Positions 1 through 64,000 of a DNA stretch of 64,000 nt are shown here, one piece after another; within the stretch, counting starts at the first letter, position 1, and each line of letters starts with the position of its first letter. The stretch is from an uncultured Chloroflexia bacterium (GTDB lineage Bacteria; Chloroflexota; Ktedonobacteria; Ktedonobacterales; JADMIN01), in contig CAVPDP010000016.1 in the NCBI GenBank assembly GCA_963702665.1, positions 735 through 64,734 of the forward strand, given 5' to 3'. The position numbers and the translations under genes were made by a program. The notes beneath the pieces were generated by a model. That model was not told where the DNA came from, made no database searches, and saw only the letters and a list, made by a program, of their open reading frames with translations.

Positions 1-15
1 CTGGAGGAGAGCGCG

Positions 16-864
16 ATGGAGACGATACACACCCTCTATGAGCGCACGCCTGCCCCTGCGGATACGCTGACGCCCGCGCTATCCGCCGCCTATGGTGGTG
101 GGCTGGTCGTGCCCGATGGCCAGCCAGGGGAGCGCCCGTATGTGCTGGTCAACTTCATCGAGTCGCTCGATGGGGCTATTTCCTACACTCAGCCCGGCGA
201 ACCCTATCAAGGCACCGTCGGCGGCAAGAGCGACACCGACCACATGGTGATGGGGATTCTGCGCGCGCGGGCCGATGCGGTGATCTTCGGCGCAGGCTCG
301 TTGCGTATCGACCAGGGGCACATCCACACGCCCGCGTTCATCTATCCGCCGTATGCCGAGGCGTATGCGGCGCTGCGTCTCGCGCTGGGTAAAGGGGATA
401 CCCTGCCGATCAGCGTGGTGATGAGTGGCAGCGGCCAGATCAGCCTTGACGAGCGCACCTTCCATGCCCCCGATGTGCGCGTCGTGATTGTGACGACGGC
501 GACGGGGGAGCAGCGGCTCCGTGGTGAGACGCTGCCCGCTGGCGTCGCGGTGCGCGCGGTGGGTGCCGCGGCGGATGCCGAGGTTGATGTGCTGGCGATG
601 CTGCGGCTGCTGGCGGATGACTACGGCGTGCGCGTGGCGCTGAACGAGGGCGGCCCGCTGGTGCTGGCGTCGTTCCTGGCGGCGGGCGCGGTGGATGAGC
701 TATTTCTGACGCTCGCGCCGCAACTTGTCGGGCGGACGCGCGAAACGCCCCGGCGCGCGCTGGTGGAGGGCGTCGCCTTCTCGCCAGCGGATGCGCCCAA
801 CGCGCAGCTCCTCAGCGTCAAACAGGCGAAAAATCACCTGTTCCTGCGCTACGCCATAGGGTAG
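16..864 (+). CDS. RibD C-terminal domain (pyrimidine reductase/DHFR-like) protein
   Basis: Motifs VNFIESLDGAI, LRARADAVIFGAGSLR, NEGGP and VDELFLTLAP; GGAGG RBS upstream. Confidence 0.85.
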   Translation: METIHTLYERTPAPADTLTPALSAAYGGGLVVPDGQPGERPYVLVNFIESLDGAISYTQPGEPYQGTVGGKSDTDHMVMGILRARADAVIFGAGSLRIDQGHIHTPAFIYPPYAEAYAALRLALGKGDTLPISVVMSGSGQISLDERTFHAPDVRVVIVTTATGEQRLRGETLPAGVAVRAVGAAADAEVDVLAMLRLLADDYGVRVALNEGGPLVLASFLAAGAVDELFLTLAPQLVGRTRETPRRALVEGVAFSPADAPNAQLLSVKQAKNHLFLRYAIG

Positions 865-1041
865 CTGGCTGGCGGTTAAAACCGCGCCTGAAGGGCCTCC
901 CGATGGTCGGCCACCAAACCTGCCTGCGCAGGTTTCGCAGGCCAGACGTTGCCCACTGGATACCCCGTTGGCGCACACTCTGCAGCCCGCGCAGGCAAGC
1001 TCCTGCGGCGCAGCCCGTAGGCGCGGCTTCAGCCGCCAGCC
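864..1041. repeat. REP family 1, inverted pair (REPIN-like)
   Basis: GGCTGGCGGTTAAAACCGCGCCT at ~866 and GTAGGCGCGGCTTCAGCCGCCAGCC at ~1017 in opposite orientation, each with an associated GC-rich hairpin. Confidence 0.75.
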
Positions 1042-1177
1042 GCTGTGGCTGTGGCAACCGCATATGCACTCCCCGAATAGGCAGGGTATCGCAGACTTCC
1101 GGCGTGCTATCATCCGCCAGGAATTGATGGGTATAGGGGATGGGTCAGCATGCGAAGCAGGGGCAGCAGGGGGAGAC

Positions 1178-2110
1178 ATGCCAGCAATCATCGAGGTCGA
1201 GCGGCTCGTCAAGCGCTATCGGCGCGCGACGACGAATGCCGTTGATGGCGTCTCCTTCCGTGTCGAGTCCGGCGCGTTCTTCGCGCTGCTGGGACCAAAT
1301 GGCGCGGGCAAAACGACCACCATCTCGATCCTTACCACCACACTCTCGCCCACCACTGGCAGCGTGCGCATCGCGGGCTACGATGCCGTGCGCCAGGCGG
1401 CCGAGGTGCGGCGCAACGTCGGCATCATCTTTCAGAAGCCGAGCCTCGATCTCAATCTCACCGCCGAAGAAAATGTACGCTTCCACGCCATCCTCTATGG
1501 GCTGTATCCATTTCGCCCGTCATTCGCCAGCATGCCGCGCGCCTATCGCGAGCAGGTAGAGCGCCTGGCCGGGATGCTTGGGATCGCCGATACGCTGGGC
1601 AAGCCGGTCAAGAAGCTCTCCGGCGGCATGCAGCGCAAGCTGGAGATTGTGCGTAGTCTGCTGCATCAGCCAAAGATTCTCTTTCTCGATGAGCCGACGG
1701 CGGGGCTTGATCCGCAGAGCCGCCGCAATCTCTGGGACTACCTGCGCATCATCCGCGCCGAGAATGGCGTGACGCTCTTTCTGACGACCCACTATCTGGA
1801 GGAGGCGGAGCAGGTCGATAACGTCTGTGTCATCAACACCGGCCAGATCGTCTCGCTGGGTACGCCCACTGAGGTCAAGGCCCAGCTCGTCCAGGATTAC
1901 CTGCTGATCGACGCCGCGAGCCGTGAGCAGTTGCGCGCCGAGTTGAGCCGTAAGCGTATCGCGTTCACCGAGACGCCGCTCTTTCGCATCGAGGCGGAGG
2001 GCGGCGGGGTGCAGGATGTCTTGCGCCAGATCGAGACGCCGCTGACGGTCGTACAGACGCATACACCCTCGCTCGAAGACGCCTATCTCGAACTCGTGAG
2101 GACGCCATGA
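1178..2110 (+). CDS. ABC transporter ATP-binding protein (DrrA-like)
   Basis: Walker A GPNGAGKTT, signature LSGGMQRK, Walker B LFLDEPT, H-loop TTHY. Confidence 0.95.
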   Translation: MPAIIEVERLVKRYRRATTNAVDGVSFRVESGAFFALLGPNGAGKTTTISILTTTLSPTTGSVRIAGYDAVRQAAEVRRNVGIIFQKPSLDLNLTAEENVRFHAILYGLYPFRPSFASMPRAYREQVERLAGMLGIADTLGKPVKKLSGGMQRKLEIVRSLLHQPKILFLDEPTAGLDPQSRRNLWDYLRIIRAENGVTLFLTTHYLEEAEQVDNVCVINTGQIVSLGTPTEVKAQLVQDYLLIDAASREQLRAELSRKRIAFTETPLFRIEAEGGGVQDVLRQIETPLTVVQTHTPSLEDAYLELVRTP

Positions 2111-2886
2111 GAGACTTTAACGCCATCCTGACCATCGCCTACCGTGACGTAATGAAGTTTCTCCGCGATCCCGCCCGGTTGGTGAGCACGCTCATCTTTC
2201 CGCTCTTCTTCGTGGGGGTGCTGGGCGGCAGCCTCCAGGCCAATCTCGGCGCTGGCGTCCACTATAACCTGCTGGATGTGACGTTTACCGGCATCTTCGC
2301 CATGACGCTCTTTCAGTCCACCTGCCAGGGCATCATCTCGCTGATCGAGGATCGTGAGAACGACTTTAGCCAGGAGATTTTCATCGCGCCGATCTCGCGC
2401 TACTCCATCGTTTTTGGCAAAATCGCGGGCGAGAGTCTGGTGGCGCTGGCGCAGGGAGTGGCCATCGTGCTCTTCGCGGTGCTGGCGCATGTCTCGCTCA
2501 CGCCCGCGCGGCTGCTCGGCTTGATTCCCACGGCGGTGGTGTCGTGTCTGCTGGGTGGCGCGTTCGGCATCATGCTCATCGGCAACTTCAACAGCCAGCG
2601 CGTGGCGAATCAGATACTGCCCTATCTCATCTTCCCGCAGTTCTTTCTGGCGGGCATCTTCTATCCAGTGCGCACGCTGCCGTTGTATCTCGACATCCTC
2701 TCGCGCATCTCGCCGCTCCGCTATGTGGTGGATTTCGCGCGCGGCCTCTTTTATACCGGTTCGGGCGACTATGGCAAAGTGGTGTTGGCCAGCCCGGCGC
2801 TCAACCTGACCGTGATCGCCGCGATGTTTGCCGTCTTTCTCGTCATCGGCACGGTGCTCTTCGTTGGCCGCGAGCGCAACCGCTAA
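2107..2886 (+). CDS. ABC-2 type transporter permease
   Basis: About 6 hydrophobic segments; ATGA overlap with the ATPase gene; DRENDFSQEIFIAPISR motif. Confidence 0.93.
   Translation: MRDFNAILTIAYRDVMKFLRDPARLVSTLIFPLFFVGVLGGSLQANLGAGVHYNLLDVTFTGIFAMTLFQSTCQGIISLIEDRENDFSQEIFIAPISRYSIVFGKIAGESLVALAQGVAIVLFAVLAHVSLTPARLLGLIPTAVVSCLLGGAFGIMLIGNFNSQRVANQILPYLIFPQFFLAGIFYPVRTLPLYLDILSRISPLRYVVDFARGLFYTGSGDYGKVVLASPALNLTVIAAMFAVFLVIGTVLFVGRERNR
2844..2886 (+). repeat. 43-bp 3' end of the permease, copy 1 (also at 4023-4065; 19 bp of it at 5135-5153)
   Basis: CATCGGCACGGTGCTCTTCGTTGGCCGCGAGCGCAACCGCTAA is identical at 4023-4065. Confidence 0.95.
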
Positions 2887-2950
2887 TGGTGAACAGAAAA
2901 ACACCTTCTAAATACCCCGCAGTTGAAGGCCATTTCCGTTTATTAAGGAG

Positions 2951-3232
2951 TCAGGAGGCGCTCAGGATGTTTGCATATATGCGACTGTTTACCGCACACG
3001 CGGAAACCACTTCGTGAAGAACCGTTCCATAGGCGGAGGATTGAATGCCAATCGGCTCATAAAATAGCTCAATCCAACTCCCATGTCGATCCATAGTGTT
3101 TAGGAACTCGTCCACAGTTATCTGACCGCGAATATATGCGTCTACTTCCTGGTCGCGTTCGGAGCGTTGTGTGATAGCCGACTCCGGCTCCGTTGGATGT
3201 GTAGCAGCGCGAATATTAGACGTTGATGGCAT
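2951..3232 (-). CDS. Small hypothetical protein (weak VbhA-antitoxin-like motif)
   Basis: GGGAGG RBS upstream; DAYIRGQITVDEF segment; AT-richer than the flanks. Confidence 0.35.
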   Translation of the reverse strand: MPSTSNIRAATHPTEPESAITQRSERDQEVDAYIRGQITVDEFLNTMDRHGSWIELFYEPIGIQSSAYGTVLHEVVSACAVNSRIYANILSAS

Positions 3233-3415
3233 GCCATTTATCCTCCCTTGATCCTTGCATCGATGCTGCATCTAAAATATGCCATCTGGTGGATGCGGCA
3301 AAAAGTCAAGATGCTGGATGACCAGATTATACTCCTGTTTACAATGTTAATACGAAAGACATATTAACGCGTCCGTGAGCTAGACGTAGACAATTGTAGC
3401 GCCTTACTTGGCCCA

Positions 3416-3832
3416 CTACTGCGTGACCTCCAACGCATCACGGAAGAGCATCGGGTAATCGGCGTGCGCCAGCGTCAACGTGGCCGCGTCGTCTACCGTG
3501 AACCACGCGACCGCGTCGTGCTCGTCTGGCAGCAGATTCCGAGGTTCCCCCTCCCACTGGGTGACTAGGAACAGGTGCATGCGGAGCAGAGAGGCAGTCT
3601 CGTCGCCCATCGCCGGCGCCCGTAGCACGGCCCATTCCCGCCACGCTATGGGCGTCACGCCAAGTTCCTCGCGCAGTTCGCGCACCAGCGCCTGCTCGGC
3701 GGTCTCGCCTGCCTCCACATGCCCGCCTGGCAGGTCCCACACCCCTGGATAGGCCGTACGGCGAGCTGAGCGTTTCCCCAGCAGGAGACGACCCTGGCAG
3801 CATAGCAGTCCGGCAGCGATGTCGATTTCCAC
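3416..3832 (-). CDS. NUDIX hydrolase (MutT-like)
   Basis: Nudix box [24 protein letters not shown]. Confidence 0.92.
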
Positions 3833-3865
3833 GCGTACACCTCGCTCTCACCCGACCTGTGTCCA

Positions 3866-4024
3866 TCAGGACAACCAGGCCGTCATCCGCTCCACGCCGT
3901 AGAACGGTGTCTTCGTGTATTGTTCGTCCAAGTGTCGCATCAACGTCAGATTCTCCGGTGTTTCGCCGCAGGACGCATAGGACGCATAATACCAGCTGGA
4001 GCGCGCCACGCCCGCCAGGGCACA
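3866..4024 (-). pseudogene. IS3-family transposase OrfB internal fragment
   Basis: Manual translation gives CALAGVARSSWYY...ETPENLTLMRHLDEQYTKTPFYGVERMTAWLS*, typical of the IS3 OrfB N-terminal HTH region. Confidence 0.8.
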
Positions 4025-4065
4025 TCGGCACGGTGCTCTTCGTTGGCCGCGAGCGCAACCGCTAA
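4023..4065 (+). repeat. Stranded exact copy of the permease 3' end
   Basis: 43/43 identity to 2844-2886. Confidence 0.95.
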
Positions 4066-4078
4066 CTTACTGTGGCGC

Positions 4079-4300
4079 CTATCTTGTCGATGCTCGATCA
4101 AATGCCCGCGCCAGAGTCACCGTTCGTGAGATGACGTACCCAATGACCAGCGCAAGGGTGATTGCAATGGTGATGAGAGCCGCCAGCCCATCGCCAGTGC
4201 GGGCCAGTAAAAAGCTGATCGTTCCGCCGATAATAAACACCCAAAAGGCACGCCAAATGACCGAGACCACCCACAGTGCCAGACGATTCTTATTGACCAC
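4079..4300 (-). CDS. Small 2-TM membrane protein
   Basis: GAGGAG RBS, GTG start, two hydrophobic helices. Confidence 0.6.
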   Translation of the reverse strand: MVNKNRLALWVVSVIWRAFWVFIIGGTISFLLARTGDGLAALITIAITLALVIGYVISRTVTLARAFDRASTR

Positions 4301-4362
4301 GAGATTTCTCCTCAGATGACACTGTCCGAAGCGCTTGTTCGCTATGCATGGAGCCAGAAACG

Positions 4363-4901
4363 CTATTCGGTGAGGATGGGCCGCGTGAGGATGGCGAGGT
4401 AGGCGCTCCACGGGCCGACCGCCTCGCCATATTGCCGCGCCATCACCTCGACAATCTGGCCGATATGGTTCAAGTCGTGAACCACCCAGGTTGCCAGCAA
4501 TTGGCTCAGTGTGACGGTTCCCAGCGCTGGATGGACGCCTTTGAGCGCGAGCTTCTCAGGGGTGATCTGAAACGCGCTCAGCGTCACCAGATTGTTCGTG
4601 CGCGCCTGCTCGAACGCCGTGAGCAACTGGTCGAGTGAGAAACCCTGATACTGCTCGAACATGGCCGTCCGATCAAACGAGTCGAAGGGTCGTTGCTCGC
4701 CGTATGCGAGGATGATGCGGGCGCGCTCGATCCAGTCGGCCTCTTCGCCGTGGAGCAGGTGCCCGACGATGTCATAGGCGCTCCAGGTATCTGGCCCCTC
4801 GGTGCTGGTGGTCACGCCTCGGGCAGCCCCCGCAGGAGCGCCATCAAGGTAGCTGGCGTCCGGCGCAGAATCTCGACGGCCTGCTCATATTGATATTCCA
4901 T
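4363..4901 (-). CDS. DinB family protein (frameshift near 4815)
   Basis: MEYQYEQAVEILRRTPATL joined to WSAYDIVGHLLHGE...WVVHDLNHIGQI. Confidence 0.85.
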
Positions 4902-5079
4902 GTATGACCCCCCTCTGGAGAGCAAATGGCGAAAGAATGTTGAAAGCGGGCATGACTGACCAGGCCCGTCTTATCCTGACTTGATAGCGCCACGCGGGAT
5001 CTTATAGGCCACTGCAAGTTTACCCCATGTTCGCCAGTCTTGGCTGCCCTCTAGCCGCTGGGCCGTACCTGTTTGCTGT

Positions 5080-5137
5080 AGATGTTCGCGGAGTATCGCG
5101 AGCGCTGCGAGGATAGGCGCGTACGACTCGGCGAGCC
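5080..5137 (+). pseudogene. Internal fragment of a macrodomain gene fused to the third permease-end copy
   Basis: Reads MFAEYRERCEDRRVRLGEP versus MFAEYSERCKDGLVRLGEP at 5644-5700. Confidence 0.75.
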
Positions 5138-5280
5138 GCGAGCGCAACCGCTAGTCACCTCACCACAATTTCCGTTGGCGCGTCTGCCTGCGGGATATGC
5201 ATTTCAGATGGGCATTCGGAAAGGTGTATAGTGGATAGTGGCAGCCTGTTCGGCAGGGCAGCCAGCAAAGAGAGACGAGT

Positions 5281-5505
5281 ATGGCGCGCTTCAAAATCTT
5301 CCCACGCTATCGCAGACCCTCGCTCAAGACCGCGCTAGGCATCACCACAGCAAAACGGCGTTTCAGAAAAGCAACCGGCTATTACGCCATCACGCGGCCC
5401 TTGCGCGCGCCCACCAACTTCAAGCGACGCGTGCTACGACGGGCGGGCTATTATAGTGGGCCAATGAAGTTCCTGCGTTTCCTGCGGCGCTCGCTGCATA
5501 GCTGA
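5281..5505 (+). CDS. Small, highly basic hypothetical protein
   Basis: 74 aa Arg/Lys-rich ORF directly upstream of the macrodomain gene; internal GYY repeat. Confidence 0.65.
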   Translation: MARFKIFPRYRRPSLKTALGITTAKRRFRKATGYYAITRPLRAPTNFKRRVLRRAGYYSGPMKFLRFLRRSLHS

Positions 5506-5520
5506 GTGGAGGCAGGCTGC

Positions 5521-5960
5521 ATGGTTAACCTCGTCACGGGTGATCTCTTCGACTCCGAGGCGCAGACGCTGGTGAATGCGGTCAACTGCGCTGGCGTGAT
5601 GGGTAAGGGCATCGCGCTGGCGTTCAAGAGGCAGTTTCCGGAGATGTTCGCGGAGTATAGTGAGCGCTGCAAAGACGGCCTTGTGCGCCTCGGTGAGCCA
5701 TATCTCTATCGTGGTGAATCGTTCCCCTGGGTGTTGAACTTTCCAACGAAGAGTCACTGGCGATCCGTCTCGAAGCTGGAGGATATCGTCGCCGGGCTGG
5801 CCTACCTGGAGGCGCATTACCGCGCCTGGGGCATCACCTCGCTGGCCGTCCCGCGCTCGGCTGTGGCGCTGGCCAGCTCGAATGGGATGTCGTTGGCCCG
5901 GCGCTCTATGACACGCTTGCCCGGCTGGCTATCCCTGTTGCGTTGTACGCGCCGTTATGA
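5521..5960 (+). CDS. Stand-alone macrodomain protein, DarG/TARG1-like (frameshift near 5850)
   Basis: GDLF, VNAVNCAGVMGKGIALAFK and NFPTKSHW; the shifted frame continues ALGCGAGQLEW...LYAPL*. Confidence 0.88.
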
Positions 5961-6078
5961 TGGCGCGGCTCTGTACCATAATACGGCATGTTGCTAAGGT
6001 GTAAGCGACGCTTCTCATCGCGCCGCGAGTTGTCCACATTGTCCACAATTCTATCCACAAAATTGCGTATGTGGCTTC

Positions 6079-6567
6079 CTACACCGGGGCATTGGTGAAG
6101 GGGCTGCGGCGCGAGACACGCCAGCCGTTATCCGGCTCGTGCTGCAAGATCACCAACATGCCAATGGGCGCGGCGGCATGCGGGCGGCTCAGTGTAAAGG
6201 TATAGGTGGCGCTCTCGTCGTCGAGCTGCAACGGACGCGCGGCGCAGCTCGTGACCGCGCCTTGATGCTGATCGAGCGCGTGAAGTTGCGCCTCAAATGT
6301 GTGTGGATTGAAGGCGCCAGTCGCCAGGGGCGGGACAGGCGCCGGGTCGATCATGGTGGCGAGCGTCTCATACTGCTGGCGCTGAAGCGTCGAGCAGATC
6401 GCGGCAGCGGTATCCGCGCGCATTTGCAGCGAGATCACCTGGCGCAGTCGCACCGCGCCAAACGCCGCTACTCCGCCCAGAAGCAGGAGCGCTATCGCCA
6501 GGAGCAACGTTGCGCGATATCTGCTAAGCGCCTTCGTCATGCTCATTCCGTGCTGCTCATTCGCCAC
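6079..6567 (-). CDS. Membrane-anchored hypothetical protein
   Basis: N-terminal TM helix; GGAGG RBS; intact copy of the duplicated unit. Confidence 0.7.
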   Translation of the reverse strand: MANEQHGMSMTKALSRYRATLLLAIALLLLGGVAAFGAVRLRQVISLQMRADTAAAICSTLQRQQYETLATMIDPAPVPPLATGAFNPHTFEAQLHALDQHQGAVTSCAARPLQLDDESATYTFTLSRPHAAAPIGMLVILQHEPDNGWRVSRRSPFTNAPV

Positions 6568-6649
6568 CGTCGCCTCCTGCTGCCGCCCGTCTACTGTCGC
6601 TACCGCCGCCGCCCGCCGTTGGCAATCGTCCTCACCTTGCCTCCGGCGA

Positions 6650-6679
6650 GTTTAGCAGCCAGCCCTGGCTAACGTCAAC
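6650..6679 (-). promoter_or_regulatory. Sigma70-like promoter (also present in copy 2)
   Basis: TTGACG-N18-TAAACT with extended -10 TG on the minus strand. Confidence 0.5.
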
Positions 6680-6865
6680 TCTCACGATAAGAGCCGCTCA
6701 ACCCGAACCTTCGGGCTAACCGGAAAGTTCGTTTGAAACTTCATAGGGGCAAAAAGGCCAAATCTGAGACGGCTAGACAGATGGAAGGTCATCTCGTGTG
6801 GCTTTTCAGCCGAGTCCGCCGTCTGGTTAACAAGAAATGAAATCATTTGGCCGCAATGATCATAG

Positions 6866-7256
6866 CATACCAATGGGCGCGGCGTCATGCTGGCGACTCA
6901 GGGTAAAGGTATAGGTGGCGCTTTCGTCGTCGAGCTGCAACGGACGCGCGGCGCAGCTCGTGACCGCGCCCTTGATGCTGATCGAGCGCGTGAAGTTGCG
7001 TCTCAAATGTGTGTGGGTTGAAGGCGCCCGTCGCCAGGGGAGGGACAGGCGCCGGGTCGATCATGTTGGCGAGCGTCTCATATTGCTGGCGCTGAAGCGT
7101 CGAGCAGATCGCGGCGGCGGTATCTGCGCGCATTTGCAGCGAGATCACCTGACGCAGTCGCACCGCGCCAAACGCCGCTACTCCGCCCAGGAGCAGCAGC
7201 GCTATCGCCAGGAGCAACGTCGCGCGATATCTGATAAGCGCCTTCGTCATGCTCAT
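6866..7256 (-). pseudogene. 3'-truncated paralog of 6079-6567
   Basis: Same N-terminus; lacks the last ~27 codons; contains frameshifts. Confidence 0.75.
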
Positions 7257-7844
7257 TCTGTGATGCTCATTCGCTACCGTCGCCTCCTGCTGCCGCCCGT
7301 CTACTGCCGCTCCCGCCGCCGCCCACTGTTGGCAATCGTCCTCACCTTGCCTCCGGGGAGTCTAGCAGCCAGTCCTGGCTAACGTCAACTGTCTCGACTA
7401 AGAGGCGACTGAGCACGAACATTCGGGCTAACCGGAAAGTTCGTCTGAAACTTCATAGGGGCAAAAACACCAAATCTGAGACTCCGCGACAGATGGATGG
7501 TCATCTCGTGTGGCTTTTCAGCCGAGTCCGCCGTCTGGTTAACAAGAAATGAAATCATTTGGCCGCAATCATCATCGCGCTACAAATGCCCGTTTGCTTC
7601 TTTCCCCATCCTCTTGAAGCACACGGTTGACAAGAACTCTTGTTCTAAGGTAGACTTTCCGCAGACGGCGTGTGGCCGCTTTTTTGTGGCCCATGTTCTG
7701 CCAGAAATTCTGCTCCTGAGAGCCAGGCCTCGCAGGGGGTAAAGCCGTTTGTCGCGGCATTCATAGAGAACCATTAGAGAATCGCATCGCCTGGATGGTA
7801 GCGGCTGCGCTCATCACTCTCACGTGTGCGGGAGGTATTACAGT

Positions 7845-9027
7845 ATGCGAGAGGTCAGATCCGATACGCCAACACAGCATCTGGCATCGTCCTATGTGGG
7901 CGTTCGGCACACGGCGCCCCAGCGCCCGCGTGAGGCCAGCCAGACCAGCCAGACCAGTTGGAACTTTCAGTCGCCTGCCACCAAAACCACCACAGCGGCT
8001 CCGACAAGCACGCCAACGAGCGTGTCGAGTTCCGGTCGCTGGCGCACCCCTGGCTCAGCAATCGCTACCCCAGCGCCGCTCTCGTCGCTGGTGGTGAGTC
8101 CCTTTGCCGCGCCCGGTCTCGATGCGCGGCCAGACCCGCAGGTGTGGCTGATTGCCAATGTCACTGCGGCGGGCGGCATGCGCGCGCTCGAAGGCGTCGG
8201 GCGCGCGGGCGCGATTCCGGTGGGTCGCCCCTATGGTTTTTTGCGCGCGATTCGTCCGGTCATGCCACCGGGCGCGCTGGGCAACAGTCTCAGATGGCCT
8301 GGACGCCGCGCCCGATAGCGCTGGCATCACGGCTCGTGTGCGCCGTGGCCGCTCCACGCGCAAGGGGCTTGGCTCGGCGGAGGCGTGCCCACCCGGCAAT
8401 AATCTGCCCGCGCCTCGTCCACTGCCACAGATCGTCTCGGCGGTGGAGATCGAAACCGATGCGGGCGTGTTTCGTGTCGAGCGTCCCAACGACGTGCTGA
8501 CGCATAGCGATATCGCGTGGTCCCTGGCGCATCTGGAGGCTGGCGAGCCAGATAGCCTTGTGCCACTGCCCCGGCGCCAGCTTGCGCTCTTGCTGACGCT
8601 CCTGCCAACGCCCGAAGACCCCGAACACCCTGAACTGGATCCGACATGGGGATGGGCGCATCGCCTGCGTGGCCCGTGGGAACGTGGTCCGCTGCATCCC
8701 CGTGGTCGGCTCGGTCGGCTGATTGCCATCGACCCCGATCCCGGCGGCAAAGGGATGCATCGCGCCTGCTTCGAGTTGCTCGGCTCTGAGGATGTCGTCT
8801 GGGCGCTTGGCGTGCCCTGCTTCCGCACCGGCAGCGTCTATGAACTGGCGCCGCTGGGCAAGAGCAACCGCTGGCTCTCGTGGCCGCTCACCCGCACCCG
8901 CAGTCGCGCTGGCAGCCCCGAGCGCCCCGCGTGGGAGATCGCGCGCGTCGTCTATCGCGTGGGATCGCCGCGCTGGCCACTCGCGGGTGTCGTCGAGCCA
9001 CTTGGGCCGATGGGCATCGCGGGCTAA
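7845..9027 (+). CDS. Hypothetical protein (frameshift near 8285)
   Basis: GGAGG RBS; two overlapping long ORFs; Ser/Thr-rich N-terminus. Confidence 0.55.
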
Positions 9028-9180
9028 CATTCTATAGTCGGTTGACGGCAGATATAACATGCGCGCCGGAAGGGGATCAATCCTTCCGGCGCGCATTATT
9101 GCAGAAAACGAACTGGCCGCCCGCTGGCTGAAAATGGCCAGAAGAGCGGTTGCGAATAGGGTGGATTGTGCTGAACTGGA

Positions 9181-10096
9181 TTATCTGACAATCACCGTTG
9201 AGCGCTTCCTGAGCACGCTGGCAAGGATGATGGTCGAGGTAATCAGGACAACGAGATTAAAAATGCCTGGGCAGACGAACGTTACGGCGCCCAACCCTAA
9301 GGTAACGGCTGCCAGGAATATTGCTCCCAGCAAAGGCATAGATCAACAGATGATCCCGCCAATCAGTAACAAAATGCCGGGTAAGATATATCCAGAGATC
9401 ATCCAGCCAATGCCGAAGATGCCGAAGAGGCCAGGGATGACTCTAGAATGATGGCTAGGTCGAGTTGTCTTCTGCTGCTGCACGACGACCACTGGCTGAA
9501 CCACTGGCGGATAGTAGCCCGGCTGTCCCTGTGGCAGTGGGCCGGACGGCTGATAGTAACCCTGTTGCCCCTGCTGTAGCGGGACGGATTGCTGATAGTA
9601 GCCCGTTGCTGCGGTGGCGGTGGGCCAGACGGCTGGTAGTAGCCCGGTTGGCCTTGTGGCAGCGGGACGGATGGGGATGGCGCAGGGCCACCCATCGGGC
9701 CACTCTGCCATTGCTGCTGCTGTGGCGGCAATGGTCCGGATGGCGCGGGGCCACCAGTTGGGCTGGCTTGCCACTGCGGCATGGGCGTCGGCGCCACTGG
9801 CGGATAGTAGCCCGGTTGCTGTGGTGGCAGCGGGCCAGATGGAGCGGCGCCTCCGATTGGGCCGGTCTGCCATGCTGCTGCGGTGGCCATTGCTGTTGCT
9901 GCGGCGCTGGAGGAGGTGGTGGTGGCATGTAAGCCGGTGGTAGCGTTGGAGGAGGTGGAAGCACAGGTGGATCTGGCTCCACTGATGAGTAGCCGGGCGC
10001 GGTGGTATCGTTATAGCCTGGTAAGGTTGCGCCATCTGGCGCCTGGTTGTCAGATGGCCAGCTGGGATCAGGCACTCGATACGGGTCATCCATCAT
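9181..10096 (-). CDS. Pro/Gln-rich protein with C-terminal TM2-like membrane domain, paralog A (several frameshifts)
   Basis: AAGGAG RBS; repeated PSGPLP and GYY units; GLFGIFGIGWMISG hydrophobic tail. Confidence 0.7.
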
Positions 10097-10465
10097 GAGA
10101 CTCCTTCTGTGCGAGAATCAGGGGCGCATCCCAAATGTAGCAGGTGGAGGACGTCCCAGTTCTGGAGAGCCAGGCATACTGGATGTAGGCGCGATAAATA
10201 GCTATTTGCGTTTGCGCCTTATCGCCGGGCTGCACTATTGTAACACACTCGGCAAGATGTAGCTCCAATCAATTGCATTCTACGACTGAGTTCGCTACCT
10301 TACTTTAGTGCGTGCAAAATCGGAATGAGAATATCGGTTACACAGCAGCGTTCTCGACATATGACTGCCGATGCAACCAGGCGGCGTCCACAAACAAACC
10401 AGCCGCCCGCTGGCTGAAGATGGCCAGGAGAGCGGCTGAAATGCGCTAGATTGTGCTGGACTGGA

Positions 10466-11720
10466 CTACCTGACAACCCCGTCGACGCTGCTTGAGTACA
10501 CTGGTAAGAATGAGGTCGAGGTAATCAGGACAACGAGATTAAAAATGCCTGGGCAGACGAACGATACCCCAAAGGTAAAGAATGCCAGGAATATCGTTGC
10601 TAGCCAAAGGCCGCACCAACAATGATCCCGCCAATCAGCAACAAAATGCCGGGTAAGATATATCCAGAGACCATCCAGCCAATGCCGTAGATGCCAAAGA
10701 GGTCGCGGATAACTTCTAGAATGATGGCTAGCGCCGTATTGGGCTGTCTGCTGCTGCTGCACCACGACCACCGGCTGATAGTAGCCCTGCGGTGGCATCG
10801 GCGCTTGATAGCCCTGGGGCGGTAGCGGACCAGATGGCGCGGGGCCGCCAATTGGGCCAGACTGCCACTGCTGTTGCGGCGCCTGTGGCATCGGGGTGGC
10901 GGTCGGCTGGCGCGGCTGGCGGCTGGCTGCATAGCGCGGGCGGCGGCGCGTAGCTCGGAGTGGCGTCGGCTGGCGCGGCTTCGGCTGGCTGCATTGGCGC
11001 GGGCGGATTGGTCGCGCCTGAATCGGCGACAGGTGTATAGGCGGGTGCCATGTCGCTATCGGCGCAACTGGCGGCGCATCGGCTGGCGCGTCAACGCTCG
11101 GCTGCGGCGTCGTCCACCGGCCGCTGGTGATTCTGGCGTCTCCGCTGGCGTATCCTGAATAGGCGCTGTGTCGCTCGCTGATGCGCTATCAGACGACAGC
11201 GACGCGTACGCGGTGGGCGCCTCATACGGCGGGAAAACAGGCGCCGCATAGGTCGCGGTCGTCTCGGTCGCCTCAGAAGCCTCAGTGGGCGCGTCGGGCG
11301 CTACGCTGTCATCGCCGCCTGAGGCGCCTGAAGACGTGTCGCTGCTGATAGGTGTGCTGCTCCAGGCATCATACGGAGTGGCGCCGCGTCGCATCCGCTG
11401 CTGGCGCGTCGGTCCACTGTCGCGCTGCCATCGCTGCTCGGCGCCGCGTCGGACGCTGAATAGCCCGCTGGCGCATCCTGTATGGGGACATTCCACGGGT
11501 CAGACGCAGCGGGTGTGGCCTCGACGGTGGGCTGATCCGCTGGCGCTGGCGGCTGCTCGCCGGCCGCTGGCACGGGAGTCCATGCGTCGGCGATGGGATC
11601 TGTCGCCGCAGATGAGGCGCTGGCCGCCGCGTCATCATTCGCCTGGGGAGCCGCGTCATCAGCGGCCTGATCGTTCGCGGGCGAGTTGGAATCAGGTATT
11701 CGATACTGATCGTCCATCAT
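10466..11720 (-). CDS. Pro/Ala/Gln-rich TM2-like membrane protein, paralog B (several frameshifts)
   Basis: Shares the start (MMDDxYRxPD), leader, C-terminal TM block and trailer with paralog A. Confidence 0.7.
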
Positions 11721-11988
11721 GGGACTCCTTCTGCGCAAGAATCAAGGGCGCATGTCGGATCTTGTCGATGGATAGGCGCCCTTTTATTCTGACAATTCAT
11801 ACCGCACACCGGACATGATTCGTACGTCGCCATACGTATCGGTGTTCCGTTGCCGAGCGGCCTCATTGTAACATACAGAACAATATATACTATTAACCTC
11901 TATAACCCCTTGCGTTTGGCATCAGAGTCCGCTACCCTGCACTATGAAACCACCGCGAGTGTGCGGCCAGCGTGTGAGGAGAATGAGT

Positions 11989-13584
11989 ATGCAGCCCCAG
12001 GCCACCAATATTGTTGTCGCTCATGCGCCTGCCGATGCATCGCTTGCTAGCTATTATGCCATCGCATTACGCACTCAGGGCGCGGGAGCGGCTCCCTATA
12101 GTCCGCCTGCTGGCCAGTCACCGCTGGCCGTCGCCTCCCAGGTGCGCGACTCGCGGGCATTGGTCGTGTTGGTCACAGACCCGGCGCCCACCTGGGCAAG
12201 CTCGCTGGTGACTGGCTACCGTGAACTGCTGGCCGCCGATCGCTGGCGGCGTATGGCGATTGTGCGGCGCGGCGCGGGACAGTTATCGCCAGAGATGCAA
12301 GCGCTACCATGGATCGAAGCGAGCGACAAGCCCGTCGAGGAGGTCGCCGCCGAGATTTTGTCGTTGTTCGCGGGCGCGCCCGCGCCAATTCCCACTGGGG
12401 CGCCTGTTGTGGCGCAGCCGGCCATTCCTGCGGGACCGCCCCGCTGGCCAGCGGCTCAACCAATCGCCCAGCCGCTCGGCGATGGGCTGATGACGCGGCG
12501 GGCGCTGTTGATTGCTGGGCTGGGTGTGGGCGCCATCGGCGCGGTGGCGCTGAGCACGTCGGCGGTGCTTACGCACGGATTCGGCCTGCTCGGCGGTGGC
12601 GGCCCTACGGCTCCCGCTATTGTGCCGCCGCTCCTCTTCACCAGCAGCGGTAATACCCTCTATGCGGTTGACCTGGCGAAGGGCGCATTACGCTGGGGAT
12701 TCGCCGCCGATGCGCCAGTGCGTCCAGCGGAGATCTCTGCCCAGGGTCTGATCTATGCCATTTCAGAGAAGGGCACGATCTACGCGCTCAACACCGCCGA
12801 TGGCAAGCCCCACTGGCAGGCCAGCATCCCCGGCGCGGTGAAGGTGCGGCCAGTGGAAGATGGCGGCCTGATCTATACCGGCTCCGATGACCACAACGTC
12901 TATGCGCTGAACACCAAAGATGGATCGGTGGTGTGGAAGTTTCAGACGGACGATATGGTGGAGGCCAAGCCTACCATCGCCAATGGCGTCGTCTATATTG
13001 GCTCGCAGGATGGCAACGTCTATGCCCTGGGCGCGAGTGATGGCAAACTCGTCTGGAAACACGCGACCGGTGGCCCGGTCAACTCCTCGGCGGCAGTGAG
13101 CAGCGACGCTATCTTCATTGGGTCGGATGACCAGAAAATGCGGAAACTTCGGATCTCTGATGGTCATCTCATCTGGACGTTCACCACAGGAGGCCCCGTC
13201 TCATCGTCGCCTGCGCTCACCAGTGATATGGTGTTTTTTGGCTCGCAGGATGGCGGTGTCTATGCGGTTCCGGTTGGTGGCGCCAGTCACGCGACCTGGC
13301 GTTTCCGCACGAATGGGGCCGTCTTCTCGTCGCCGGTGATCGATAACGGCGTCATCTACATCGGGTCGAGCGACCACAATGTCTATGCCCTGGGCACGGA
13401 TGGCAACCAGCACTGGAGCTTCAAGACCGGCGACGCGGTCAATGGACGTTTCGCCGTCGCCAATGGCGTGGTCTACGCCGCCAGCGATAAGCTCTATGCG
13501 CTCGACGCCGCAAAGGGGACAGCAGCGTGGAGCTTCACCGCCGAGAGCAAAACCGGCTACTTTTCGCCCGGAATCACCCAGTGA
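11989..13584 (+). CDS. Degenerate TIR-like domain + TM + PQQ-like beta-propeller protein
   Basis: Repeated VYIGSxDxxVYAL...G...W blades; TRRALL followed by a TM helix; N-terminal IVVAHAPAD fold resembling TIR_2. Confidence 0.85.
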   Translation: MQPQATNIVVAHAPADASLASYYAIALRTQGAGAAPYSPPAGQSPLAVASQVRDSRALVVLVTDPAPTWASSLVTGYRELLAADRWRRMAIVRRGAGQLSPEMQALPWIEASDKPVEEVAAEILSLFAGAPAPIPTGAPVVAQPAIPAGPPRWPAAQPIAQPLGDGLMTRRALLIAGLGVGAIGAVALSTSAVLTHGFGLLGGGGPTAPAIVPPLLFTSSGNTLYAVDLAKGALRWGFAADAPVRPAEISAQGLIYAISEKGTIYALNTADGKPHWQASIPGAVKVRPVEDGGLIYTGSDDHNVYALNTKDGSVVWKFQTDDMVEAKPTIANGVVYIGSQDGNVYALGASDGKLVWKHATGGPVNSSAAVSSDAIFIGSDDQKMRKLRISDGHLIWTFTTGGPVSSSPALTSDMVFFGSQDGGVYAVPVGGASHATWRFRTNGAVFSSPVIDNGVIYIGSSDHNVYALGTDGNQHWSFKTGDAVNGRFAVANGVVYAASDKLYALDAAKGTAAWSFTAESKTGYFSPGITQ

Positions 13585-13625
13585 TCGGCTATCCGCCTCG
13601 GTTGTTAGCATATAAGCGTGACAGA

Positions 13626-13662
13626 CCTCACCCCCAACCCCTCTCCGCGGGAGAGGGGAGCC
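13626..13662. repeat. REP family 2
   Basis: CCTCACCCCCAACCCCTCTCC-GCG-GGAGAGGGGAGCC hairpin; recurs at about 26.5k, 57.1k, 60.2k and 63.7k. Confidence 0.75.
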
Positions 13663-14270
13663 AGATGTTACTGCCTCTGTTGCCGACGCTGACGTCTGCC
13701 ACGGGCCCGCCGCACTCTGTGGCGGGAGCTTTGGCTGGCCGACAGGCTTCGGGAGAGGCTAGCGCGCCGCGATGATCCGGTCAGCAAAGTTAGCTCCGGC
13801 ATGCCGCGGCAGTGTACCTCAAAACCACATCAGCCCCAACTTAGGCAGGTGACATCAGCACATGTAGCCAACGCATGCCCTGATTCGTCTGTGCATCTAA
13901 GACGGGAATATCATTCCGCATTAATCGAGCCCTGAACAATATATCCCCATATGCTTCCCGCCATATGGTGTATCTGTATTTCATCCTGTTTCACGTTGCA
14001 ATTTGCGCGCACGATGCGCCCACTCGATACTGCTACCACCCCAGCGACGTCACTATATCAACCACGTATCGGTCACATATCGGTCAGATAACCGGCGATC
14101 AACACCTATCGGCCAGCCTTCATGCCATGCCGCCTGAGGCGTCCGCGCAGGCTGTTTTCGAGATGTTCCACCAGGACTACGTTCGGTTTTCGTGCGTGCT
14201 CGCGGCCCGCAGTGTATAGCTACTATGTGCCTCTCAGGGCACACGCAATCATGTAATGAGGTAGGAAACG

Positions 14271-15707
14271 ATGCGACAGATTCTTCACCAGGCGCCAGCT
14301 GCGGCGAATTTTAGCCGCTCCGGTGTGGCGCTTCAGCCGGACGCGAATGCGCCCGCAAATGCGTATGAGCGCGCCGAGTCGTGGGGAAAGTCGTGGCCAG
14401 AAGAGCCGCGCCCATCGGCGTCCGGAGCGGTGATGGCATGGTGGTCGGCCACCGATGAGGGCTATACACTCCTGCAACGGCTGGCGCTGGCGCATCTGCT
14501 CGTGGGCGTCTGTGTCGCGTTGGGGCTTGGCTGGCGGATTTTGAGCGCATCCGGCCAGGCTAGCCAGGCGCTGACCCCAGCGATTGGGCTGCTCGTAGCG
14601 GTCGGTGGCGCGCTGGCGCTGCTGCTGGTGCGGCTCGAGTATCCCGCCGCGCCCTTGCTCGCGCGTCTGGCGCTGGTCGCCGTTGACCTGAGCGCCGCTG
14701 GTGGTATACTCTGGTTACGCGGAGGCGAGGGCTGGACCCTTCTGATTCTCCTGCCTCCCATAGCGCTGGCGGTCGCGTTCTTTGCCGAGCGAGGTGGCGC
14801 CCTGGCAACGCTGCTCGCCGCGCTGATGATTGTCGCGGTCAACGCCTCGGCAGGGGCATCGACAGCAGGATGGATGCCCTCGCTCCTGGTTTTTCTCGGT
14901 GTCGCGGCATTAATCGTTGCTTTCCTGGGCATCTATAGCGCGCAGATCACTGAAACTAGCGCTAATCTGCGCTGGCTGCTCGCCGATGCGCAGGCGATCA
15001 ATGAGCGTCTGCACACCGAGCGCCAATCGTTGCTGGTCAGGCTGAGTTCCGCCGAACAGGCGCGAGAACCATTGCTCCGTGAGCGCGCGCAACTCGGCGC
15101 CATCGCCGCCGAACTGGCGCTCATGACACAGCGCATGGCCCAGGGCGACCCATCCGCTACCCAGGCGTTGCAGTCACTGCATCCAGGCGCATGTGGGCCG
15201 CTGGCGGAACTGGCAAGCGCGCTGACACGTCTAGCGCATGCGCCTGTTGGGAGCTGGCAGCCGTCGGCCATGACAACGCTCGATAGCCCTCTGCGCGCGC
15301 AGGGTCAGGCGCTCGAATCGCTCGACCTGATGGCCCGATCACTCTGCGTTGGCGCCAATGAGCTGGTGATGGAGGCGCAGACGCTGGAGCCTGGTGTCAG
15401 CCTCATCGGCTCAGGGCAATACACCCAGGCGCTCTGGCAGTTGGAGGAGCATCTACGGGGGCAGGCCGCGCGCATGGCGCTACTGGGCACGCAACTTGCC
15501 GATATCAGAACCTCGCAGGAGAATGTGGAGGCATTGCTGGTGCGGACAGCGGCTGGCGCAAAGACGCCAACCATCTTTGCCAACAGCGACATTCGCGATA
15601 TCCGATCCGTCAGCCAGTATTCTGGCCCGCAGGTCACCTTCGGCTCATCCGCCATCCGGCGCGCGGCCCAGCAGAGTCAGCAGAGTCAGCAGAGGTCAGC
15701 AAGGTGA
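14271..15707 (+). CDS. Multi-TM membrane protein with helical cytoplasmic tail
   Basis: About 6 TM segments followed by a Leu/Ala/Gln-rich coiled-coil-like region. Confidence 0.7.
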   Translation: MRQILHQAPAAANFSRSGVALQPDANAPANAYERAESWGKSWPEEPRPSASGAVMAWWSATDEGYTLLQRLALAHLLVGVCVALGLGWRILSASGQASQALTPAIGLLVAVGGALALLLVRLEYPAAPLLARLALVAVDLSAAGGILWLRGGEGWTLLILLPPIALAVAFFAERGGALATLLAALMIVAVNASAGASTAGWMPSLLVFLGVAALIVAFLGIYSAQITETSANLRWLLADAQAINERLHTERQSLLVRLSSAEQAREPLLRERAQLGAIAAELALMTQRMAQGDPSATQALQSLHPGACGPLAELASALTRLAHAPVGSWQPSAMTTLDSPLRAQGQALESLDLMARSLCVGANELVMEAQTLEPGVSLIGSGQYTQALWQLEEHLRGQAARMALLGTQLADIRTSQENVEALLVRTAAGAKTPTIFANSDIRDIRSVSQYSGPQVTFGSSAIRRAAQQSQQSQQRSAR

Positions 15708-16561
15708 CAATGGGACTGTTCGGTGGGGAAACTGGCAAAACCAGTCGCTATTGGCGTACAATAGGGGAGTCTGATATATATTCTACGCATGACGCTCTGA
15801 TATGAGCGCATCCCGGGAGCCAGTGGCTCCCCAGCCGGGGATAGTGTGAAGCTCTGGCGCGCGATCTGCCCGTCTCGCGCGAGCCTGTTCCTCCCGCTGA
15901 ACTATTGTGCATTTTGTGCATTCGCGCTCACGACTATGCCACCTGACTGGCATCGACGCGCACCCACCGCCGCAGGTAGCTCGTTGCGCTGTGAGTACAC
16001 GCGTAACATGTTTCGCTGGCTCTACCAGTTCTCATGTGGGGATATGCATGCTGGTAGCCGTCCAGGAGCGCGTGAACAGGTGAAAATTTGCGATTTGTCG
16101 CTGGCATATCGCCCGGCTCTCTGTTCCGGCTGCGTTCCTCCGTGCATGACATTGACGACACGGATACCTGCCACGGATACCTGATTCAGGCTCAATCGGC
16201 CTATATCGGCCTCAATCGGCGCTGCCGAGTTCGTGCGGAGGCCAGAATTCGCCGGTTGCGCGATGTATTGAGAGCGTCGCCTTGACCATTTGCCCCTCCG
16301 TTGCGCCCGTGCGCCGGACGTTGGAAACGTGTTCTGACATTCAAAAACATGCTGCTTCGCACTTTTAAAGGGAACAGGGATCAAAGATTCCACGATTGGC
16401 GCACTGGATTCTGCTTCGCGGGAAGTTTCGCGGAAGCGCTGGTGTCGCGTTTGAAATGACAATTGTCTAGCTTAACATGCCCAGATGTTCGGAGATATCA
16501 GAGTGAGTGTGGGAGAAATCCCCCTCGCGTTGATGATTGCTCCATCGCTCAGGAGGCCTTT

Positions 16562-19038
16562 GTGCCAGAAGATCAGGAAACTCTTACACCCACGCGTCGC
16601 CGAACCCGGCGCCAGGATGCCGCTGCGGCGAATGATTCGACAGCGGTGAATACCACACAGGACAGGGGATGACGCCACTGCGTCGGCTGATGCCCCGAAA
16701 CGCCGCCGTTCCACACGCGCCGCTGCCAGCGAGCAGCCAGAGCTTCCCGGCGAGATGTCTGGGGAGTCTGCGCCACCCACCGCGACGGCAAAGCCACGCC
16801 GAACCCGCGCCGCGACCGCCGCGACTGCCGCCGCCAGTGACGCCGTCGTGAGCGATGATGCGCCCGCGCCGAAGCGCCGCGCCAGCCGGTCGCCGGCCGC
16901 CGAAAATGGCGCGTCGGACGAGCCACGTGAGCATACGGCGCCAACCTATACCACGAGCGCGTCTGATGCCTCAAATGGGTCTGAGGCGTTTGATACCGAT
17001 GGTACAGATGCCGCCGCATCGTCCACACGCCGTGTACGTGTGCCGCGAGTGCGTCATGTGCGCGGTGAGCAGGGTGAGCATACCGGAAGCGTCAATGACA
17101 CAACCGGCGTGGCAGCGGACACATCCGCCGCAGGGGCAGCGCCCGCGCTCGATGTGGAACAGACACCGCCTCGCCGTGGATTCACCGTCTGGGTCAACCA
17201 GGAGCAGCGCCCCGGTGAGCGCAGCGCCGAGACGCCCAGTGGAGCGCCGCGCCAGCCACAGCGCCCGCATCAGAATCCGCCGACGCGCGGTGGCCAGGGT
17301 CAGGGGAGCGCGCCCTATCGCCCGGAGTGGGAGTCGCGGAGCGCCACAGCAACGGCCACCAGCGCCGGGACGCGAGCCGGGACGCGAGCAGCAGCAGCAG
17401 CGCCATCCCGGTGGCGAAGGCCAGCAGCAGTATCCCTCGCAGCATCCGCCACAGAATCCGTATCAGCCCTACGCGCCGTATGGCCAGCAGGGTCAGCAGG
17501 GTCAGCAGGGTCAGCAGGGCCAATATGGCGGCAATGGCAACCGCTCGCAAGACCAGCGTGGGCCAGTGCGCGGCGGTCGCCCCTATGGCTACCCACCGTA
17601 TAGCGATCAGCAGGGCGGCCAGCAGGGCGGTCGTGGTTACACTGACCAACGCGATCCGCGCGCGCCTCGTGATCGTCGTCCACCCGCGTCGCCCGCGTCG
17701 TATGCCGAGCAGGCCGAGCGTGGCGGGCCGCTGAATAGCCGCCGCAACCTGGGCAACCAGGGCGTTCGTCGTGGCGTGCCAGATACGCGTGGCGGGCGTC
17801 CGTCGCGTGATGGAAACTCGATGTACACCCATGCGCCCGTGCCCGCAGCCCCCGAGAGCCGCTATGGCTACGGGCAGCGCCAGCCTGCGCCCGCGATTCC
17901 CGCGCGGACGGTAGAGGTGAATGGCCTGCTCTGGCTGGGTGGCGGCCAGGGGATGTCGCCCGCCGAATTGCTGGATGCCCGCAACCTGACCGGGGTCGCC
18001 CGGGTCAATCCTGAGGATGTGCGCCGGTATGGGCTGCGTTCGGGCGATTTGGTCAGCGGCATGGCCGAGGAGCGCGGTGGCCGCCGTCAGGTCGTCCACA
18101 TCGAGCGGGTCAACGACGCCGAGCCAGAAAGCCAGCGCGACCGCCCACTCTTCGAGCAGTTGACGGCCACCTTCCCCGAGCGGCGTATCCGCCTGGAGCA
18201 GGGGTCGCATCCGCCCGTCTCGACCCGGCTGATCGATCTGTTCGCGCCGCTTGGCTTTGGCTCGCGCGCGCTGGTCGTCGCCCCGCCAAAGACGGGTAAG
18301 ACGACGCTGATCCGCGAGGCCGCCGAGGCGGTGCTGACGGGCTATCCCGATGCCGTCGTGATGGCGGTGCTCGTCGGTGAGCGCCCCGAAGAGGTCACTG
18401 ATCTACGCGCCCGGCTAGAGCCACGTGGCGGACTGGTCTACGCGGCCAGCTTCGACGAAGAGACCGAGCGCCATGCCTGGCTGGTTCAGGTGGCGGTCGA
18501 GCATGCGAAGCGGGTTGCCGAGTCCGGGCGCGACGCCTTCATGGTGCTCGACTCGCTGACACGCCTGGCGCGCGCCGAGAATCTGGCGTCACGAGGCGCC
18601 GGACGCACGCTCTCTGGCGGTATCGACGCCCAGGCGCTGGATACCGGACGGCGCGCATTTGGCGCGGCCCGCAACCTGGATGAGGGTGGCAGCCTGACGA
18701 TTCTGGCGACCTGTCTGGTGGATACCGGCAGCCGCCAGGACGACGTGGTCTACGAGGAGTTCAAGGGTACCGGCAACATGGAGCTGCACCTCTCACGCGA
18801 ACTCTCGCAGCGGCGGCTCTTCCCGGCGGTCGATGTCATCAAATCGAGCACACGCCGCGAGGAAATGTTGCTGACACCTGAGGAACTGCGCGCGACGACG
18901 GCCCTCCGCCGCCGACTGGCCGATGTGCCGCCCGCCCAGGCGACCCAGCAGCTGCTCAACGTGCTGGAGCGCACGCCATCCAACGCGGCGCTGCTTCAGG
19001 CGCTGGAGCAGAGCGGCTGGCTCACCAGCACGCGGTAG
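16562..19038 (+). CDS. rho: Transcription termination factor Rho-like ATPase with long disordered N-terminus (frameshifts near 16668 and 17340)
   Basis: [51 protein letters not shown] and STRREE; AGGAGG RBS before GTG at 16562. Confidence 0.88.
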
Positions 19039-19074
19039 CGTGACAGCGCCTCCAATGCGTTTCTTCCGTTTCTC

Positions 19075-19112
19075 ATGGCCTCCCATCACATACGGTGGGG
19101 GGCCATTTGTTA
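19075..19112 (+). terminator. Hairpin terminator after rho
   Basis: ATGGCCTCCCA...TGGGGGGCCAT followed by TTGTT. Confidence 0.6.
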
Positions 19113-19250
19113 TGGGCGATTCGAGGGTGAGTGGCGCCATCTCCGATTGAGATATTGGCCTCTACTTGCGAATATTGGGTGTATGTATTACTATTAATGG
19201 CGTGAGCGTCACCACCAGCGCCACCAATGGTATTTGGAAGGTAGGGCAAC

Positions 19251-19469
19251 ATGGCAGACGGGGAAAAGATCACCCTGCAAGAAGCGTTTCTGCGCTATCG
19301 CGTGCCGATAGCGACACTGCGCTACTGGCTCGACAAGCGAGAACTGACGCGGGACTATGACAGAAAGCGCCGAGTAGTTGTGGATGTTGCTGAGTTAGAG
19401 CAGCGGCTAGAACAGCAACGGCGGGATCGAGAAATCGGCCCAAAAATTGACCCCGGCGCCGCCGCATAG
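19251..19469 (+). CDS. Small HTH DNA-binding protein (MerR/excisionase-like)
   Basis: ITLQEA...VPIATLRYW pattern. Confidence 0.7.
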   Translation: MADGEKITLQEAFLRYRVPIATLRYWLDKRELTRDYDRKRRVVVDVAELEQRLEQQRRDREIGPKIDPGAAA

Positions 19470-19548
19470 CAGAAGCCGGGGATAGACTGCAATCCACGTT
19501 CATGGCGCGCAGTCAAGATGATTGTACACGATGGGTTGGATGCAAGAC

Positions 19549-19667
19549 ACACCCCCTTCGAGAAAGCCAGGAAACATGGGCGTTGCGCGTGTTACACAAA
19601 GGGGTGTTTACCCACTCCTTTGAAAAGCCGGGAATCATGAGGTGTTGCGCGTGTTACACAAAGGGGT
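19549..19667. repeat. Two tandem ~55-bp units with imperfect terminal inverted repeats
   Basis: GTTGCGCGTGTTACACAAAGGGGT is identical at 19582-19605 and 19644-19667. Confidence 0.85.
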
Positions 19668-19704
19668 AGATTTGAAAGCTACTCCCTTAAGGAAGCGAGA
19701 CAAC

Positions 19705-20586
19705 ATGGGCATTGATGGCAAGCAATCGGAGCAAATCGTCGGTACACTTGTCCCTATCGAGCAGGATACTGTGCCATTCTACGGCCACGATCTAATAGCT
19801 GTCAGGCTGCCAGATGGGCGGATCGCTGCTGTACTGCGCTGGCTCTGCGAGGGGCTAAATCTTGGCGTTCAGTCCCAGATGCGCCACATCCAAGGGCGGA
19901 CAGCGCTGGCCGAGGGGCTGGTATCCGTGCGTGTAGACACCGCTGGTGGCCTGCAGACATGCCGGCGCTAACCCTCGATGTATTGCCGGGCTGGCTCTTC
20001 TCTATAGATGAGCGACCGCGTCAAAGAAGAAGCGCGCGCTGATGTAGTGCTGTTTCAGCGCGAATGCGTGAAGGCGCTGGCCGATTACTTCACTCGCAAG
20101 CATCCGCCTGCTCTCCCGGCGCTGGCCGACACCACGGCGGCAACGATCATCATAGAGCAGATCACCGATTTAACGGGCGTCATCAACCTGCTACGCGAAC
20201 ACCTGGAGGCATTGCTCGTATTGCCTGGCCAGGTGGCCGACCTCTCCGTACAGGTGGGCGAGACGCGGGTGCTCGTCGAGGCGCTGGCGACACGCCAGGA
20301 CAGCACAGAGACGCGCCTGGAGGCGGTAGACGAACGCACCCAGCGCCTGACCCCGACGCATACGCGGGCGGCGCAGGAGATGGTAGACCGCATGGTACGC
20401 GAGACGAGGAAGCTCCCGGCGCCCCTCACCTACGCGATCATCTATGGGCGGCTCAAGCATCGCTTCCGCGTCGGCAGCTACAAAGAAGTTCCCGATGATC
20501 GCTTTGACGAGTTGGTGGCATACCTTCGCGACGAACTGCGCCGCGCAACCAGTGGGGAAGCGCCTGAGCAGGAGAATCTGTTCTGA
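19705..20586 (+). CDS. Phage antirepressor N-terminal (P22_AR_N-like) + ORF6C domain protein (frameshifts near 19960-20010)
   Basis: TVPFYGHDLIAV...LRWLCEGLNL and LPGWLFSI; C-terminal IYGRLKHRFRVGSYKEVPDDRFDE. Confidence 0.8.
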
Positions 20587-20657
20587 TTGAGACCGCCTCG
20601 TGGCGGGCGCAATGGGTCGAGCGTATCCAATAGCAATCCGACGCCATGTCATCGTAG

Positions 20658-20698
20658 TGGCCTCCCATCATGATCGGCGGGGGGTTATTTTTGTGGGC
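20658..20698 (+). terminator. Hairpin terminator, a degenerate copy of the rho terminator
   Basis: TGGCCTCCCATCA...CGGCGGGGGGTTATTTTT. Confidence 0.6.
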
Positions 20699-20782
20699 TG
20701 GCGCACACGTGAGGCATACATCGCGCATGTGTTGGGCCGATATGGCATACTATGCGGGGAGAATCGTCACGCGAGGAGGACT

Positions 20783-22205
20783 ATGAGCATTGGCCTGATG
20801 CGCCATCCGCGAGTGAGGCAGGCGCGGGCGTGGATCGTGCGCGACTGGCGCGGCCCGCGCTATCTCGTCTGGGGTGGCGCGCTGCTGGCGCTGACCTCGC
20901 TGGTGACGATTTTCTACTACGCCAATGCGCCCTACCCCGGCATCGACCCCGATACCCCCGCCTATCTCAGCCAGGCTGGCCACATTCTCGATGCGGGGCG
21001 CTTTGTCGATCCGGCGCGGCTGCCGGGCTATCCCACCATGATCGCGCTGCTGTTTCTGGTGACGGGACGTGGCAACCTCGACGCCATCAGTGTGGCGCAG
21101 GGCGTGCTCTACGTGCTGGCGACGCTCGAACTCTACGCCGCGCTCTGCCTCGTGTTGCGGCGGGCGTGGGTCGCCGCGCTCATCGTCGCGCCCGTCGCGC
21201 TGAATACGCATCTGCTCTCGTACATGCGCCCGGTGCTTTCGGAGGGGCTGGCGCTCTTGCTGGTGGCGACGCTGGCGCTGGCCCTCGTCGTCGCCCTGCG
21301 CTGGCCCGGCCCGCGCGCGCTCTGGGGCGTGACACTGGCGCTCTTGGCGCTCTTTCTGACGCGGCCAGAGTGGATGTATCTGCCGCTACCACTGTTCGCC
21401 TGCCTGCTGATCCTGGCGGCGCGGCGCGGACTCTTGCGGCGGCTGCTGCCCACGGCGGCTCTCGCGCTCGGCGTGCTCTATGGGACGCTCGGCGGATACG
21501 TCGTGCTCAATCGCGTCCAGAACGACTGCGCCTGTGTCACCTACATCTCGAATGTCAATCTGCTGGGCAAGGTGATGCAGTATCGCATGGAGGGCGAGGC
21601 GCCACCCCAATATGACGACGTGACACGGCTGGTGGAGGCCCATCTGGCGCGCGGCGACGACGACCCCTGGAACGTCATCCGCGAGGACTATCCGCCGCTG
21701 AAACGCGACTATTACGCGCTGGCAGGCGACTATAGCCTCGCCATCATCCGCGCCCATCCCGTCGAGTTCGTGGCGAAGTCTGGCCCGGTCGCCATCTCCG
21801 CGCTGACGACGGTGAACCCCTTCCGGCCCAATCGATCCCCACGGCCCATTCGCGCCGCTCTTGCTGGCGATCAACGCGGGCATCGAGGCGCTGATGCGCA
21901 ATGGGCTGCGCTTCTTCCCGCTGATCGGGGCGGGCTGGCTGCTCTGGATGCTCTGGTGGCGGCGCAAGCCATCATTGCTGGTTGAGGCGATGGGTCTCTT
22001 CGCGCTGCTCGGCGGCTATGGCCTGGCGCTGACGGTCTTTGGTGGCTACGTCTACTTTGCGCGGTTGCGTGTCCCCTACGCGCCCCTGCTGCTCATCGTC
22101 GTCTGGGGCAGCGCGGTGCTGGCCGCGCTCTGGCTCGGTGGCCGCGCGCTCGCCTGGTGGCGCGGACGACGCGAGGAAATAGCGACATCTGCGGCGACTA
22201 TGTAA
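20783..22205 (+). CDS. Polytopic membrane protein, GT-C/PMT-like glycosyltransferase (frameshift near 21840)
   Basis: PDTPAY, RLPGYP, LSEGL and LTRPE motifs; many TM segments. Confidence 0.7.
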
Positions 22206-22286
22206 CGAGTAAACAGTCAGCCTTTTGAGCGTCGCAGAGAACATCGGCCACTGTTTCTGATATACGGAGAACAGGCGATATTGAAC

Positions 22287-22670
22287 ATGCTACGCCGGAT
22301 AAATCTGCTGACACTGGTTTTGTTGGCGTTTACGCTGCTTGCAGGCTGTGGGAGCGTCCCTACGAGCAGCAGAGCGACATCATCCCCGTCTCCGCACACC
22401 TCGGCGACGGTCACATCCCAGCCGCCGATGCCCACGGCACTGCAGATTGTGCGGCTCGCGCCTCATCAGGATCAGGTCGCCCCATTTTCAGCTCAAACGG
22501 AGGACGCGGCGAAGGTGCAGCGCCTCTTTGCGACCTTGCGTGCGCTGCCGCCATTCATTTTGACTCCCTGGTGCCCCAATGATCGGGGAGGAGGATACCT
22601 CCTCTCCTTTCTCGATCATGGCCGTATCGTCGTCCAGGCAGTTATCGGGCAGGAGGGTGTCCCAAGGTAG
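22287..22670 (+). CDS. Putative lipoprotein (3' end uncertain)
   Basis: Lipobox LLAGC; Ser/Thr linker. Confidence 0.6.
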   Translation: MLRRINLLTLVLLAFTLLAGCGSVPTSSRATSSPSPHTSATVTSQPPMPTALQIVRLAPHQDQVAPFSAQTEDAAKVQRLFATLRALPPFILTPWCPNDRGGGYLLSFLDHGRIVVQAVIGQEGVPR

Positions 22671-22796
22671 GAATGTCCGACCCCTATGGCTGTCACACGC
22701 CGACTGATGCGACGATGGGGCAAATTGCTGACACGCTTGGTGTGCCCCTTGCAAGAGCTGGAAACGTTCTATGACACGGCGACTCCGGGTAGCCAG

Positions 22797-24795
22797 TTAG
22801 CGCCCGAAGATCCAGGCGTTCCACTTGCTACCTTCTACACCCTGCGTGAGCCACGGTGTGAGAATGCAGCTCTGAATCCTGTCACCTTGCTCATCTGCCA
22901 TATCATCCGTCACATCGTCGAGCGGCAGGCCGACCATCTCCATCAGCTTGAGCGCGTTGGTCGAGGTGGCGACGCCGGAGCGCAGGTGATAATCGAACGA
23001 CATCGCTGGCCCCGCTGGCCCACGGGTGAACGTCTCGGTGAAGTGAACGGCGTCGCGGGCTGCCGTCAGATCGGGCGTCTCGCTGACGCTCAGGTCATGG
23101 GTGGAGACGGCTCCGGTCGCGCCGTAGCGCAGCAGCGTGCGGATGATCTGGCGCGCGGCAATCTGGCGCTCGCTGGTGTTGGTGCCGTGCAGAATCTCAT
23201 CCAGCAGGAAGAGCGCCTCGCGTTCGCCCGTCGCTGCCGTCGTATGCGCAGTCTCCACCACCTCGCGCAGACGGCGTAGCTCCGCCATGAAGTACGAGAC
23301 GCCGTATTCCAGCGAGTCCTGCACGCGGATGCTGGTCGCCAGCGTCAGTGGCATCAGCCGCATCTCCTCCGCGCAGACCGGCCCGCCCGCCTGCGCCAGC
23401 ACGACATTCACGCCGATGGCGCGCAGCAGCGTGCTCTTGCCCGACATGTTCGAGCCGGTGACAAAGAGGAAGCGTCCCACCGGCCCAATGGTGACATCGT
23501 TGCCGACACAGACCGCTGGCGGCAACAGCGGATGCCCCAGGGCGCGTCGCGCTCAGGGCTGGCTCGTCGGCTGACTTCGCGATGATCTCCGGAAACGCCC
23601 AGGTCGGGTTATCCGCCGCCAGCGTCGCCAGCGCCGAAAGCGCCTCTAGCTCGCTCAGCGTCTCCAGCCAGACGCGCACGCGCCGCCCCGCCGTCTGCTG
23701 CCAGCCTTCGAGCAGCCAGAGCGTGTGGAAGTTCCACAGCAGAAACGCCTGAATGATCGGGAAGAACATCGAGAGGCGCAGGTCGCCAAATTGCAGAATA
23801 CGCCCCAGGCGGCGCATCTGTTCGTCGGCGTTGAGTTGCTCCGCCGCCAGATCGCGCTGCACCCGCCGCAGCCGCTCCGCCGCAAATGGCTGTTGCGCGA
23901 CCTGTGTGAAGATGCCCTCGTATGGTTGAAATACCGCCTGGCGGTCAGAGACCTGGTCGATCAGTTCCTCGATCTGCTTGCCAGAGCTTGCGGTGAAAAT
24001 GATGCTGGCCGCCAGGGCAAGCAGCCAGAGGGGCAGCCGCACGATGCCCGCCAGATTCAGCACGCCCAGCCCCACCGTCAGCACGGGCAGTATCCGGCTG
24101 ATCCAGATGAGGGTGGGGCGCTTGCTCAGCCACGGCTCCTGCTCGGCCCATTCCAGAAAGCGGTGATAGGCGACGGGCGACATGCCAGAGAGGCGGCCAA
24201 AGAGCGTCAGTTCGTCGCGGAAGTCCACGATCTCGGCCAATTCAGCCACCGCCTCCTGGCGTTCGCGAATCTCTTCGGGCGCGGCGGGCGCGAGCAGCCA
24301 CCCGGTCAGGCGTTGCTGCGCGGCGGGGGTGTTGGCGGTGTTGAGCAGGTGTTGCAGCGAGGCGTGCCCCAGCAGGTCGAGGTCGCCCGCAAATGCTGGG
24401 ATAGGCGCGGGCGGCTCCGGCGGCTCGCGCAGCGGCATCGCGGGCCAGTCGCGCTCCAGTCGGCGCAGCCCCTCGTCATTAATCTCCGCCAGCGTCTTGA
24501 AGCGGCGGTAGCGTGCATCGAGCCGCCCCTGGCGCACGAAGAAGTAGCCGCAGGCAACCCAGACGAGCGCCGCCGGAATGAGCAATAGCATCGATTGCGC
24601 GCCGATGGCGAAGACGATGAACACCGCTGGCGCAAAGAACAGCAGCACGGTCAGATTGGCGGCCAGCATCCGCTGGCGCTGGTATTCATCGCGCTGGTGG
24701 GCGAATACGTCGTGGCGGGCGATATATATGTTGGCGGGCGTGTCGGCGCCCAGCATCGGCGTGGCGTCTTCCGGTGATGTGGTTGATGATTGCAC
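22797..24795 (-). CDS. MutS domain V family membrane-associated protein (frameshift near 23545)
   Basis: TGSNMSGKSTLLR, SYFMAEL, LDEILHGTN and STHD; N-terminal TM segments; no mismatch-recognition domain. Confidence 0.88.
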
Positions 24796-25033
24796 CAAGG
24801 CGCTGCTCCTGACCATGAAAGGCGTGAGTTCTCTCAAGAGGATTATAGCGGTTATCATCATGGTAGGAGACGATTCGGGCTATCGTCGTTCGCTCTGGCG
24901 CAACGTGCGCGCGAGGCGCTCCCTTTGTGAATATCCGTCTCACAGCAGGACACGCTATGATATACTCGCGATACTCATGGCACATTGTCGCCAGCTATAC
25001 CAGCTACAGCAGCGCCTCGGTGGAGGGGGAGGA

Positions 25034-25603
25034 ATGCTTAATTTCACGACCGATATCTCGATCAGCCAGATTATCAGCGCATGCCTTGTGCTGGCGGCGG
25101 TGGGAGGAATCATGCTAACGCTCCGGCAAATGCGTAGCAATTTTAAGATGCAGAAGGCGACCTTCTTCAAAGAACTCTATTCGACGATGTTCGCCGATTC
25201 TGAGGTGCGTAGCGCACTCTACATGATCGAATACAATCGCTTCGTCTATAGCGAGCAATTCCACGGCTCGACCGACGAAAACATTGTCGACCGCCTGCTC
25301 AGTTTCGCCGATCTCGTCTGCGACCTCTACGCCCAGGACATCCTCACCAATCATGAGATGGATTTCTTCAAGTACGAATTTTACCGGATTTACAAGAATC
25401 CCAATGTGCAGCGCTATCTCGATTTTCTCAAGGAGCGCTACAGCGATACCGGCCACGCGATAGAGCCGTTTCCGGCGTTCGTCGCCTATTGCGAGACCGA
25501 ACTGCGCAAGCGCGGCCAGTCGGGCATCCGCCTGCTTGGCGTCCTGCGTAATCTGCGTTTCGACTTGAAGACAGTCGCGGCCCTCGGGCGGCGGCGGCCA
25601 TAG
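25034..25603 (+). CDS. Hypothetical protein with N-terminal TM (DUF4760-like)
   Basis: GGAGG RBS; TM helix followed by a helical domain; lower GC. Confidence 0.65.
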
Positions 25604-25611
25604 CGCCCACT

Positions 25612-26487
25612 ATGTCCATGTCGTCCATGTCCAGCACACCCGGTACGCCTATCGCGCTCTCCCACGTGCAGGTCGAGCCATTGCTGCGCGCGCGGAAAGC
25701 GGGCGCAGACGCGGCCACCACCTCAGCCGACCTGGGCCGCTCGCAGATACCGGTGACGCTCGACGATGACGGGGTTCTCTATCCCGGCGGCGAGCGCCTG
25801 CGCTGGGAGGATGCGGCGCGCATCGTGAAGAGTCGCTCGGTCTGCTTTACGCTGAGCGGCGGCGAGATCGACGAGATTCGCGTCTTCTCGCAGGCGACCA
25901 ACTGGGTGCGCAGCCTCTACCCCACGCGGTCGGCGCCGACGATGCTGGTCTCGGGCGTGCCGATGCACCGCATCAAAGATACCGATCCGTGGCAGGATAC
26001 GCTGACGAAGGTGAAGACGATAGCGCCGCTGACGGGGCGCGTGCTGGATACCGCGACGGGCCTCGGCTATACGGCGATTGTGGCGTCGGCGACCGCCGCC
26101 GAGGTCGTGACCATCGAACTCGACCCCGCCGGGCTGGAGATCGCGCGGCGGAATCCGTGGTCGCGGGAACTCTTCGAGCGGCCAAACATCCAGCAGCTGA
26201 TCGGCGACGCCGCCGATATCCTGCCGACGCTCGCCGATGCCTCGTTCGCGCGCATCATCCATGATCCGCCGCAGCTAAGCCTGGCGGGCCATCTCTACTC
26301 AGCGGAGTTCTATCGCGAGTTGCGGCGCGTGCTGGCGCGCGGTGGCCGCCTCTTCCACTACATCGGCGACCCCAATAGCCCCTTTGGCCGTGGCGCCACC
26401 AGCGGCGTGATGCGCCGCCTGCACGATGCTGGCTTCGCGCGTGTGGTGCGTCGGCCCGAGGCGTTCGGCGTCGCGGCGTATGTGTGA
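25612..26487 (+). CDS. SAM-dependent methyltransferase (COG2521-like)
   Basis: [18 protein letters not shown] and LFHYIG. Confidence 0.85.
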
Positions 26488-26527
26488 CCACACTCTGCCT
26501 TATAGCGGAGATAGTCACACAAGCCCT

Positions 26528-26566
26528 GGCTCCCCTCCCTTTTAGGGGAGGGGCTGGGGGAGAGGG
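26528..26566. repeat. REP family 2 (reverse orientation)
   Basis: CTCCCCTCCCTTTTAGGGGAGGGGCTGGGGGAGAGG. Confidence 0.7.
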
Positions 26567-26688
26567 CGGCCAGCGCCAACAGCGGCCTAGCCGTTCAGGT
26601 ATGCATGCTTCCGAATTTGAGACTACCCCAGGAAATGTACTCTGCGACGTTTCTCTACTGCGCGTAAGATCGGGAAAGGAGCGAGCAC

Positions 26689-27567
26689 GTGGACACATCT
26701 GAGCTAGATGATCTGTGGGACTATAGCGACCCTGCCGCGTCGGAGGCGCGCTTCCGCCAACGGCTGAGCGAACTGAGTACAGAGGCCGATCCCGCGCAGC
26801 TCGCAGAGACGCAGACGCAGCTTGCCCGGTCGCAGGGCCTCCAGCGCCATTTCGACGAGGCGCATGCCACCCTCGATCAGGTCGAGACGCGACTGACGGA
26901 CATGCCTGCGCGCGTCCAAATCCGCTACGCGCTGGAACGCGGGCGGGTGTTCAACTCGTCGGGCCAGCCCGAGCGCTCCGTGCCGCTGTTTGAGTCTGCC
27001 TGGGAGCGGGCGCGTGCGGTGGGTGAGGACGGTCTTGCGGTCGATGCGGCGCACATGCTCGGCATCGCCGAGCCGGGCGAGCAAGGCATGGCCTGGAACC
27101 TGAAGGCGCTGGAGCTGGCGCGTACATCAGAACAGCCGACCGCGATCCGCTGGCAGGGTCCGCTCTACAACAATATCGGCTGGAGCTACTTCGACGCCGG
27201 GCGGTACGACGACGCGCTCGGCATGTTCGAGCAGGCGTTGGCGTGGCAGCAGGCCAATGGCCCCGAAAAGGAGATTCGCATCGCCCGCTGGTGCATCGCG
27301 CGAGATGTGCGGGCGCTCGGGCGGATCGAGGAGGCGCTTGCCATGCAGCAGGCGCTCTTTGCCGAGTACCAGCAATCCCTCGATGAGGACGGCTACGTCT
27401 CCGAAGAGCTAGGCGAATGCCTACTGGCACTGGGGCGCCCAGCCGAAGCCCGCCCTCACTTCCAGCGCGCCTATGCGCTGCTCTCCCAGGATCTCTGGCT
27501 CCCCGAAAGTGAGCCGGACCGCCTCGCCCGCCTGCGGCAACTCAGCTCCGAGGGCGAAGCATCCTAA
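26689..27567 (+). CDS. Tetratricopeptide repeat protein
   Basis: LYNNIGWSYFDAGRYDDAL and other TPR-like helices. Confidence 0.85.
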   Translation: MDTSELDDLWDYSDPAASEARFRQRLSELSTEADPAQLAETQTQLARSQGLQRHFDEAHATLDQVETRLTDMPARVQIRYALERGRVFNSSGQPERSVPLFESAWERARAVGEDGLAVDAAHMLGIAEPGEQGMAWNLKALELARTSEQPTAIRWQGPLYNNIGWSYFDAGRYDDALGMFEQALAWQQANGPEKEIRIARWCIARDVRALGRIEEALAMQQALFAEYQQSLDEDGYVSEELGECLLALGRPAEARPHFQRAYALLSQDLWLPESEPDRLARLRQLSSEGEAS

Positions 27568-27683
27568 CGCGACAAAGCTGTTGAATGGCTTGTTCACCGC
27601 GTCGACAAACCGGCGGCGCGCCTGCTCGTCTTGGCTCACATCGGCGAAGTCGGATTATCAGGCGCTTCGCCCGCGCTTCTTCA

Positions 27684-28032
27684 TCACCGGCTGAAGTTGA
27701 AGGCGAGATTGACGCCGACAATCATCGCGCAGGCCACGATGATGCCGACAAGCCCTGCCTCGCCACCTGCGATAGCCACAATCGGGATGCCGAAAATCAG
27801 CGAGCAGATCGCCAGCGCCAGTGAATTGTTCTGAGCTTTTGCTCTTGACCACCTGCCTTTGCTGCGTCTGCTGCACCTGTCGGTTGAGCTTCTCGACCAG
27901 CGCATCGAGAAAGTGGTCATCGTAGTCGGGGCCAAGCTCGCGCCGCGCTTCGAGGCTCGCCTGAAGGTCGCGCCTGACGTCTTCCTGTGTTGCTCGCGCC
28001 GCCTGTGGCGACTGCTGGGATTGCGGAGTCAT
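27684..28032 (-). CDS. Small membrane protein (frameshift near 27830)
   Basis: ARRELGPDYD N-terminus joined to a 2-TM C-terminus in the shifted frame. Confidence 0.7.
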
Positions 28033-28108
28033 CGTGACCGCCGTCCTTTCGCTCGCTATCGGTCGTCTCTGGGAATCTGTAGAATATACGTTACGCCGTA
28101 ACGGCGGG

Positions 28109-28614
28109 TTAACAGCTACCTCTCACGACGCGCATGGCTGGCGGAACATTACGGACTGCGCTAGGGGTGAGCGCCTCGCTGTGTTCCTGGCAGTGCTCGA
28201 TGACGCTCTTCGTGCGCTCGTAGACATATTCCCCAGGCTGAAAGAATGTGTCGTCCAGCGTGTTGAGCCACGCGAGATTCTGCTGGTACGTCTGGCGCAG
28301 CAGGGCGCAGATGGCGGCCAGCGGCTGATCGCCCACCAGCGCGACAAACGCCCCATTGATCGCGTCGTTCATCACGTCGTCCTGGGCAGGATCCCCAAAC
28401 TCGATGGGCGCCATTCCACCAGCGATGGCGGGAACGCGCACCGATGCAATCATTTCCCAGCCTGCCAGATGGGTAATGATCTCGCGTGGCCCCCATCCAT
28501 CCTGGTTGGAGGTCACGCCGCGTTGCGCCGCAGTGGTGGCCGCCGCGATGATACCCTCATAGGCATCGGCAAACTCGCGCAGCAGTTGCTCTTTGGTCAG
28601 AGTCCTTCTGACAT
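28109..28614 (-). CDS. DinB/ClbS-like four-helix-bundle protein (frameshift near the start)
   Basis: WGPREIITHLAGWE and EHCQEH. Confidence 0.75.
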
Positions 28615-28638
28615 GGCGTTCTCCTCATGGCCGTATTT

Positions 28639-29025
28639 TCACGACACCTGAACGATCTGTATCAGATTGCCGCAGGTATCGTCGAGGATGGCAATGGTCG
28701 TTGGCCCCATGCTCGTCGGCTCCATCGTGAACCGCACGCCCAGCGTTTTCAGCCGCTCGAATTCGGCCTGGATATCCTCGACGATGAACGTCGCCACCGG
28801 GATCCCCTGCTGAAAAACCGACTGCTGAAAGGCTAAGGCCGCTGGATTGTCATTCGGCTCCAGCAGTAGCTCGGCGGCATCTGGCTCTTCGGGCGAGACC
28901 ACCGTCAGCCACTTGAACTGCCCGACAGGAAAATCCTGCTTCTTCACGAAGCCCAGCACGTCTGTATAGAATTTCAGCGCCTTCTCCTGATCGTCCACGA
29001 AGACACTGGTGAGCTTGATCTTCAT
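28639..29025 (-). CDS. VOC (glyoxalase) family protein
   Basis: VDDQEKALKFYTDVLGF and DDTCGNLIQI. Confidence 0.92.
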   Translation of the reverse strand: MKIKLTSVFVDDQEKALKFYTDVLGFVKKQDFPVGQFKWLTVVSPEEPDAAELLLEPNDNPAALAFQQSVFQQGIPVATFIVEDIQAEFERLKTLGVRFTMEPTSMGPTTIAILDDTCGNLIQIVQVS

Positions 29026-29035
29026 GCGTCGCCTC

Positions 29036-29461
29036 CTAATTCGCTGGCGCCTCAGGCATCTCAGCCGGTTGCAGCAGGCTGAACGAGTTGCCATACAAAT
29101 CCTGGAAGACCGCCTCGACGCCATACGGCTGATCCTGCGGCGGGCTGCTAAACGTCACGCCGCGCCCCTTCAGCGTCTCATAGTCGGCGCGGCAGTCGTC
29201 GGTGGCGAAGACCCAGGTCGTCCCCTGGCCGACGCGCTCACCGATCTTCTGGGCGAACTCCTCGCCGTGCATCGCTGGCACTGGCTCCTGCAAGACGATC
29301 TCGATGTCGGATTGGCCGACGGGTGCGACGGTCAGCCAGCGCGCGCCGGGGCCGAACACGACATCTGCGCGCACCTCCAGGCCGAGCGCCTCCGTGTAGA
29401 ACTTCAGCGCCTCATCCTGATTGCGAACGTAGATGGTGACACGGGCGAGACGGGTAATCAT
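29036..29461 (-). CDS. VOC (glyoxalase) family protein
   Basis: VRNQDEALKFYTEALG and FQDLYGN. Confidence 0.92.
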   Translation of the reverse strand: MITRLARVTIYVRNQDEALKFYTEALGLEVRADVVFGPGARWLTVAPVGQSDIEIVLQEPVPAMHGEEFAQKIGERVGQGTTWVFATDDCRADYETLKGRGVTFSSPPQDQPYGVEAVFQDLYGNSFSLLQPAEMPEAPAN

Positions 29462-29542
29462 CCTCTGCTCCTTTGCTGTACATGACCAAACAATGCCAAT
29501 GTCACAGCTATTCCCGGAGCCAGACGGCAAAGCGGCAACGGC

Positions 29543-30284
29543 CTAGCGGTAGCCGCCGTAGATGGCGTGCCCGGCGTACATCCAGAAGCAGTCGGCCATC
29601 GCGAAACCCGCCGCGCGCAGCCAGACAAGCTGGTCGGCGAGTGGCGAGGGATGGTCTATCGGGTCTTCCTCGGTCAGTTCATAATAGTTCCACTCGGCGT
29701 CACGGAACGCCTGATAGAGGCTCAGGTCGCCCGCGAGCGCCAGGCTCTGCGTGTGCGCCGCCTCATTGCACTGCTCGGCGTAGAGCAGCCGCACACGGTC
29801 ACTGATCGGTTCGACCAGATCGGCCAGCAAGAGCGCGCCACCTGGCTCCAGTCGCCGCGCCACGTCGGCGAACATCTGCCGCTTGCCCTCATGCGTCAGG
29901 TGGTGGACGACCAGCGACGAAAGCACGCAGCGTAGCGGTGAGGGCAGCGCCTCGCGCCAGGCGCTATCGTCCAACTCGAAGGCGTCGATGGTCACACGGT
30001 CGCCGTAGGGGGCCAGCTGCCTCGCGCAACTGGTCGCGCATCACCTCCGAGCCGTCGAGCGCGTGATAGTGGCAGTTGGGGAAGGCGTCCAGCACGACGC
30101 GCGCCAGCAGGCCACCGCCCGCGCCGAGTTCCACCACGGTAAACGACTCATCGGGCTGGGCGGGGATGAGGGCGCAGAGCATCGCCATCTGCTGCTCGCG
30201 CATAGGCACGGCGACGGCGTCTAGCGTCAGAAATTTGGCGGATTCGGCCTCCGACCAATGTGCGGATGTCGTATCGTCTGCCAT
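29543..30284 (-). CDS. Class I SAM-dependent methyltransferase (frameshift near 30010)
   Basis: VVELGAGGG, SSLVVHHL and LEPGG. Confidence 0.85.
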
Positions 30285-30302
30285 GCGGCGGATCCTTTCA
30301 TG

Positions 30303-30593
30303 TCACAGCGTGCGCTCTTTCCAGTTCCACCACTTCAGCAGCGCCGGATCGTGCGGCTCGTCGGATGCGAAGTAGACGGCGCAGCGAAAGACATACAGCA
30401 CACAGCGATCGATATGCGCGCCACGTAACTCGCAAAGCGCGTCATAGAGCGCCTCCGGGTCGGCGTCACGCAGGTCGTCCACTCGTACGATGCCCAAATC
30501 GCGCAGATCCTGGGCGATGCTCTTGCCAACGCCCGGAATACGCAGCAGGTCGTCGCGTTCTGTGGCCTTGTTTGCCTTTGCCAGAGTGACCAT
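30303..30593 (-). CDS. Helix-hairpin-helix protein (Cdd1/pathogenicity locus family)
   Basis: IPGVGKSIAQDL, DRCVLYVFRCAVY and WWNWK. Confidence 0.85.
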   Translation of the reverse strand: MVTLAKANKATERDDLLRIPGVGKSIAQDLRDLGIVRVDDLRDADPEALYDALCELRGAHIDRCVLYVFRCAVYFASDEPHDPALLKWWNWKERTL

Positions 30594-30701
30594 CACACAC
30601 GCTCCCTTCCAGAGGATATCGCGAACCATAATGCTATGGGGGTCAGAAATCCCACTGGAAGGCATTCTCTGCGCGTCTCACAAAACTGGATAATACCGCC
30701 C

Positions 30702-31346
30702 TCAGATGACCGGGTAGCCCTGACGCCAGCGATAGACGCACCAGCCGATGACCACCAGCGAGACGACGACGACAACCACCTTCTCGACCCACGTGCCCGA
30801 CTTGAAGCGCCACTTGTGATTCGGCGGGAAGCCAAAGCGCGCATGCGAGGGCCAGAGCCAGGGGACGCCGCCAATCGTCAGGCTATCGGCGACGAGATGG
30901 AGGAAGTAGCCCACGAGGAATCCAACGAACGCGACGCCTAACCCCTGCGCCACGTTGAAGCCAGGCGCGAAGCCGGTAAGTACGTCGCCGAGATGTCGTG
31001 TCGCGCTATCCGCGCCTGTTCTTTCCAGCGCCAGGCCAATGCCATACTGCGCGCCATAGATGATCGCCCCAATCACGATGAGTCCGATGATGCTATGGAA
31101 GAACCGCCGATGGCCCGCGAGGTGCTGGACGATGGGCGCGTGTTTGCCGACAGTGCTGTGGGCGTTATCGATGTCGGGGGCCAGCGCGCCCATCGCCGCG
31201 AAGCCGTAGAAAATGGCCTTCTGCGCGATCAGCGCCCCGGTGACGGCGGTCGAGCCGCCCAGGATGGCTGGCCCAGAGAGATGTAGAAAGCTGTCAATCG
31301 CGACCGCGCCCGCAACGCCGAAGACGACATGCGACGAACCATTCAA
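30702..31346 (-). CDS. Membrane metal-dependent hydrolase (YdjM family)
   Basis: SH, PDID, GHRRFFHS and HLVADSLT motifs. Confidence 0.85.
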   Translation of the reverse strand: MNGSSHVVFGVAGAVAIDSFLHLSGPAILGGSTAVTGALIAQKAIFYGFAAMGALAPDIDNAHSTVGKHAPIVQHLAGHRRFFHSIIGLIVIGAIIYGAQYGIGLALERTGADSATRHLGDVLTGFAPGFNVAQGLGVAFVGFLVGYFLHLVADSLTIGGVPWLWPSHARFGFPPNHKWRFKSGTWVEKVVVVVVSLVVIGWCVYRWRQGYPVI

Positions 31347-31394
31347 GGAGGCCTCCTCAAGATGCCCGGCCACGATGCCCGGCAGAATCACACG

Positions 31395-31718
31395 CTATTC
31401 TTGCTCGTCGGGATCGGCGACGAAAATGCGCCCGTCTTCTACCCGCACGCGATAGGCGCAGAGCGGCTCGCGCGCTGGTCCGCGTAACACCTGGCCGTCG
31501 CGCACATCGAACCGCGCCAGATGAATCGGACAGGTGAGCACGTGGCCATCCAGTTCGCCCTCGTCGAGCGGGCCGCCGGTATGCGTACAGTCATCATCCA
31601 CGGCGTAGATGACGCCATCCACATTGGCCAGACAGACGAGATGCGCGCCAACCTCCACGCGCAGCAGCTCGCCGGGCGCAATATCCTCCAGTCGCGCAAC
31701 CTCGTGAAATGCGATCAT
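31395..31718 (-). CDS. Rieske [2Fe-2S] ferredoxin
   Basis: CTH...CPIH ligands. Confidence 0.92.
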   Translation of the reverse strand: MIAFHEVARLEDIAPGELLRVEVGAHLVCLANVDGVIYAVDDDCTHTGGPLDEGELDGHVLTCPIHLARFDVRDGQVLRGPAREPLCAYRVRVEDGRIFVADPDEQE

Positions 31719-31854
31719 ACGTGCGGGCCTCCAGCCACGGATATCCACTGCGCCGCCCCATCAGGCTACCACAGGCAACCAAATGGCTCAACCACACGAC
31801 GCAAAGACCTCGGTCGCGCCTCATGCGCCGTCTCCGCTGGCCGACGCGCGCTTT

Positions 31855-32391
31855 TTAGTCGGCCTTCTCCGTCGCGGGCGCGTCGCGGAGCAGTGCGATG
31901 GCGTCGGTCAGCCAGCGGCGTTCGGTCTCCATGTGCAGCAGGATGCGCTCGATGGCCAGCCGCGCGCCCAGGTCGTATTCGTGTCGTGGCGCGCGCTCGT
32001 AGGATGCCCGCTGCCCCGCCAGGTCGGCCTGACGCTGCTCCAGCAGAGCGATGGCCTCGGTGGGTGGCAGGTGCGCGAGGAACATCAGGCCGATATCGCC
32101 GGGCGCCGAGAAGCGATCCGCGTGCGCCAGCGTTGTGCGCAGCAAATCCTCGAAGGCCTGCTCGCCCTTCGGCGTGATCGAATAGACCTTGCGCGGCGGA
32201 CGGTTGCCCTCCTGCTCGGTGCGCATTTGTACATACCCGTCGCGGCTGAGACGATCCAAAATGGCATAGGCGGTCGGCTTCTTCATATCGGTGACACGGC
32301 TGAGATTGCGTTCGATAAACTCGTTGATCTGATAGCCATGTTGGCTCTGCGCCCGCAAAATGCCGAGCAGCAGCAGTGCGCGCTCATCCAT
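31855..32391 (-). CDS. PadR family transcriptional regulator
   Basis: LLGIL...HGYQI and PRKVYSITPKG. Confidence 0.92.
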   Translation of the reverse strand: MDERALLLLGILRAQSQHGYQINEFIERNLSRVTDMKKPTAYAILDRLSRDGYVQMRTEQEGNRPPRKVYSITPKGEQAFEDLLRTTLAHADRFSAPGDIGLMFLAHLPPTEAIALLEQRQADLAGQRASYERAPRHEYDLGARLAIERILLHMETERRWLTDAIALLRDAPATEKAD

Positions 32392-32463
32392 GGAGGTCTC
32401 CCTTCGCAGAGCGAGTATCCACTACCGTATAGGATCAAAGTAGCATCCATTCCTTGCGGCGAT

Positions 32464-32532
32464 TAGTCACACTTGACTATTTGGCGCCGCCGTGCTATGT
32501 TTGTACTGTGATAGTCAGCATTGACTAGTCAA
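32464..32532. promoter_or_regulatory. Candidate PadR operators
   Basis: TAGTCA-N4-TGACTA at 32464-32479 and 32512-32527 in the divergent intergenic region. Confidence 0.7.
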
Positions 32533-32564
32533 TAGCAAATTAATCGTCTCTAAGGATACCATCT

Positions 32565-33854
32565 ATGAGCGCTCATCTGCCAGAAGATTCCAACATCGCC
32601 AGCGCCGCGACACAGAAACGCTCGCGCAACGCCATCCTGATGGTGGCGCTGGTCGTGCTGGTTGATATCACCGGGTTTGGCCTGATTCTGCCGCTGCTGC
32701 CCTTCTGGGCGGAAAAGCTCGGCGCCAATCCCTTCGAGGTTGGCCTGATTCTCACCGTCTATGCGCTGGCGCAGTTCCTGTTTACGCCGGTGCTCGGCAT
32801 GCTTTCCGACCGCTTCGGGCGGCGTCCGGTCATTCTGGTCTCGCTGCTCATCGAGGCGCTGGGGTTCGCGCTGACGGCGCTGGCGGGCACGCTGCCGCTG
32901 CTCCTGGTGGCGCGCTTCGTCGGTGGCCTGGGCGCGTCGAATATCGGCTCGGCGCAGGCGGTGGTGGCCGATGTCACCGCGCCCAAAGATCGCGCGCGCG
33001 GCATGGGTATGGTCGGCGCGGCGATTGGCGTTGGCTTCGTCGTTGGCCCGGCGTTCGGTGGGGTGCTGGCCAGCTTTGGCAGCACGGTGCCCTTCTGGGC
33101 GGCGTTCGGTGTCGCGCTGGTGAATGCGGCGCTGGTGTTGTGGCTGCTGCCAGAGACGCGTGGCCAGCGTGCGGCGTCCGCCCAACCCGCAAAGCGGTTC
33201 GCCCTCTTCGCTGGCTGGCAGCGGGCGCTCCGGACACCAGCCATCGCGCGGCTGATCGTCGTCAATCTGTTCTTTACGCTCGCATTCACGGCGATGGAGG
33301 CGGTCTTCCCGCTGTTTACGCAGCGCGTCTTTGGCTGGCAGGCGACGCAGAATGGCTACCTCTTCACCTATGTTGGGGTCATCATTGTCATCATGCAGGG
33401 CGGCCTGGTTGGCCAGTTGGTCAGGCGCTTTGGTGAGCGTGGTGTCCAGATTGCCGGGCTGGCGCTGCTGGCCGTTGGTCTGGCGCTGCTGCCCTTCAGC
33501 GGGACACTGGCCGTCATGTTGGTGGCGCTGGCGCTCTTGAGCATCGGCGACGGCGCGGTGACGCCGACCAACAACGCGCTGCTCTCGCTGGCGGCCCCCG
33601 CCGATGCGCAGGGCGAGACGCTGGGGCTATCGCAGGGCATGGCTGGCCTGGGCCGGATGGTTGGGCCGCTGCTCGCTGGCTGGCTCTTTGGCGTCGGGAT
33701 CGGCCTGCCGTTCTTCGTCGCCGCCGCGCTGGCGTTGGTGGCGCTCCTGGTGGCGCTACCGCGCATCGCGATGCCATCCCATGCGGACGCACAGCAGGCG
33801 AGCATGATACAATCGGTGGAATCGCCTGAGATGGCTTCCTCGCCATCCCGTTAA
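32565..33854 (+). CDS. MFS efflux transporter (TetA/DHA1-like)
   Basis: GMLSDRFGRRPV motif A and GFVVGPAFGG motif C; about 12 TM segments. Confidence 0.93.
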   Translation: MSAHLPEDSNIASAATQKRSRNAILMVALVVLVDITGFGLILPLLPFWAEKLGANPFEVGLILTVYALAQFLFTPVLGMLSDRFGRRPVILVSLLIEALGFALTALAGTLPLLLVARFVGGLGASNIGSAQAVVADVTAPKDRARGMGMVGAAIGVGFVVGPAFGGVLASFGSTVPFWAAFGVALVNAALVLWLLPETRGQRAASAQPAKRFALFAGWQRALRTPAIARLIVVNLFFTLAFTAMEAVFPLFTQRVFGWQATQNGYLFTYVGVIIVIMQGGLVGQLVRRFGERGVQIAGLALLAVGLALLPFSGTLAVMLVALALLSIGDGAVTPTNNALLSLAAPADAQGETLGLSQGMAGLGRMVGPLLAGWLFGVGIGLPFFVAAALALVALLVALPRIAMPSHADAQQASMIQSVESPEMASSPSR

Positions 33855-33925
33855 GCATCGTTTCTCAGCCAGGTATCTGGTGATCGCATAGTTGAACACT
33901 CTGCTGTTCAGAAGGAGATATCACA

Positions 33926-34318
33926 ATGGTTGCGACGGTAGCGTCCTGGGTGGTGCGCCTGGGTGGTCTGGTGATGATCGTGCTTGGCCTGCTGTTCTGG
34001 ACGGGCCACGCGCTGACACTGGTGAATGCGCATATGACACTCGGTCTGCTGGTGGTGCTGGCGCTCTGGGTGCTGGCGGGAATCGCGCTGCAACGGGGCG
34101 TGAGTGTTGGCCTGGTGATTGGCGCGTTCGTGCTGGGTATCGTGGTGATTGGCTTTGGCATGTCACAGACATCGCTGATGTCAGGATCCACCCGTGCGGT
34201 GGTCGAGATCATCAGGGTGGTTCATCTGCTGCTTGGCCTGGCGCTGATTAGCTTCGGCGAGATCATCGGCGGGCGGCTGCGGCGGCTGGGCCAGGGAAGC
34301 AAGCCCGTCGTCGCGTAA
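33926..34318 (+). CDS. 4-TM membrane protein (paralog of 49767-50189)
   Basis: LGLLFW...HMxLG...VVHLLL; AAGGAG RBS. Confidence 0.8.
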   Translation: MVATVASWVVRLGGLVMIVLGLLFWTGHALTLVNAHMTLGLLVVLALWVLAGIALQRGVSVGLVIGAFVLGIVVIGFGMSQTSLMSGSTRAVVEIIRVVHLLLGLALISFGEIIGGRLRRLGQGSKPVVA

Positions 34319-34342
34319 AATCGCACACACTCGTTGTCCATT

Positions 34343-34383
34343 GGGACGCTGGAGGCATCGCGCTTCCGGCGTCCCGTTTTTTT
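34343..34383 (+). terminator. Intrinsic terminator
   Basis: GGGACGCTGGAG...TTCCGGCGTCCC followed by a T7 run. Confidence 0.8.
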
Positions 34384-34460
34384 GTGGCGCCGCTCTACGT
34401 TTTCACGAGGCTCAAGATTCGTTAGTCATTCATAATGATTCTTAGATATTAGTGATACAC

Positions 34461-34490
34461 TTGCAAATACTCAGTGGCATCTGCTATACT
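34461..34490 (+). promoter_or_regulatory. Sigma70-like promoter
   Basis: TTGCAA-N18-TATACT with extended -10 TG. Confidence 0.55.
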
Positions 34491-34560
34491 GATGTGGGCG
34501 CTTGGTATACTTACGATGACCGCGATGAGCGGAACGTCGAAAGTGTGAAGGCGCACGATA

Positions 34561-34785
34561 ATGGCAGAGAAGATGCGCGGGCTTCCCTTGCCTTACCTGA
34601 AGGCATGGCGAATCAAGAAATTCATCGGGCAAAGTGAATTAGCGGATATGGCGAGGATGGGGCGGGCCACGGTGACACGCGCTGAGCGCGGGGATGAAGT
34701 GGTGAGTTTCGCGAATATCCGCAAGTTAGCGGAGGCATTGGGGATCAGTCCTGACCAGTTGTTGAAGGCGCCAGATGGAGAGTAG
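34561..34785 (+). CDS. XRE family HTH protein
   Basis: LKAWR...QSELADMA...TVTRAERG...KLAEALGI. Confidence 0.88.
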   Translation: MAEKMRGLPLPYLKAWRIKKFIGQSELADMARMGRATVTRAERGDEVVSFANIRKLAEALGISPDQLLKAPDGE

Positions 34786-34788
34786 AGC

Positions 34789-35692
34789 ATGAGCGACCAG
34801 CAGAACCAGGAAACCACCAGCAGCCCATTCGAGACAATCCGGCACACGACAGACGAGGGAGCAGAGTATTGGAGCGCCCGCGAGTTGGCCGAGGTACTCG
34901 GCTACAGCCGAGTTGGCCAGACTTTTACCCACCGTCAATCGACGCGAAAAAGGCCTGCGAGGGCAGTGGACAAGCCGTCTCAGACCATTTTCTGGAGACG
35001 CGGCAAATGGTCACCTTGGCTCTGGTTCCCAACGCGCGGTAGAAGATTTCCACCTCTCGCGCTACGCCTGCTATCTGGTCGTGCAGAACGCCGACCCCAG
35101 CAAGCCGATTGTAGCGCTGGGGCAGACCTATTTCGCCGTCAGAACGCGCGAGGCGGAACTGGCCGAAGAAGCCGTCTTGCAGGGCTTGAGCGAAGATCAG
35201 CTACGTCTCTACGTGCGCAATCAACTGACCAGCTATAACAAGCAACTTGCCGAGGCAGCCTACGCCGCTGGCGTCCCCAGCAATGGCTTCGCCGCATTCC
35301 AGGATCACGGCTACCGTGGCTTATACGCCGGAGAAACGGCCCGCGACATCGCAGCACGCAAGGATCTGGCGAAGGGCCAGCACATCCTGGACTGGATGAA
35401 TTCCGACGAACTCGCCGCCAACCTTTTCCGCGCATCGCTCACCGAGCAGAAGCTGCGCAACGACCCAACCATCGCCGACAAAGCGGCGGCCAGCCGCGCG
35501 CATCACGAGGTAGGCGCAGCCGTCCGGGGTGTCATCATCGAGCAGGGTGGCACGCCGCCAGAGCAGCTACCCACGCCAGAGCAGTCCATTCAACAGCTTC
35601 AGCGGCACGAGCAAAAGCGTATCGAGGCGGGACGTCAGGCAACGCTCCAGCCGCCGCTGTTCCCACCGCCTACGCCAGCCAGCGACAAGTGA
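34789..35692 (+). CDS. dinD: DNA damage-inducible protein D family (frameshifted)
   Basis: [47 protein letters not shown] and [16 protein letters not shown]. Confidence 0.88.
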
Positions 35693-35798
35693 CGTTTGAC
35701 GCTGTGAACCCTGGCGCTCGATATCTCCCGCGCCCTATCAGATTTCCGCTGATTTCCCAGGTGAATAGCATGCTAGACTGGCGGCAAGGAGGTCGCCC

Positions 35799-37627
35799 AT
35801 GCCAGACGTTACGTTGCCACCTCGCGACGAGATTCCCATCGAGCAAACCTGGGATCTCGCCAGCGTCTACCCGTCGGATGAGCGCCTGGGAGGCTGCCGC
35901 TCGTGAGGCGCTGGCCGCTGTTCCCACGCTGACCCAGTGGCGGCGACAGCTTGCCACAGCGCCCGCCGTGCTGCTGGAGGCGCTGCGTGCCCGCGACCAC
36001 TGGGTCACTGTGGGCTGGCGACTGCGCCAGTACGCCAATATGCAGGTGAAGGCCGACGCCACCGACACCGACGCCAATGAGCGGCTGCAGCGCGCCAACA
36101 ATGTCCGCGCCCGCATCAACGCCGCGCTCGCCTGGATGGAGCCGGAGCTATGCGCGCTAGAGCAGCCGCGCCTGGATGAGCTGCTGGCCGCCTCGCCCGA
36201 TCTGGCCGCCTATACGCACGCGTTGGAGGCGCTCCGCAGCCGACGGCGAACCACTGCGCCGCCGGAACTAGCTGGCGGAGATCGAATCGCTCGCCGACAC
36301 GTTCTACGTCACGTATAAGACGCTGGTATCGAGCGAGATGCGTTTCGCCAGCCCGCGTGATAGCCAGGGCAACGCCCACCCGCTGACGACCGCCACGTTT
36401 CACGCGCTCATGCGCCAGCCCGACCGCACGCTGCGCCAGGCGACATATGAGGCGTATGCCGACGGCTTTGGCGCGCTGAGCCAGACCTGCGCTAACCTGC
36501 TGGCGGGCGCCTTCAGCGGGCAATCGACATTGGCGACGGCTCGCGGCTATAGCAGCGCGCTCGATGCGGCGCTCGACGCGACCGGGCTGCTGCGTACCGG
36601 CGATGAGCCGGGCGTCTTTGCGACGCTGCTCGAAACCTGCCAGCGCCACGTGCCCCTATGGCATCGCTACTACGATCTGCGGCGGCGCGCGCTTGGGCTG
36701 GAGACGCTGCGCCCGTGGGATATGGATGTCTCGCTGGCCGCCGCTGCGCCCCAGGTCAGCTACGACGAGGCGCGGACGACGATTCTGGCGGCGGTTGCCC
36801 CGCTCGGCGACGACTACTGGCGACATTGCGGCGCGGTCTCTACGAGGAGCGCTGGGTAGACTGGGCGACGAATGTGGGCAAGCTGGCGGGCGCGGAGCAG
36901 AGCGGCTGCTGGGGCACACATCCGTTCGTGCTGCTGAGTTGGGATGCGTCGGTCATCAGCATGAGCGCACTGGCGCACGAGTTGGGCCACGCGATGCACA
37001 TGTATTCCACCTGGCGCGATCAACTGCCAATCTATGATGACGTGGTGGACTACCTGAGCCGAGACAGCCTCCACCTTCCACCAGGCGCTGCTGCGCGCCC
37101 ACCTCTTGCGCACGTCAAGCGATCCCGCGCTGCGGCGGGCGGTGCTCTCGGAGGCGCTGACCTACTACGAGCGCTACCTGCTCATCATGCCGCTGCTGGC
37201 GCGCTTCGAGATGGAGGGCCACCAGCGCAGCGAACAGGGCCAGTCGCTCGGCGTGCGCTGGCTCTCCGCCCGCATGCTGGAACTGCTGCGCGAGGCATAC
37301 GGCCCGGCAGTCACGCTCGACGATACAGACGCGGCGCGCGCGGGGCTGTTGTGGGCGCAGATGCCGCATCTCTATCTCAATTTTTACACCCACCAGTATA
37401 CGCTGGGGCTGGCGTCGGCCAATCTGCTGGCGGACGCCGTACTGCGCGAGGGTGAGCCAGCGGCGGCGCGCTATCGTCGGCTCATCAGCCTGGGGTCATC
37501 GGTCTATCCGCTCGATGCGCTGGCCGAGGCGGGCGTTGATCTCACCACGCCGGAGCCGCTAGAGCGCGCCTTCGCCACACTGGCATCCCTGCTGGACGAA
37601 CTGGAAGCGGCGATAGAGGCAGGATAA
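35799..37627 (+). CDS. pepF: Oligoendopeptidase F (M3B) (several frameshifts)
   Basis: TWDLASVY N-terminus, LAHELGHAMH zinc motif, PHLYLNFY. Confidence 0.88.
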
Positions 37628-37725
37628 TATGAGGTAGGCGCAGACTGACGCGCATCGCTTGCCTATTCTGATATGGTACAATTCGCGAGACATACGACCA
37701 TAGCACGCAATGGAGGAAACCCTGT

Positions 37726-37968
37726 ATGGCAGCGCCCTCGCGACATGACCCTGAACTCGAAGCGCTGCTCCGCGAAGGGGCGGCGGAGATCGTTACTCTG
37801 AACCCCCATATTGGCGCTCCACCACCGGCCTATACAGACGAGGAGTGCGCCGCCATCGTGCGCGACGATGAGGAGCTAGACGCCCTCTGGAACTCGCCAG
37901 AAGGCCAGCGCGCTCAATCTCTTGGCTATTCGGCGTCAGATGCGGTTGACGAGGATCGCGGCGAGTAG
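37726..37968 (+). CDS. Putative antitoxin
   Basis: Small acidic ORF ending SASDAVDEDRGE, directly upstream of a PIN toxin. Confidence 0.7.
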   Translation: MAAPSRHDPELEALLREGAAEIVTLNPHIGAPPPAYTDEECAAIVRDDEELDALWNSPEGQRAQSLGYSASDAVDEDRGE

Positions 37969-37987
37969 AGGAAGCAGCGAATAGCGA

Positions 37988-38488
37988 ATGCCGAGCTATT
38001 TCTTTGACTCAAGCGCCATCGTCAAGCGCTATCATCAGGAGCCAGGGAGCCTTTGGGTTCGCTCCGTCTGTGATCCTCGTACTCGGCCTTTGCTGTATCT
38101 TGCCCAACTTGCCCAGGTTGAGGTCGTGGCGGCCTTGCGCAGAACTGGACGCCGCGAAGGTCTGCATCCAGCATTTGTTGATTCTCTCGTCAACCTTTTT
38201 GAGCGGCAACTTGTACTCAGCGATCCCACGCGGCCAGCGCCTGTGTATCGTCTCATCCCACTGTCAAGCAGCGTGCTTACACTGGCGACACGTCTGTGCA
38301 ATCGTTACTGGGACGTTCATCCTCATCCCCTCCGAAGTTTAGATGCGATCCAGCTATCAGCAGCGCTTCTCACAGCAGCCGCCATCGCGGATGAACTCGT
38401 CCTTGTAACCGCTGATGTTCGCCTCGCAGCGATTGCTCCTTTGGAGGGCTTGCAGGTCATCAACCCTTTGTCTCCGCCGCATGTGTAG
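37988..38488 (+). CDS. vapC: PIN-domain toxin (VapC family)
   Basis: YFFDSSAIVKRY, VEV, LRSLDAIQL and VTAD. Confidence 0.9.
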   Translation: MPSYFFDSSAIVKRYHQEPGSLWVRSVCDPRTRPLLYLAQLAQVEVVAALRRTGRREGLHPAFVDSLVNLFERQLVLSDPTRPAPVYRLIPLSSSVLTLATRLCNRYWDVHPHPLRSLDAIQLSAALLTAAAIADELVLVTADVRLAAIAPLEGLQVINPLSPPHV

Positions 38489-38490
38489 GC

Positions 38491-38557
38491 AGCGCGCATT
38501 TGCCACGCTGGCGGCATGCTGGACGAGTTGCAGGCGGTGGTAGAGGCAGTTCACTGA
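38491..38557 (+). pseudogene. Stranded, diverged copy of the pepF 3' end
   Basis: About 47/60 nt match to 37563-37622 by manual alignment; reads [19 protein letters not shown]. Confidence 0.8.
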
Positions 38558-39240
38558 TACCGCGCTGGGTCAGCCAGGCCCGCCTCGGCGAATCCCTTGA
38601 GCCGCAGCAGGCAGGCGTCACAGTGGCCGCACGCCTCACCCGCTGGCGAGGGATCGTAGCAGGTCAGCGTCATGCTGTAGTCGACGCCCAGCGCCAGCCC
38701 ACGCGCGATAATCTGCGCCTTGGTCAGCTCGATCAGCGGCGTGTGAATCGTCAGGCGCTGCTGTCCCTCGACGCCTGCCCTGGTGGCGAGGTTGGCCATG
38801 CGCTCGTAGGCGGCGATGTATTCCGGGCGGCAATCGGGATAGCCCGAGTAATCGAGCGAATTGACCCCCAGGAAGATATCGCTGGCGCCAAGCGTCTCGG
38901 CCCAGGCCAGCGCGAACGAGAGGAAGATGGTGTTGCGCGCGGGCACGTAGGTGATGGGGATGCCCTCGCCCATCGCGTCGAGCGGGCGGTCTTTCGGCAC
39001 GGCGATATCGCTGGTGAGCGCGGAGCCGCCGAAGGCGCGCAGATCGATATCGCTGATGACATGCCGCGCCACGCCAAAGCGTTCGGCGATGCGCGTTGCC
39101 GCCGCAAGCTCGGCGCTGTGTCGCTGGCCATAGCGAAACGAGAGCGCGTAGACCTCGAAGCCCTCCTGCTGCGCGATAGCGAGCGTCGTCGTCGAATCCA
39201 GCCCGCCGCTGAGCAACACAACCGCTTTTGGCGCACCCAT
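38551..39240 (-). CDS. queC: 7-cyano-7-deazaguanine synthase
   Basis: [21 protein letters not shown] and C..CGHCDAC. Confidence 0.96.
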
Positions 39241-39288
39241 ATCGTGCGTGGCTCCCTCAATGCTCTATCGGCGAAACGTTCTCTGGCT

Positions 39289-39354
39289 AGCCCGCGCAGG
39301 CGGGCTCTGTGGCGCAGCCCGCGCATCCCGTAGGCGCGGCTTCAGCCGCCAGCC
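39289..39354. repeat. REP family 1
   Basis: AGCCCGCGCAGGCGGGCT...GTAGGCGCGGCTTCAGCCGCCAGCC. Confidence 0.8.
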
Positions 39355-39758
39355 TCTTCGCCGTCCAAATCCTCGTCATCCATCTGCCCCGTATACGGCC
39401 CGCCGATGCCCTGGTGCAGCACCCGCAGCCCCAGCAACGCGCACCGTTGCCGCGCCGGGCCAATGGGCACGCCGAGCATCTCCAGGATATCTTGCGGGGT
39501 GATGGCGCGCAGTTCTTCGAGGGTCGCCCCTTCGATGCGCTCCGTGAGCATCGAGGCCGACGCCTGGCTGATGGCGCAGCCACGCCCACTAAAGCGCACC
39601 TCGCCCACCCGGTCATCCGCGACCAGCAGATCGATCTCGATGCGGTCGCCACACAGCGGGTTGGTATCCGCCGCCGCGATGGTGGGATTTTCGAGGTGGC
39701 CATGATTGCGCGGCTCGCGATAGTGGTCGAGAATATATTCGCGATACATATCATCCAT
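39342..39758 (-). CDS. sufU: Fe-S cluster assembly protein SufU/IscU-like
   Basis: YREYILDHY, NPLCGD, GCAISQASAS and RCALL. Confidence 0.9.
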   Translation of the reverse strand: MDDMYREYILDHYREPRNHGHLENPTIAAADTNPLCGDRIEIDLLVADDRVGEVRFSGRGCAISQASASMLTERIEGATLEELRAITPQDILEMLGVPIGPARQRCALLGLRVLHQGIGGPYTGQMDDEDLDGEEAGG

Positions 39759-39821
39759 AGAGCAAGTTCTCTCCCAGGCTGCCCAGACGTGTCGACTCTT
39801 GGCTCATATCTCGTCTGGATT

Positions 39822-39885
39822 GAGCCTGCGCAGGCAGGCTTTGCGGCGCCCACGCGTCCCTTAGGCGCGGCTTCAGCCGCCAGCC
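39822..39885. repeat. REP family 1
   Basis: AGCCTGCGCAGGCAGGCT...TAGGCGCGGCTTCAGCCGCCAGCC. Confidence 0.8.
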
Positions 39886-39926
39886 AACCGGGCGCCTGCT
39901 ATCCCTCGCCGCCAGCCGCCAGCCAC

Positions 39927-41208
39927 CTACAGCGCAAAGATGCCGTGCGCCTTCACCAGCGCCTCCGCCAGCGCATCGACCTCCGACGACATCGAATAGA
40001 CATAGAAACTGGCGCGCGCCGTCGCCGGAACGCAGTACCGATCCATCAGCGGCTGGGCGCAGTGGTGGCCCGCGCGCACAGCGATCCCCTCGCGGTCGAG
40101 CAGCGTGGCCAGGTCGTGCGCGTGAATATCGCCCATCGTGAACGAGATCGCGCCGCCACGCGCGTCGGCCCCCGGCCCCAACAAGCGAATCTCAGGGACA
40201 CTCGCCAGCCGCTCCAGCGCATACGCGGTGAGCGCGTGTTCGTGCGCCCGCACCCGCTCCATCCCCAGCGCCGAGAGATAGGCTACCGCCGCGCCGAGGC
40301 CGACCGCCTCGATAATCGCCGGGGTGCCCGCCTCGAACTTCTGCGGCAGATCGGCCCAGGTCGAGCCAGTCAGCTTCACCTCGCGGATCATACTGCCACC
40401 GCCGAGGAATGGCGGCATCGCCTCCAGTAGTTCGCGCCGTCCCCACAAGACGCCGATGCCCGTCGGCCCCAGCATCTTATGGCCGCTAAACGCCAGGAAG
40501 TCGCAGTCGAGCGCGCGCACATCCACCGGCAGATGCGGCACACTCTGGGCGGCGTCCAACAGCACCAGCGCGCCGATGGCATGCGCCTTGGCGATCATCT
40601 CTTTGACGGGCGGCAGTGTGCCCAGCACGTTCGACATCTGCGTGACGGCGACCAGCCGTGGCTTCGTCGTCTCCAGCAGGCGCTCATACGCCGCCTGATC
40701 CAGTTCGCCCTCATCCGTCAGCGGCACATACTCCACGCGCGCGCCAGTGCGTTCTGCCGCGAGCTGCCACGGCACGATGTTGCTGTGATGCTCCATCTCG
40801 GTGGTGAGCATGGTATCGCCGGGTCGCAGATTGGCGTCGGCCCAGGTGCGCGCGACCAGATTGATGCTCTCGGTGGTGTTGCGGGTGAAGATCACCTCAC
40901 GCACACTGTAGGCGTTGATGAAGCGGGCCACCTGCTTGCGCGCGCGTTCATAGGCGCTGGTCGCCTCTTCGGCCAGGGTATAGGCGCCACGATGGGTGTT
41001 GGAATAGGAGGTACGGGCGAAGGCTATCCATGGCGTCGAGCACCTGGACCGGTTTCTGCGCCGAGGCGGCGCTATCGAGGTAGATGAGGGGTTTGCCATT
41101 GACCTCGCGCGCCAGAATCGGGAAATCCGCGCGGGGAGCCAGCGACGGAATGCCGCCGGGGCTGACATCGGCCGTCGCCACGCTGAAGACTCCAGACTGG
41201 TCACTCAT
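39927..41208 (-). CDS. sufS: Cysteine desulfurase (frameshift near 41020)
   Basis: [22 protein letters not shown] and RAGHHCAQP. Confidence 0.94.
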
Positions 41209-41360
41209 GACACATTCTCCCTTCATCCAACGGGACACCTACCAATGTACTTGCCCATGCCTCGGCTCAGAGACGATATTCTCTAATCGTCGACGAGGCC
41301 GGAAGTCTCCTCCCGGCCCCGCGTATAGTCTGTAATAATCGATAACCATTGGCGCGCAGG

Positions 41361-42227
41361 CTATTTCGTCGGCGTCAGCGCTTCTTCTTCATCGCTCTCG
41401 CCCGTCAGCCACTCATAGCCCTTCTGCTCCAGTTCGAGCGCGAGGTCAGCCTCGCCGGTGCGAATGATCTGTCCCTTATACATCACGTGGACGATATCCG
41501 GGTGAATGTAGTTGAGCAGCCGCTGATAGTGGGTGATGAGCAGTACGCCAACATTCGGGCCGCGTAGCGCGTTGACGCCCTCAGAGACGATACGTAGCGC
41601 GTCGATGTCGAGGCCAGAGTCGGTCTCGTCGAGCACCGCCATCCTGGGTTCGAGCATCGCCATCTGCAGAATCTCGGCGCGCTTCTTCTCGCCGCCAGAG
41701 AAGCCCTCGTTGATGTAGCGGTTGACGAAGGTGTTATCCACCCGCAGCAGCTTCATCTTCTCGTTGAGCAGCTTGCGGAACTCGGCGGGCGGTATACCCT
41801 TGCGCTTCGGCGCTTCGCCGCTCGGCACGGCTGACGCGTTCGGGTCGTAGCCATCGCGTTTGGCTTCGAGCGCGCGGCGCAGGAAGTTGCCAACCGTGAC
41901 GCCCGGCACACTCGAAGGATACTGGAAGGCGAGGAAGAGGCCCAGGCGGGCGCGCTTATCGGGCGATAGCTCCAGCAGATTGATGCCATTGAAGTGAATC
42001 TCGCCCTGCGTCACGACATACCGGGGGTGGCCCATGATGACATTCGCCAGCGTGCTCTTGCCAGAGCCGTTGGGACCCATCAGCGCGTGCGTCTCGCCCT
42101 GGCGAACCGTCAGGTTGACACCACGCAGAATCTCTTTGTCGTCGATGCGGGCGTGTAGATCGCGAATTTCCAGTTCAACAGGCGCGACTGCGGGCTGCTG
42201 CGCCGGGGTGGCTTGCTCTGTCTCCAT
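41361..42227 (-). CDS. sufC: Fe-S cluster assembly ATPase
   Basis: [28 protein letters not shown] and [13 protein letters not shown]. Confidence 0.95.
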
Positions 42228-42311
42228 GATTGGGAACGACTCCTCTTAAAAACCTGGTCTCTATAGCATTCTGGTCATCAGGTCACTGTGTCATCGCTGG
42301 CAATGACGCCT

Positions 42312-42833
42312 TCATCCGTGCCCGGCGGTACCGAGCGCCGTGCTCCTGGGCAGGCGTGGCGAGAGCGCGATCAGGCGTGTGCCATCGGGCGCGCGGCCAG
42401 CGCGCTCTTGCTCATGCGCGCGCACCAGATCGGCCAGAGTCACCGCCTCGAGTGTGGCGGTCACGGCGTCGCGCACCTGCGCCCAAAGAAACTTGGTCGA
42501 GCAGCCATCCAGGCGATCACAGATCACCTCCATCTCACCCTCTGTCGCGCAGATCATCGGTGCGATGGGGCCTTCGAGCGCCCGCAGAACCTCACTCATA
42601 CGCATCTCTTCGGGCGCCCGCGCCAGCCGATAGCCGCCATGCGCGCCACGGGTCGATTCGACCAGATTGTGTTCGCGCAGTGCGCGTACCAACTGCTCCA
42701 GATACTGAACTTTCAGCTCAAGCCCTTCGGACTGGCTAATCTCGCTCAGTGAGCGGGGAGTGCCGCCATAGTGTCGCGCCAGGTCTACCATCAGGCGCAC
42801 GCCGTACTCCCCGCGAGTAGAAACTCGCAACAT
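42312..42833 (-). CDS. Rrf2 family regulator (IscR-like, 3 Cys)
   Basis: STRGEYG, YLEQL, STRGAHGGY and C-x9-C-x5-C. Confidence 0.92.
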   Translation of the reverse strand: MLRVSTRGEYGVRLMVDLARHYGGTPRSLSEISQSEGLELKVQYLEQLVRALREHNLVESTRGAHGGYRLARAPEEMRMSEVLRALEGPIAPMICATEGEMEVICDRLDGCSTKFLWAQVRDAVTATLEAVTLADLVRAHEQERAGRAPDGTRLIALSPRLPRSTALGTAGHG

Positions 42834-42852
42834 CAGGGCGGCCTCCTCGCCT

Positions 42853-42876
42853 ATTCCGACTGAATCACTCGGATAT
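42853..42876. promoter_or_regulatory. IscR type-1-like operator
   Basis: ATTCCGACTGAATCACTCGGATAT, an inverted repeat just upstream of the rrf2 RBS. Confidence 0.65.
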
Positions 42877-43068
42877 ACTATAGCATCAGGCGCAGAGAGG
42901 CGTCAAGCGCCGTATGGCTGGTGCGCTGGATCGATGGCGTTCTGGTCTCTGGACAATTCCTGTATACTTTTGGCGACGCCTCGTGACACACGCGGATGAA
43001 GGCTGATGAGGCGGATGGAGGCAGACGCAGGAAGAGAATGAGGAGAATGAGGAGGGGCGATAGCGGGT

Positions 43069-43683
43069 ATGGTGACGAAAAAACGGGGGGGAGACCCAGC
43101 GCGTCTCGCGGGCGGGCGTGGCCGTCTCGGCTCGTCTCGCGCCGCGGTAGTCGGTATGGTGGCAATCGCGCTGCTCGTTGTGGGATTGACGGGATGCGCT
43201 CTCAATGGGACGGCTGCTGGCCCAACGCCAGCGGGAACGGTCAATAGCGGTGGCACACCGGGCGCACATGCGACGCTCACGCTGCCGACACTGACTGCGA
43301 CAGCCTCGCCCAGCGGCGTCGACGGACAGCAAGGGGTGAAGGAGTTTTGTTCCAAAGCGCCCAGTGTCGAGATTCACCCGGGCGCCACTATCCCTGTATA
43401 CTCAGGCGCCAGCCTGAATTTCAGTCAGGCCAATGGCAGCAACGCCTTCTATGGCTACTGCACCGGCGACTCGACGAGCGCTGTGCAGGATTTTTATGCG
43501 CAGCAACTGCCAAAGCACGGGTGGACAGGTCTCCAGACCTCCACGATTGCGGCGGTGGTTCAGATTACGGCCTCGCAATGCGCGTCGCAGAACGCGCCAA
43601 AGATCATCGTAACGATTGCGCCCGATACGAGCGGCGCGACCACGACCAGCATCTCGATTGTGGTGCTCGCTGGTAGCTGTTAG
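43069..43683 (+). CDS. Putative lipoprotein
   Basis: Lipobox LTGC; Thr/Pro linker; Cys-containing domain. Confidence 0.7.
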   Translation: MVTKKRGGDPARLAGGRGRLGSSRAAVVGMVAIALLVVGLTGCALNGTAAGPTPAGTVNSGGTPGAHATLTLPTLTATASPSGVDGQQGVKEFCSKAPSVEIHPGATIPVYSGASLNFSQANGSNAFYGYCTGDSTSAVQDFYAQQLPKHGWTGLQTSTIAAVVQITASQCASQNAPKIIVTIAPDTSGATTTSISIVVLAGSC

Positions 43684-43834
43684 CGACACATGCCAATGAC
43701 CTGCGTGAAAAAACACCTGCGGTGGGGATATCAGGAGATAGTGGTGATCTCCCGATCCTCGCCGCAGGTGTGTGATGGGTGAACGCCTGATAGCTCTATC
43801 AGGCCCGCTTACAGAACAACACAGAACAACAGGG

Positions 43835-44630
43835 TTAGTGGATGAAGACGACGCCCGCCCCCACATGGATGTAGCGGAAGTCTACCCTGCCAAAGCCGCC
43901 GCCGCGCCAGCTGAAGTTCATCTCGGTAATCAGCACCCAGTAGCCATCTGGCGAGACAGCGACGGCCTGCGCCCAGTGACCATCAGAGCCTGCGCCCTGC
44001 ACATTCGGATTGAACCAGACCGCCGCGCCAGGAATGGCTGTGCTAGTGCGCGTATATTCTTTGCCATAGAGAATATCTTGCTGGGTGGGATGCAGCGCCA
44101 GCACCCACCAGTTGCAGTAGCCGAAGTTGCCGGGCGCATGATAGACACTGCGGTCAGGGTTGTAGATGTTCCCGTAGCAGCCGGGTGGAACGCCCCACTG
44201 GCTGATGTTCGCGACGAACATGTAGCTCTCCTGGCAGGGCAGGCCACCGGTCGCCGCCGCATAGGAGCTGCCTCCAGCGCTGCCTGTGGACGAAGAGTAA
44301 CTCGTGGTGTCGTCGTCTTCTTCGTCGCATGCGCTGAACCCTGTGGGTGGGCGATTGTGCGAGACACGCGGGGAATATCGTTATCAAGACACCAGCGGCA
44401 TCGGCGAGTGTGCCGAATGTCGTGTTCGTGCTGGTCGTCGCGCTCTGGCTCTGGCAGGTCGCCGATGAAGAAGACACCGCGGCGCAGGCGGCGGCAGTAG
44501 GCACAGGCGTCCAGGTCATGGCTGCGGCCATCAGGCCGGTGATCGCCAGGGTGACACAGGTCGCGGAGCGCCATACGCTGCTCAGCACCTTGCGACGTGG
44601 TGCGGTAAACTGATACGGAAAAGCGGCCAT
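43835..44630 (-). CDS. Secreted CHAP-domain protein (frameshift near 44370)
   Basis: Signal-like N-terminus; GYCNWW, GHWA and ITEMN. Confidence 0.78.
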
Positions 44631-45141
44631 ACGTGCAAAACCTCCTCAAGCATTCCACCGATAAGCCAGTGGAGGTCACTCATAGTCGAGTGACGGTCTA
44701 TGAGCCAGAACGAGCCGCCGCTGTGAACTGTCTCATATATGACCAGTCAAATCTGTCATGAACATGCGAAAAATGACAGAATATTCACGAAAACGCACAT
44801 GGGGCAACTTGATGATTCAGCGGGTGCATAGGTGGGAGAAACCCTGAAAAATAGCGGTATTCCGTGAAATGCACCGCTCATCGCCCTGTGCATGTGCGCC
44901 TCTGCGGCGACAGCGCGATTCCGCTATCCATGATGTGTTGGCGCGAGGTGGCCAGGCTGAAGAATCCGGGAATGAAGCGGTTTTAGCGCTTCGGTAACGC
45001 AGATTACGGGCGTTTTGCGTTAGATGGCAAAACTGTCATCGAAAATGGTGATGCAGAGGTGGCGCAGGGGTGGCCAATGGGCTATTTCAGGCATTTCCGT
45101 GGCGCTTGCGGGTTGAAGAAAGCGCAGAAGAGGGGCAATAC

Positions 45142-45556
45142 ATGCGACTGTTGATCTGGCATGTGGATAGTTTTCGCGCCGAGCCAACCGAGCGGGGGCG
45201 CTCGAAGGTCGCGGATAGTGAGCCGCAAACAGTAGCGGTCGACGATGCGCTGGTGGTCTTTGCCGCCGCCGAGAAGCGGGACGAGGCCGAACCAGACGCC
45301 GTTGCCGAGCGCGCGACGGCGGCCATCGAGGAGGTCGCGCGGCAACTGGGCGAACGTACCGTGGTGTTGCACTCGTTCGCCCATCTGTTCGTCGAGCTTT
45401 CGGCGCCCGCCACTGCCCGCGCCATCCTGAACACGATGGAGCAGCGGCTCGCCGCCAATGGCTACACGGTCAGCCAGAGTGCCTTTGGCTGGTTCAATCG
45501 GTTGGAACTGCAACGCGAAGGGCCATCCACTCTCGCGCATCGCCCGCCAGGTGTAG
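45142..45556 (+). CDS. Stand-alone threonyl-tRNA synthetase editing domain, archaeal type (frameshift near 45515)
   Basis: MRLLIWHVD, LHSFAHL and AFGW; the shifted frame gives KGHPLSRIARQV*. Confidence 0.85.
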
Positions 45557-45676
45557 GGCGGGATGGCCAGTTGGAACAAACCAGCGGCAAAGCGCGTCAA
45601 GTGGGCATCCTGTCTATCTGAAGCGGTACTGATTTCGTCGTGGCTATCGTCATATTTCGGTCACTCTGCACGCTCT

Positions 45677-45741
45677 GCAGCCCGCGCAGGCGGGCTTTAT
45701 CATGCGGCGCAGCCCTTAGGCGCGGCTTCAGCCGCCAGCCG
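45677..45741. repeat. REP family 1
   Basis: Same two-hairpin unit as at 39289. Confidence 0.8.
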
Positions 45742-45796
45742 TCTCAGCAATAGACAACAACACCCGAAATAGATTCAGTATGAGAGGATGCGACAT

Positions 45797-46492
45797 ATGG
45801 CGAAACGGGCCTTCGCGCCGGGCGTACTGGCGATAGCGCTGCTGGTGGGTTTCGCGGGGTGTGGCCTGTTCCAGTCTACGGCGATCATCGACTGGGTCAA
45901 CTTCGTCCGCTTCGGCGGGATAACCTATCTTGCGAATTTCAACGTGGGCCGGGAACTTCAGGCCGCCGATCTTGGGCCACAGTTCGCCGCTGTCCGCTCT
46001 CGCCTCGAAGGCAACGTGCATGATGCGAGCTATCAGACAGAGGACGGCGACGCGGCGTTTCTCGACGCGGGCACGCCTGTCTACCAGGTGCGGGGCTACG
46101 CGCCCACCTTCCGCCTCGCCGCCCGCCAGGATGGGAAGCTCGTCCTCTTCGAGGCTGACACGAATCCGCACGCAAAGACCGGCGCCGATCTGCTGGATAT
46201 CGGCGGGAAAGTGCAGTCCATCATTGTGACTGACGACGCGACGTCGGGAGCGCCACTGGCGACGATCACCGACGCGCATCAGCTAACGACGCTGGTGACG
46301 CTGCTGCTGGCGGCGCCTGTTGACCAGTCCCGCCAAAGCGCTGATAATGGCCCGCACTACTGGCTCACCTTCAACCTCACCGATGGCGCACAGGTTGCGC
46401 GCGTCTATCTGCCCGATGCTCACGAGGTGGCGCGAGGCATCATCGTGCCCGATGCGTTTGTCTCGACACTGGCTGCGACGCTCCCGGCGTAG
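45797..46492 (+). CDS. Putative lipoprotein
   Basis: Lipobox FAGC; IDWVNFVRFGGITY. Confidence 0.75.
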   Translation: MAKRAFAPGVLAIALLVGFAGCGLFQSTAIIDWVNFVRFGGITYLANFNVGRELQAADLGPQFAAVRSRLEGNVHDASYQTEDGDAAFLDAGTPVYQVRGYAPTFRLAARQDGKLVLFEADTNPHAKTGADLLDIGGKVQSIIVTDDATSGAPLATITDAHQLTTLVTLLLAAPVDQSRQSADNGPHYWLTFNLTDGAQVARVYLPDAHEVARGIIVPDAFVSTLAATLPA

Positions 46493-47801
46493 CCCTTGCG
46501 GCGCGTGTGGGAGAAGTAGCCCGCGTGGGCGACCCAGACCAGCGCCAGCCCAATGGGATGCGCGCAGATGCCGAGCACATACGCCGCGCTCATCGGCGCC
46601 GCTGTACGCGGATCGAGCGGGAATACCAGTGTCGCGCAGAGGTAGCCGACAAGTCCCACCAGCCACCACCAGTAAAGGCGTCCGCCGCTATTGGTCGGTC
46701 TGACTGTCAGCAGCCAGGCCAGCGGGATGAGCAGCAGCAGATAATAGAAGATCCAGACAATCGGCTCGACGAGCAGCATCGAGCAGACCGCCCAGGAAAG
46801 CGCGCAGAGCGGCGTCATCGATGTGGCTGCCCATTGCTTACTCACCGCTGGCCATAGCCGCCGCAGGATAGCAGGCGCCCCTGAGCCAGTAGCATCACGC
46901 CGAAGAGGGCGATGCACACGAGCAGCGAGATAACCGGCAGAACTCCGCTGGTGGGTTCGCTCTGTCCGGGGTGGAGCAGCGCGGCGGGCAGAACGATCAG
47001 CGCGTGATACAGCGAAAGGTTCACTGGCCCGGCGTTTGGCTGGTCGGAATAGGTGCGCAACGCCTGAATGAACGCGCCATACATCTCGACGCCGGTGAAT
47101 GGCAGTGTCGCCACGATCAGCAACGCGATAGTGGCGATGGTAGTGATGCAGAGGCGGTAGTTGCCGCGCCAGAGGAAGTACACCAGCAGGATGCCAGGGA
47201 AGAGTTTATCCAGGATGGCGATGGCCAGCCCCACGCCCGCCACTACCGGACGGCCCTCCACCTCGCCATAGGCGACCAGCGCGAATCCCAGCAGCAGAAA
47301 GGTCGTGCTCTGGCCCAGGCGCAGGCTATCGGTGACGGGTTGCGCCAGCGCCGCCGCGCCAAACAGTACGAGGCTGGCCGCCCAACTTGGAAAGACACGG
47401 CCAGCGTTACGGGCGGCGCCAGCCACACAGCGCGCCAGCAGCCACAGGCTCGCCAGCAGCGCCGCCAGCGAGAGCAGCCACCAGATCACCCGCGCGACCG
47501 TGTAGGGCAGCAATCCCAGCGGGATGAGCAACGCTGCCGACGGCGGAGTCCAGCGAAAGTCTGACGGCCCATCGGGCAGGTGCAGAACCTGGTAGTTGAA
47601 GATGCGCTGCATCGGCACATCGTAGACCTGGAGCGCGGCATGGTGCGCCAGCGCATAGGCGGCCTCGTAGGGGCCAGTGAAATCGTACCCGGCGCTATGC
47701 AGCGGGAGCCAGATGCCCGAGTAGCCGAAGACGCCCAGGCAGGCGAGCAGGACAACGAGCAGGAACGGCCGGAGTAGCCGACGGAGTGGCTGTGATGTCA
47801 T
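46420..47801 (-). CDS. Glycosyltransferase family 87 (GT-C) protein (frameshift near 46860)
   Basis: DF..Y, FRWTPP, LRLGQ and K-L-F-P motifs; many TM segments. Confidence 0.8.
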
Positions 47802-48017
47802 CCCTGATGACCGCTGCCTTTCGGGTATTAGGAAGGGTGAATCTGAGTCGTCTATCGGCGCGAGTCTCTTCGTGTCATCGCCTGGGCATGCTATGCGCAG
47901 GGGCTATTGTACGCCAGCGCTGGCGTAGTTACCATACCATGTGCGCCGTATGCGGTTGAGAGATATGGTATTTTTCGTTGGTGATCGGTCTGAATTCGCG
48001 GAAAACGAGGTCATCTC

Positions 48018-48626
48018 ATGCCATCCCAAGATACTGATAACGCCTACGACACCCGCGATGTGCAGCACTTTGAGCACTGGTCGCACACGTATGAAAGCTC
48101 GTGGATGCAGCGCCGCCTCTTCACCCGTATCCATGCGGCCGTACTCGACCTCGCCGCGCCGTTCCCGCCGCCGACCAGTCTGCTCGATGTCGGTTGTGGC
48201 ACGGGGCGACTGTTGCGCGCCGCAGCGATCCGCTGGCCGTCCGCGCAACTCATAGGCGTTGACCCCGCCCAGGGCATGGTGGATGGCGCGCAGCATCTGA
48301 CCCCTGGCGCCACCATCCATCGCGGTCTCGCCGAATCGCTTCCCCTGCCCGATGCCAGCGTCGATCTGGCCTTCAGCACAATGTCATCCCACCACTGGCG
48401 CGACCAAGCTGCGGGCGTGCGCGAGATTGCCCGTGTCTTGCGCCCCGGTGGTCACTTCATCCTGGCCGATTTCGCCCCGCCGCGTGCGCTGACCTGGTTC
48501 TCCCTCGGCGGCGGCGGCCTATCCGCCTCAGCCCGCCAGCGGCTATTCACTGCGGCTGGCCTGCGCATCGAGCGGCAGCGAACCGTCGTCTACCCCTTCA
48601 TCCTGGCCACACTCGCCACTCGTTAA
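48018..48626 (+). CDS. Class I SAM-dependent methyltransferase
   Basis: LLDVGCGTG and RVLRPGG. Confidence 0.92.
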   Translation: MPSQDTDNAYDTRDVQHFEHWSHTYESSWMQRRLFTRIHAAVLDLAAPFPPPTSLLDVGCGTGRLLRAAAIRWPSAQLIGVDPAQGMVDGAQHLTPGATIHRGLAESLPLPDASVDLAFSTMSSHHWRDQAAGVREIARVLRPGGHFILADFAPPRALTWFSLGGGGLSASARQRLFTAAGLRIERQRTVVYPFILATLATR

Positions 48627-48643
48627 GGATAAATCTCCCCGAC

Positions 48644-49138
48644 TTACAGATCCGGCGTTGGCAGACCATTCATGCCGAGGGTGTAGAACAGCTCCCCGCC
48701 GTGGTGCAGGTCGTGTTCGATCAGGTGCCAGATGACCCACTGGCGCGTATAAGCCTCTGGCTCATCGGGATCGGGACGGTCGTTCGGGAAGGTATCGGCC
48801 AGGTTGGCGATGGTCCAGCGGCCCAGGCAGTCGGCGATGACTTTCCACGATGTCTCCAGCCCCTGCGCCAGGTCGGCGGCGTTGCGTGTGGGCTGGCCGG
48901 GACGATCCCAGACGCCCAGGCTGGCCATCGTCGCGCCGCCCTCGCTCAGCACACGCGAGAACCACCGCGCCCGCGCGCCGATGATGTGATTCACGATTTC
49001 AGAGACGTTGCGCAGGTTGGCCGCCGGTCGTAGCGCCAACTGCTCCTGGGTGAGCGGCGCCACCGCCTCGACCAGATAGTTCGTGTAGACATCCCAGCCC
49101 GCATAGATCTGCTTCAGGGTTATCGTCTCGTCACTCAT
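48644..49138 (-). CDS. DinB family protein
   Basis: HIIGARARW and HLIEHDLHHGGE. Confidence 0.88.
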   Translation of the reverse strand: MSDETITLKQIYAGWDVYTNYLVEAVAPLTQEQLALRPAANLRNVSEIVNHIIGARARWFSRVLSEGGATMASLGVWDRPGQPTRNAADLAQGLETSWKVIADCLGRWTIANLADTFPNDRPDPDEPEAYTRQWVIWHLIEHDLHHGGELFYTLGMNGLPTPDL

Positions 49139-49144
49139 CGTCGG

Positions 49145-49621
49145 TTACTCCTTTGGCTCCAATGTTTCCAGCATGCCAATGTGTTCGCGATAATGCTCGA
49201 AGGTGTCGCCCGCGAAGAGTCCGTACAACTCCTCATCGGCCAGATCATCCGCGCTCAGCGATTCGGCCAGCGCCAACACCTGCTGATAGGAGCTAGCGAA
49301 GGCGGCGCGCACCTCGGCGAGCGGGCGGTCACGGTTGGCGGCCAGCACACCCGCGTTGATGCGGCCAATCGCCGCCGCCTCATCCTCGCCCGGCTGGATG
49401 AGGCTTTCACGCGCGCCATCAACATAGGCGACCAGACGCTGTTCCCAGAAGGTGATGTGCGCCAGCATGTCTTTGACCGACCACTCGCCAAATGCGCCCG
49501 GCTGGACGAACTGCTCGTCGCCGACGCCCGCGAGCAGCGCAGCGAGCCGTGCGTGTTCGGCGCGCATCAGATCGGCAATCGGCGTCTCGCGGGTGGGTTG
49601 GGGTTGGTCGTCGGATTGCAT
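49145..49621 (-). CDS. DinB/ClbS-like (MDMPI N-terminal) protein
   Basis: WSVKDMLAHITFWE and EHYREH. Confidence 0.85.
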   Translation of the reverse strand: MQSDDQPQPTRETPIADLMRAEHARLAALLAGVGDEQFVQPGAFGEWSVKDMLAHITFWEQRLVAYVDGARESLIQPGEDEAAAIGRINAGVLAANRDRPLAEVRAAFASSYQQVLALAESLSADDLADEELYGLFAGDTFEHYREHIGMLETLEPKE

Positions 49622-49766
49622 AAATTCCCTCCTGATCGGCCTCCTGCGCCGCCATCACAAACAGCCAATTGTTGGTGTTTCGTTGCGCTGCTCTCAGAAA
49701 CAGTTACGAGGATGCTGTTTTTACCGAGAGGTCGGCTCCCCGGCTGGCGTGGCAAGTGATGCGCCG

Positions 49767-50189
49767 CTAGGCCTCACCGGTCTCAGGGGATACGCTGGCC
49801 GCGCTGGATGCGGCGGCGATGCCGCGTTTGTAGCGGGCCGCGCTCGCCTCGCCAATGCCGATACCAGCGAATGCCAGCAGCAGATGGATCACCTGGATAA
49901 CCCAGTGAGCCGCCGTGGGCAGGGGCAGCAACTCTTGCTGAATCAGGCCGAAGATGGCGATAATCAGGCCGACGACGAAGGTGCCGACGACCAGGCCGAG
50001 GCTGCCACTCTTGGTCATGCCCTGCGCCAGCCCCAGCAGCCAGATCGCCGCGACGAAGAGAATGCCGATCAGCATATGAATCAGCACCAGCCAGCGCGGC
50101 TCGGCGATGTTGGACCAGAAGAGCAGGCCCAGGATCAGATTAATGACAAAAAGGGCACGGAGTGATATGTGTGCGATACGAACAACCAC
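49767..50189 (-). CDS. 4-TM membrane protein (paralog of 33926-34318)
   Basis: LGLLFW...HMLIG...VIHLLL. Confidence 0.75.
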   Translation of the reverse strand: MVVRIAHISLRALFVINLILGLLFWSNIAEPRWLVLIHMLIGILFVAAIWLLGLAQGMTKSGSLGLVVGTFVVGLIIAIFGLIQQELLPLPTAAHWVIQVIHLLLAFAGIGIGEASAARYKRGIAAASSAASVSPETGEA

Positions 50190-50439
50190 GCTACTTTCCT
50201 CCACTGCGCGAGATGTGAGAACGGATGACATCGAGAACATTCCGCCTATAGCATACCGCATGCGGGCTATCACATTGCTCGCGTGAAGAGGTTCGCATTC
50301 AGGAGATGCGGTAGGTGGCTTAGTTTTCGGGGGGATGCCAACCAGCTAATACCCAATAACCTAGTCGACACTAGTTGGCGAGTTGAGGTACTCGGCAGCC
50401 GTTGACAGCGTGACGACATCCCTAATTCATTCGAGTCCC

Positions 50440-52275
50440 TTAACCCGCACGCTGGCGGAACCAACGCACCAAAGGCCAACCGCGCGATGTTCGATACCTT
50501 GCAGATGGCGGGTCGTCAGAATCCTCCATCTCTGGTAATCGTACGAACGAGAAATGGAGATGGCTTAGCTTGTCAGGCGGGTTTTCCATCGGTTTGATCC
50601 AGTAGACCGGGCGGATGAACTCTGCCCCTTTATTCAAGTGCAATGCATATTCCCATTCGCGTCGCACCCATGGCGAGCGTGCCGATTTCTCTGACCAGAA
50701 AAGTTGAAAAATCTCTGCCTCTCGGATCATTGTCCTGAGTCCGTCATCAAAATCCTGCCCCGAACGCAAGGTATCGCGGTCAATGAGTACAATGTCGCTC
50801 AGCGACCTATATGCGGCCCTGCATGCGAGCACCACGGGCGTATCTGCATGGCTGTATGAGATGAAGATGCGACGATACTGCGCGGCCATGGATTCCGCAG
50901 TTGGCTCATTCGTCTGGGATGAACTTACAGCCTCAAACGAAAGCGGCACTCTCAGAGTGGCAATGATGAACGGCCCGGCATACACGGTTATCGAGCATGC
51001 GTGCTGAGAGCCTGCAAGGTCTTGTCGAGCAGTAAATGTGAATTCGTTGCGGTGCCAGCGTTTATACCACCGAAATGAATCGTACTCTGGCTCAAAGGTT
51101 ACTCCATCGCATTCCGGCACGACCGTGAGCACTGTTCCCCGAATGAGCGCACGACTCGCGGGAACCATCAATTCCTGCGGATGGACGCCCAACTGCTGCC
51201 CAAATGAGGCAGCGTCCTTTCGTACTGCTTGTAATGCTTCTTCGATGTGGGCGTACACGAGCATCGTCTGCGGGAGAGTGACTACCGGGCGACCTGGCGT
51301 GTAGCTCGTGAATTGCGCCCGATCAATAGCATAGTCAGACGATCCAAAATTCGGCCCAGGCTCGTGGGTAACTTCACCCCCTCCTTGTGTCAGGATATCT
51401 TCGAGACGCTTCACCGTTGCAGCAAGGTCTTGTGCTGTTGCAGCAACGCTGGCGGATGTTTGTGTAAACGCATTAGCACTAGCGGCTAACTGATTGGTGC
51501 TCGTTTGCGTCTGCTGTGCCTGAGTTCCTAGTGCTGCAATGCTCTCACCCAGCCCCTTAGTCAACTCGCGGACTTCATGTTCGATGAACTGTTGGTGTCC
51601 TTTCTGTGACTGCTGAAAGCTTTCTGTCACCCTCTCGAATTTCCCCAATGCGCGTCTGGTATTGTCAGCCTCATCTCTGGCGGCTTGGTTTATCGCGTGC
51701 GCCCAACGTGCTGGATCAGTGCTTGCAAGCGGAACATCTGTAGCGACCTTAAGCGCGCTCAGCATGACTTGATTGACCATCACCATCAGATGCTGTGCCG
51801 CACGGCGCGCTCTATTGGTTGAAGCCTCCAAGGCCACCATGATCATGCTCGCGACGAGGAGTAAGAGGCCATCGGCGATACCCGTGACACTCGGTGTGAG
51901 GACGACAGCGCCACCAAACCCCTGTTGCCAAAGACTGAATAAGTTAGTATTCGATGATTGAGCTGGTACCTGTTGATAGGCTATGAATGCCCAGCTCAAA
52001 GCACCCAGAGTCACGATGACTGGCAGGATGAATAGAAAGTTTCGTAAGCTCCGAAATGCGCTGAGTCGCTGCTGCTTTCTGCGGACAATCTCACTGGCAA
52101 TAGCCTCAGGCGCAACGAATTGATAGATCGTTGCCGGATCAGTGTGGTCGATTATTCGAAGCGCCGACGAGAGGCGTTCCGCACCGTCTAGAGCGCCTGC
52201 TCTGCGTAATTCTTTAATCACTAGGTCTGGACTGTGACCCAGTATGTTCTGTAAGGTGATTGCCATTTCACCCAT
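50440..52275 (-). CDS. 2-TM + coiled-coil + beta-rich domain + TIR domain protein
   Basis: C-terminal IFISYSHAD...LRSG...FQLFWS..SARSPWVRREWEYA; AT-richer DNA. Confidence 0.85.
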   Translation of the reverse strand: MGEMAITLQNILGHSPDLVIKELRRAGALDGAERLSSALRIIDHTDPATIYQFVAPEAIASEIVRRKQQRLSAFRSLRNFLFILPVIVTLGALSWAFIAYQQVPAQSSNTNLFSLWQQGFGGAVVLTPSVTGIADGLLLLVASMIMVALEASTNRARRAAQHLMVMVNQVMLSALKVATDVPLASTDPARWAHAINQAARDEADNTRRALGKFERVTESFQQSQKGHQQFIEHEVRELTKGLGESIAALGTQAQQTQTSTNQLAASANAFTQTSASVAATAQDLAATVKRLEDILTQGGGEVTHEPGPNFGSSDYAIDRAQFTSYTPGRPVVTLPQTMLVYAHIEEALQAVRKDAASFGQQLGVHPQELMVPASRALIRGTVLTVVPECDGVTFEPEYDSFRWYKRWHRNEFTFTARQDLAGSQHACSITVYAGPFIIATLRVPLSFEAVSSSQTNEPTAESMAAQYRRIFISYSHADTPVVLACRAAYRSLSDIVLIDRDTLRSGQDFDDGLRTMIREAEIFQLFWSEKSARSPWVRREWEYALHLNKGAEFIRPVYWIKPMENPPDKLSHLHFSFVRLPEMEDSDDPPSARYRTSRGWPLVRWFRQRAG

Positions 52276-52516
52276 AAGTCGATTCCCTCCTCGTTGAGAC
52301 AAGCAAGCATCTGGATTGCAGGATAGGCACGTAGAAATCGGGCAGCAAGGATTCATAGAACGACGGCAGGAAGTTAAACACGGACGGTTGGAAATTGCTT
52401 GTTTAGTATACCGATGTATGATAAATTAGGCAAGTGGATAGTGTCTGACAACCTACGTTACCACTCATTGGTGAATATTGGGCCACTGGCTGGAATTGCT
52501 CGTCGGGGATTGGCCA

Positions 52517-52888
52517 TCAGGGGTGAGTATTCAGCGGTGGACGCAGGCCACGCTCTACCGCTACTTTGAGCGCCTGCGCCTTCTCGACCATACCACGCCG
52601 ATAGATCATCATCAGTTCGTCCAGCCGATGGCGCGCGTCGTCGTCCAGCGTTCCCTCGCGCTGGCGACCCAGCAGTGTACTTAACTCACGTTGTTCGCTC
52701 TGGCTCATCTCAAGATCGCACAGCGCCAGAACCTGGTCGTCTGGGAGCGATTCCACTGGGACATCGGTTGCCGCACGACCAAGCCACTCCAACAACACAT
52801 CCTCCACCTGCCGGTGTGTTTGTTGAGCTACCGTCGTGGCCCGTCGGGCAAGGTCAGGAGGCAAATCGAGAGTAACTATGTGTCCCAT
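52517..52888 (-). CDS. Hypothetical antitoxin-like protein
   Basis: N-terminal RHH-like VTLDLPPDL; LSTLLGRQREGTL; stop overlaps a following ATG. Confidence 0.7.
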   Translation of the reverse strand: MGHIVTLDLPPDLARRATTVAQQTHRQVEDVLLEWLGRAATDVPVESLPDDQVLALCDLEMSQSEQRELSTLLGRQREGTLDDDARHRLDELMMIYRRGMVEKAQALKVAVERGLRPPLNTHP

Positions 52889-53113
52889 TGGAAATCTCTC
52901 CAGTCAGCGTATAGCCGAATTCTGCTTCATCGTACCATGCGCCAAACCAACCCCGCCAATATGCCAACTGCCAATATGCCAACATGCCAACGCCTGCGGA
53001 AGCCATCACAACCATTGAAGTACAGCCACCCATATGATAGAATGATTAAGGGATTACTAAATCGTCGGACTTATGTTCGAGATTTCCCGCTATGGAGCGG
53101 ATGGAGCAGAGCG

Positions 53114-53638
53114 ATGGCACAGAGGCGTAGCGCAGTGGCCCGCCGTGTCGAGGCGGCGGATGATGCCGTGGGCGAGGCGTGCCTGACGCCAGGGGCCGAC
53201 CCAGAACGAACCGCTCGTGGGCGTTCGCTCCTGCCAGATGCGCGTGCGCAAATCGCGCTGGCCGAGACATTCCGCGCGCTGGCCGACCCGACACGCGTCA
53301 GCATCGTGCTCTCGCTGCTGCGGCAGGAGCTTTGCACGTGCGATTTGGCGGCGATCACCGGCGTCACCGAGTCTGCCGTCTCACAGCATCTGCGCCAACT
53401 GCGCCAGTTGCGGCTGGTGAAAAGCCGCCGCGCGGGCCGGATGGTCTTCTACAGCCTCGACGACCTGCACATCCGCATTCTGCTGACGGTCTGTCTGCAC
53501 CACATCCACGACGATGGGCGGGAACACGACGGGCTGGAGCGTGTCCTCGACTTCTTCCCCGACCTGCTCGAAGATCCCGCTGCGGAGACGGCAGAGGGCA
53601 ATGGAGCGCGGTCGCCGGTGAAAGAGGTGGCGCGATGA
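53114..53638 (+). CDS. ArsR/SmtB family metalloregulator
   Basis: FRALADPTR, ELCTCDLA, SAVSQHLR and YSLDDLH. Confidence 0.92.
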   Translation: MAQRRSAVARRVEAADDAVGEACLTPGADPERTARGRSLLPDARAQIALAETFRALADPTRVSIVLSLLRQELCTCDLAAITGVTESAVSQHLRQLRQLRLVKSRRAGRMVFYSLDDLHIRILLTVCLHHIHDDGREHDGLERVLDFFPDLLEDPAAETAEGNGARSPVKEVAR

Positions 53639-54644
53639 GCGCGCAGACAGGGCATCAGAGCCGCAGCCGCAACCATACGAAAACCGTGAATACTGTGAAT
53701 ACGCCCACTAGACCCACTACGACAAAAATGACCACTACAAAGCGCGCGCTTGGCATCGCCTTTGCGCTGACCGCCGCTGTCTTGCTGGTCGAGGTGGTTG
53801 GCGGGCTGTTCTCGCATTCGCTGGCGCTGCTCTCGGACGCCGGACACGTGCTGACCGATATCGTGGCGCTGGGGCTGGCGTGGTTTGCCGCCGTGCAGGC
53901 CGAGCGCCCATCAGATGACCGCCGCACCTACGGCTACCATCGCGTCGGCATTCTCGCGGCGCTGGCCAACGCCATCACCCTGATTCTGATCGTCGTGTGG
54001 ATCGCCTTCGAGGCGGTGCATCGGCTGCGACAGCCAGAGACGGTGACACCATGGATCATGTTCGCCGCCGCCTCGGTGGGCGTGGCGGTCAATCTCTTCA
54101 TCGGGTTTAGACTGCGCCACACGGGACAGGAGAATATCAACGTGCGGGCGGCGATGCTGCACGTCTTCGGCGATGTCGGCGCCTCAGCTGCCGTTATCGT
54201 CGGTGGCGTCGTCATCGCGCTGACGGGGTGGTATCCCGCCGACCCGATTATCTCGCTGGCCATCGCTGTGCTGATTGCCCTGGGCGCGTGGCGCGTCTGC
54301 GCGAGACAATTGCGATTCTGATGGAGTCTACGCCGCGCGATGTGGACGTGACGAGCCTGCTGCGTGACCTGGGGAAGATTCCCGGCGTGAGCGGGGTACA
54401 CGATCTGCACGTCTGGTCCATCGCTGGTGGGATGCGCGCGCTCTCGGCGCATATCCAGGTGCTGGATCGCCCGGTGAGCGCCTGCGACGCCTTGCGTGAG
54501 AAGGTCAACACACTCCTACACAATAACTATCACATCGGCCATACGACGCTCCAATTCGAGTGTCGCACCTGCGACCGCTGTGACGGCAGCAACCTCTATT
54601 GCCAGCTCGAACCGGGCGAGGCCGCACACAGCCACAGCCACTAG
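53635..54644 (+). CDS. Cation diffusion facilitator, CzcD/ZitB-like (frameshift near 54297)
   Basis: SLALLSDAGHVLTD, TYGYHR, HVFGD, HDLHVW and HTTLQFE. Confidence 0.92.
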
Positions 54645-54715
54645 AGGGTTAGCGACTCCTGCTGTCTGGCTCCCCCTCTCCTTATGTGGTTTGAGGGACA
54701 GGCGCCAGGCGCGTG

Positions 54716-54853
54716 AACGCGCGGCTAAGGGCCTTCTGCGGAAGGCCACGAAGCCTGCCTGCGCAGGCTGCAGAGAGGGAGCGCGTCTGTTCTGGGAGGC
54801 CGCGCAGGCGGCCTTTGTGGCGCAGCCCGTAGCCGCGGCTTCAGCCGCCAGCC
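54716..54853. repeat. REP family 1, inverted pair
   Basis: GCGGCTAAGGGC...AAGCCTGCCTGCGCAGGCT and GTAGCCGCGGCTTCAGCCGCCAGCC. Confidence 0.7.
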
Positions 54854-54877
54854 CGTCTGCATTAACCGCCCGCGCTC

Positions 54878-57012
54878 CTAATACCCTACCGTCAGCTTGA
54901 AGCTCGGCGTGAGTGGCTGTGGCGCGCCGGGCGGCACCACCTTGACGACCACGCCCCAGTGGCCGCCCATCGTCAGATCGCCCTCGCCGCTGTAGACGCC
55001 CGGACTATTCGCGCCAACGGGCTTGAGCGCCACATCCTGCGCGCCCATATCCATATCGAGATTCGTGAGGGTGGCGACGATGATCGCATTTGTCACTGGC
55101 GCGCCCTTGCTATCCTTCACCGTCACCGTAAACGTGTTGCTGCCGAATTTGGCGGGCACGATGTTGAGCGTGATGGCGTAGTCCCCCGCCTGTTGCGTCG
55201 CCAGGAATGGCCCGCTCTGTGGTGTCAGCGTTGCGCCGCCAGTGGGAGCCGCCGCCAGCGTTCCGGCGAACGCGCCCAACAACGCCGCGCAGAGCAGCAC
55301 CGCCGCGCCCAGCATCGCCTCGCGCCGCAGCCAGTCTTCCAGCCGTACCGATAGCTCGCGCAGTGGCGTAGCGCTCGCGCCCTTGCCGTTCTTACATCGC
55401 CGTTCGTCGCCAGACGGACGTTTGCAGCGGGGAAGCCATCGGCTCCTCGTGCCGAGACGGCGACGGGGCTGCCAGCGGACATCAGCGCGTCGTCTTTGGC
55501 AAGCGCCTGGGCCAACTGCGGACGGACATGGAAGGCGTGCCACGCGCTGATGGCCACCATCAGCAGGAATATCTCGATTTTGACGAAGAGTGTGCGGCCA
55601 TAGGCGGTGGTCAGGAACTGATCGATAGAGGTCAGGTGAATAGTGGTGTTGAGCGTGCCAGTAGCGGCGAGCAGGAACGCGCTGAGAATGGCGACCGCGC
55701 CAAACTCTGGCAGCCCCAGCGCCAGCACACGGGCGCGCGTGCGCACATCCAGACCGGCGAGCGCGGGCACAAAGACCAGGCTGATGTACAACAGCCCGCC
55801 CACCCACGCCGCATTACAGGTCAGGTGGAACAGGTCTACCGCTACCGCGTAGGCCAGCTCGCTCGTCGGCACGGCAGACGCGTGGCCCGACAGCGCGAAG
55901 GCGACAATCAGCGCCGCCGCCAGCAGTATCAGCGCCGCGCCGAGCGGGGTGCGCGCCCGCAGGCCAGCGACCAGCCGCCCCGGCAGTCGCGGGATACCAC
56001 GTAGCGTCAGGAGCAACTCGTGTCCCCAACCAGCAATATTTTCCGCGTCAGCGGCCGTAGTTGGCAGCATATCACTGGACGGCTGGCGACTGAGTGCGAG
56101 ATTTCCGCGTGTCCCCAACAGCGTCACGATGAGCGCGGCCAGCGCCACCAGTTCGCGCATCCACCAGAATGTGCCGAAGCGGCTGCCAAACAGCACCGCC
56201 TGGAGCAATGGCGGCGAGATCGCGCCCGTGAAGTCCCCGGCCAGTTCGGCTGATTGCGCCAGAATCATGCCGATATCCGCCACCAGCACCACGATCAGCG
56301 CGATTGGCGCCAGCCGCCGGAAGCGCTGCTCCGCCGCCAGCGCGGCCTGTCTGAGCGCGCCGTCACGGGTCAGCCCAGAAGGCAGAATCCACGTCTCCCA
56401 GATGACGCCGCCGATCCAGACGGCCATCCCCAGCAGCGCCAGCCAGGTGAAGATCGCCTGGGCGATGCTCGGCGCGTCAAGTCCGCTGGACGACGCATCG
56501 GTAATGCCGCCGCCGCCGGGAATATTCCCAGTGGGCAGCACCGACGGGATCGGTGGCACATCGCCATTGGGCGCGGCGATGCGGAAAATGAACGAGCCGC
56601 CGGTGATGTGGCCGTCGTCGGCCGATTGCGTGCGCCAGACGACGACATACGTGCCCGCCTTGAGCAGCGGCAGCGAGATGATCATCTGCTTGGAGTCGTC
56701 GCTGCTAACATGGGCGTCGCGGTTATCCACCTCGTGATTGGTCGTATCGACGACGACGGCGCGCGAGGTCAGCGGGTTGACATCTTCGCTGAACCACATG
56801 GCGACATGTGAGGGCGGGGCGTTGAGAATCGCGTCGGCAGGCGGATCAGAGCGCACGAGTAAAGCGTGCGCCGACGCCACTGGTAGCAGGCGCGCGGCAG
56901 GCCCAACGGGGGAGAATGCGAGCAGTGTCAGCGCGACGCCACAGCAGAGAGCCAGAAGGATTCGCGCAAAAAACCGTCGCACCGCCAAAGAAGAACGCTC
57001 TGCTCGCATCAT
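54878..57012 (-). CDS. CopC-CopD-YtkA/FixH-like fusion copper protein (frameshifts near 55380)
   Basis: HALLVRSDP, SADDGH, LSGHA, HLxxxAAWVGGL, YGRTLFVK; C-terminal MDMG...LTMGGHW. Confidence 0.88.
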
Positions 57013-57098
57013 ATGCCCCGTGCTATCACTGATAAATCGTTTCTCTGTCTATAATACCCATACAGATTACACCAGGCCGTGCCTGCGCGGATGCAGAA

Positions 57099-57220
57099 CC
57101 TCACCCCCAGCCCCTCTCCTACGAGGAGAGGGGAGCCAGAGCAGTTCCTGCCCCGTCGCCGCGCTGGTCGCCTGCAGTCCCTCCCCTCGTAGGGGAGGGT
57201 GGCCGACAGGCCGGGAGAGG
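57099..57220. repeat. REP family 2 pair
   Basis: CCTCACCCCCAGCCCCTCTCC..GGAGAGGGGAG and CCCTCCCCTCGTAGGGGAGGG. Confidence 0.8.
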
Positions 57221-57300
57221 TTCGCGCCCAGCGCCAGCCCCAGTCCACATCGTAGGGCAGAGACAGCGATACGCGCCACCGCGTGAGACAGGCCACCAGA

Positions 57301-58011
57301 TCAGTGCGCCAGCAGATATTGCACGTCGTTGCTGAGTTGGTGCGGATCGAAGCCGATATCGAGGAAGACACGCTCACGTCCCTGCTGGTCGATGACGTAG
57401 ATGCCCGTGGTGTGGTCGATCACGCCTTTGATATTCGGGTCTTCCATCGACTGCATGTGATAGGCGCTCCACAGCGGCGCAAGCTCTGCGGGTGTGCCGA
57501 GCAGGTAATGGATCGGAAATGTGACGCCATTGTTCTTCAGGAAGGCAGTGGCCGATGCGGGCGTATCGGCGGCGTTCATGCTCAGCGCCACCCATACCGC
57601 CTGGCTTGCCTGCGCCCCCAACGACTTGACCGCCGTGCGTAGCCCGACCGCCATCAGCGGACACTCGTAGTGCGGGCAGTGCGAGTCGAAGAAGGTCAGC
57701 ACAACCGGTTTGCCACGGAACTGTGAGAGTTGGACTGGCTGACCATTCTGATCTTTGAGCGTAATGTCAGGCGCAGCGGGCTTGTTATCCAGTGTGACGC
57801 CGAGCAGTTGATTGGCCGTGGAAGAGGTTACGCCTTGCTGCTGCGCCCGGTTCGCCAGCCCGTTGAAGATGAAGACGCTCGCGATGACCACGACGACGAG
57901 GGCGCCGGTCAACAGCCACGAGGTTGCCCGCCGTGACATGGGGCCGTGTGAAGGGCGCGGTGTGGGATCATCAGTAGGAGACTCCATCACCGACGGTGGT
58001 TGCTGCGACAT
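57301..58011 (-). CDS. SCO family copper chaperone
   Basis: DQNG, FRGKPVVLTFF, CPHYECP and IDHTTGIYVID. Confidence 0.88.
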   Translation of the reverse strand: MSQQPPSVMESPTDDPTPRPSHGPMSRRATSWLLTGALVVVVIASVFIFNGLANRAQQQGVTSSTANQLLGVTLDNKPAAPDITLKDQNGQPVQLSQFRGKPVVLTFFDSHCPHYECPLMAVGLRTAVKSLGAQASQAVWVALSMNAADTPASATAFLKNNGVTFPIHYLLGTPAELAPLWSAYHMQSMEDPNIKGVIDHTTGIYVIDQQGRERVFLDIGFDPHQLSNDVQYLLAH

Positions 58012-58188
58012 AACGGAACCTCCAATGTGGCCGCACGTGCGCTGTAAACGCAAAACGCTACGCCATCCCTACAGCCATCATTACCACAGCCAGGCATCTA
58101 CTCGCATGGTGCGAATACACCAGCGATCCCTATTCTGAGAATCCTCACATAGTTCGCTGATTGCACGACACATTCACCCAGACAGAAC

Positions 58189-59295
58189 CTACTCCGCGCC
58201 GCCCACATGGCTACTCACCGTGGGCGCATGCGCTGGAGTCTGCCAGATCAGTTCTTCATCATCCTGGCGGGCCTCCGCCTCACGCTGCGCGCGCTCCTGG
58301 CTCGCCATCCAGCGGAAGAAGAGGATGGTGATCGTCACGATCAGCGGAATATCCATGATGAGCCACATAATCAGCCCGGCAAGCTGCTGATCGCCCAGCG
58401 GCGTGAAGCCCCAGAGCGACGGCGCATTCGCATAGATGCTGTAGAGCGGCTGGCCAGAGAAGACGATCAACGCGCCCAGCGCCATCATCGGCTGCGTGCT
58501 GACGAACATGTAGAGCATCCCGAAAACCGGGGTGATGCGGGGCAGCGATGGCACCGGGTTCAGGAGTGGGCACCAGTAGAGAATCGCCGTTGCGATGAAC
58601 ATCAGGTTCATCAACGTGTGTATCGGGTTGTGCGGCTGGGACGAAATCGGCCAGTTCGCCACGCTCAGCGAACCCACGATGGTCAGCGCGATAATCCCCA
58701 CGAACACCAGCGCGCTGGCCGCCAGCCCGACCGCGGGACGATCAGTGCGCAGCAGCCGTGGCAATACCAGCACCCCGCCAATCAGCAGCACACCCAGCAG
58801 CAGCGCGTAATCCAGCAGTTCCATGCCCGCGATGACGCCGTCCGATGGCGTGGCGTCCAGCAGCGGCGGGATGTGCCAGACCCACATGTTGAGGTTGTAG
58901 AGGCCAAACGCCACCACCGGATGCGTCAGAAAACGCGCCACCCGCCGCACCCGCGCCCCCCGGAAAAACGGCTCGACCATCCAGCCGGGGATGCCGAGCA
59001 GCAACAGCGGTGGGCAGATGACCGAGAAGAAGACATGCTGAACCATGTGGGCGGTCAGCAGGAAGTGCATGCCCAGGATGTCGAGTGGGGAGAAGAGCGC
59101 GAGCGCCAGGCAGGCGATGCCCGCATAAAAATAGCGCGGATACTTCTGCTCGACGGGCGCCTCGCGGCCATAGAAACGACGGCCTGCCGGGCTGATGGCC
59201 CAGGCATAGGCGACTGCTGGCAGCGCCACCGCGAGCAGCGGGATCGGCTCGAAATTCCAGGCAAGCCAGAGTGGCAATGCGCCGAATGTCAACAT
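58189..59295 (-). CDS. ctaG: Cytochrome c oxidase assembly protein (CtaG family)
   Basis: AHMVQH, PPLLLLG, WHIP and DQQLAGLIMW. Confidence 0.88.
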   Translation of the reverse strand: MLTFGALPLWLAWNFEPIPLLAVALPAVAYAWAISPAGRRFYGREAPVEQKYPRYFYAGIACLALALFSPLDILGMHFLLTAHMVQHVFFSVICPPLLLLGIPGWMVEPFFRGARVRRVARFLTHPVVAFGLYNLNMWVWHIPPLLDATPSDGVIAGMELLDYALLLGVLLIGGVLVLPRLLRTDRPAVGLAASALVFVGIIALTIVGSLSVANWPISSQPHNPIHTLMNLMFIATAILYWCPLLNPVPSLPRITPVFGMLYMFVSTQPMMALGALIVFSGQPLYSIYANAPSLWGFTPLGDQQLAGLIMWLIMDIPLIVTITILFFRWMASQERAQREAEARQDDEELIWQTPAHAPTVSSHVGGAE

Positions 59296-59452
59296 GCCGA
59301 TCCTTCCCCACTACGTACCGCTCGAAAACCCATCCTGGCGCTCACGCACGGCTAAGGGCTCGCCCTGTCACCGCGCGCTGGTCTCCGCTCCGCCCTCGTT
59401 CGCCGGTGAAGCGTGGCTGACGGCCGGTGAGCGTTCCCGCCAGCCTCCCCGC

Positions 59453-60046
59453 CTACTTCGACGTTGGACGCCGCCCAACCAGGAACATGCTCCCGGCGCC
59501 GCCAATAATCAGGCCGAGGACGCCGACCAGCGCCACGACCCAGATCGGCGATCCCGATGATGTGGTGGTCGCGCTCGACGCGCCGGGTGATGTCGTCGAT
59601 CCGCCGGTATCGCCGGGCTTGGCCTGTGCGCCGACGTTAAAGACGAACGCGCCGACCGCCGCATCGCCATCGTCCAGCGAGACCGTGTGCCAGAGCACCA
59701 TATAACTCTCAGAGTCATCGCCGGTCATGGGAACGGTCATCGTCTTCGCGTCGCTGGTGTCCACCACCCCGGCGGCGGTGCTGACCACCTTCCCCTTTGT
59801 ATCATAGACGATCAGGTCACTACCTGCCGGGTTCACCTCTTCGGCGAAATGTACCGTGACAACGGTTGGCGCCGCGGTGACGGTCGAATTTGCCGCTGGC
59901 GTCGAACTCGTGTATTTCGCGTGCGCAGCGGCAGTTGGCGTCTGCGCCACGAAGGTGAGCGCCGCGAGCGAGAAGCCCAGTGTCAGGCTCAAGGTCAGTA
60001 GTATGGGTACCATGCGGGAGCGGGAATGCGCACTCCGTACACTCAT
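59453..60046 (-). CDS. CopC-family protein with C-terminal membrane anchor
   Basis: Signal peptide, AHAKY..STP, WHTVSLDDG and a C-terminal TM helix. Confidence 0.85.
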   Translation of the reverse strand: MSVRSAHSRSRMVPILLTLSLTLGFSLAALTFVAQTPTAAAHAKYTSSTPAANSTVTAAPTVVTVHFAEEVNPAGSDLIVYDTKGKVVSTAAGVVDTSDAKTMTVPMTGDDSESYMVLWHTVSLDDGDAAVGAFVFNVGAQAKPGDTGGSTTSPGASSATTTSSGSPIWVVALVGVLGLIIGGAGSMFLVGRRPTSK

Positions 60047-60113
60047 TTTCGAGTCTCCTCCTAAGAAACGCTCACATACCCATGAATGCGATTTCGCCGT
60101 GGCAGCTACGAGA

Positions 60114-60356
60114 CGGCTGGCGGCTGAAGCCGCGCCTAAGCGCCTGACGGCGACAAGAGCCTGACCGACGCGGGCCTGCACCCCCAGCCCTCGCCAACAG
60201 GAGCATCCGGTGGAGCCAGATTCCGTGTACCTAGCAACGGCTGGTTTCCCAGCCCTCCCCTCGTAGGGACGGGTGGCCGATAGGCCGTGCGAGGCCCGCG
60301 CCGGCGGGCTATGCGGCCGATCAGGAAAGGCCCTTAGGCGCCATCAGCCGCCAGCG
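60114..60356. repeat. Composite REP element (family 1 inverted pair enclosing family 2 pieces)
   Basis: GGCTGGCGGCTGAAGCCGCGCCTAAG ... CCCTCCCCTCGTAGGGACGGG ... TAGGCGCCATCAGCCGCCAGC. Confidence 0.7.
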
Positions 60357-60693
60357 CTGGTCGCTGTCCAAAATGATAACGCGTCCCCGTATATCTGCAC
60401 ATCAGGTATACACCTGAAACGTCTCGGTGAGAATACACTTGAACCGCTGGGGCGCCGCCAGCGTTTTTGCTCAATCTCTGCTCAATCTTGAGATGGGCGC
60501 ATGACTTCTGGACGCAAAAGCGCTATTTCTTAGAATATTCCAATGTTGACTATGATAATATGGAACATAGTATGGGAGCGCGCACGTCATCTCTTCGACA
60601 TACCAACGGACGGCGCGGGGATACCCTGGCGCTCACGGGACATGATACGCGTGGCGAGGATACGCGAGGATACGCTGGTGGAGGATCTGGCGC

Positions 60694-61850
60694 ATGGCAA
60701 AGAAGCGGGGCAATCAGGGCGGCGCGCATCGCGCAAATGGCAACTCATCAGGAAGCTCATCGAGCGGGGCGTCTCAACGTCCGGTGAATAGCGCAAACGT
60801 TGCGAGCAATGGGAACGGGACAAACGGGACAAACGGATCGAAGGGCGCAACCGCTACGGCGGCGCGGCCAGCGGTGAAATCATCGCTACCAATGGAGCTA
60901 ACGGAACCGCGTCGAAGAACGTCAGCACTGCGGCGCAGAGCCAGAGTGATCGTATCGCGGCGGCGCGACAGCGCAATGCGGCGGCGCGGGCAGCGGCCGA
61001 CCGGCGGCGCTCGATGCAGGGCGGCTGGCTGCGGCGACAGTGGCCATTGGTGGCGACGGTCGTCACGGTAGTGCTGATTATCGCCGTCTTCTTCGCCATC
61101 GCCCACAATGCCTCTTCCGGCTCGGCAAGCATTGGCAACCCCGTGCCCGCGAGTGTGCTCAGCCAGGTCACAGGCGTCAGCCAAACGACCTTCGACAAGG
61201 TCGGCAAAGGCTCGATTGGCGAACCCTTCAAAGTGGCGCAGGGCAATCCGCCCGTCAATAAGGCGACTGATGGCCAACCTATCGTCTTCTATGCCGGTGG
61301 GGAATACTGCCCGTACTGCGCGGCGGAACGCTGGTCAATGGTGATGGCGCTCAGCCGCTTCGGCACATTCAGCAATCTATCGCTGATGCAGTCGAGCAGC
61401 ACCGATATCTACCCCAACACCAATACCTTCAGCTTCCACGGCGCCAGCTACACCAGCCAGTATCTCGACTTCCAGGGGATAGAGACTGCGGATCGCAGTG
61501 GCAACGCGCTGGACAAGCTGAACAGCGCCCAGCAGGCGATCTTCGACAAGTACGATGCGCCGCCCTATATCGACTCGTCCAGTACGCTGGATCGATTCCC
61601 TTCCTGAGCGTCGGCAACCAGTACGTCCAGATTGGCGCGGCGTTCATCCCCGACCAGATGCAGGGATTGACCTGGCAGCAGATTGCCGACGAAGTTGAAC
61701 GATCCCACCAGCACGAACACCAAGAATATCATCGCCAACGCCAACTACTTCACTGCGGCGATCTGCCAGGTGACCAATAATAAGCCGGCGAACGTCTGCA
61801 CTGCCGCGCCGATCCCGGCGATTATCAGCGACATGAAGGCAGGAAAATAG
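60694..61850 (+). CDS. DUF929 family thioredoxin-like membrane protein (several frameshifts)
   Basis: [27 protein letters not shown] and ANYFTAAIC. Confidence 0.85.
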
Positions 61851-61853
61851 TTT

Positions 61854-62531
61854 ATGGCAGGTGTGCCAGCGGAAACCTCATCCGATGGAGTGGGCGCGCG
61901 TCTGTTGTTGCTGGCGCGCGCCGCGCCGGGCCTGGCGGCGATGCTGCTGATGGCGCTGGCGGGGCTTGGCATCTCTATCTATTTGACCGTCGTCCATTAT
62001 CAAGGCCTCGGGGTGGCGTTCTGCTCCACGACGGGCATCGTCAATTGTAATAAAGTCACCAGCAGCGGCAATTCTGTCCTGTTCGGCTCAAATATCCCGA
62101 TCACTGTCCCCGGTATGCTCTGGTTTGTGGTCAGTGGTGGCCTGGCGCTGGTCGCGCTCATGGCGATCTGGCGCAACCGCCGCGAGCCAGCCCGGCTGCG
62201 GGCGGCGCACCTGCTCTGGGGCGTTCTTGGCATGATCTTCGTGCTCTACCTGGTCTATGCCGAGATTGTGCTCCTGCATACCCTCTGCGAATGGTGTACC
62301 GTCGTCCACCTGCTGACCTTCGCCACCTTCCTGCTGGCGCTCAATCGCTGGCAACAGCGTGGCCTGCCCAACCCAACCCTTGGCGTCGCGACGGCCACGC
62401 GCGGCGGGAGCGCATCCGCACATGGCGGCAAGGCGCGACCGACGTCAACAGCCACGGCAGCCACACGGCAGCCACAGCCCGCTGGCAACGGCGGCAACAG
62501 CGGCAAGTCGCGGCAGCGCGCGCGGCGGTAG
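61854..62531 (+). CDS. Vitamin K epoxide reductase (VKOR) family protein
   Basis: C-x7-C loop, conserved Ser, CEWC active site, 4 TM segments. Confidence 0.92.
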   Translation: MAGVPAETSSDGVGARLLLLARAAPGLAAMLLMALAGLGISIYLTVVHYQGLGVAFCSTTGIVNCNKVTSSGNSVLFGSNIPITVPGMLWFVVSGGLALVALMAIWRNRREPARLRAAHLLWGVLGMIFVLYLVYAEIVLLHTLCEWCTVVHLLTFATFLLALNRWQQRGLPNPTLGVATATRGGSASAHGGKARPTSTATAATRQPQPAGNGGNSGKSRQRARR

Positions 62532-62739
62532 GTTGGCCGTAGGCTGATAGTCCCCTCTGGCAAGCGCTTTCCGCCAGCGGCGCAGTATGATGGGAACCGC
62601 TGCGACGATGCATGGTACACATGACGATGGGCAGGGCTGGGAGCGTGGGCGACCTGGGTTGCGGGAGTTCCCATGCGGCAGGCTAAAGTCCTGCGGCTAA
62701 TCCCGCCCGTTCGATACTGTTGGTGATGGCGCGCTCAGC

Positions 62740-62800
62740 AAGCCCGCGCAGGTGGGCTTTGCGGCGGAACGCCCGTAGGCGCGGCTTCAGCCGCCAGCCG
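62740..62800. repeat. REP family 1
   Basis: AGCCCGCGCAGGTGGGCT...GTAGGCGCGGCTTCAGCCGCCAGCC. Confidence 0.8.
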
Positions 62801-62964
62801 TCCAGAGTCGCACAGGACTTTCCGGCGCAAATCTCCGCCGCATGGATAAGGCGCCCATCTCGCTACGTCTTACCCATAGAGATGGTTCGCGGAGTGAATA
62901 CATCTGGCTGGATACACCGTGTTGGCAATTGTTGCGTAATTGCGTAATAGTGAGGGTTGGTGCT

Positions 62965-63636
62965 GTGCGAAACCGGGCACGTTATGGGTTGGCGGCCATA
63001 CGCCGCGCGGGGACAAAACGCTCGTTGGGCGGAAGCGCGGCGTTGGGGCTGCTGCTGGTATTGACATTGGCGCTGGGTGGGTGTGGGCCATTTGGCGGGA
63101 GCAGTGGAGTGTCTACGGATAGTAGCCAGTCGCTCGCTTCGCTTTCCTGGTGTGATCGCCCGCTGATTACGTTTCAGGATGACAGCACCACCGCGCAAAA
63201 CATGCTGACGAAGTGGTCTGATGTGAAAGATCAGCTTGGCTTCACCTCCTACCTGCCAGAGAATTTCCCGAAGGGAACCTGTCTGGCGCTGGCGGGCGGC
63301 TCGATCCACAATCCAATTTATGGTGGCCAGTTTAGCATCACCTATGTGCTGCCGACGGTTGGCCCGGTGAGCTTCTCTGAGGCGCCGCTGCATCCAGGGT
63401 TGTCCAAGAAGACGCAGTGTATCCAGAGCGCGCAGGATAGCAAGACAATGATCTGTGTCGGCGCGATTGCCGATACCAGCATCACCATTGCCTCGCGTCA
63501 GTCCCAGGCCGATATCGAGGCGATGTTCGGCGCCCTCAAAGCCGATGTGGCCTGGGTGCCCGCTGGCAGCGCGTCCCCGACGACGCCATCATCGACGGCG
63601 CCAGCGTCCACGGTGACTCCGACCGCCAGCAAATAG
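62965..63636 (+). CDS. Putative lipoprotein (start uncertain)
   Basis: Lipobox LGGC; four further Cys; Ser/Thr tail. Confidence 0.7.
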   Translation: MRNRARYGLAAIRRAGTKRSLGGSAALGLLLVLTLALGGCGPFGGSSGVSTDSSQSLASLSWCDRPLITFQDDSTTAQNMLTKWSDVKDQLGFTSYLPENFPKGTCLALAGGSIHNPIYGGQFSITYVLPTVGPVSFSEAPLHPGLSKKTQCIQSAQDSKTMICVGAIADTSITIASRQSQADIEAMFGALKADVAWVPAGSASPTTPSSTAPASTVTPTASK

Positions 63637-63723
63637 CGCGCAAAGACCGCGCAAATACCATAGTCATAGAGTGGATGGCCAGAGAGCTGGTCATCCACTC
63701 GCGTTTTCCCGGCTGCCACCAAC

Positions 63724-63853
63724 GCTCACCCCCAGCCCCTCTCCTTCGTAGGGGAGGGTGGCCGACAGGCCGCGGCCTAGAGGTTCAGCGCCTCGCGACT
63801 GACGCCTGATCCATCACCTCGTAGGAGAGGGTGGCCGTAAAGGCCGGGAGAGG
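63724..63853. repeat. REP family 2 cluster
   Basis: CTCACCCCCAGCCCCTCTCC..GGGGAGGGTGGCCG, with a second partial copy. Confidence 0.75.
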
Positions 63854-64000
63854 TTCGCGCCCGCGTGAGCCGATCATGCACTATGTGAAACACCATCAGC
63901 CCGCAGCGTGGGAACCCGCAGACACATCTGCCAACACATTGCGCATATCCTCCATAATATAGGTGGCGCGCCATCCACGGCGATCCCGAAAAACACCTAT

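Follow-up and report, generated by a model that had tools for sequence, protein, structure and literature searches.

Accessory gene blocks lie between working gene ends and stranded copies of those ends at about two dozen sites in a Ktedonobacterales genome

The window, by which is meant the whole stretch of 64,000 nt analysed here (contig CAVPDP010000016.1 of assembly GCA_963702665.1, from a soil bacterium), contains four small cargo blocks, each placed between the working end of a gene and a stranded copy of that end, and one tandem duplication. The features are as follows.

2107..2886, plus strand: ABC-2 permease gene (Pfam PF01061), the anchor gene
2844-2886, plus strand: working repeat copy, the last 43 nt of the permease gene, from repeat comparison
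2887..4022: cargo block 1, the newest, with a NUDIX gene at 3416-3832 on the minus strand
4023..4065, plus strand: stranded permease end, 43 nt, 100% identical
4066..5134: cargo block 2, with a small unassigned ORF at 4079-4300 and a DinB_2 gene at about 4363-4902, both on the minus strand
5073..5137, plus strand: piece from the middle of a DarG-like macro-domain gene, 79% identical to 5642-5699
5135..5154, plus strand: stranded permease end of greatest age, 19 nt long and closed by a stop of its own, after which the ancestral downstream DNA begins
5281..5997, plus strand: downstream neighbours, a small ORF (5281-5505) and a macro-domain gene (5521-5997)
6141..7588: head-to-tail duplication of 710 nt, 92% identical, single-copy in genus mates
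17290..19117, plus strand: rho and its terminator hairpin (working copy 19076-19117)
19118..20657, plus strand: cargo block 3, with a 72-aa ORF (19251-19469) and a phage-type antirepressor gene (19705-20586)
20658..20698, plus strand: stranded, worn rho terminator, followed by ancestral intergenic DNA
37106..37627, plus strand: 3' part of the oligoendopeptidase F (M3) gene pepF, with working repeat copy 37563-37622
37628..38490, plus strand: cargo block 4, with an 80-aa ORF (37726-37968) and a PIN (VapC-like) gene (37988-38488)
38491..38557, plus strand: pepF end left stranded, 78% identical; it has a stop codon of its own and overlaps the stop of queC

This anatomy is directly observed: the anchor ORFs are intact, with the stop codon preceding the cargo, and ancestral neighbour DNA lies behind the stranded copy at the permease gene and at rho. 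The window blocks measure 863-1540 nt and have a GC content of 56.5-59%, against 62% for the genome. The sequence-only reading had placed copies of the permease end at 2844, 4023 and 5135; the first two are identical over 43 nt, and the third (5135-5153) extends over just 19 nt. The second rho terminator that it described (19076-19117 vs 20658-20698) is present but weaker than implied, at 79% over 42 nt, and the first 13-mer of this repeat has just these two occurrences genome-wide. The duplicated pepF end (37563-37622 vs 38491-38549) was recovered as described, at 78% over 60 nt.

Empty sites were also observed directly. A single contig of run X5 joins 2866 to 5135, and the permease site is likewise empty in genome G003, which lacks cargo block 1 and has a small ORF homologous to 5281-5505 immediately 3' of the permease gene; contigs bridge block 1. 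The rho cargo is absent from six of seven genus mates. No empty pepF site was found among the relatives or short-read contigs examined, and no empty rho or pepF site was present among the short-read joints listed. The gene pair of block 4 is 72% identical to a locus that adjoins a different gene in G015. The macro-domain fragment at the end of block 2 joins the third permease end via a common GCC, this being the one far joint with micro-homology on record, as the other joints had no donor for comparison. The fusion is probably an illegitimate joint, and another copy of a mobile family could be an alternative source of the fragment, which was the only truncated gene at the cargo ends of 29 sites in a weak search of 2.6 Mb of relatives' DNA and the genome itself.

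Gene blocks between a working gene end and its stranded copy are present at about two dozen sites in the genome. A list of sites compiled by hand was cleared, ahead of any counting, of an IS end (C6:35565), the two repeats of the DGR, the tRNA sites, pairs of paralogues and all sites whose anchor was not clear. The excess over chance expected from the sequence-only reading was borne out by a polarity that is itself a direct observation: among 56 isolated low-copy repeats, gene-end copies lay downstream in 23 cases and upstream in 1 (p = 1.5e-6). This signal is visible only with long tandem duplications and paralogues filtered out, because these swamp the asymmetry when gene ends are simply scanned for exact matches and set against controls (44 downstream, 38 upstream, no asymmetry). 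The rate in the source genome was 6.5 per Mb. Underpowered tiles of relatives gave 2 cases in 0.42 Mb of G004, 1 in 0.42 Mb of G002 and 1 in 0.4 Mb of G015, and zero in 0.2 Mb of G022, 0.2 Mb of G056 and 0.4 Mb of G040; one case in G056 lies outside the tiles. The repeated gain of genes at gene termini proposed earlier is supported, as one to a few genes at a time, across the genome and the genus.

Whether the repeats could be assembly artefacts of a mixed-strain long-read metagenome bin, or chance matches, was considered in view of the many single-base indels in the assembly. A frameshift in the DinB gene at 4812 is not present in short-read contigs, and the antirepressor gene, broken in the assembly, is restored by contigs of runs X1 and X2. 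The assembly also shows at least 11 apparent long tandem duplications of 88-98% identity; the one junction of this kind sought in metagenome contigs, that of the 710-nt duplication, gave 0 exact matches. That duplication possibly reflects the same process without new cargo. The permease junctions, however, are bridged by contigs of X5 and X6, which come from other studies than X1 (3971-4198, 4984-5223 and 2618-3026). The X5 contig at 3971-4198 spans the stranded copy at 4023-4065, and an X1 contig lacks 3967-4048. One short-read contig bridges rho into its cargo, and a cassette at smpB, discussed below, recurs with the same structure in three further genomes and in two contigs from metagenomes. 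Together with the polarity of 23 vs 1, these data leave an artefact hardly credible overall, and at the permease and smpB sites they refute it.

Of the earlier cargo labels, NUDIX, DinB_2, P22_AR_N antirepressor and PIN were matched in Pfam, the last two below the Pfam cut-off, and the HTH and vapB labels had no Pfam, PADLOC or PHROG match. Genome-wide the cargo is GC-poor, with abundant toxin-antitoxin, Abi and restriction genes, and insert lengths at 29 sites range from 628 to 7895 nt, all below 20 kb. Restriction-modification systems occur in two blocks elsewhere (C5:20193 and C7:93081) and in none of the four window blocks. The window is free of integrases, as had been claimed: no tyrosine or large serine recombinase domain was detected on the whole contig, and no integrase, recombinase or transposase domain in the window cargo or in 103 cargo ORFs. 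The claim that the anchors share no motif was also upheld, with no att motif and no terminal inverted repeats at 29 sites; searches for either at the junctions gave nothing above random draws (lowest 14 of 200), and the longest exact inverted matches between cargo ends were 4-9 nt in 29 blocks, with no insertion sequence or MITE ends. A route through an RNA intermediate was set aside, the sole reverse transcriptase found being broken and part of a DGR-like locus.

Repeat boundaries were compared at 28 hand-picked protein-gene sites. The repeat ends no more than 3 nt from the stop codon in 13 of them, the identical 43-nt permease copy included; its start lies 14-114 nt further upstream and shows no preference for a codon phase. 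Left ends are seen to vary at one and the same gene, being 43 and 19 nt at the permease and 67, 61, 56 and 48 nt at smpB in four genomes; a boundary fixed at its target was found at tRNA-Sec only and at none of the protein genes. The repeat exceeds 30 bp at permease copy 2 (43), pepF (60) and rho (42 at 79%), and falls short of that length at the third permease copy (19) and at six sites elsewhere (22-26 nt).

Duplication of the target in place without donor homology, by staggered-break repair or template switching near gene ends, with selection keeping the gene-sparing events, would explain in one step how one cassette comes to lie at different genes, and some repeats are indeed identical or nearly so (43 nt at 100%, 107 nt at 99%). 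It does not explain why young identical repeats end exactly at the stop codon and not in intergenic DNA, where insertion would be harmless. Stranded copies also have relatives' alleles: in the pepF copy, read by hand, these occur at three codons where the working copy differs, and in the copy of the SCP2 gene the one base that differs from the working copy is common to 5/5 relatives. The SCP2 gene itself was rejected as a hot spot, since the five relatives having it show no stranded copy. Repeat mismatches fall at third codon positions in 60 of 114 cases, significant against a uniform distribution and near the share of roughly 44% that we estimate for duplication in place plus decay; as proof of two alleles the test was discarded, because it cannot separate them from such decay. 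Two blocks hold restriction-modification systems, for which double-strand breakage is proposed in the available part of PMC2853133, where repeats often span start or stop sites, whereas most cargo here lacks a DNase domain. Of the pathways that the sequence-only reading had wished to have checked, Ku-type end joining was not found in any of six genomes. We regard in-place duplication as quite improbable.

Competence genes are present in the lineage. DprA and RecA are encoded in the genome, and ComEC was found in 6/6 genus mates and in 31/31 good genomes of the order; it was not found in the source genome, which is 71% complete.

Integrase islands lie at the 3' ends of tRNA and protein genes, where they and their remnants restore the target, displace its 3' fragment downstream and accrete in tandem. 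The present blocks might be remnants of such site-specific integrative elements (prophages, ICEs or cis-mobilisable elements), the integrase having been deleted or acting in trans and the addictive genes having been kept. Restoring the target's 3' end, as seen here, is a known rule for integrative elements, the rho cargo includes an antirepressor gene, and the genome carries three tyrosine and three serine recombinase genes. Partial copies were found near 6 of 35 tRNA genes; copies of tRNA-Sec begin at query base 33-35, in the anticodon loop, in five genomes (G001, G002, G018, G047 and G057), and an integrase fragment adjoins the tRNA in the G002 island. These tRNA sites look like decayed integrase islands, a model that fits tRNA-Sec, unlike the protein-gene sites, which have neither an integrase nor a fixed left boundary. 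The anticodon-loop rule for integrase islands is also stated in the available text of PMC2853133. At protein genes, the absence of a recombinase from every cargo block examined, about two dozen unrelated targets against six recombinases, a left boundary that varies at one gene, and the lack of a common motif or arm repeats all argue against remnants. So do the lack of an integrase-bearing island behind smpB in 30 loci, within a 1.5 kb flank, and the presence of one cassette family at three anchors with a tight spacing of 1.2-1.35 kb. This origin appears unlikely, although less so than duplication in place.

The cassette family in question carries AbiEii. It was accompanied by a stranded gene end in all seven near-full-length matches in the host's family, at three different anchor genes, and in two genus-level metagenome contigs, whereas distant AbiEii homologues had a bracketing repeat in 3 of 55 evaluable cases, one being a simple repeat. 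Bracketing in the host's family and rarely elsewhere points to a trait of the host and not of the cassette, and cassette-borne mobility was rejected for AbiEii. At smpB, the cassette DNA has diverged to 70-76% between hosts and the repeat arm tracks the host allele; the ranks of cassette identity roughly match those of smpB itself, a parallel equally compatible with repeated transfer and with a long vertical inheritance during which the repeats were homogenised. Five DinB loci and two vapC loci of relatives had no convincing bracket.

The reading that we favour, with a probability of roughly 60%, is that homology anchors a related bacterium's DNA at a gene end while the other end of that DNA is joined illegitimately, so that the old tail is stranded. 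A fragment comprising the end of a gene and the donor's DNA after it would enter, probably by natural transformation, and RecA would pair the gene part, the homology ending at the stop codon presumably because intergenic DNA differs. Micro-homology would then join the foreign tail to a point 14-114 nt back within the gene end, either directly or after circularisation of the fragment, the circle being integrated by one crossover. The gene would be kept whole with its old tail behind the cargo, later events would stack closest to the gene, and the repeat would permit precise loss, besides serving as a second, short arm of homology when the block re-enters relatives. The donor route, the enzymes, the linear or circular intermediate and the reuse of the stranded copy are steps that we infer. 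The route had been called sequence-independent, which is correct as regards motifs and overstated otherwise, since it probably depends on homology at one end. Against one-sided recombination, no donor was identified for any event, the anchoring being deduced from sequence comparison, and repeats of 19-25 nt would give RecA little length for a single crossover. The bias to 3' over 5' ends (23 vs 1-2) is not predicted, so that selection is needed as an extra assumption, and the phage-like rho cargo and the anticodon-loop starts at tRNA-Sec also count against it. More tentatively, and with the odds against it, the sites may form an integron-like system without integrase or att motif, in which gene tails dock and the stranded tail is a working homology arm. 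A defence cassette could then be lost precisely and taken up again by any relative with the gene, irrespective of the downstream sequence, and the same host pathway would make kilobase tandem duplications of diverged alleles.

Among known systems, the minimal mobile elements of Neisseria are likewise integrase-free cassettes beside conserved genes in a transformable lineage, but their exchange takes a double crossover, one in each of the flanking genes, and they are not known to leave a gene end duplicated. Nobusato et al. reportedly described insertion with long target duplication in 2000; its criteria include an insert below 20 kb and a duplication above 30 bp. The name was given for restriction-modification genes (Furuta, Abe and Kobayashi 2010, PMC2853133), and in the available part of that paper the class shares with the present sites a small insert, no mobility gene, a long, variable and genome-unique direct repeat, an empty site in relatives and repeats that often span a stop or start; many of its cases are in naturally competent species. 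It comprises a few dozen cases in many species, compared with about two dozen in one genome here, where the cargo is mostly non-nuclease, the sites are polarised to 3' ends and stacked, repeats are often below 30 bp, and there are signs of allele displacement and host-lineage dependence. The sites act like this class, of which, by its restriction-modification definition, only C5:20193 and C7:93081 are members.

Homology-facilitated illegitimate recombination (HFIR), cited as a precedent in the sequence-only reading, agrees with the proposed route in its one homologous end and in an illegitimate joint with short or no micro-homology, as does a single crossover of re-circularised DNA (PMC3240628). 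Textbook HFIR usually deletes recipient DNA, and its products usually carry a deletion in the available text of PMC3240628, whereas here recipient DNA is duplicated, in a scan blind to deletions, and the ends are natural gene ends. In the same text, trimmed and re-circularised DNA with one homologous end gave variable duplications of 109-950 bp in E. coli, the circle route yielding them in 56/60 clones with a plasmid in E. coli conjugation. The displacement of T6SS effector and Rhs 3' ends, as far as covered in the available part of PMC5361080, is similar in that incoming modules settle behind an anchor that is conserved, the older 3' parts are pushed downstream and arrays grow with no integrase; HFIR is proposed there. 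It differs in that the incoming piece takes the place of a toxin domain, at a few loci dedicated to this, whereas here the anchor gene is left as it was and the end of any housekeeping gene will do. No paper was found on genome-wide gene-end duplication beyond restriction-modification genes, although the supplements of PMC2853133 may hold such cases, and the papers found contain no demonstrated mechanism for insertion with long target duplication. The basic pattern is already published, on the available text of PMC2853133; what is new is the census, together with the polarity and the dependence on host lineage, and the genome is a strong example and not a new system.

About two dozen cases in one genome allow statistics beyond single cases, namely strict polarity, an edge at the stop codon, a free left edge, allele displacement, and dependence on host lineage and not on cargo. 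The polarity, edges, allele displacement and lineage dependence point to recombination by the host as a way of acquiring defence and toxin-antitoxin genes, one that is overlooked by integrase-based island finders. The stranded ends are a practical marker with which small defence genes can be mined in uncultured soil bacteria.

All four cargo blocks with stranded gene ends that had been proposed from the sequence alone were present in the window, each lying between the working copy of a gene end and a leftover copy behind the cargo:

Block 1, behind the permease: NUDIX
Block 2, behind the second permease copy: DinB_2 and a small ORF
Block 3, behind rho: 72-aa ORF and antirepressor
Block 4, behind pepF: 80-aa ORF and PIN

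The permease end was indeed triplicated, with 43 nt identical at 2844 and 4023 and 19 nt identical at 5135. The copies claimed for the rho terminator and the pepF 3' end stood as repeats, the match amounting to 42 nt at 79% identity and 60 nt at 78% identity, respectively. The DinB_2 gene (4361-4902) had DNA matches of 71-86% in most family genomes, at unrelated loci. A DarG-like macro domain gene (5521-5997) had no adjoining DarT, and G003, a related genome, lacked the gene at this locus.

Empty sites were found in relatives for the permease and rho. The permease of G003 lies 99 nt ahead of the small ORF that stands behind the third copy in the genome under study (G000), and in G006 other genes fill 8 kb at that place, with no stranded copy. 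In 6/7 genus mates the next gene begins 96-185 nt downstream of rho, and the DNA 3' of rho matches that behind the stranded terminator in G000. No empty pepF site was seen in G002 and G005, since both carry 2.2 kb of other DNA without a stranded copy. By hand reading, the stranded pepF copy has the G002/G005 residues at three codons where the working end differs from both, and it keeps its own stop codon; it is therefore likely the older tail.

The G000 genome (3.55 Mb, 30 contigs, 71% complete, 62% GC) is represented in soil metagenome runs, whose short-read contigs were compared with the window (G000:C16:735-64734). Contigs of X5 and X6, two runs belonging to different studies from X1, bridged the permease junctions; X1 itself is possibly the source sample. 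One X5 contig (depth 3.2; short side 70 letters) joined 2866 to 5135, an empty permease site, and one X1 contig had lost most of the second permease copy. One X1 contig ran continuously from rho into its cargo; none among the contigs listed bridged the stranded rho copy, and X1 and X2 contigs covered the stranded pepF copy only to an extra base at 38515. Many split genes (3415, 4812, 5848, 19958, 20016, 37059) were read as single-base assembly errors because the short-read contigs lacked these changes, and gene boundaries are approximate because calling used the author's own script. That the blocks themselves are artefacts is highly implausible.

An unfiltered genome-wide scan of gene ends gave no signal. 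After removal of segmental duplications, repeats >200 nt and high-copy repeats, and with 20-kb tiles, the census of 56 isolated repeats bore out the expected gain at gene ends: 23 were gene ends with a downstream copy vs 1 with an upstream copy (sign test, p = 1.5e-6), 3 had copies in both directions, 3 lay at 5' ends and 26 were unlabelled. An untiled run gave 27 vs 4 among 59. Anchors included smpB, trpA, tsaD, FKBP, YqeY, amidase, CoA transferase and TauE. Junction statistics were taken from a hand-picked list of 28-29 sites, at which repeats began 14-114 nt ahead of the stop (median 62) and ended ≤3 nt from the stop codon at 13/28. Cargo measured 628-7895 nt (median GC 55%) and lacked inverted ends, and the junction motif search was negative, in agreement with the claim of no common anchor motif.

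Domains were searched in 103 cargo ORFs, the longer ones of each block, leaving out about a quarter of 136 candidates, mostly antisense shadows. They included AbiEii, Gp49-HTH, IrrE with QatC-like, AbiJ, Schlafen, two PIN, two ParE-like and two restriction-modification pairs; neither a recombinase nor a transposase was among them. The integrase absence noted for the window held, all six recombinase genes of the genome lying outside blocks and on other contigs. The cargo at the SCP2 gene (G000:C18:153067-157825, L064), an IrrE-like peptidase with a QatC/QueC-like gene, is possibly an incomplete Qat-type defence system.

We favour, at a probability of roughly 0.6, a route in which donor DNA would arrive with a gene end of its own and pair there with the recipient, its far end being joined illegitimately; linear and circular routes would give an identical product. 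This reading was preferred because identical, young repeats have an edge at the stop codon, because the left edge is free, because copies differ like alleles, and because a mid-gene fragment is fused via GCC at 5135. The bias to 3' ends needs selection as an extra assumption. Duplication in place at a break was considered quite improbable. RecA and DprA were found in G000, and ComEC in 6/6 genus mates and 31/31 good genomes of the order (tally including the unpublished G090), which supports the suggested competence; ComEC was not found in G000, a 71% complete genome. Homology-facilitated illegitimate recombination generally yields deletions, and trimmed, re-circularised DNA gave 109-950 bp duplications in 56/60 clones (PMC3240628, in extract). 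Tandem duplications made by transformation in pneumococcus required pre-existing repeats (PMC3784515, in extract).

Decayed or trans-acting integrase elements are a fairly unlikely source of the blocks, and tRNA sites speak in their favour. Partial copies lay ≤4 kb from 6/35 tRNA genes in G000. In five other genomes tRNA-Sec copies start at the anticodon loop, islands span 6-31 kb where one contig holds both ends, and one contains an integrase fragment; the PIN block at tRNA-Sec in G000 is 75% identical to a block adjoining the stranded copy in G018. Decayed integrase islands are the best reading of these sites, and the gene-end and stranded-copy architecture can therefore arise by integrase too. 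A tRNA-Asn 5' part copied downstream, behind a ParE-like pair (G000:C24:24950-26150), departs from the geometry usual for islands; the tRNA-Arg(CCT) 5' part has a 63-nt identical copy upstream (G000:C18:19448-22991). A tyrosine recombinase adjoins tRNA-Lys (G000:C29:223-1905) and a large serine recombinase lies near tRNA-Ser/Leu (G000:C19:36726-40090), so ordinary integrase islands exist in this genome.

Head-to-tail duplications 0.4-6 kb long numbered at least 11; their copies diverged by 2.4-10%, mainly at third codon positions, and in many a stop codon marked one edge and the spacer was short and unique. The 710-nt duplication of the window (6141..7588) has an imperfect 12-nt micro-homology at its mid-gene joint. 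Such duplications would be products of the donor-anchored process in which anchors were long and cargo scant, or else the assembly may have mixed strains. Those of 2.8-6.4 kb at 2.4-7% divergence, either real merodiploids of diverged alleles or mixed-strain assembly, were:

C2:3930-15822
C5:54175-65018 (dprA doubled)
C7:59411-71856
C7:168025-176473
C18:309255-317074
C24:39703-45287
C27:17132-24165

Other repeats comprised the following (window positions unless a contig is named):

9106-9499 / 10392-10778: 82%, proline-rich zinc-ribbon-like paralogues
9969-10129 / 11596-11753: 73%, proline-rich zinc-ribbon-like paralogues
39289-39354, 39823-39885, 45679-45740, 54797-54858, 62741-62799: dispersed REP-like palindromic family 1, abundant across genus and family
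57100-57239, 60253-60306, 63725-63871: dispersed REP-like palindromic family 2
G000:C13:144284-146307 (L219): DGR-like, 124-nt repeat pair at 87%, bAvd-like gene, reverse transcriptase interrupted by stop codons or a frameshift

The window blocks work as does insertion with long target duplication, described for restriction-modification genes, in which inserts lack mobility genes and long variable repeats often lie across a start or stop site; many cases come from competent species, and the mechanism is unproven (PMC2853133, in extract). The term was widened to 'other DNAs' (PMC3457768, in extract). The window blocks differ in carrying no restriction-modification genes. The same anchor-and-displace logic has been proposed for T6SS modules (PMC5361080, in extract), and 10-18% of small variable segments are repeat-flanked, mostly by under 30 bp (PMC2884548, in extract). 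No genome-wide account for general cargo, beyond restriction-modification, was found in the limited literature collection searched.

A two-gene AbiEii block behind smpB is common to G000, G003, G004 and G007, with DNA identities of 70-76% vs 87-92% for smpB. The stranded smpB end starts 67, 61, 48 and 56 nt ahead of the stop, respectively, the sequence behind it differs among the four hosts, and it is nearest (or joint nearest) to the smpB of its own genome in 3/4. Two metagenome contigs were further cases, with junctions like those of G004 and G007, and one of the two is visibly decaying. Vertical descent with repeat homogenisation also fits, because cassette and smpB identities order the hosts similarly, and this counts against repeated transfer. 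No stranded smpB copy was found in 37 family genomes outside the genus. A homologous cassette of genus g5 (53-57% protein identity; G056, G011, G052) is bracketed by ends of two other genes, in one case in reverse orientation. The bracket was absent at all four tested of six partial or out-of-family cassette hits; 56/80 metagenome cassette loci were judgeable and, besides the smpB case, 3 were bracketed, one by a simple repeat. Since cassettes in the family are bracketed and metagenome homologues rarely so, bracketing goes with the host family, not with the cassette.
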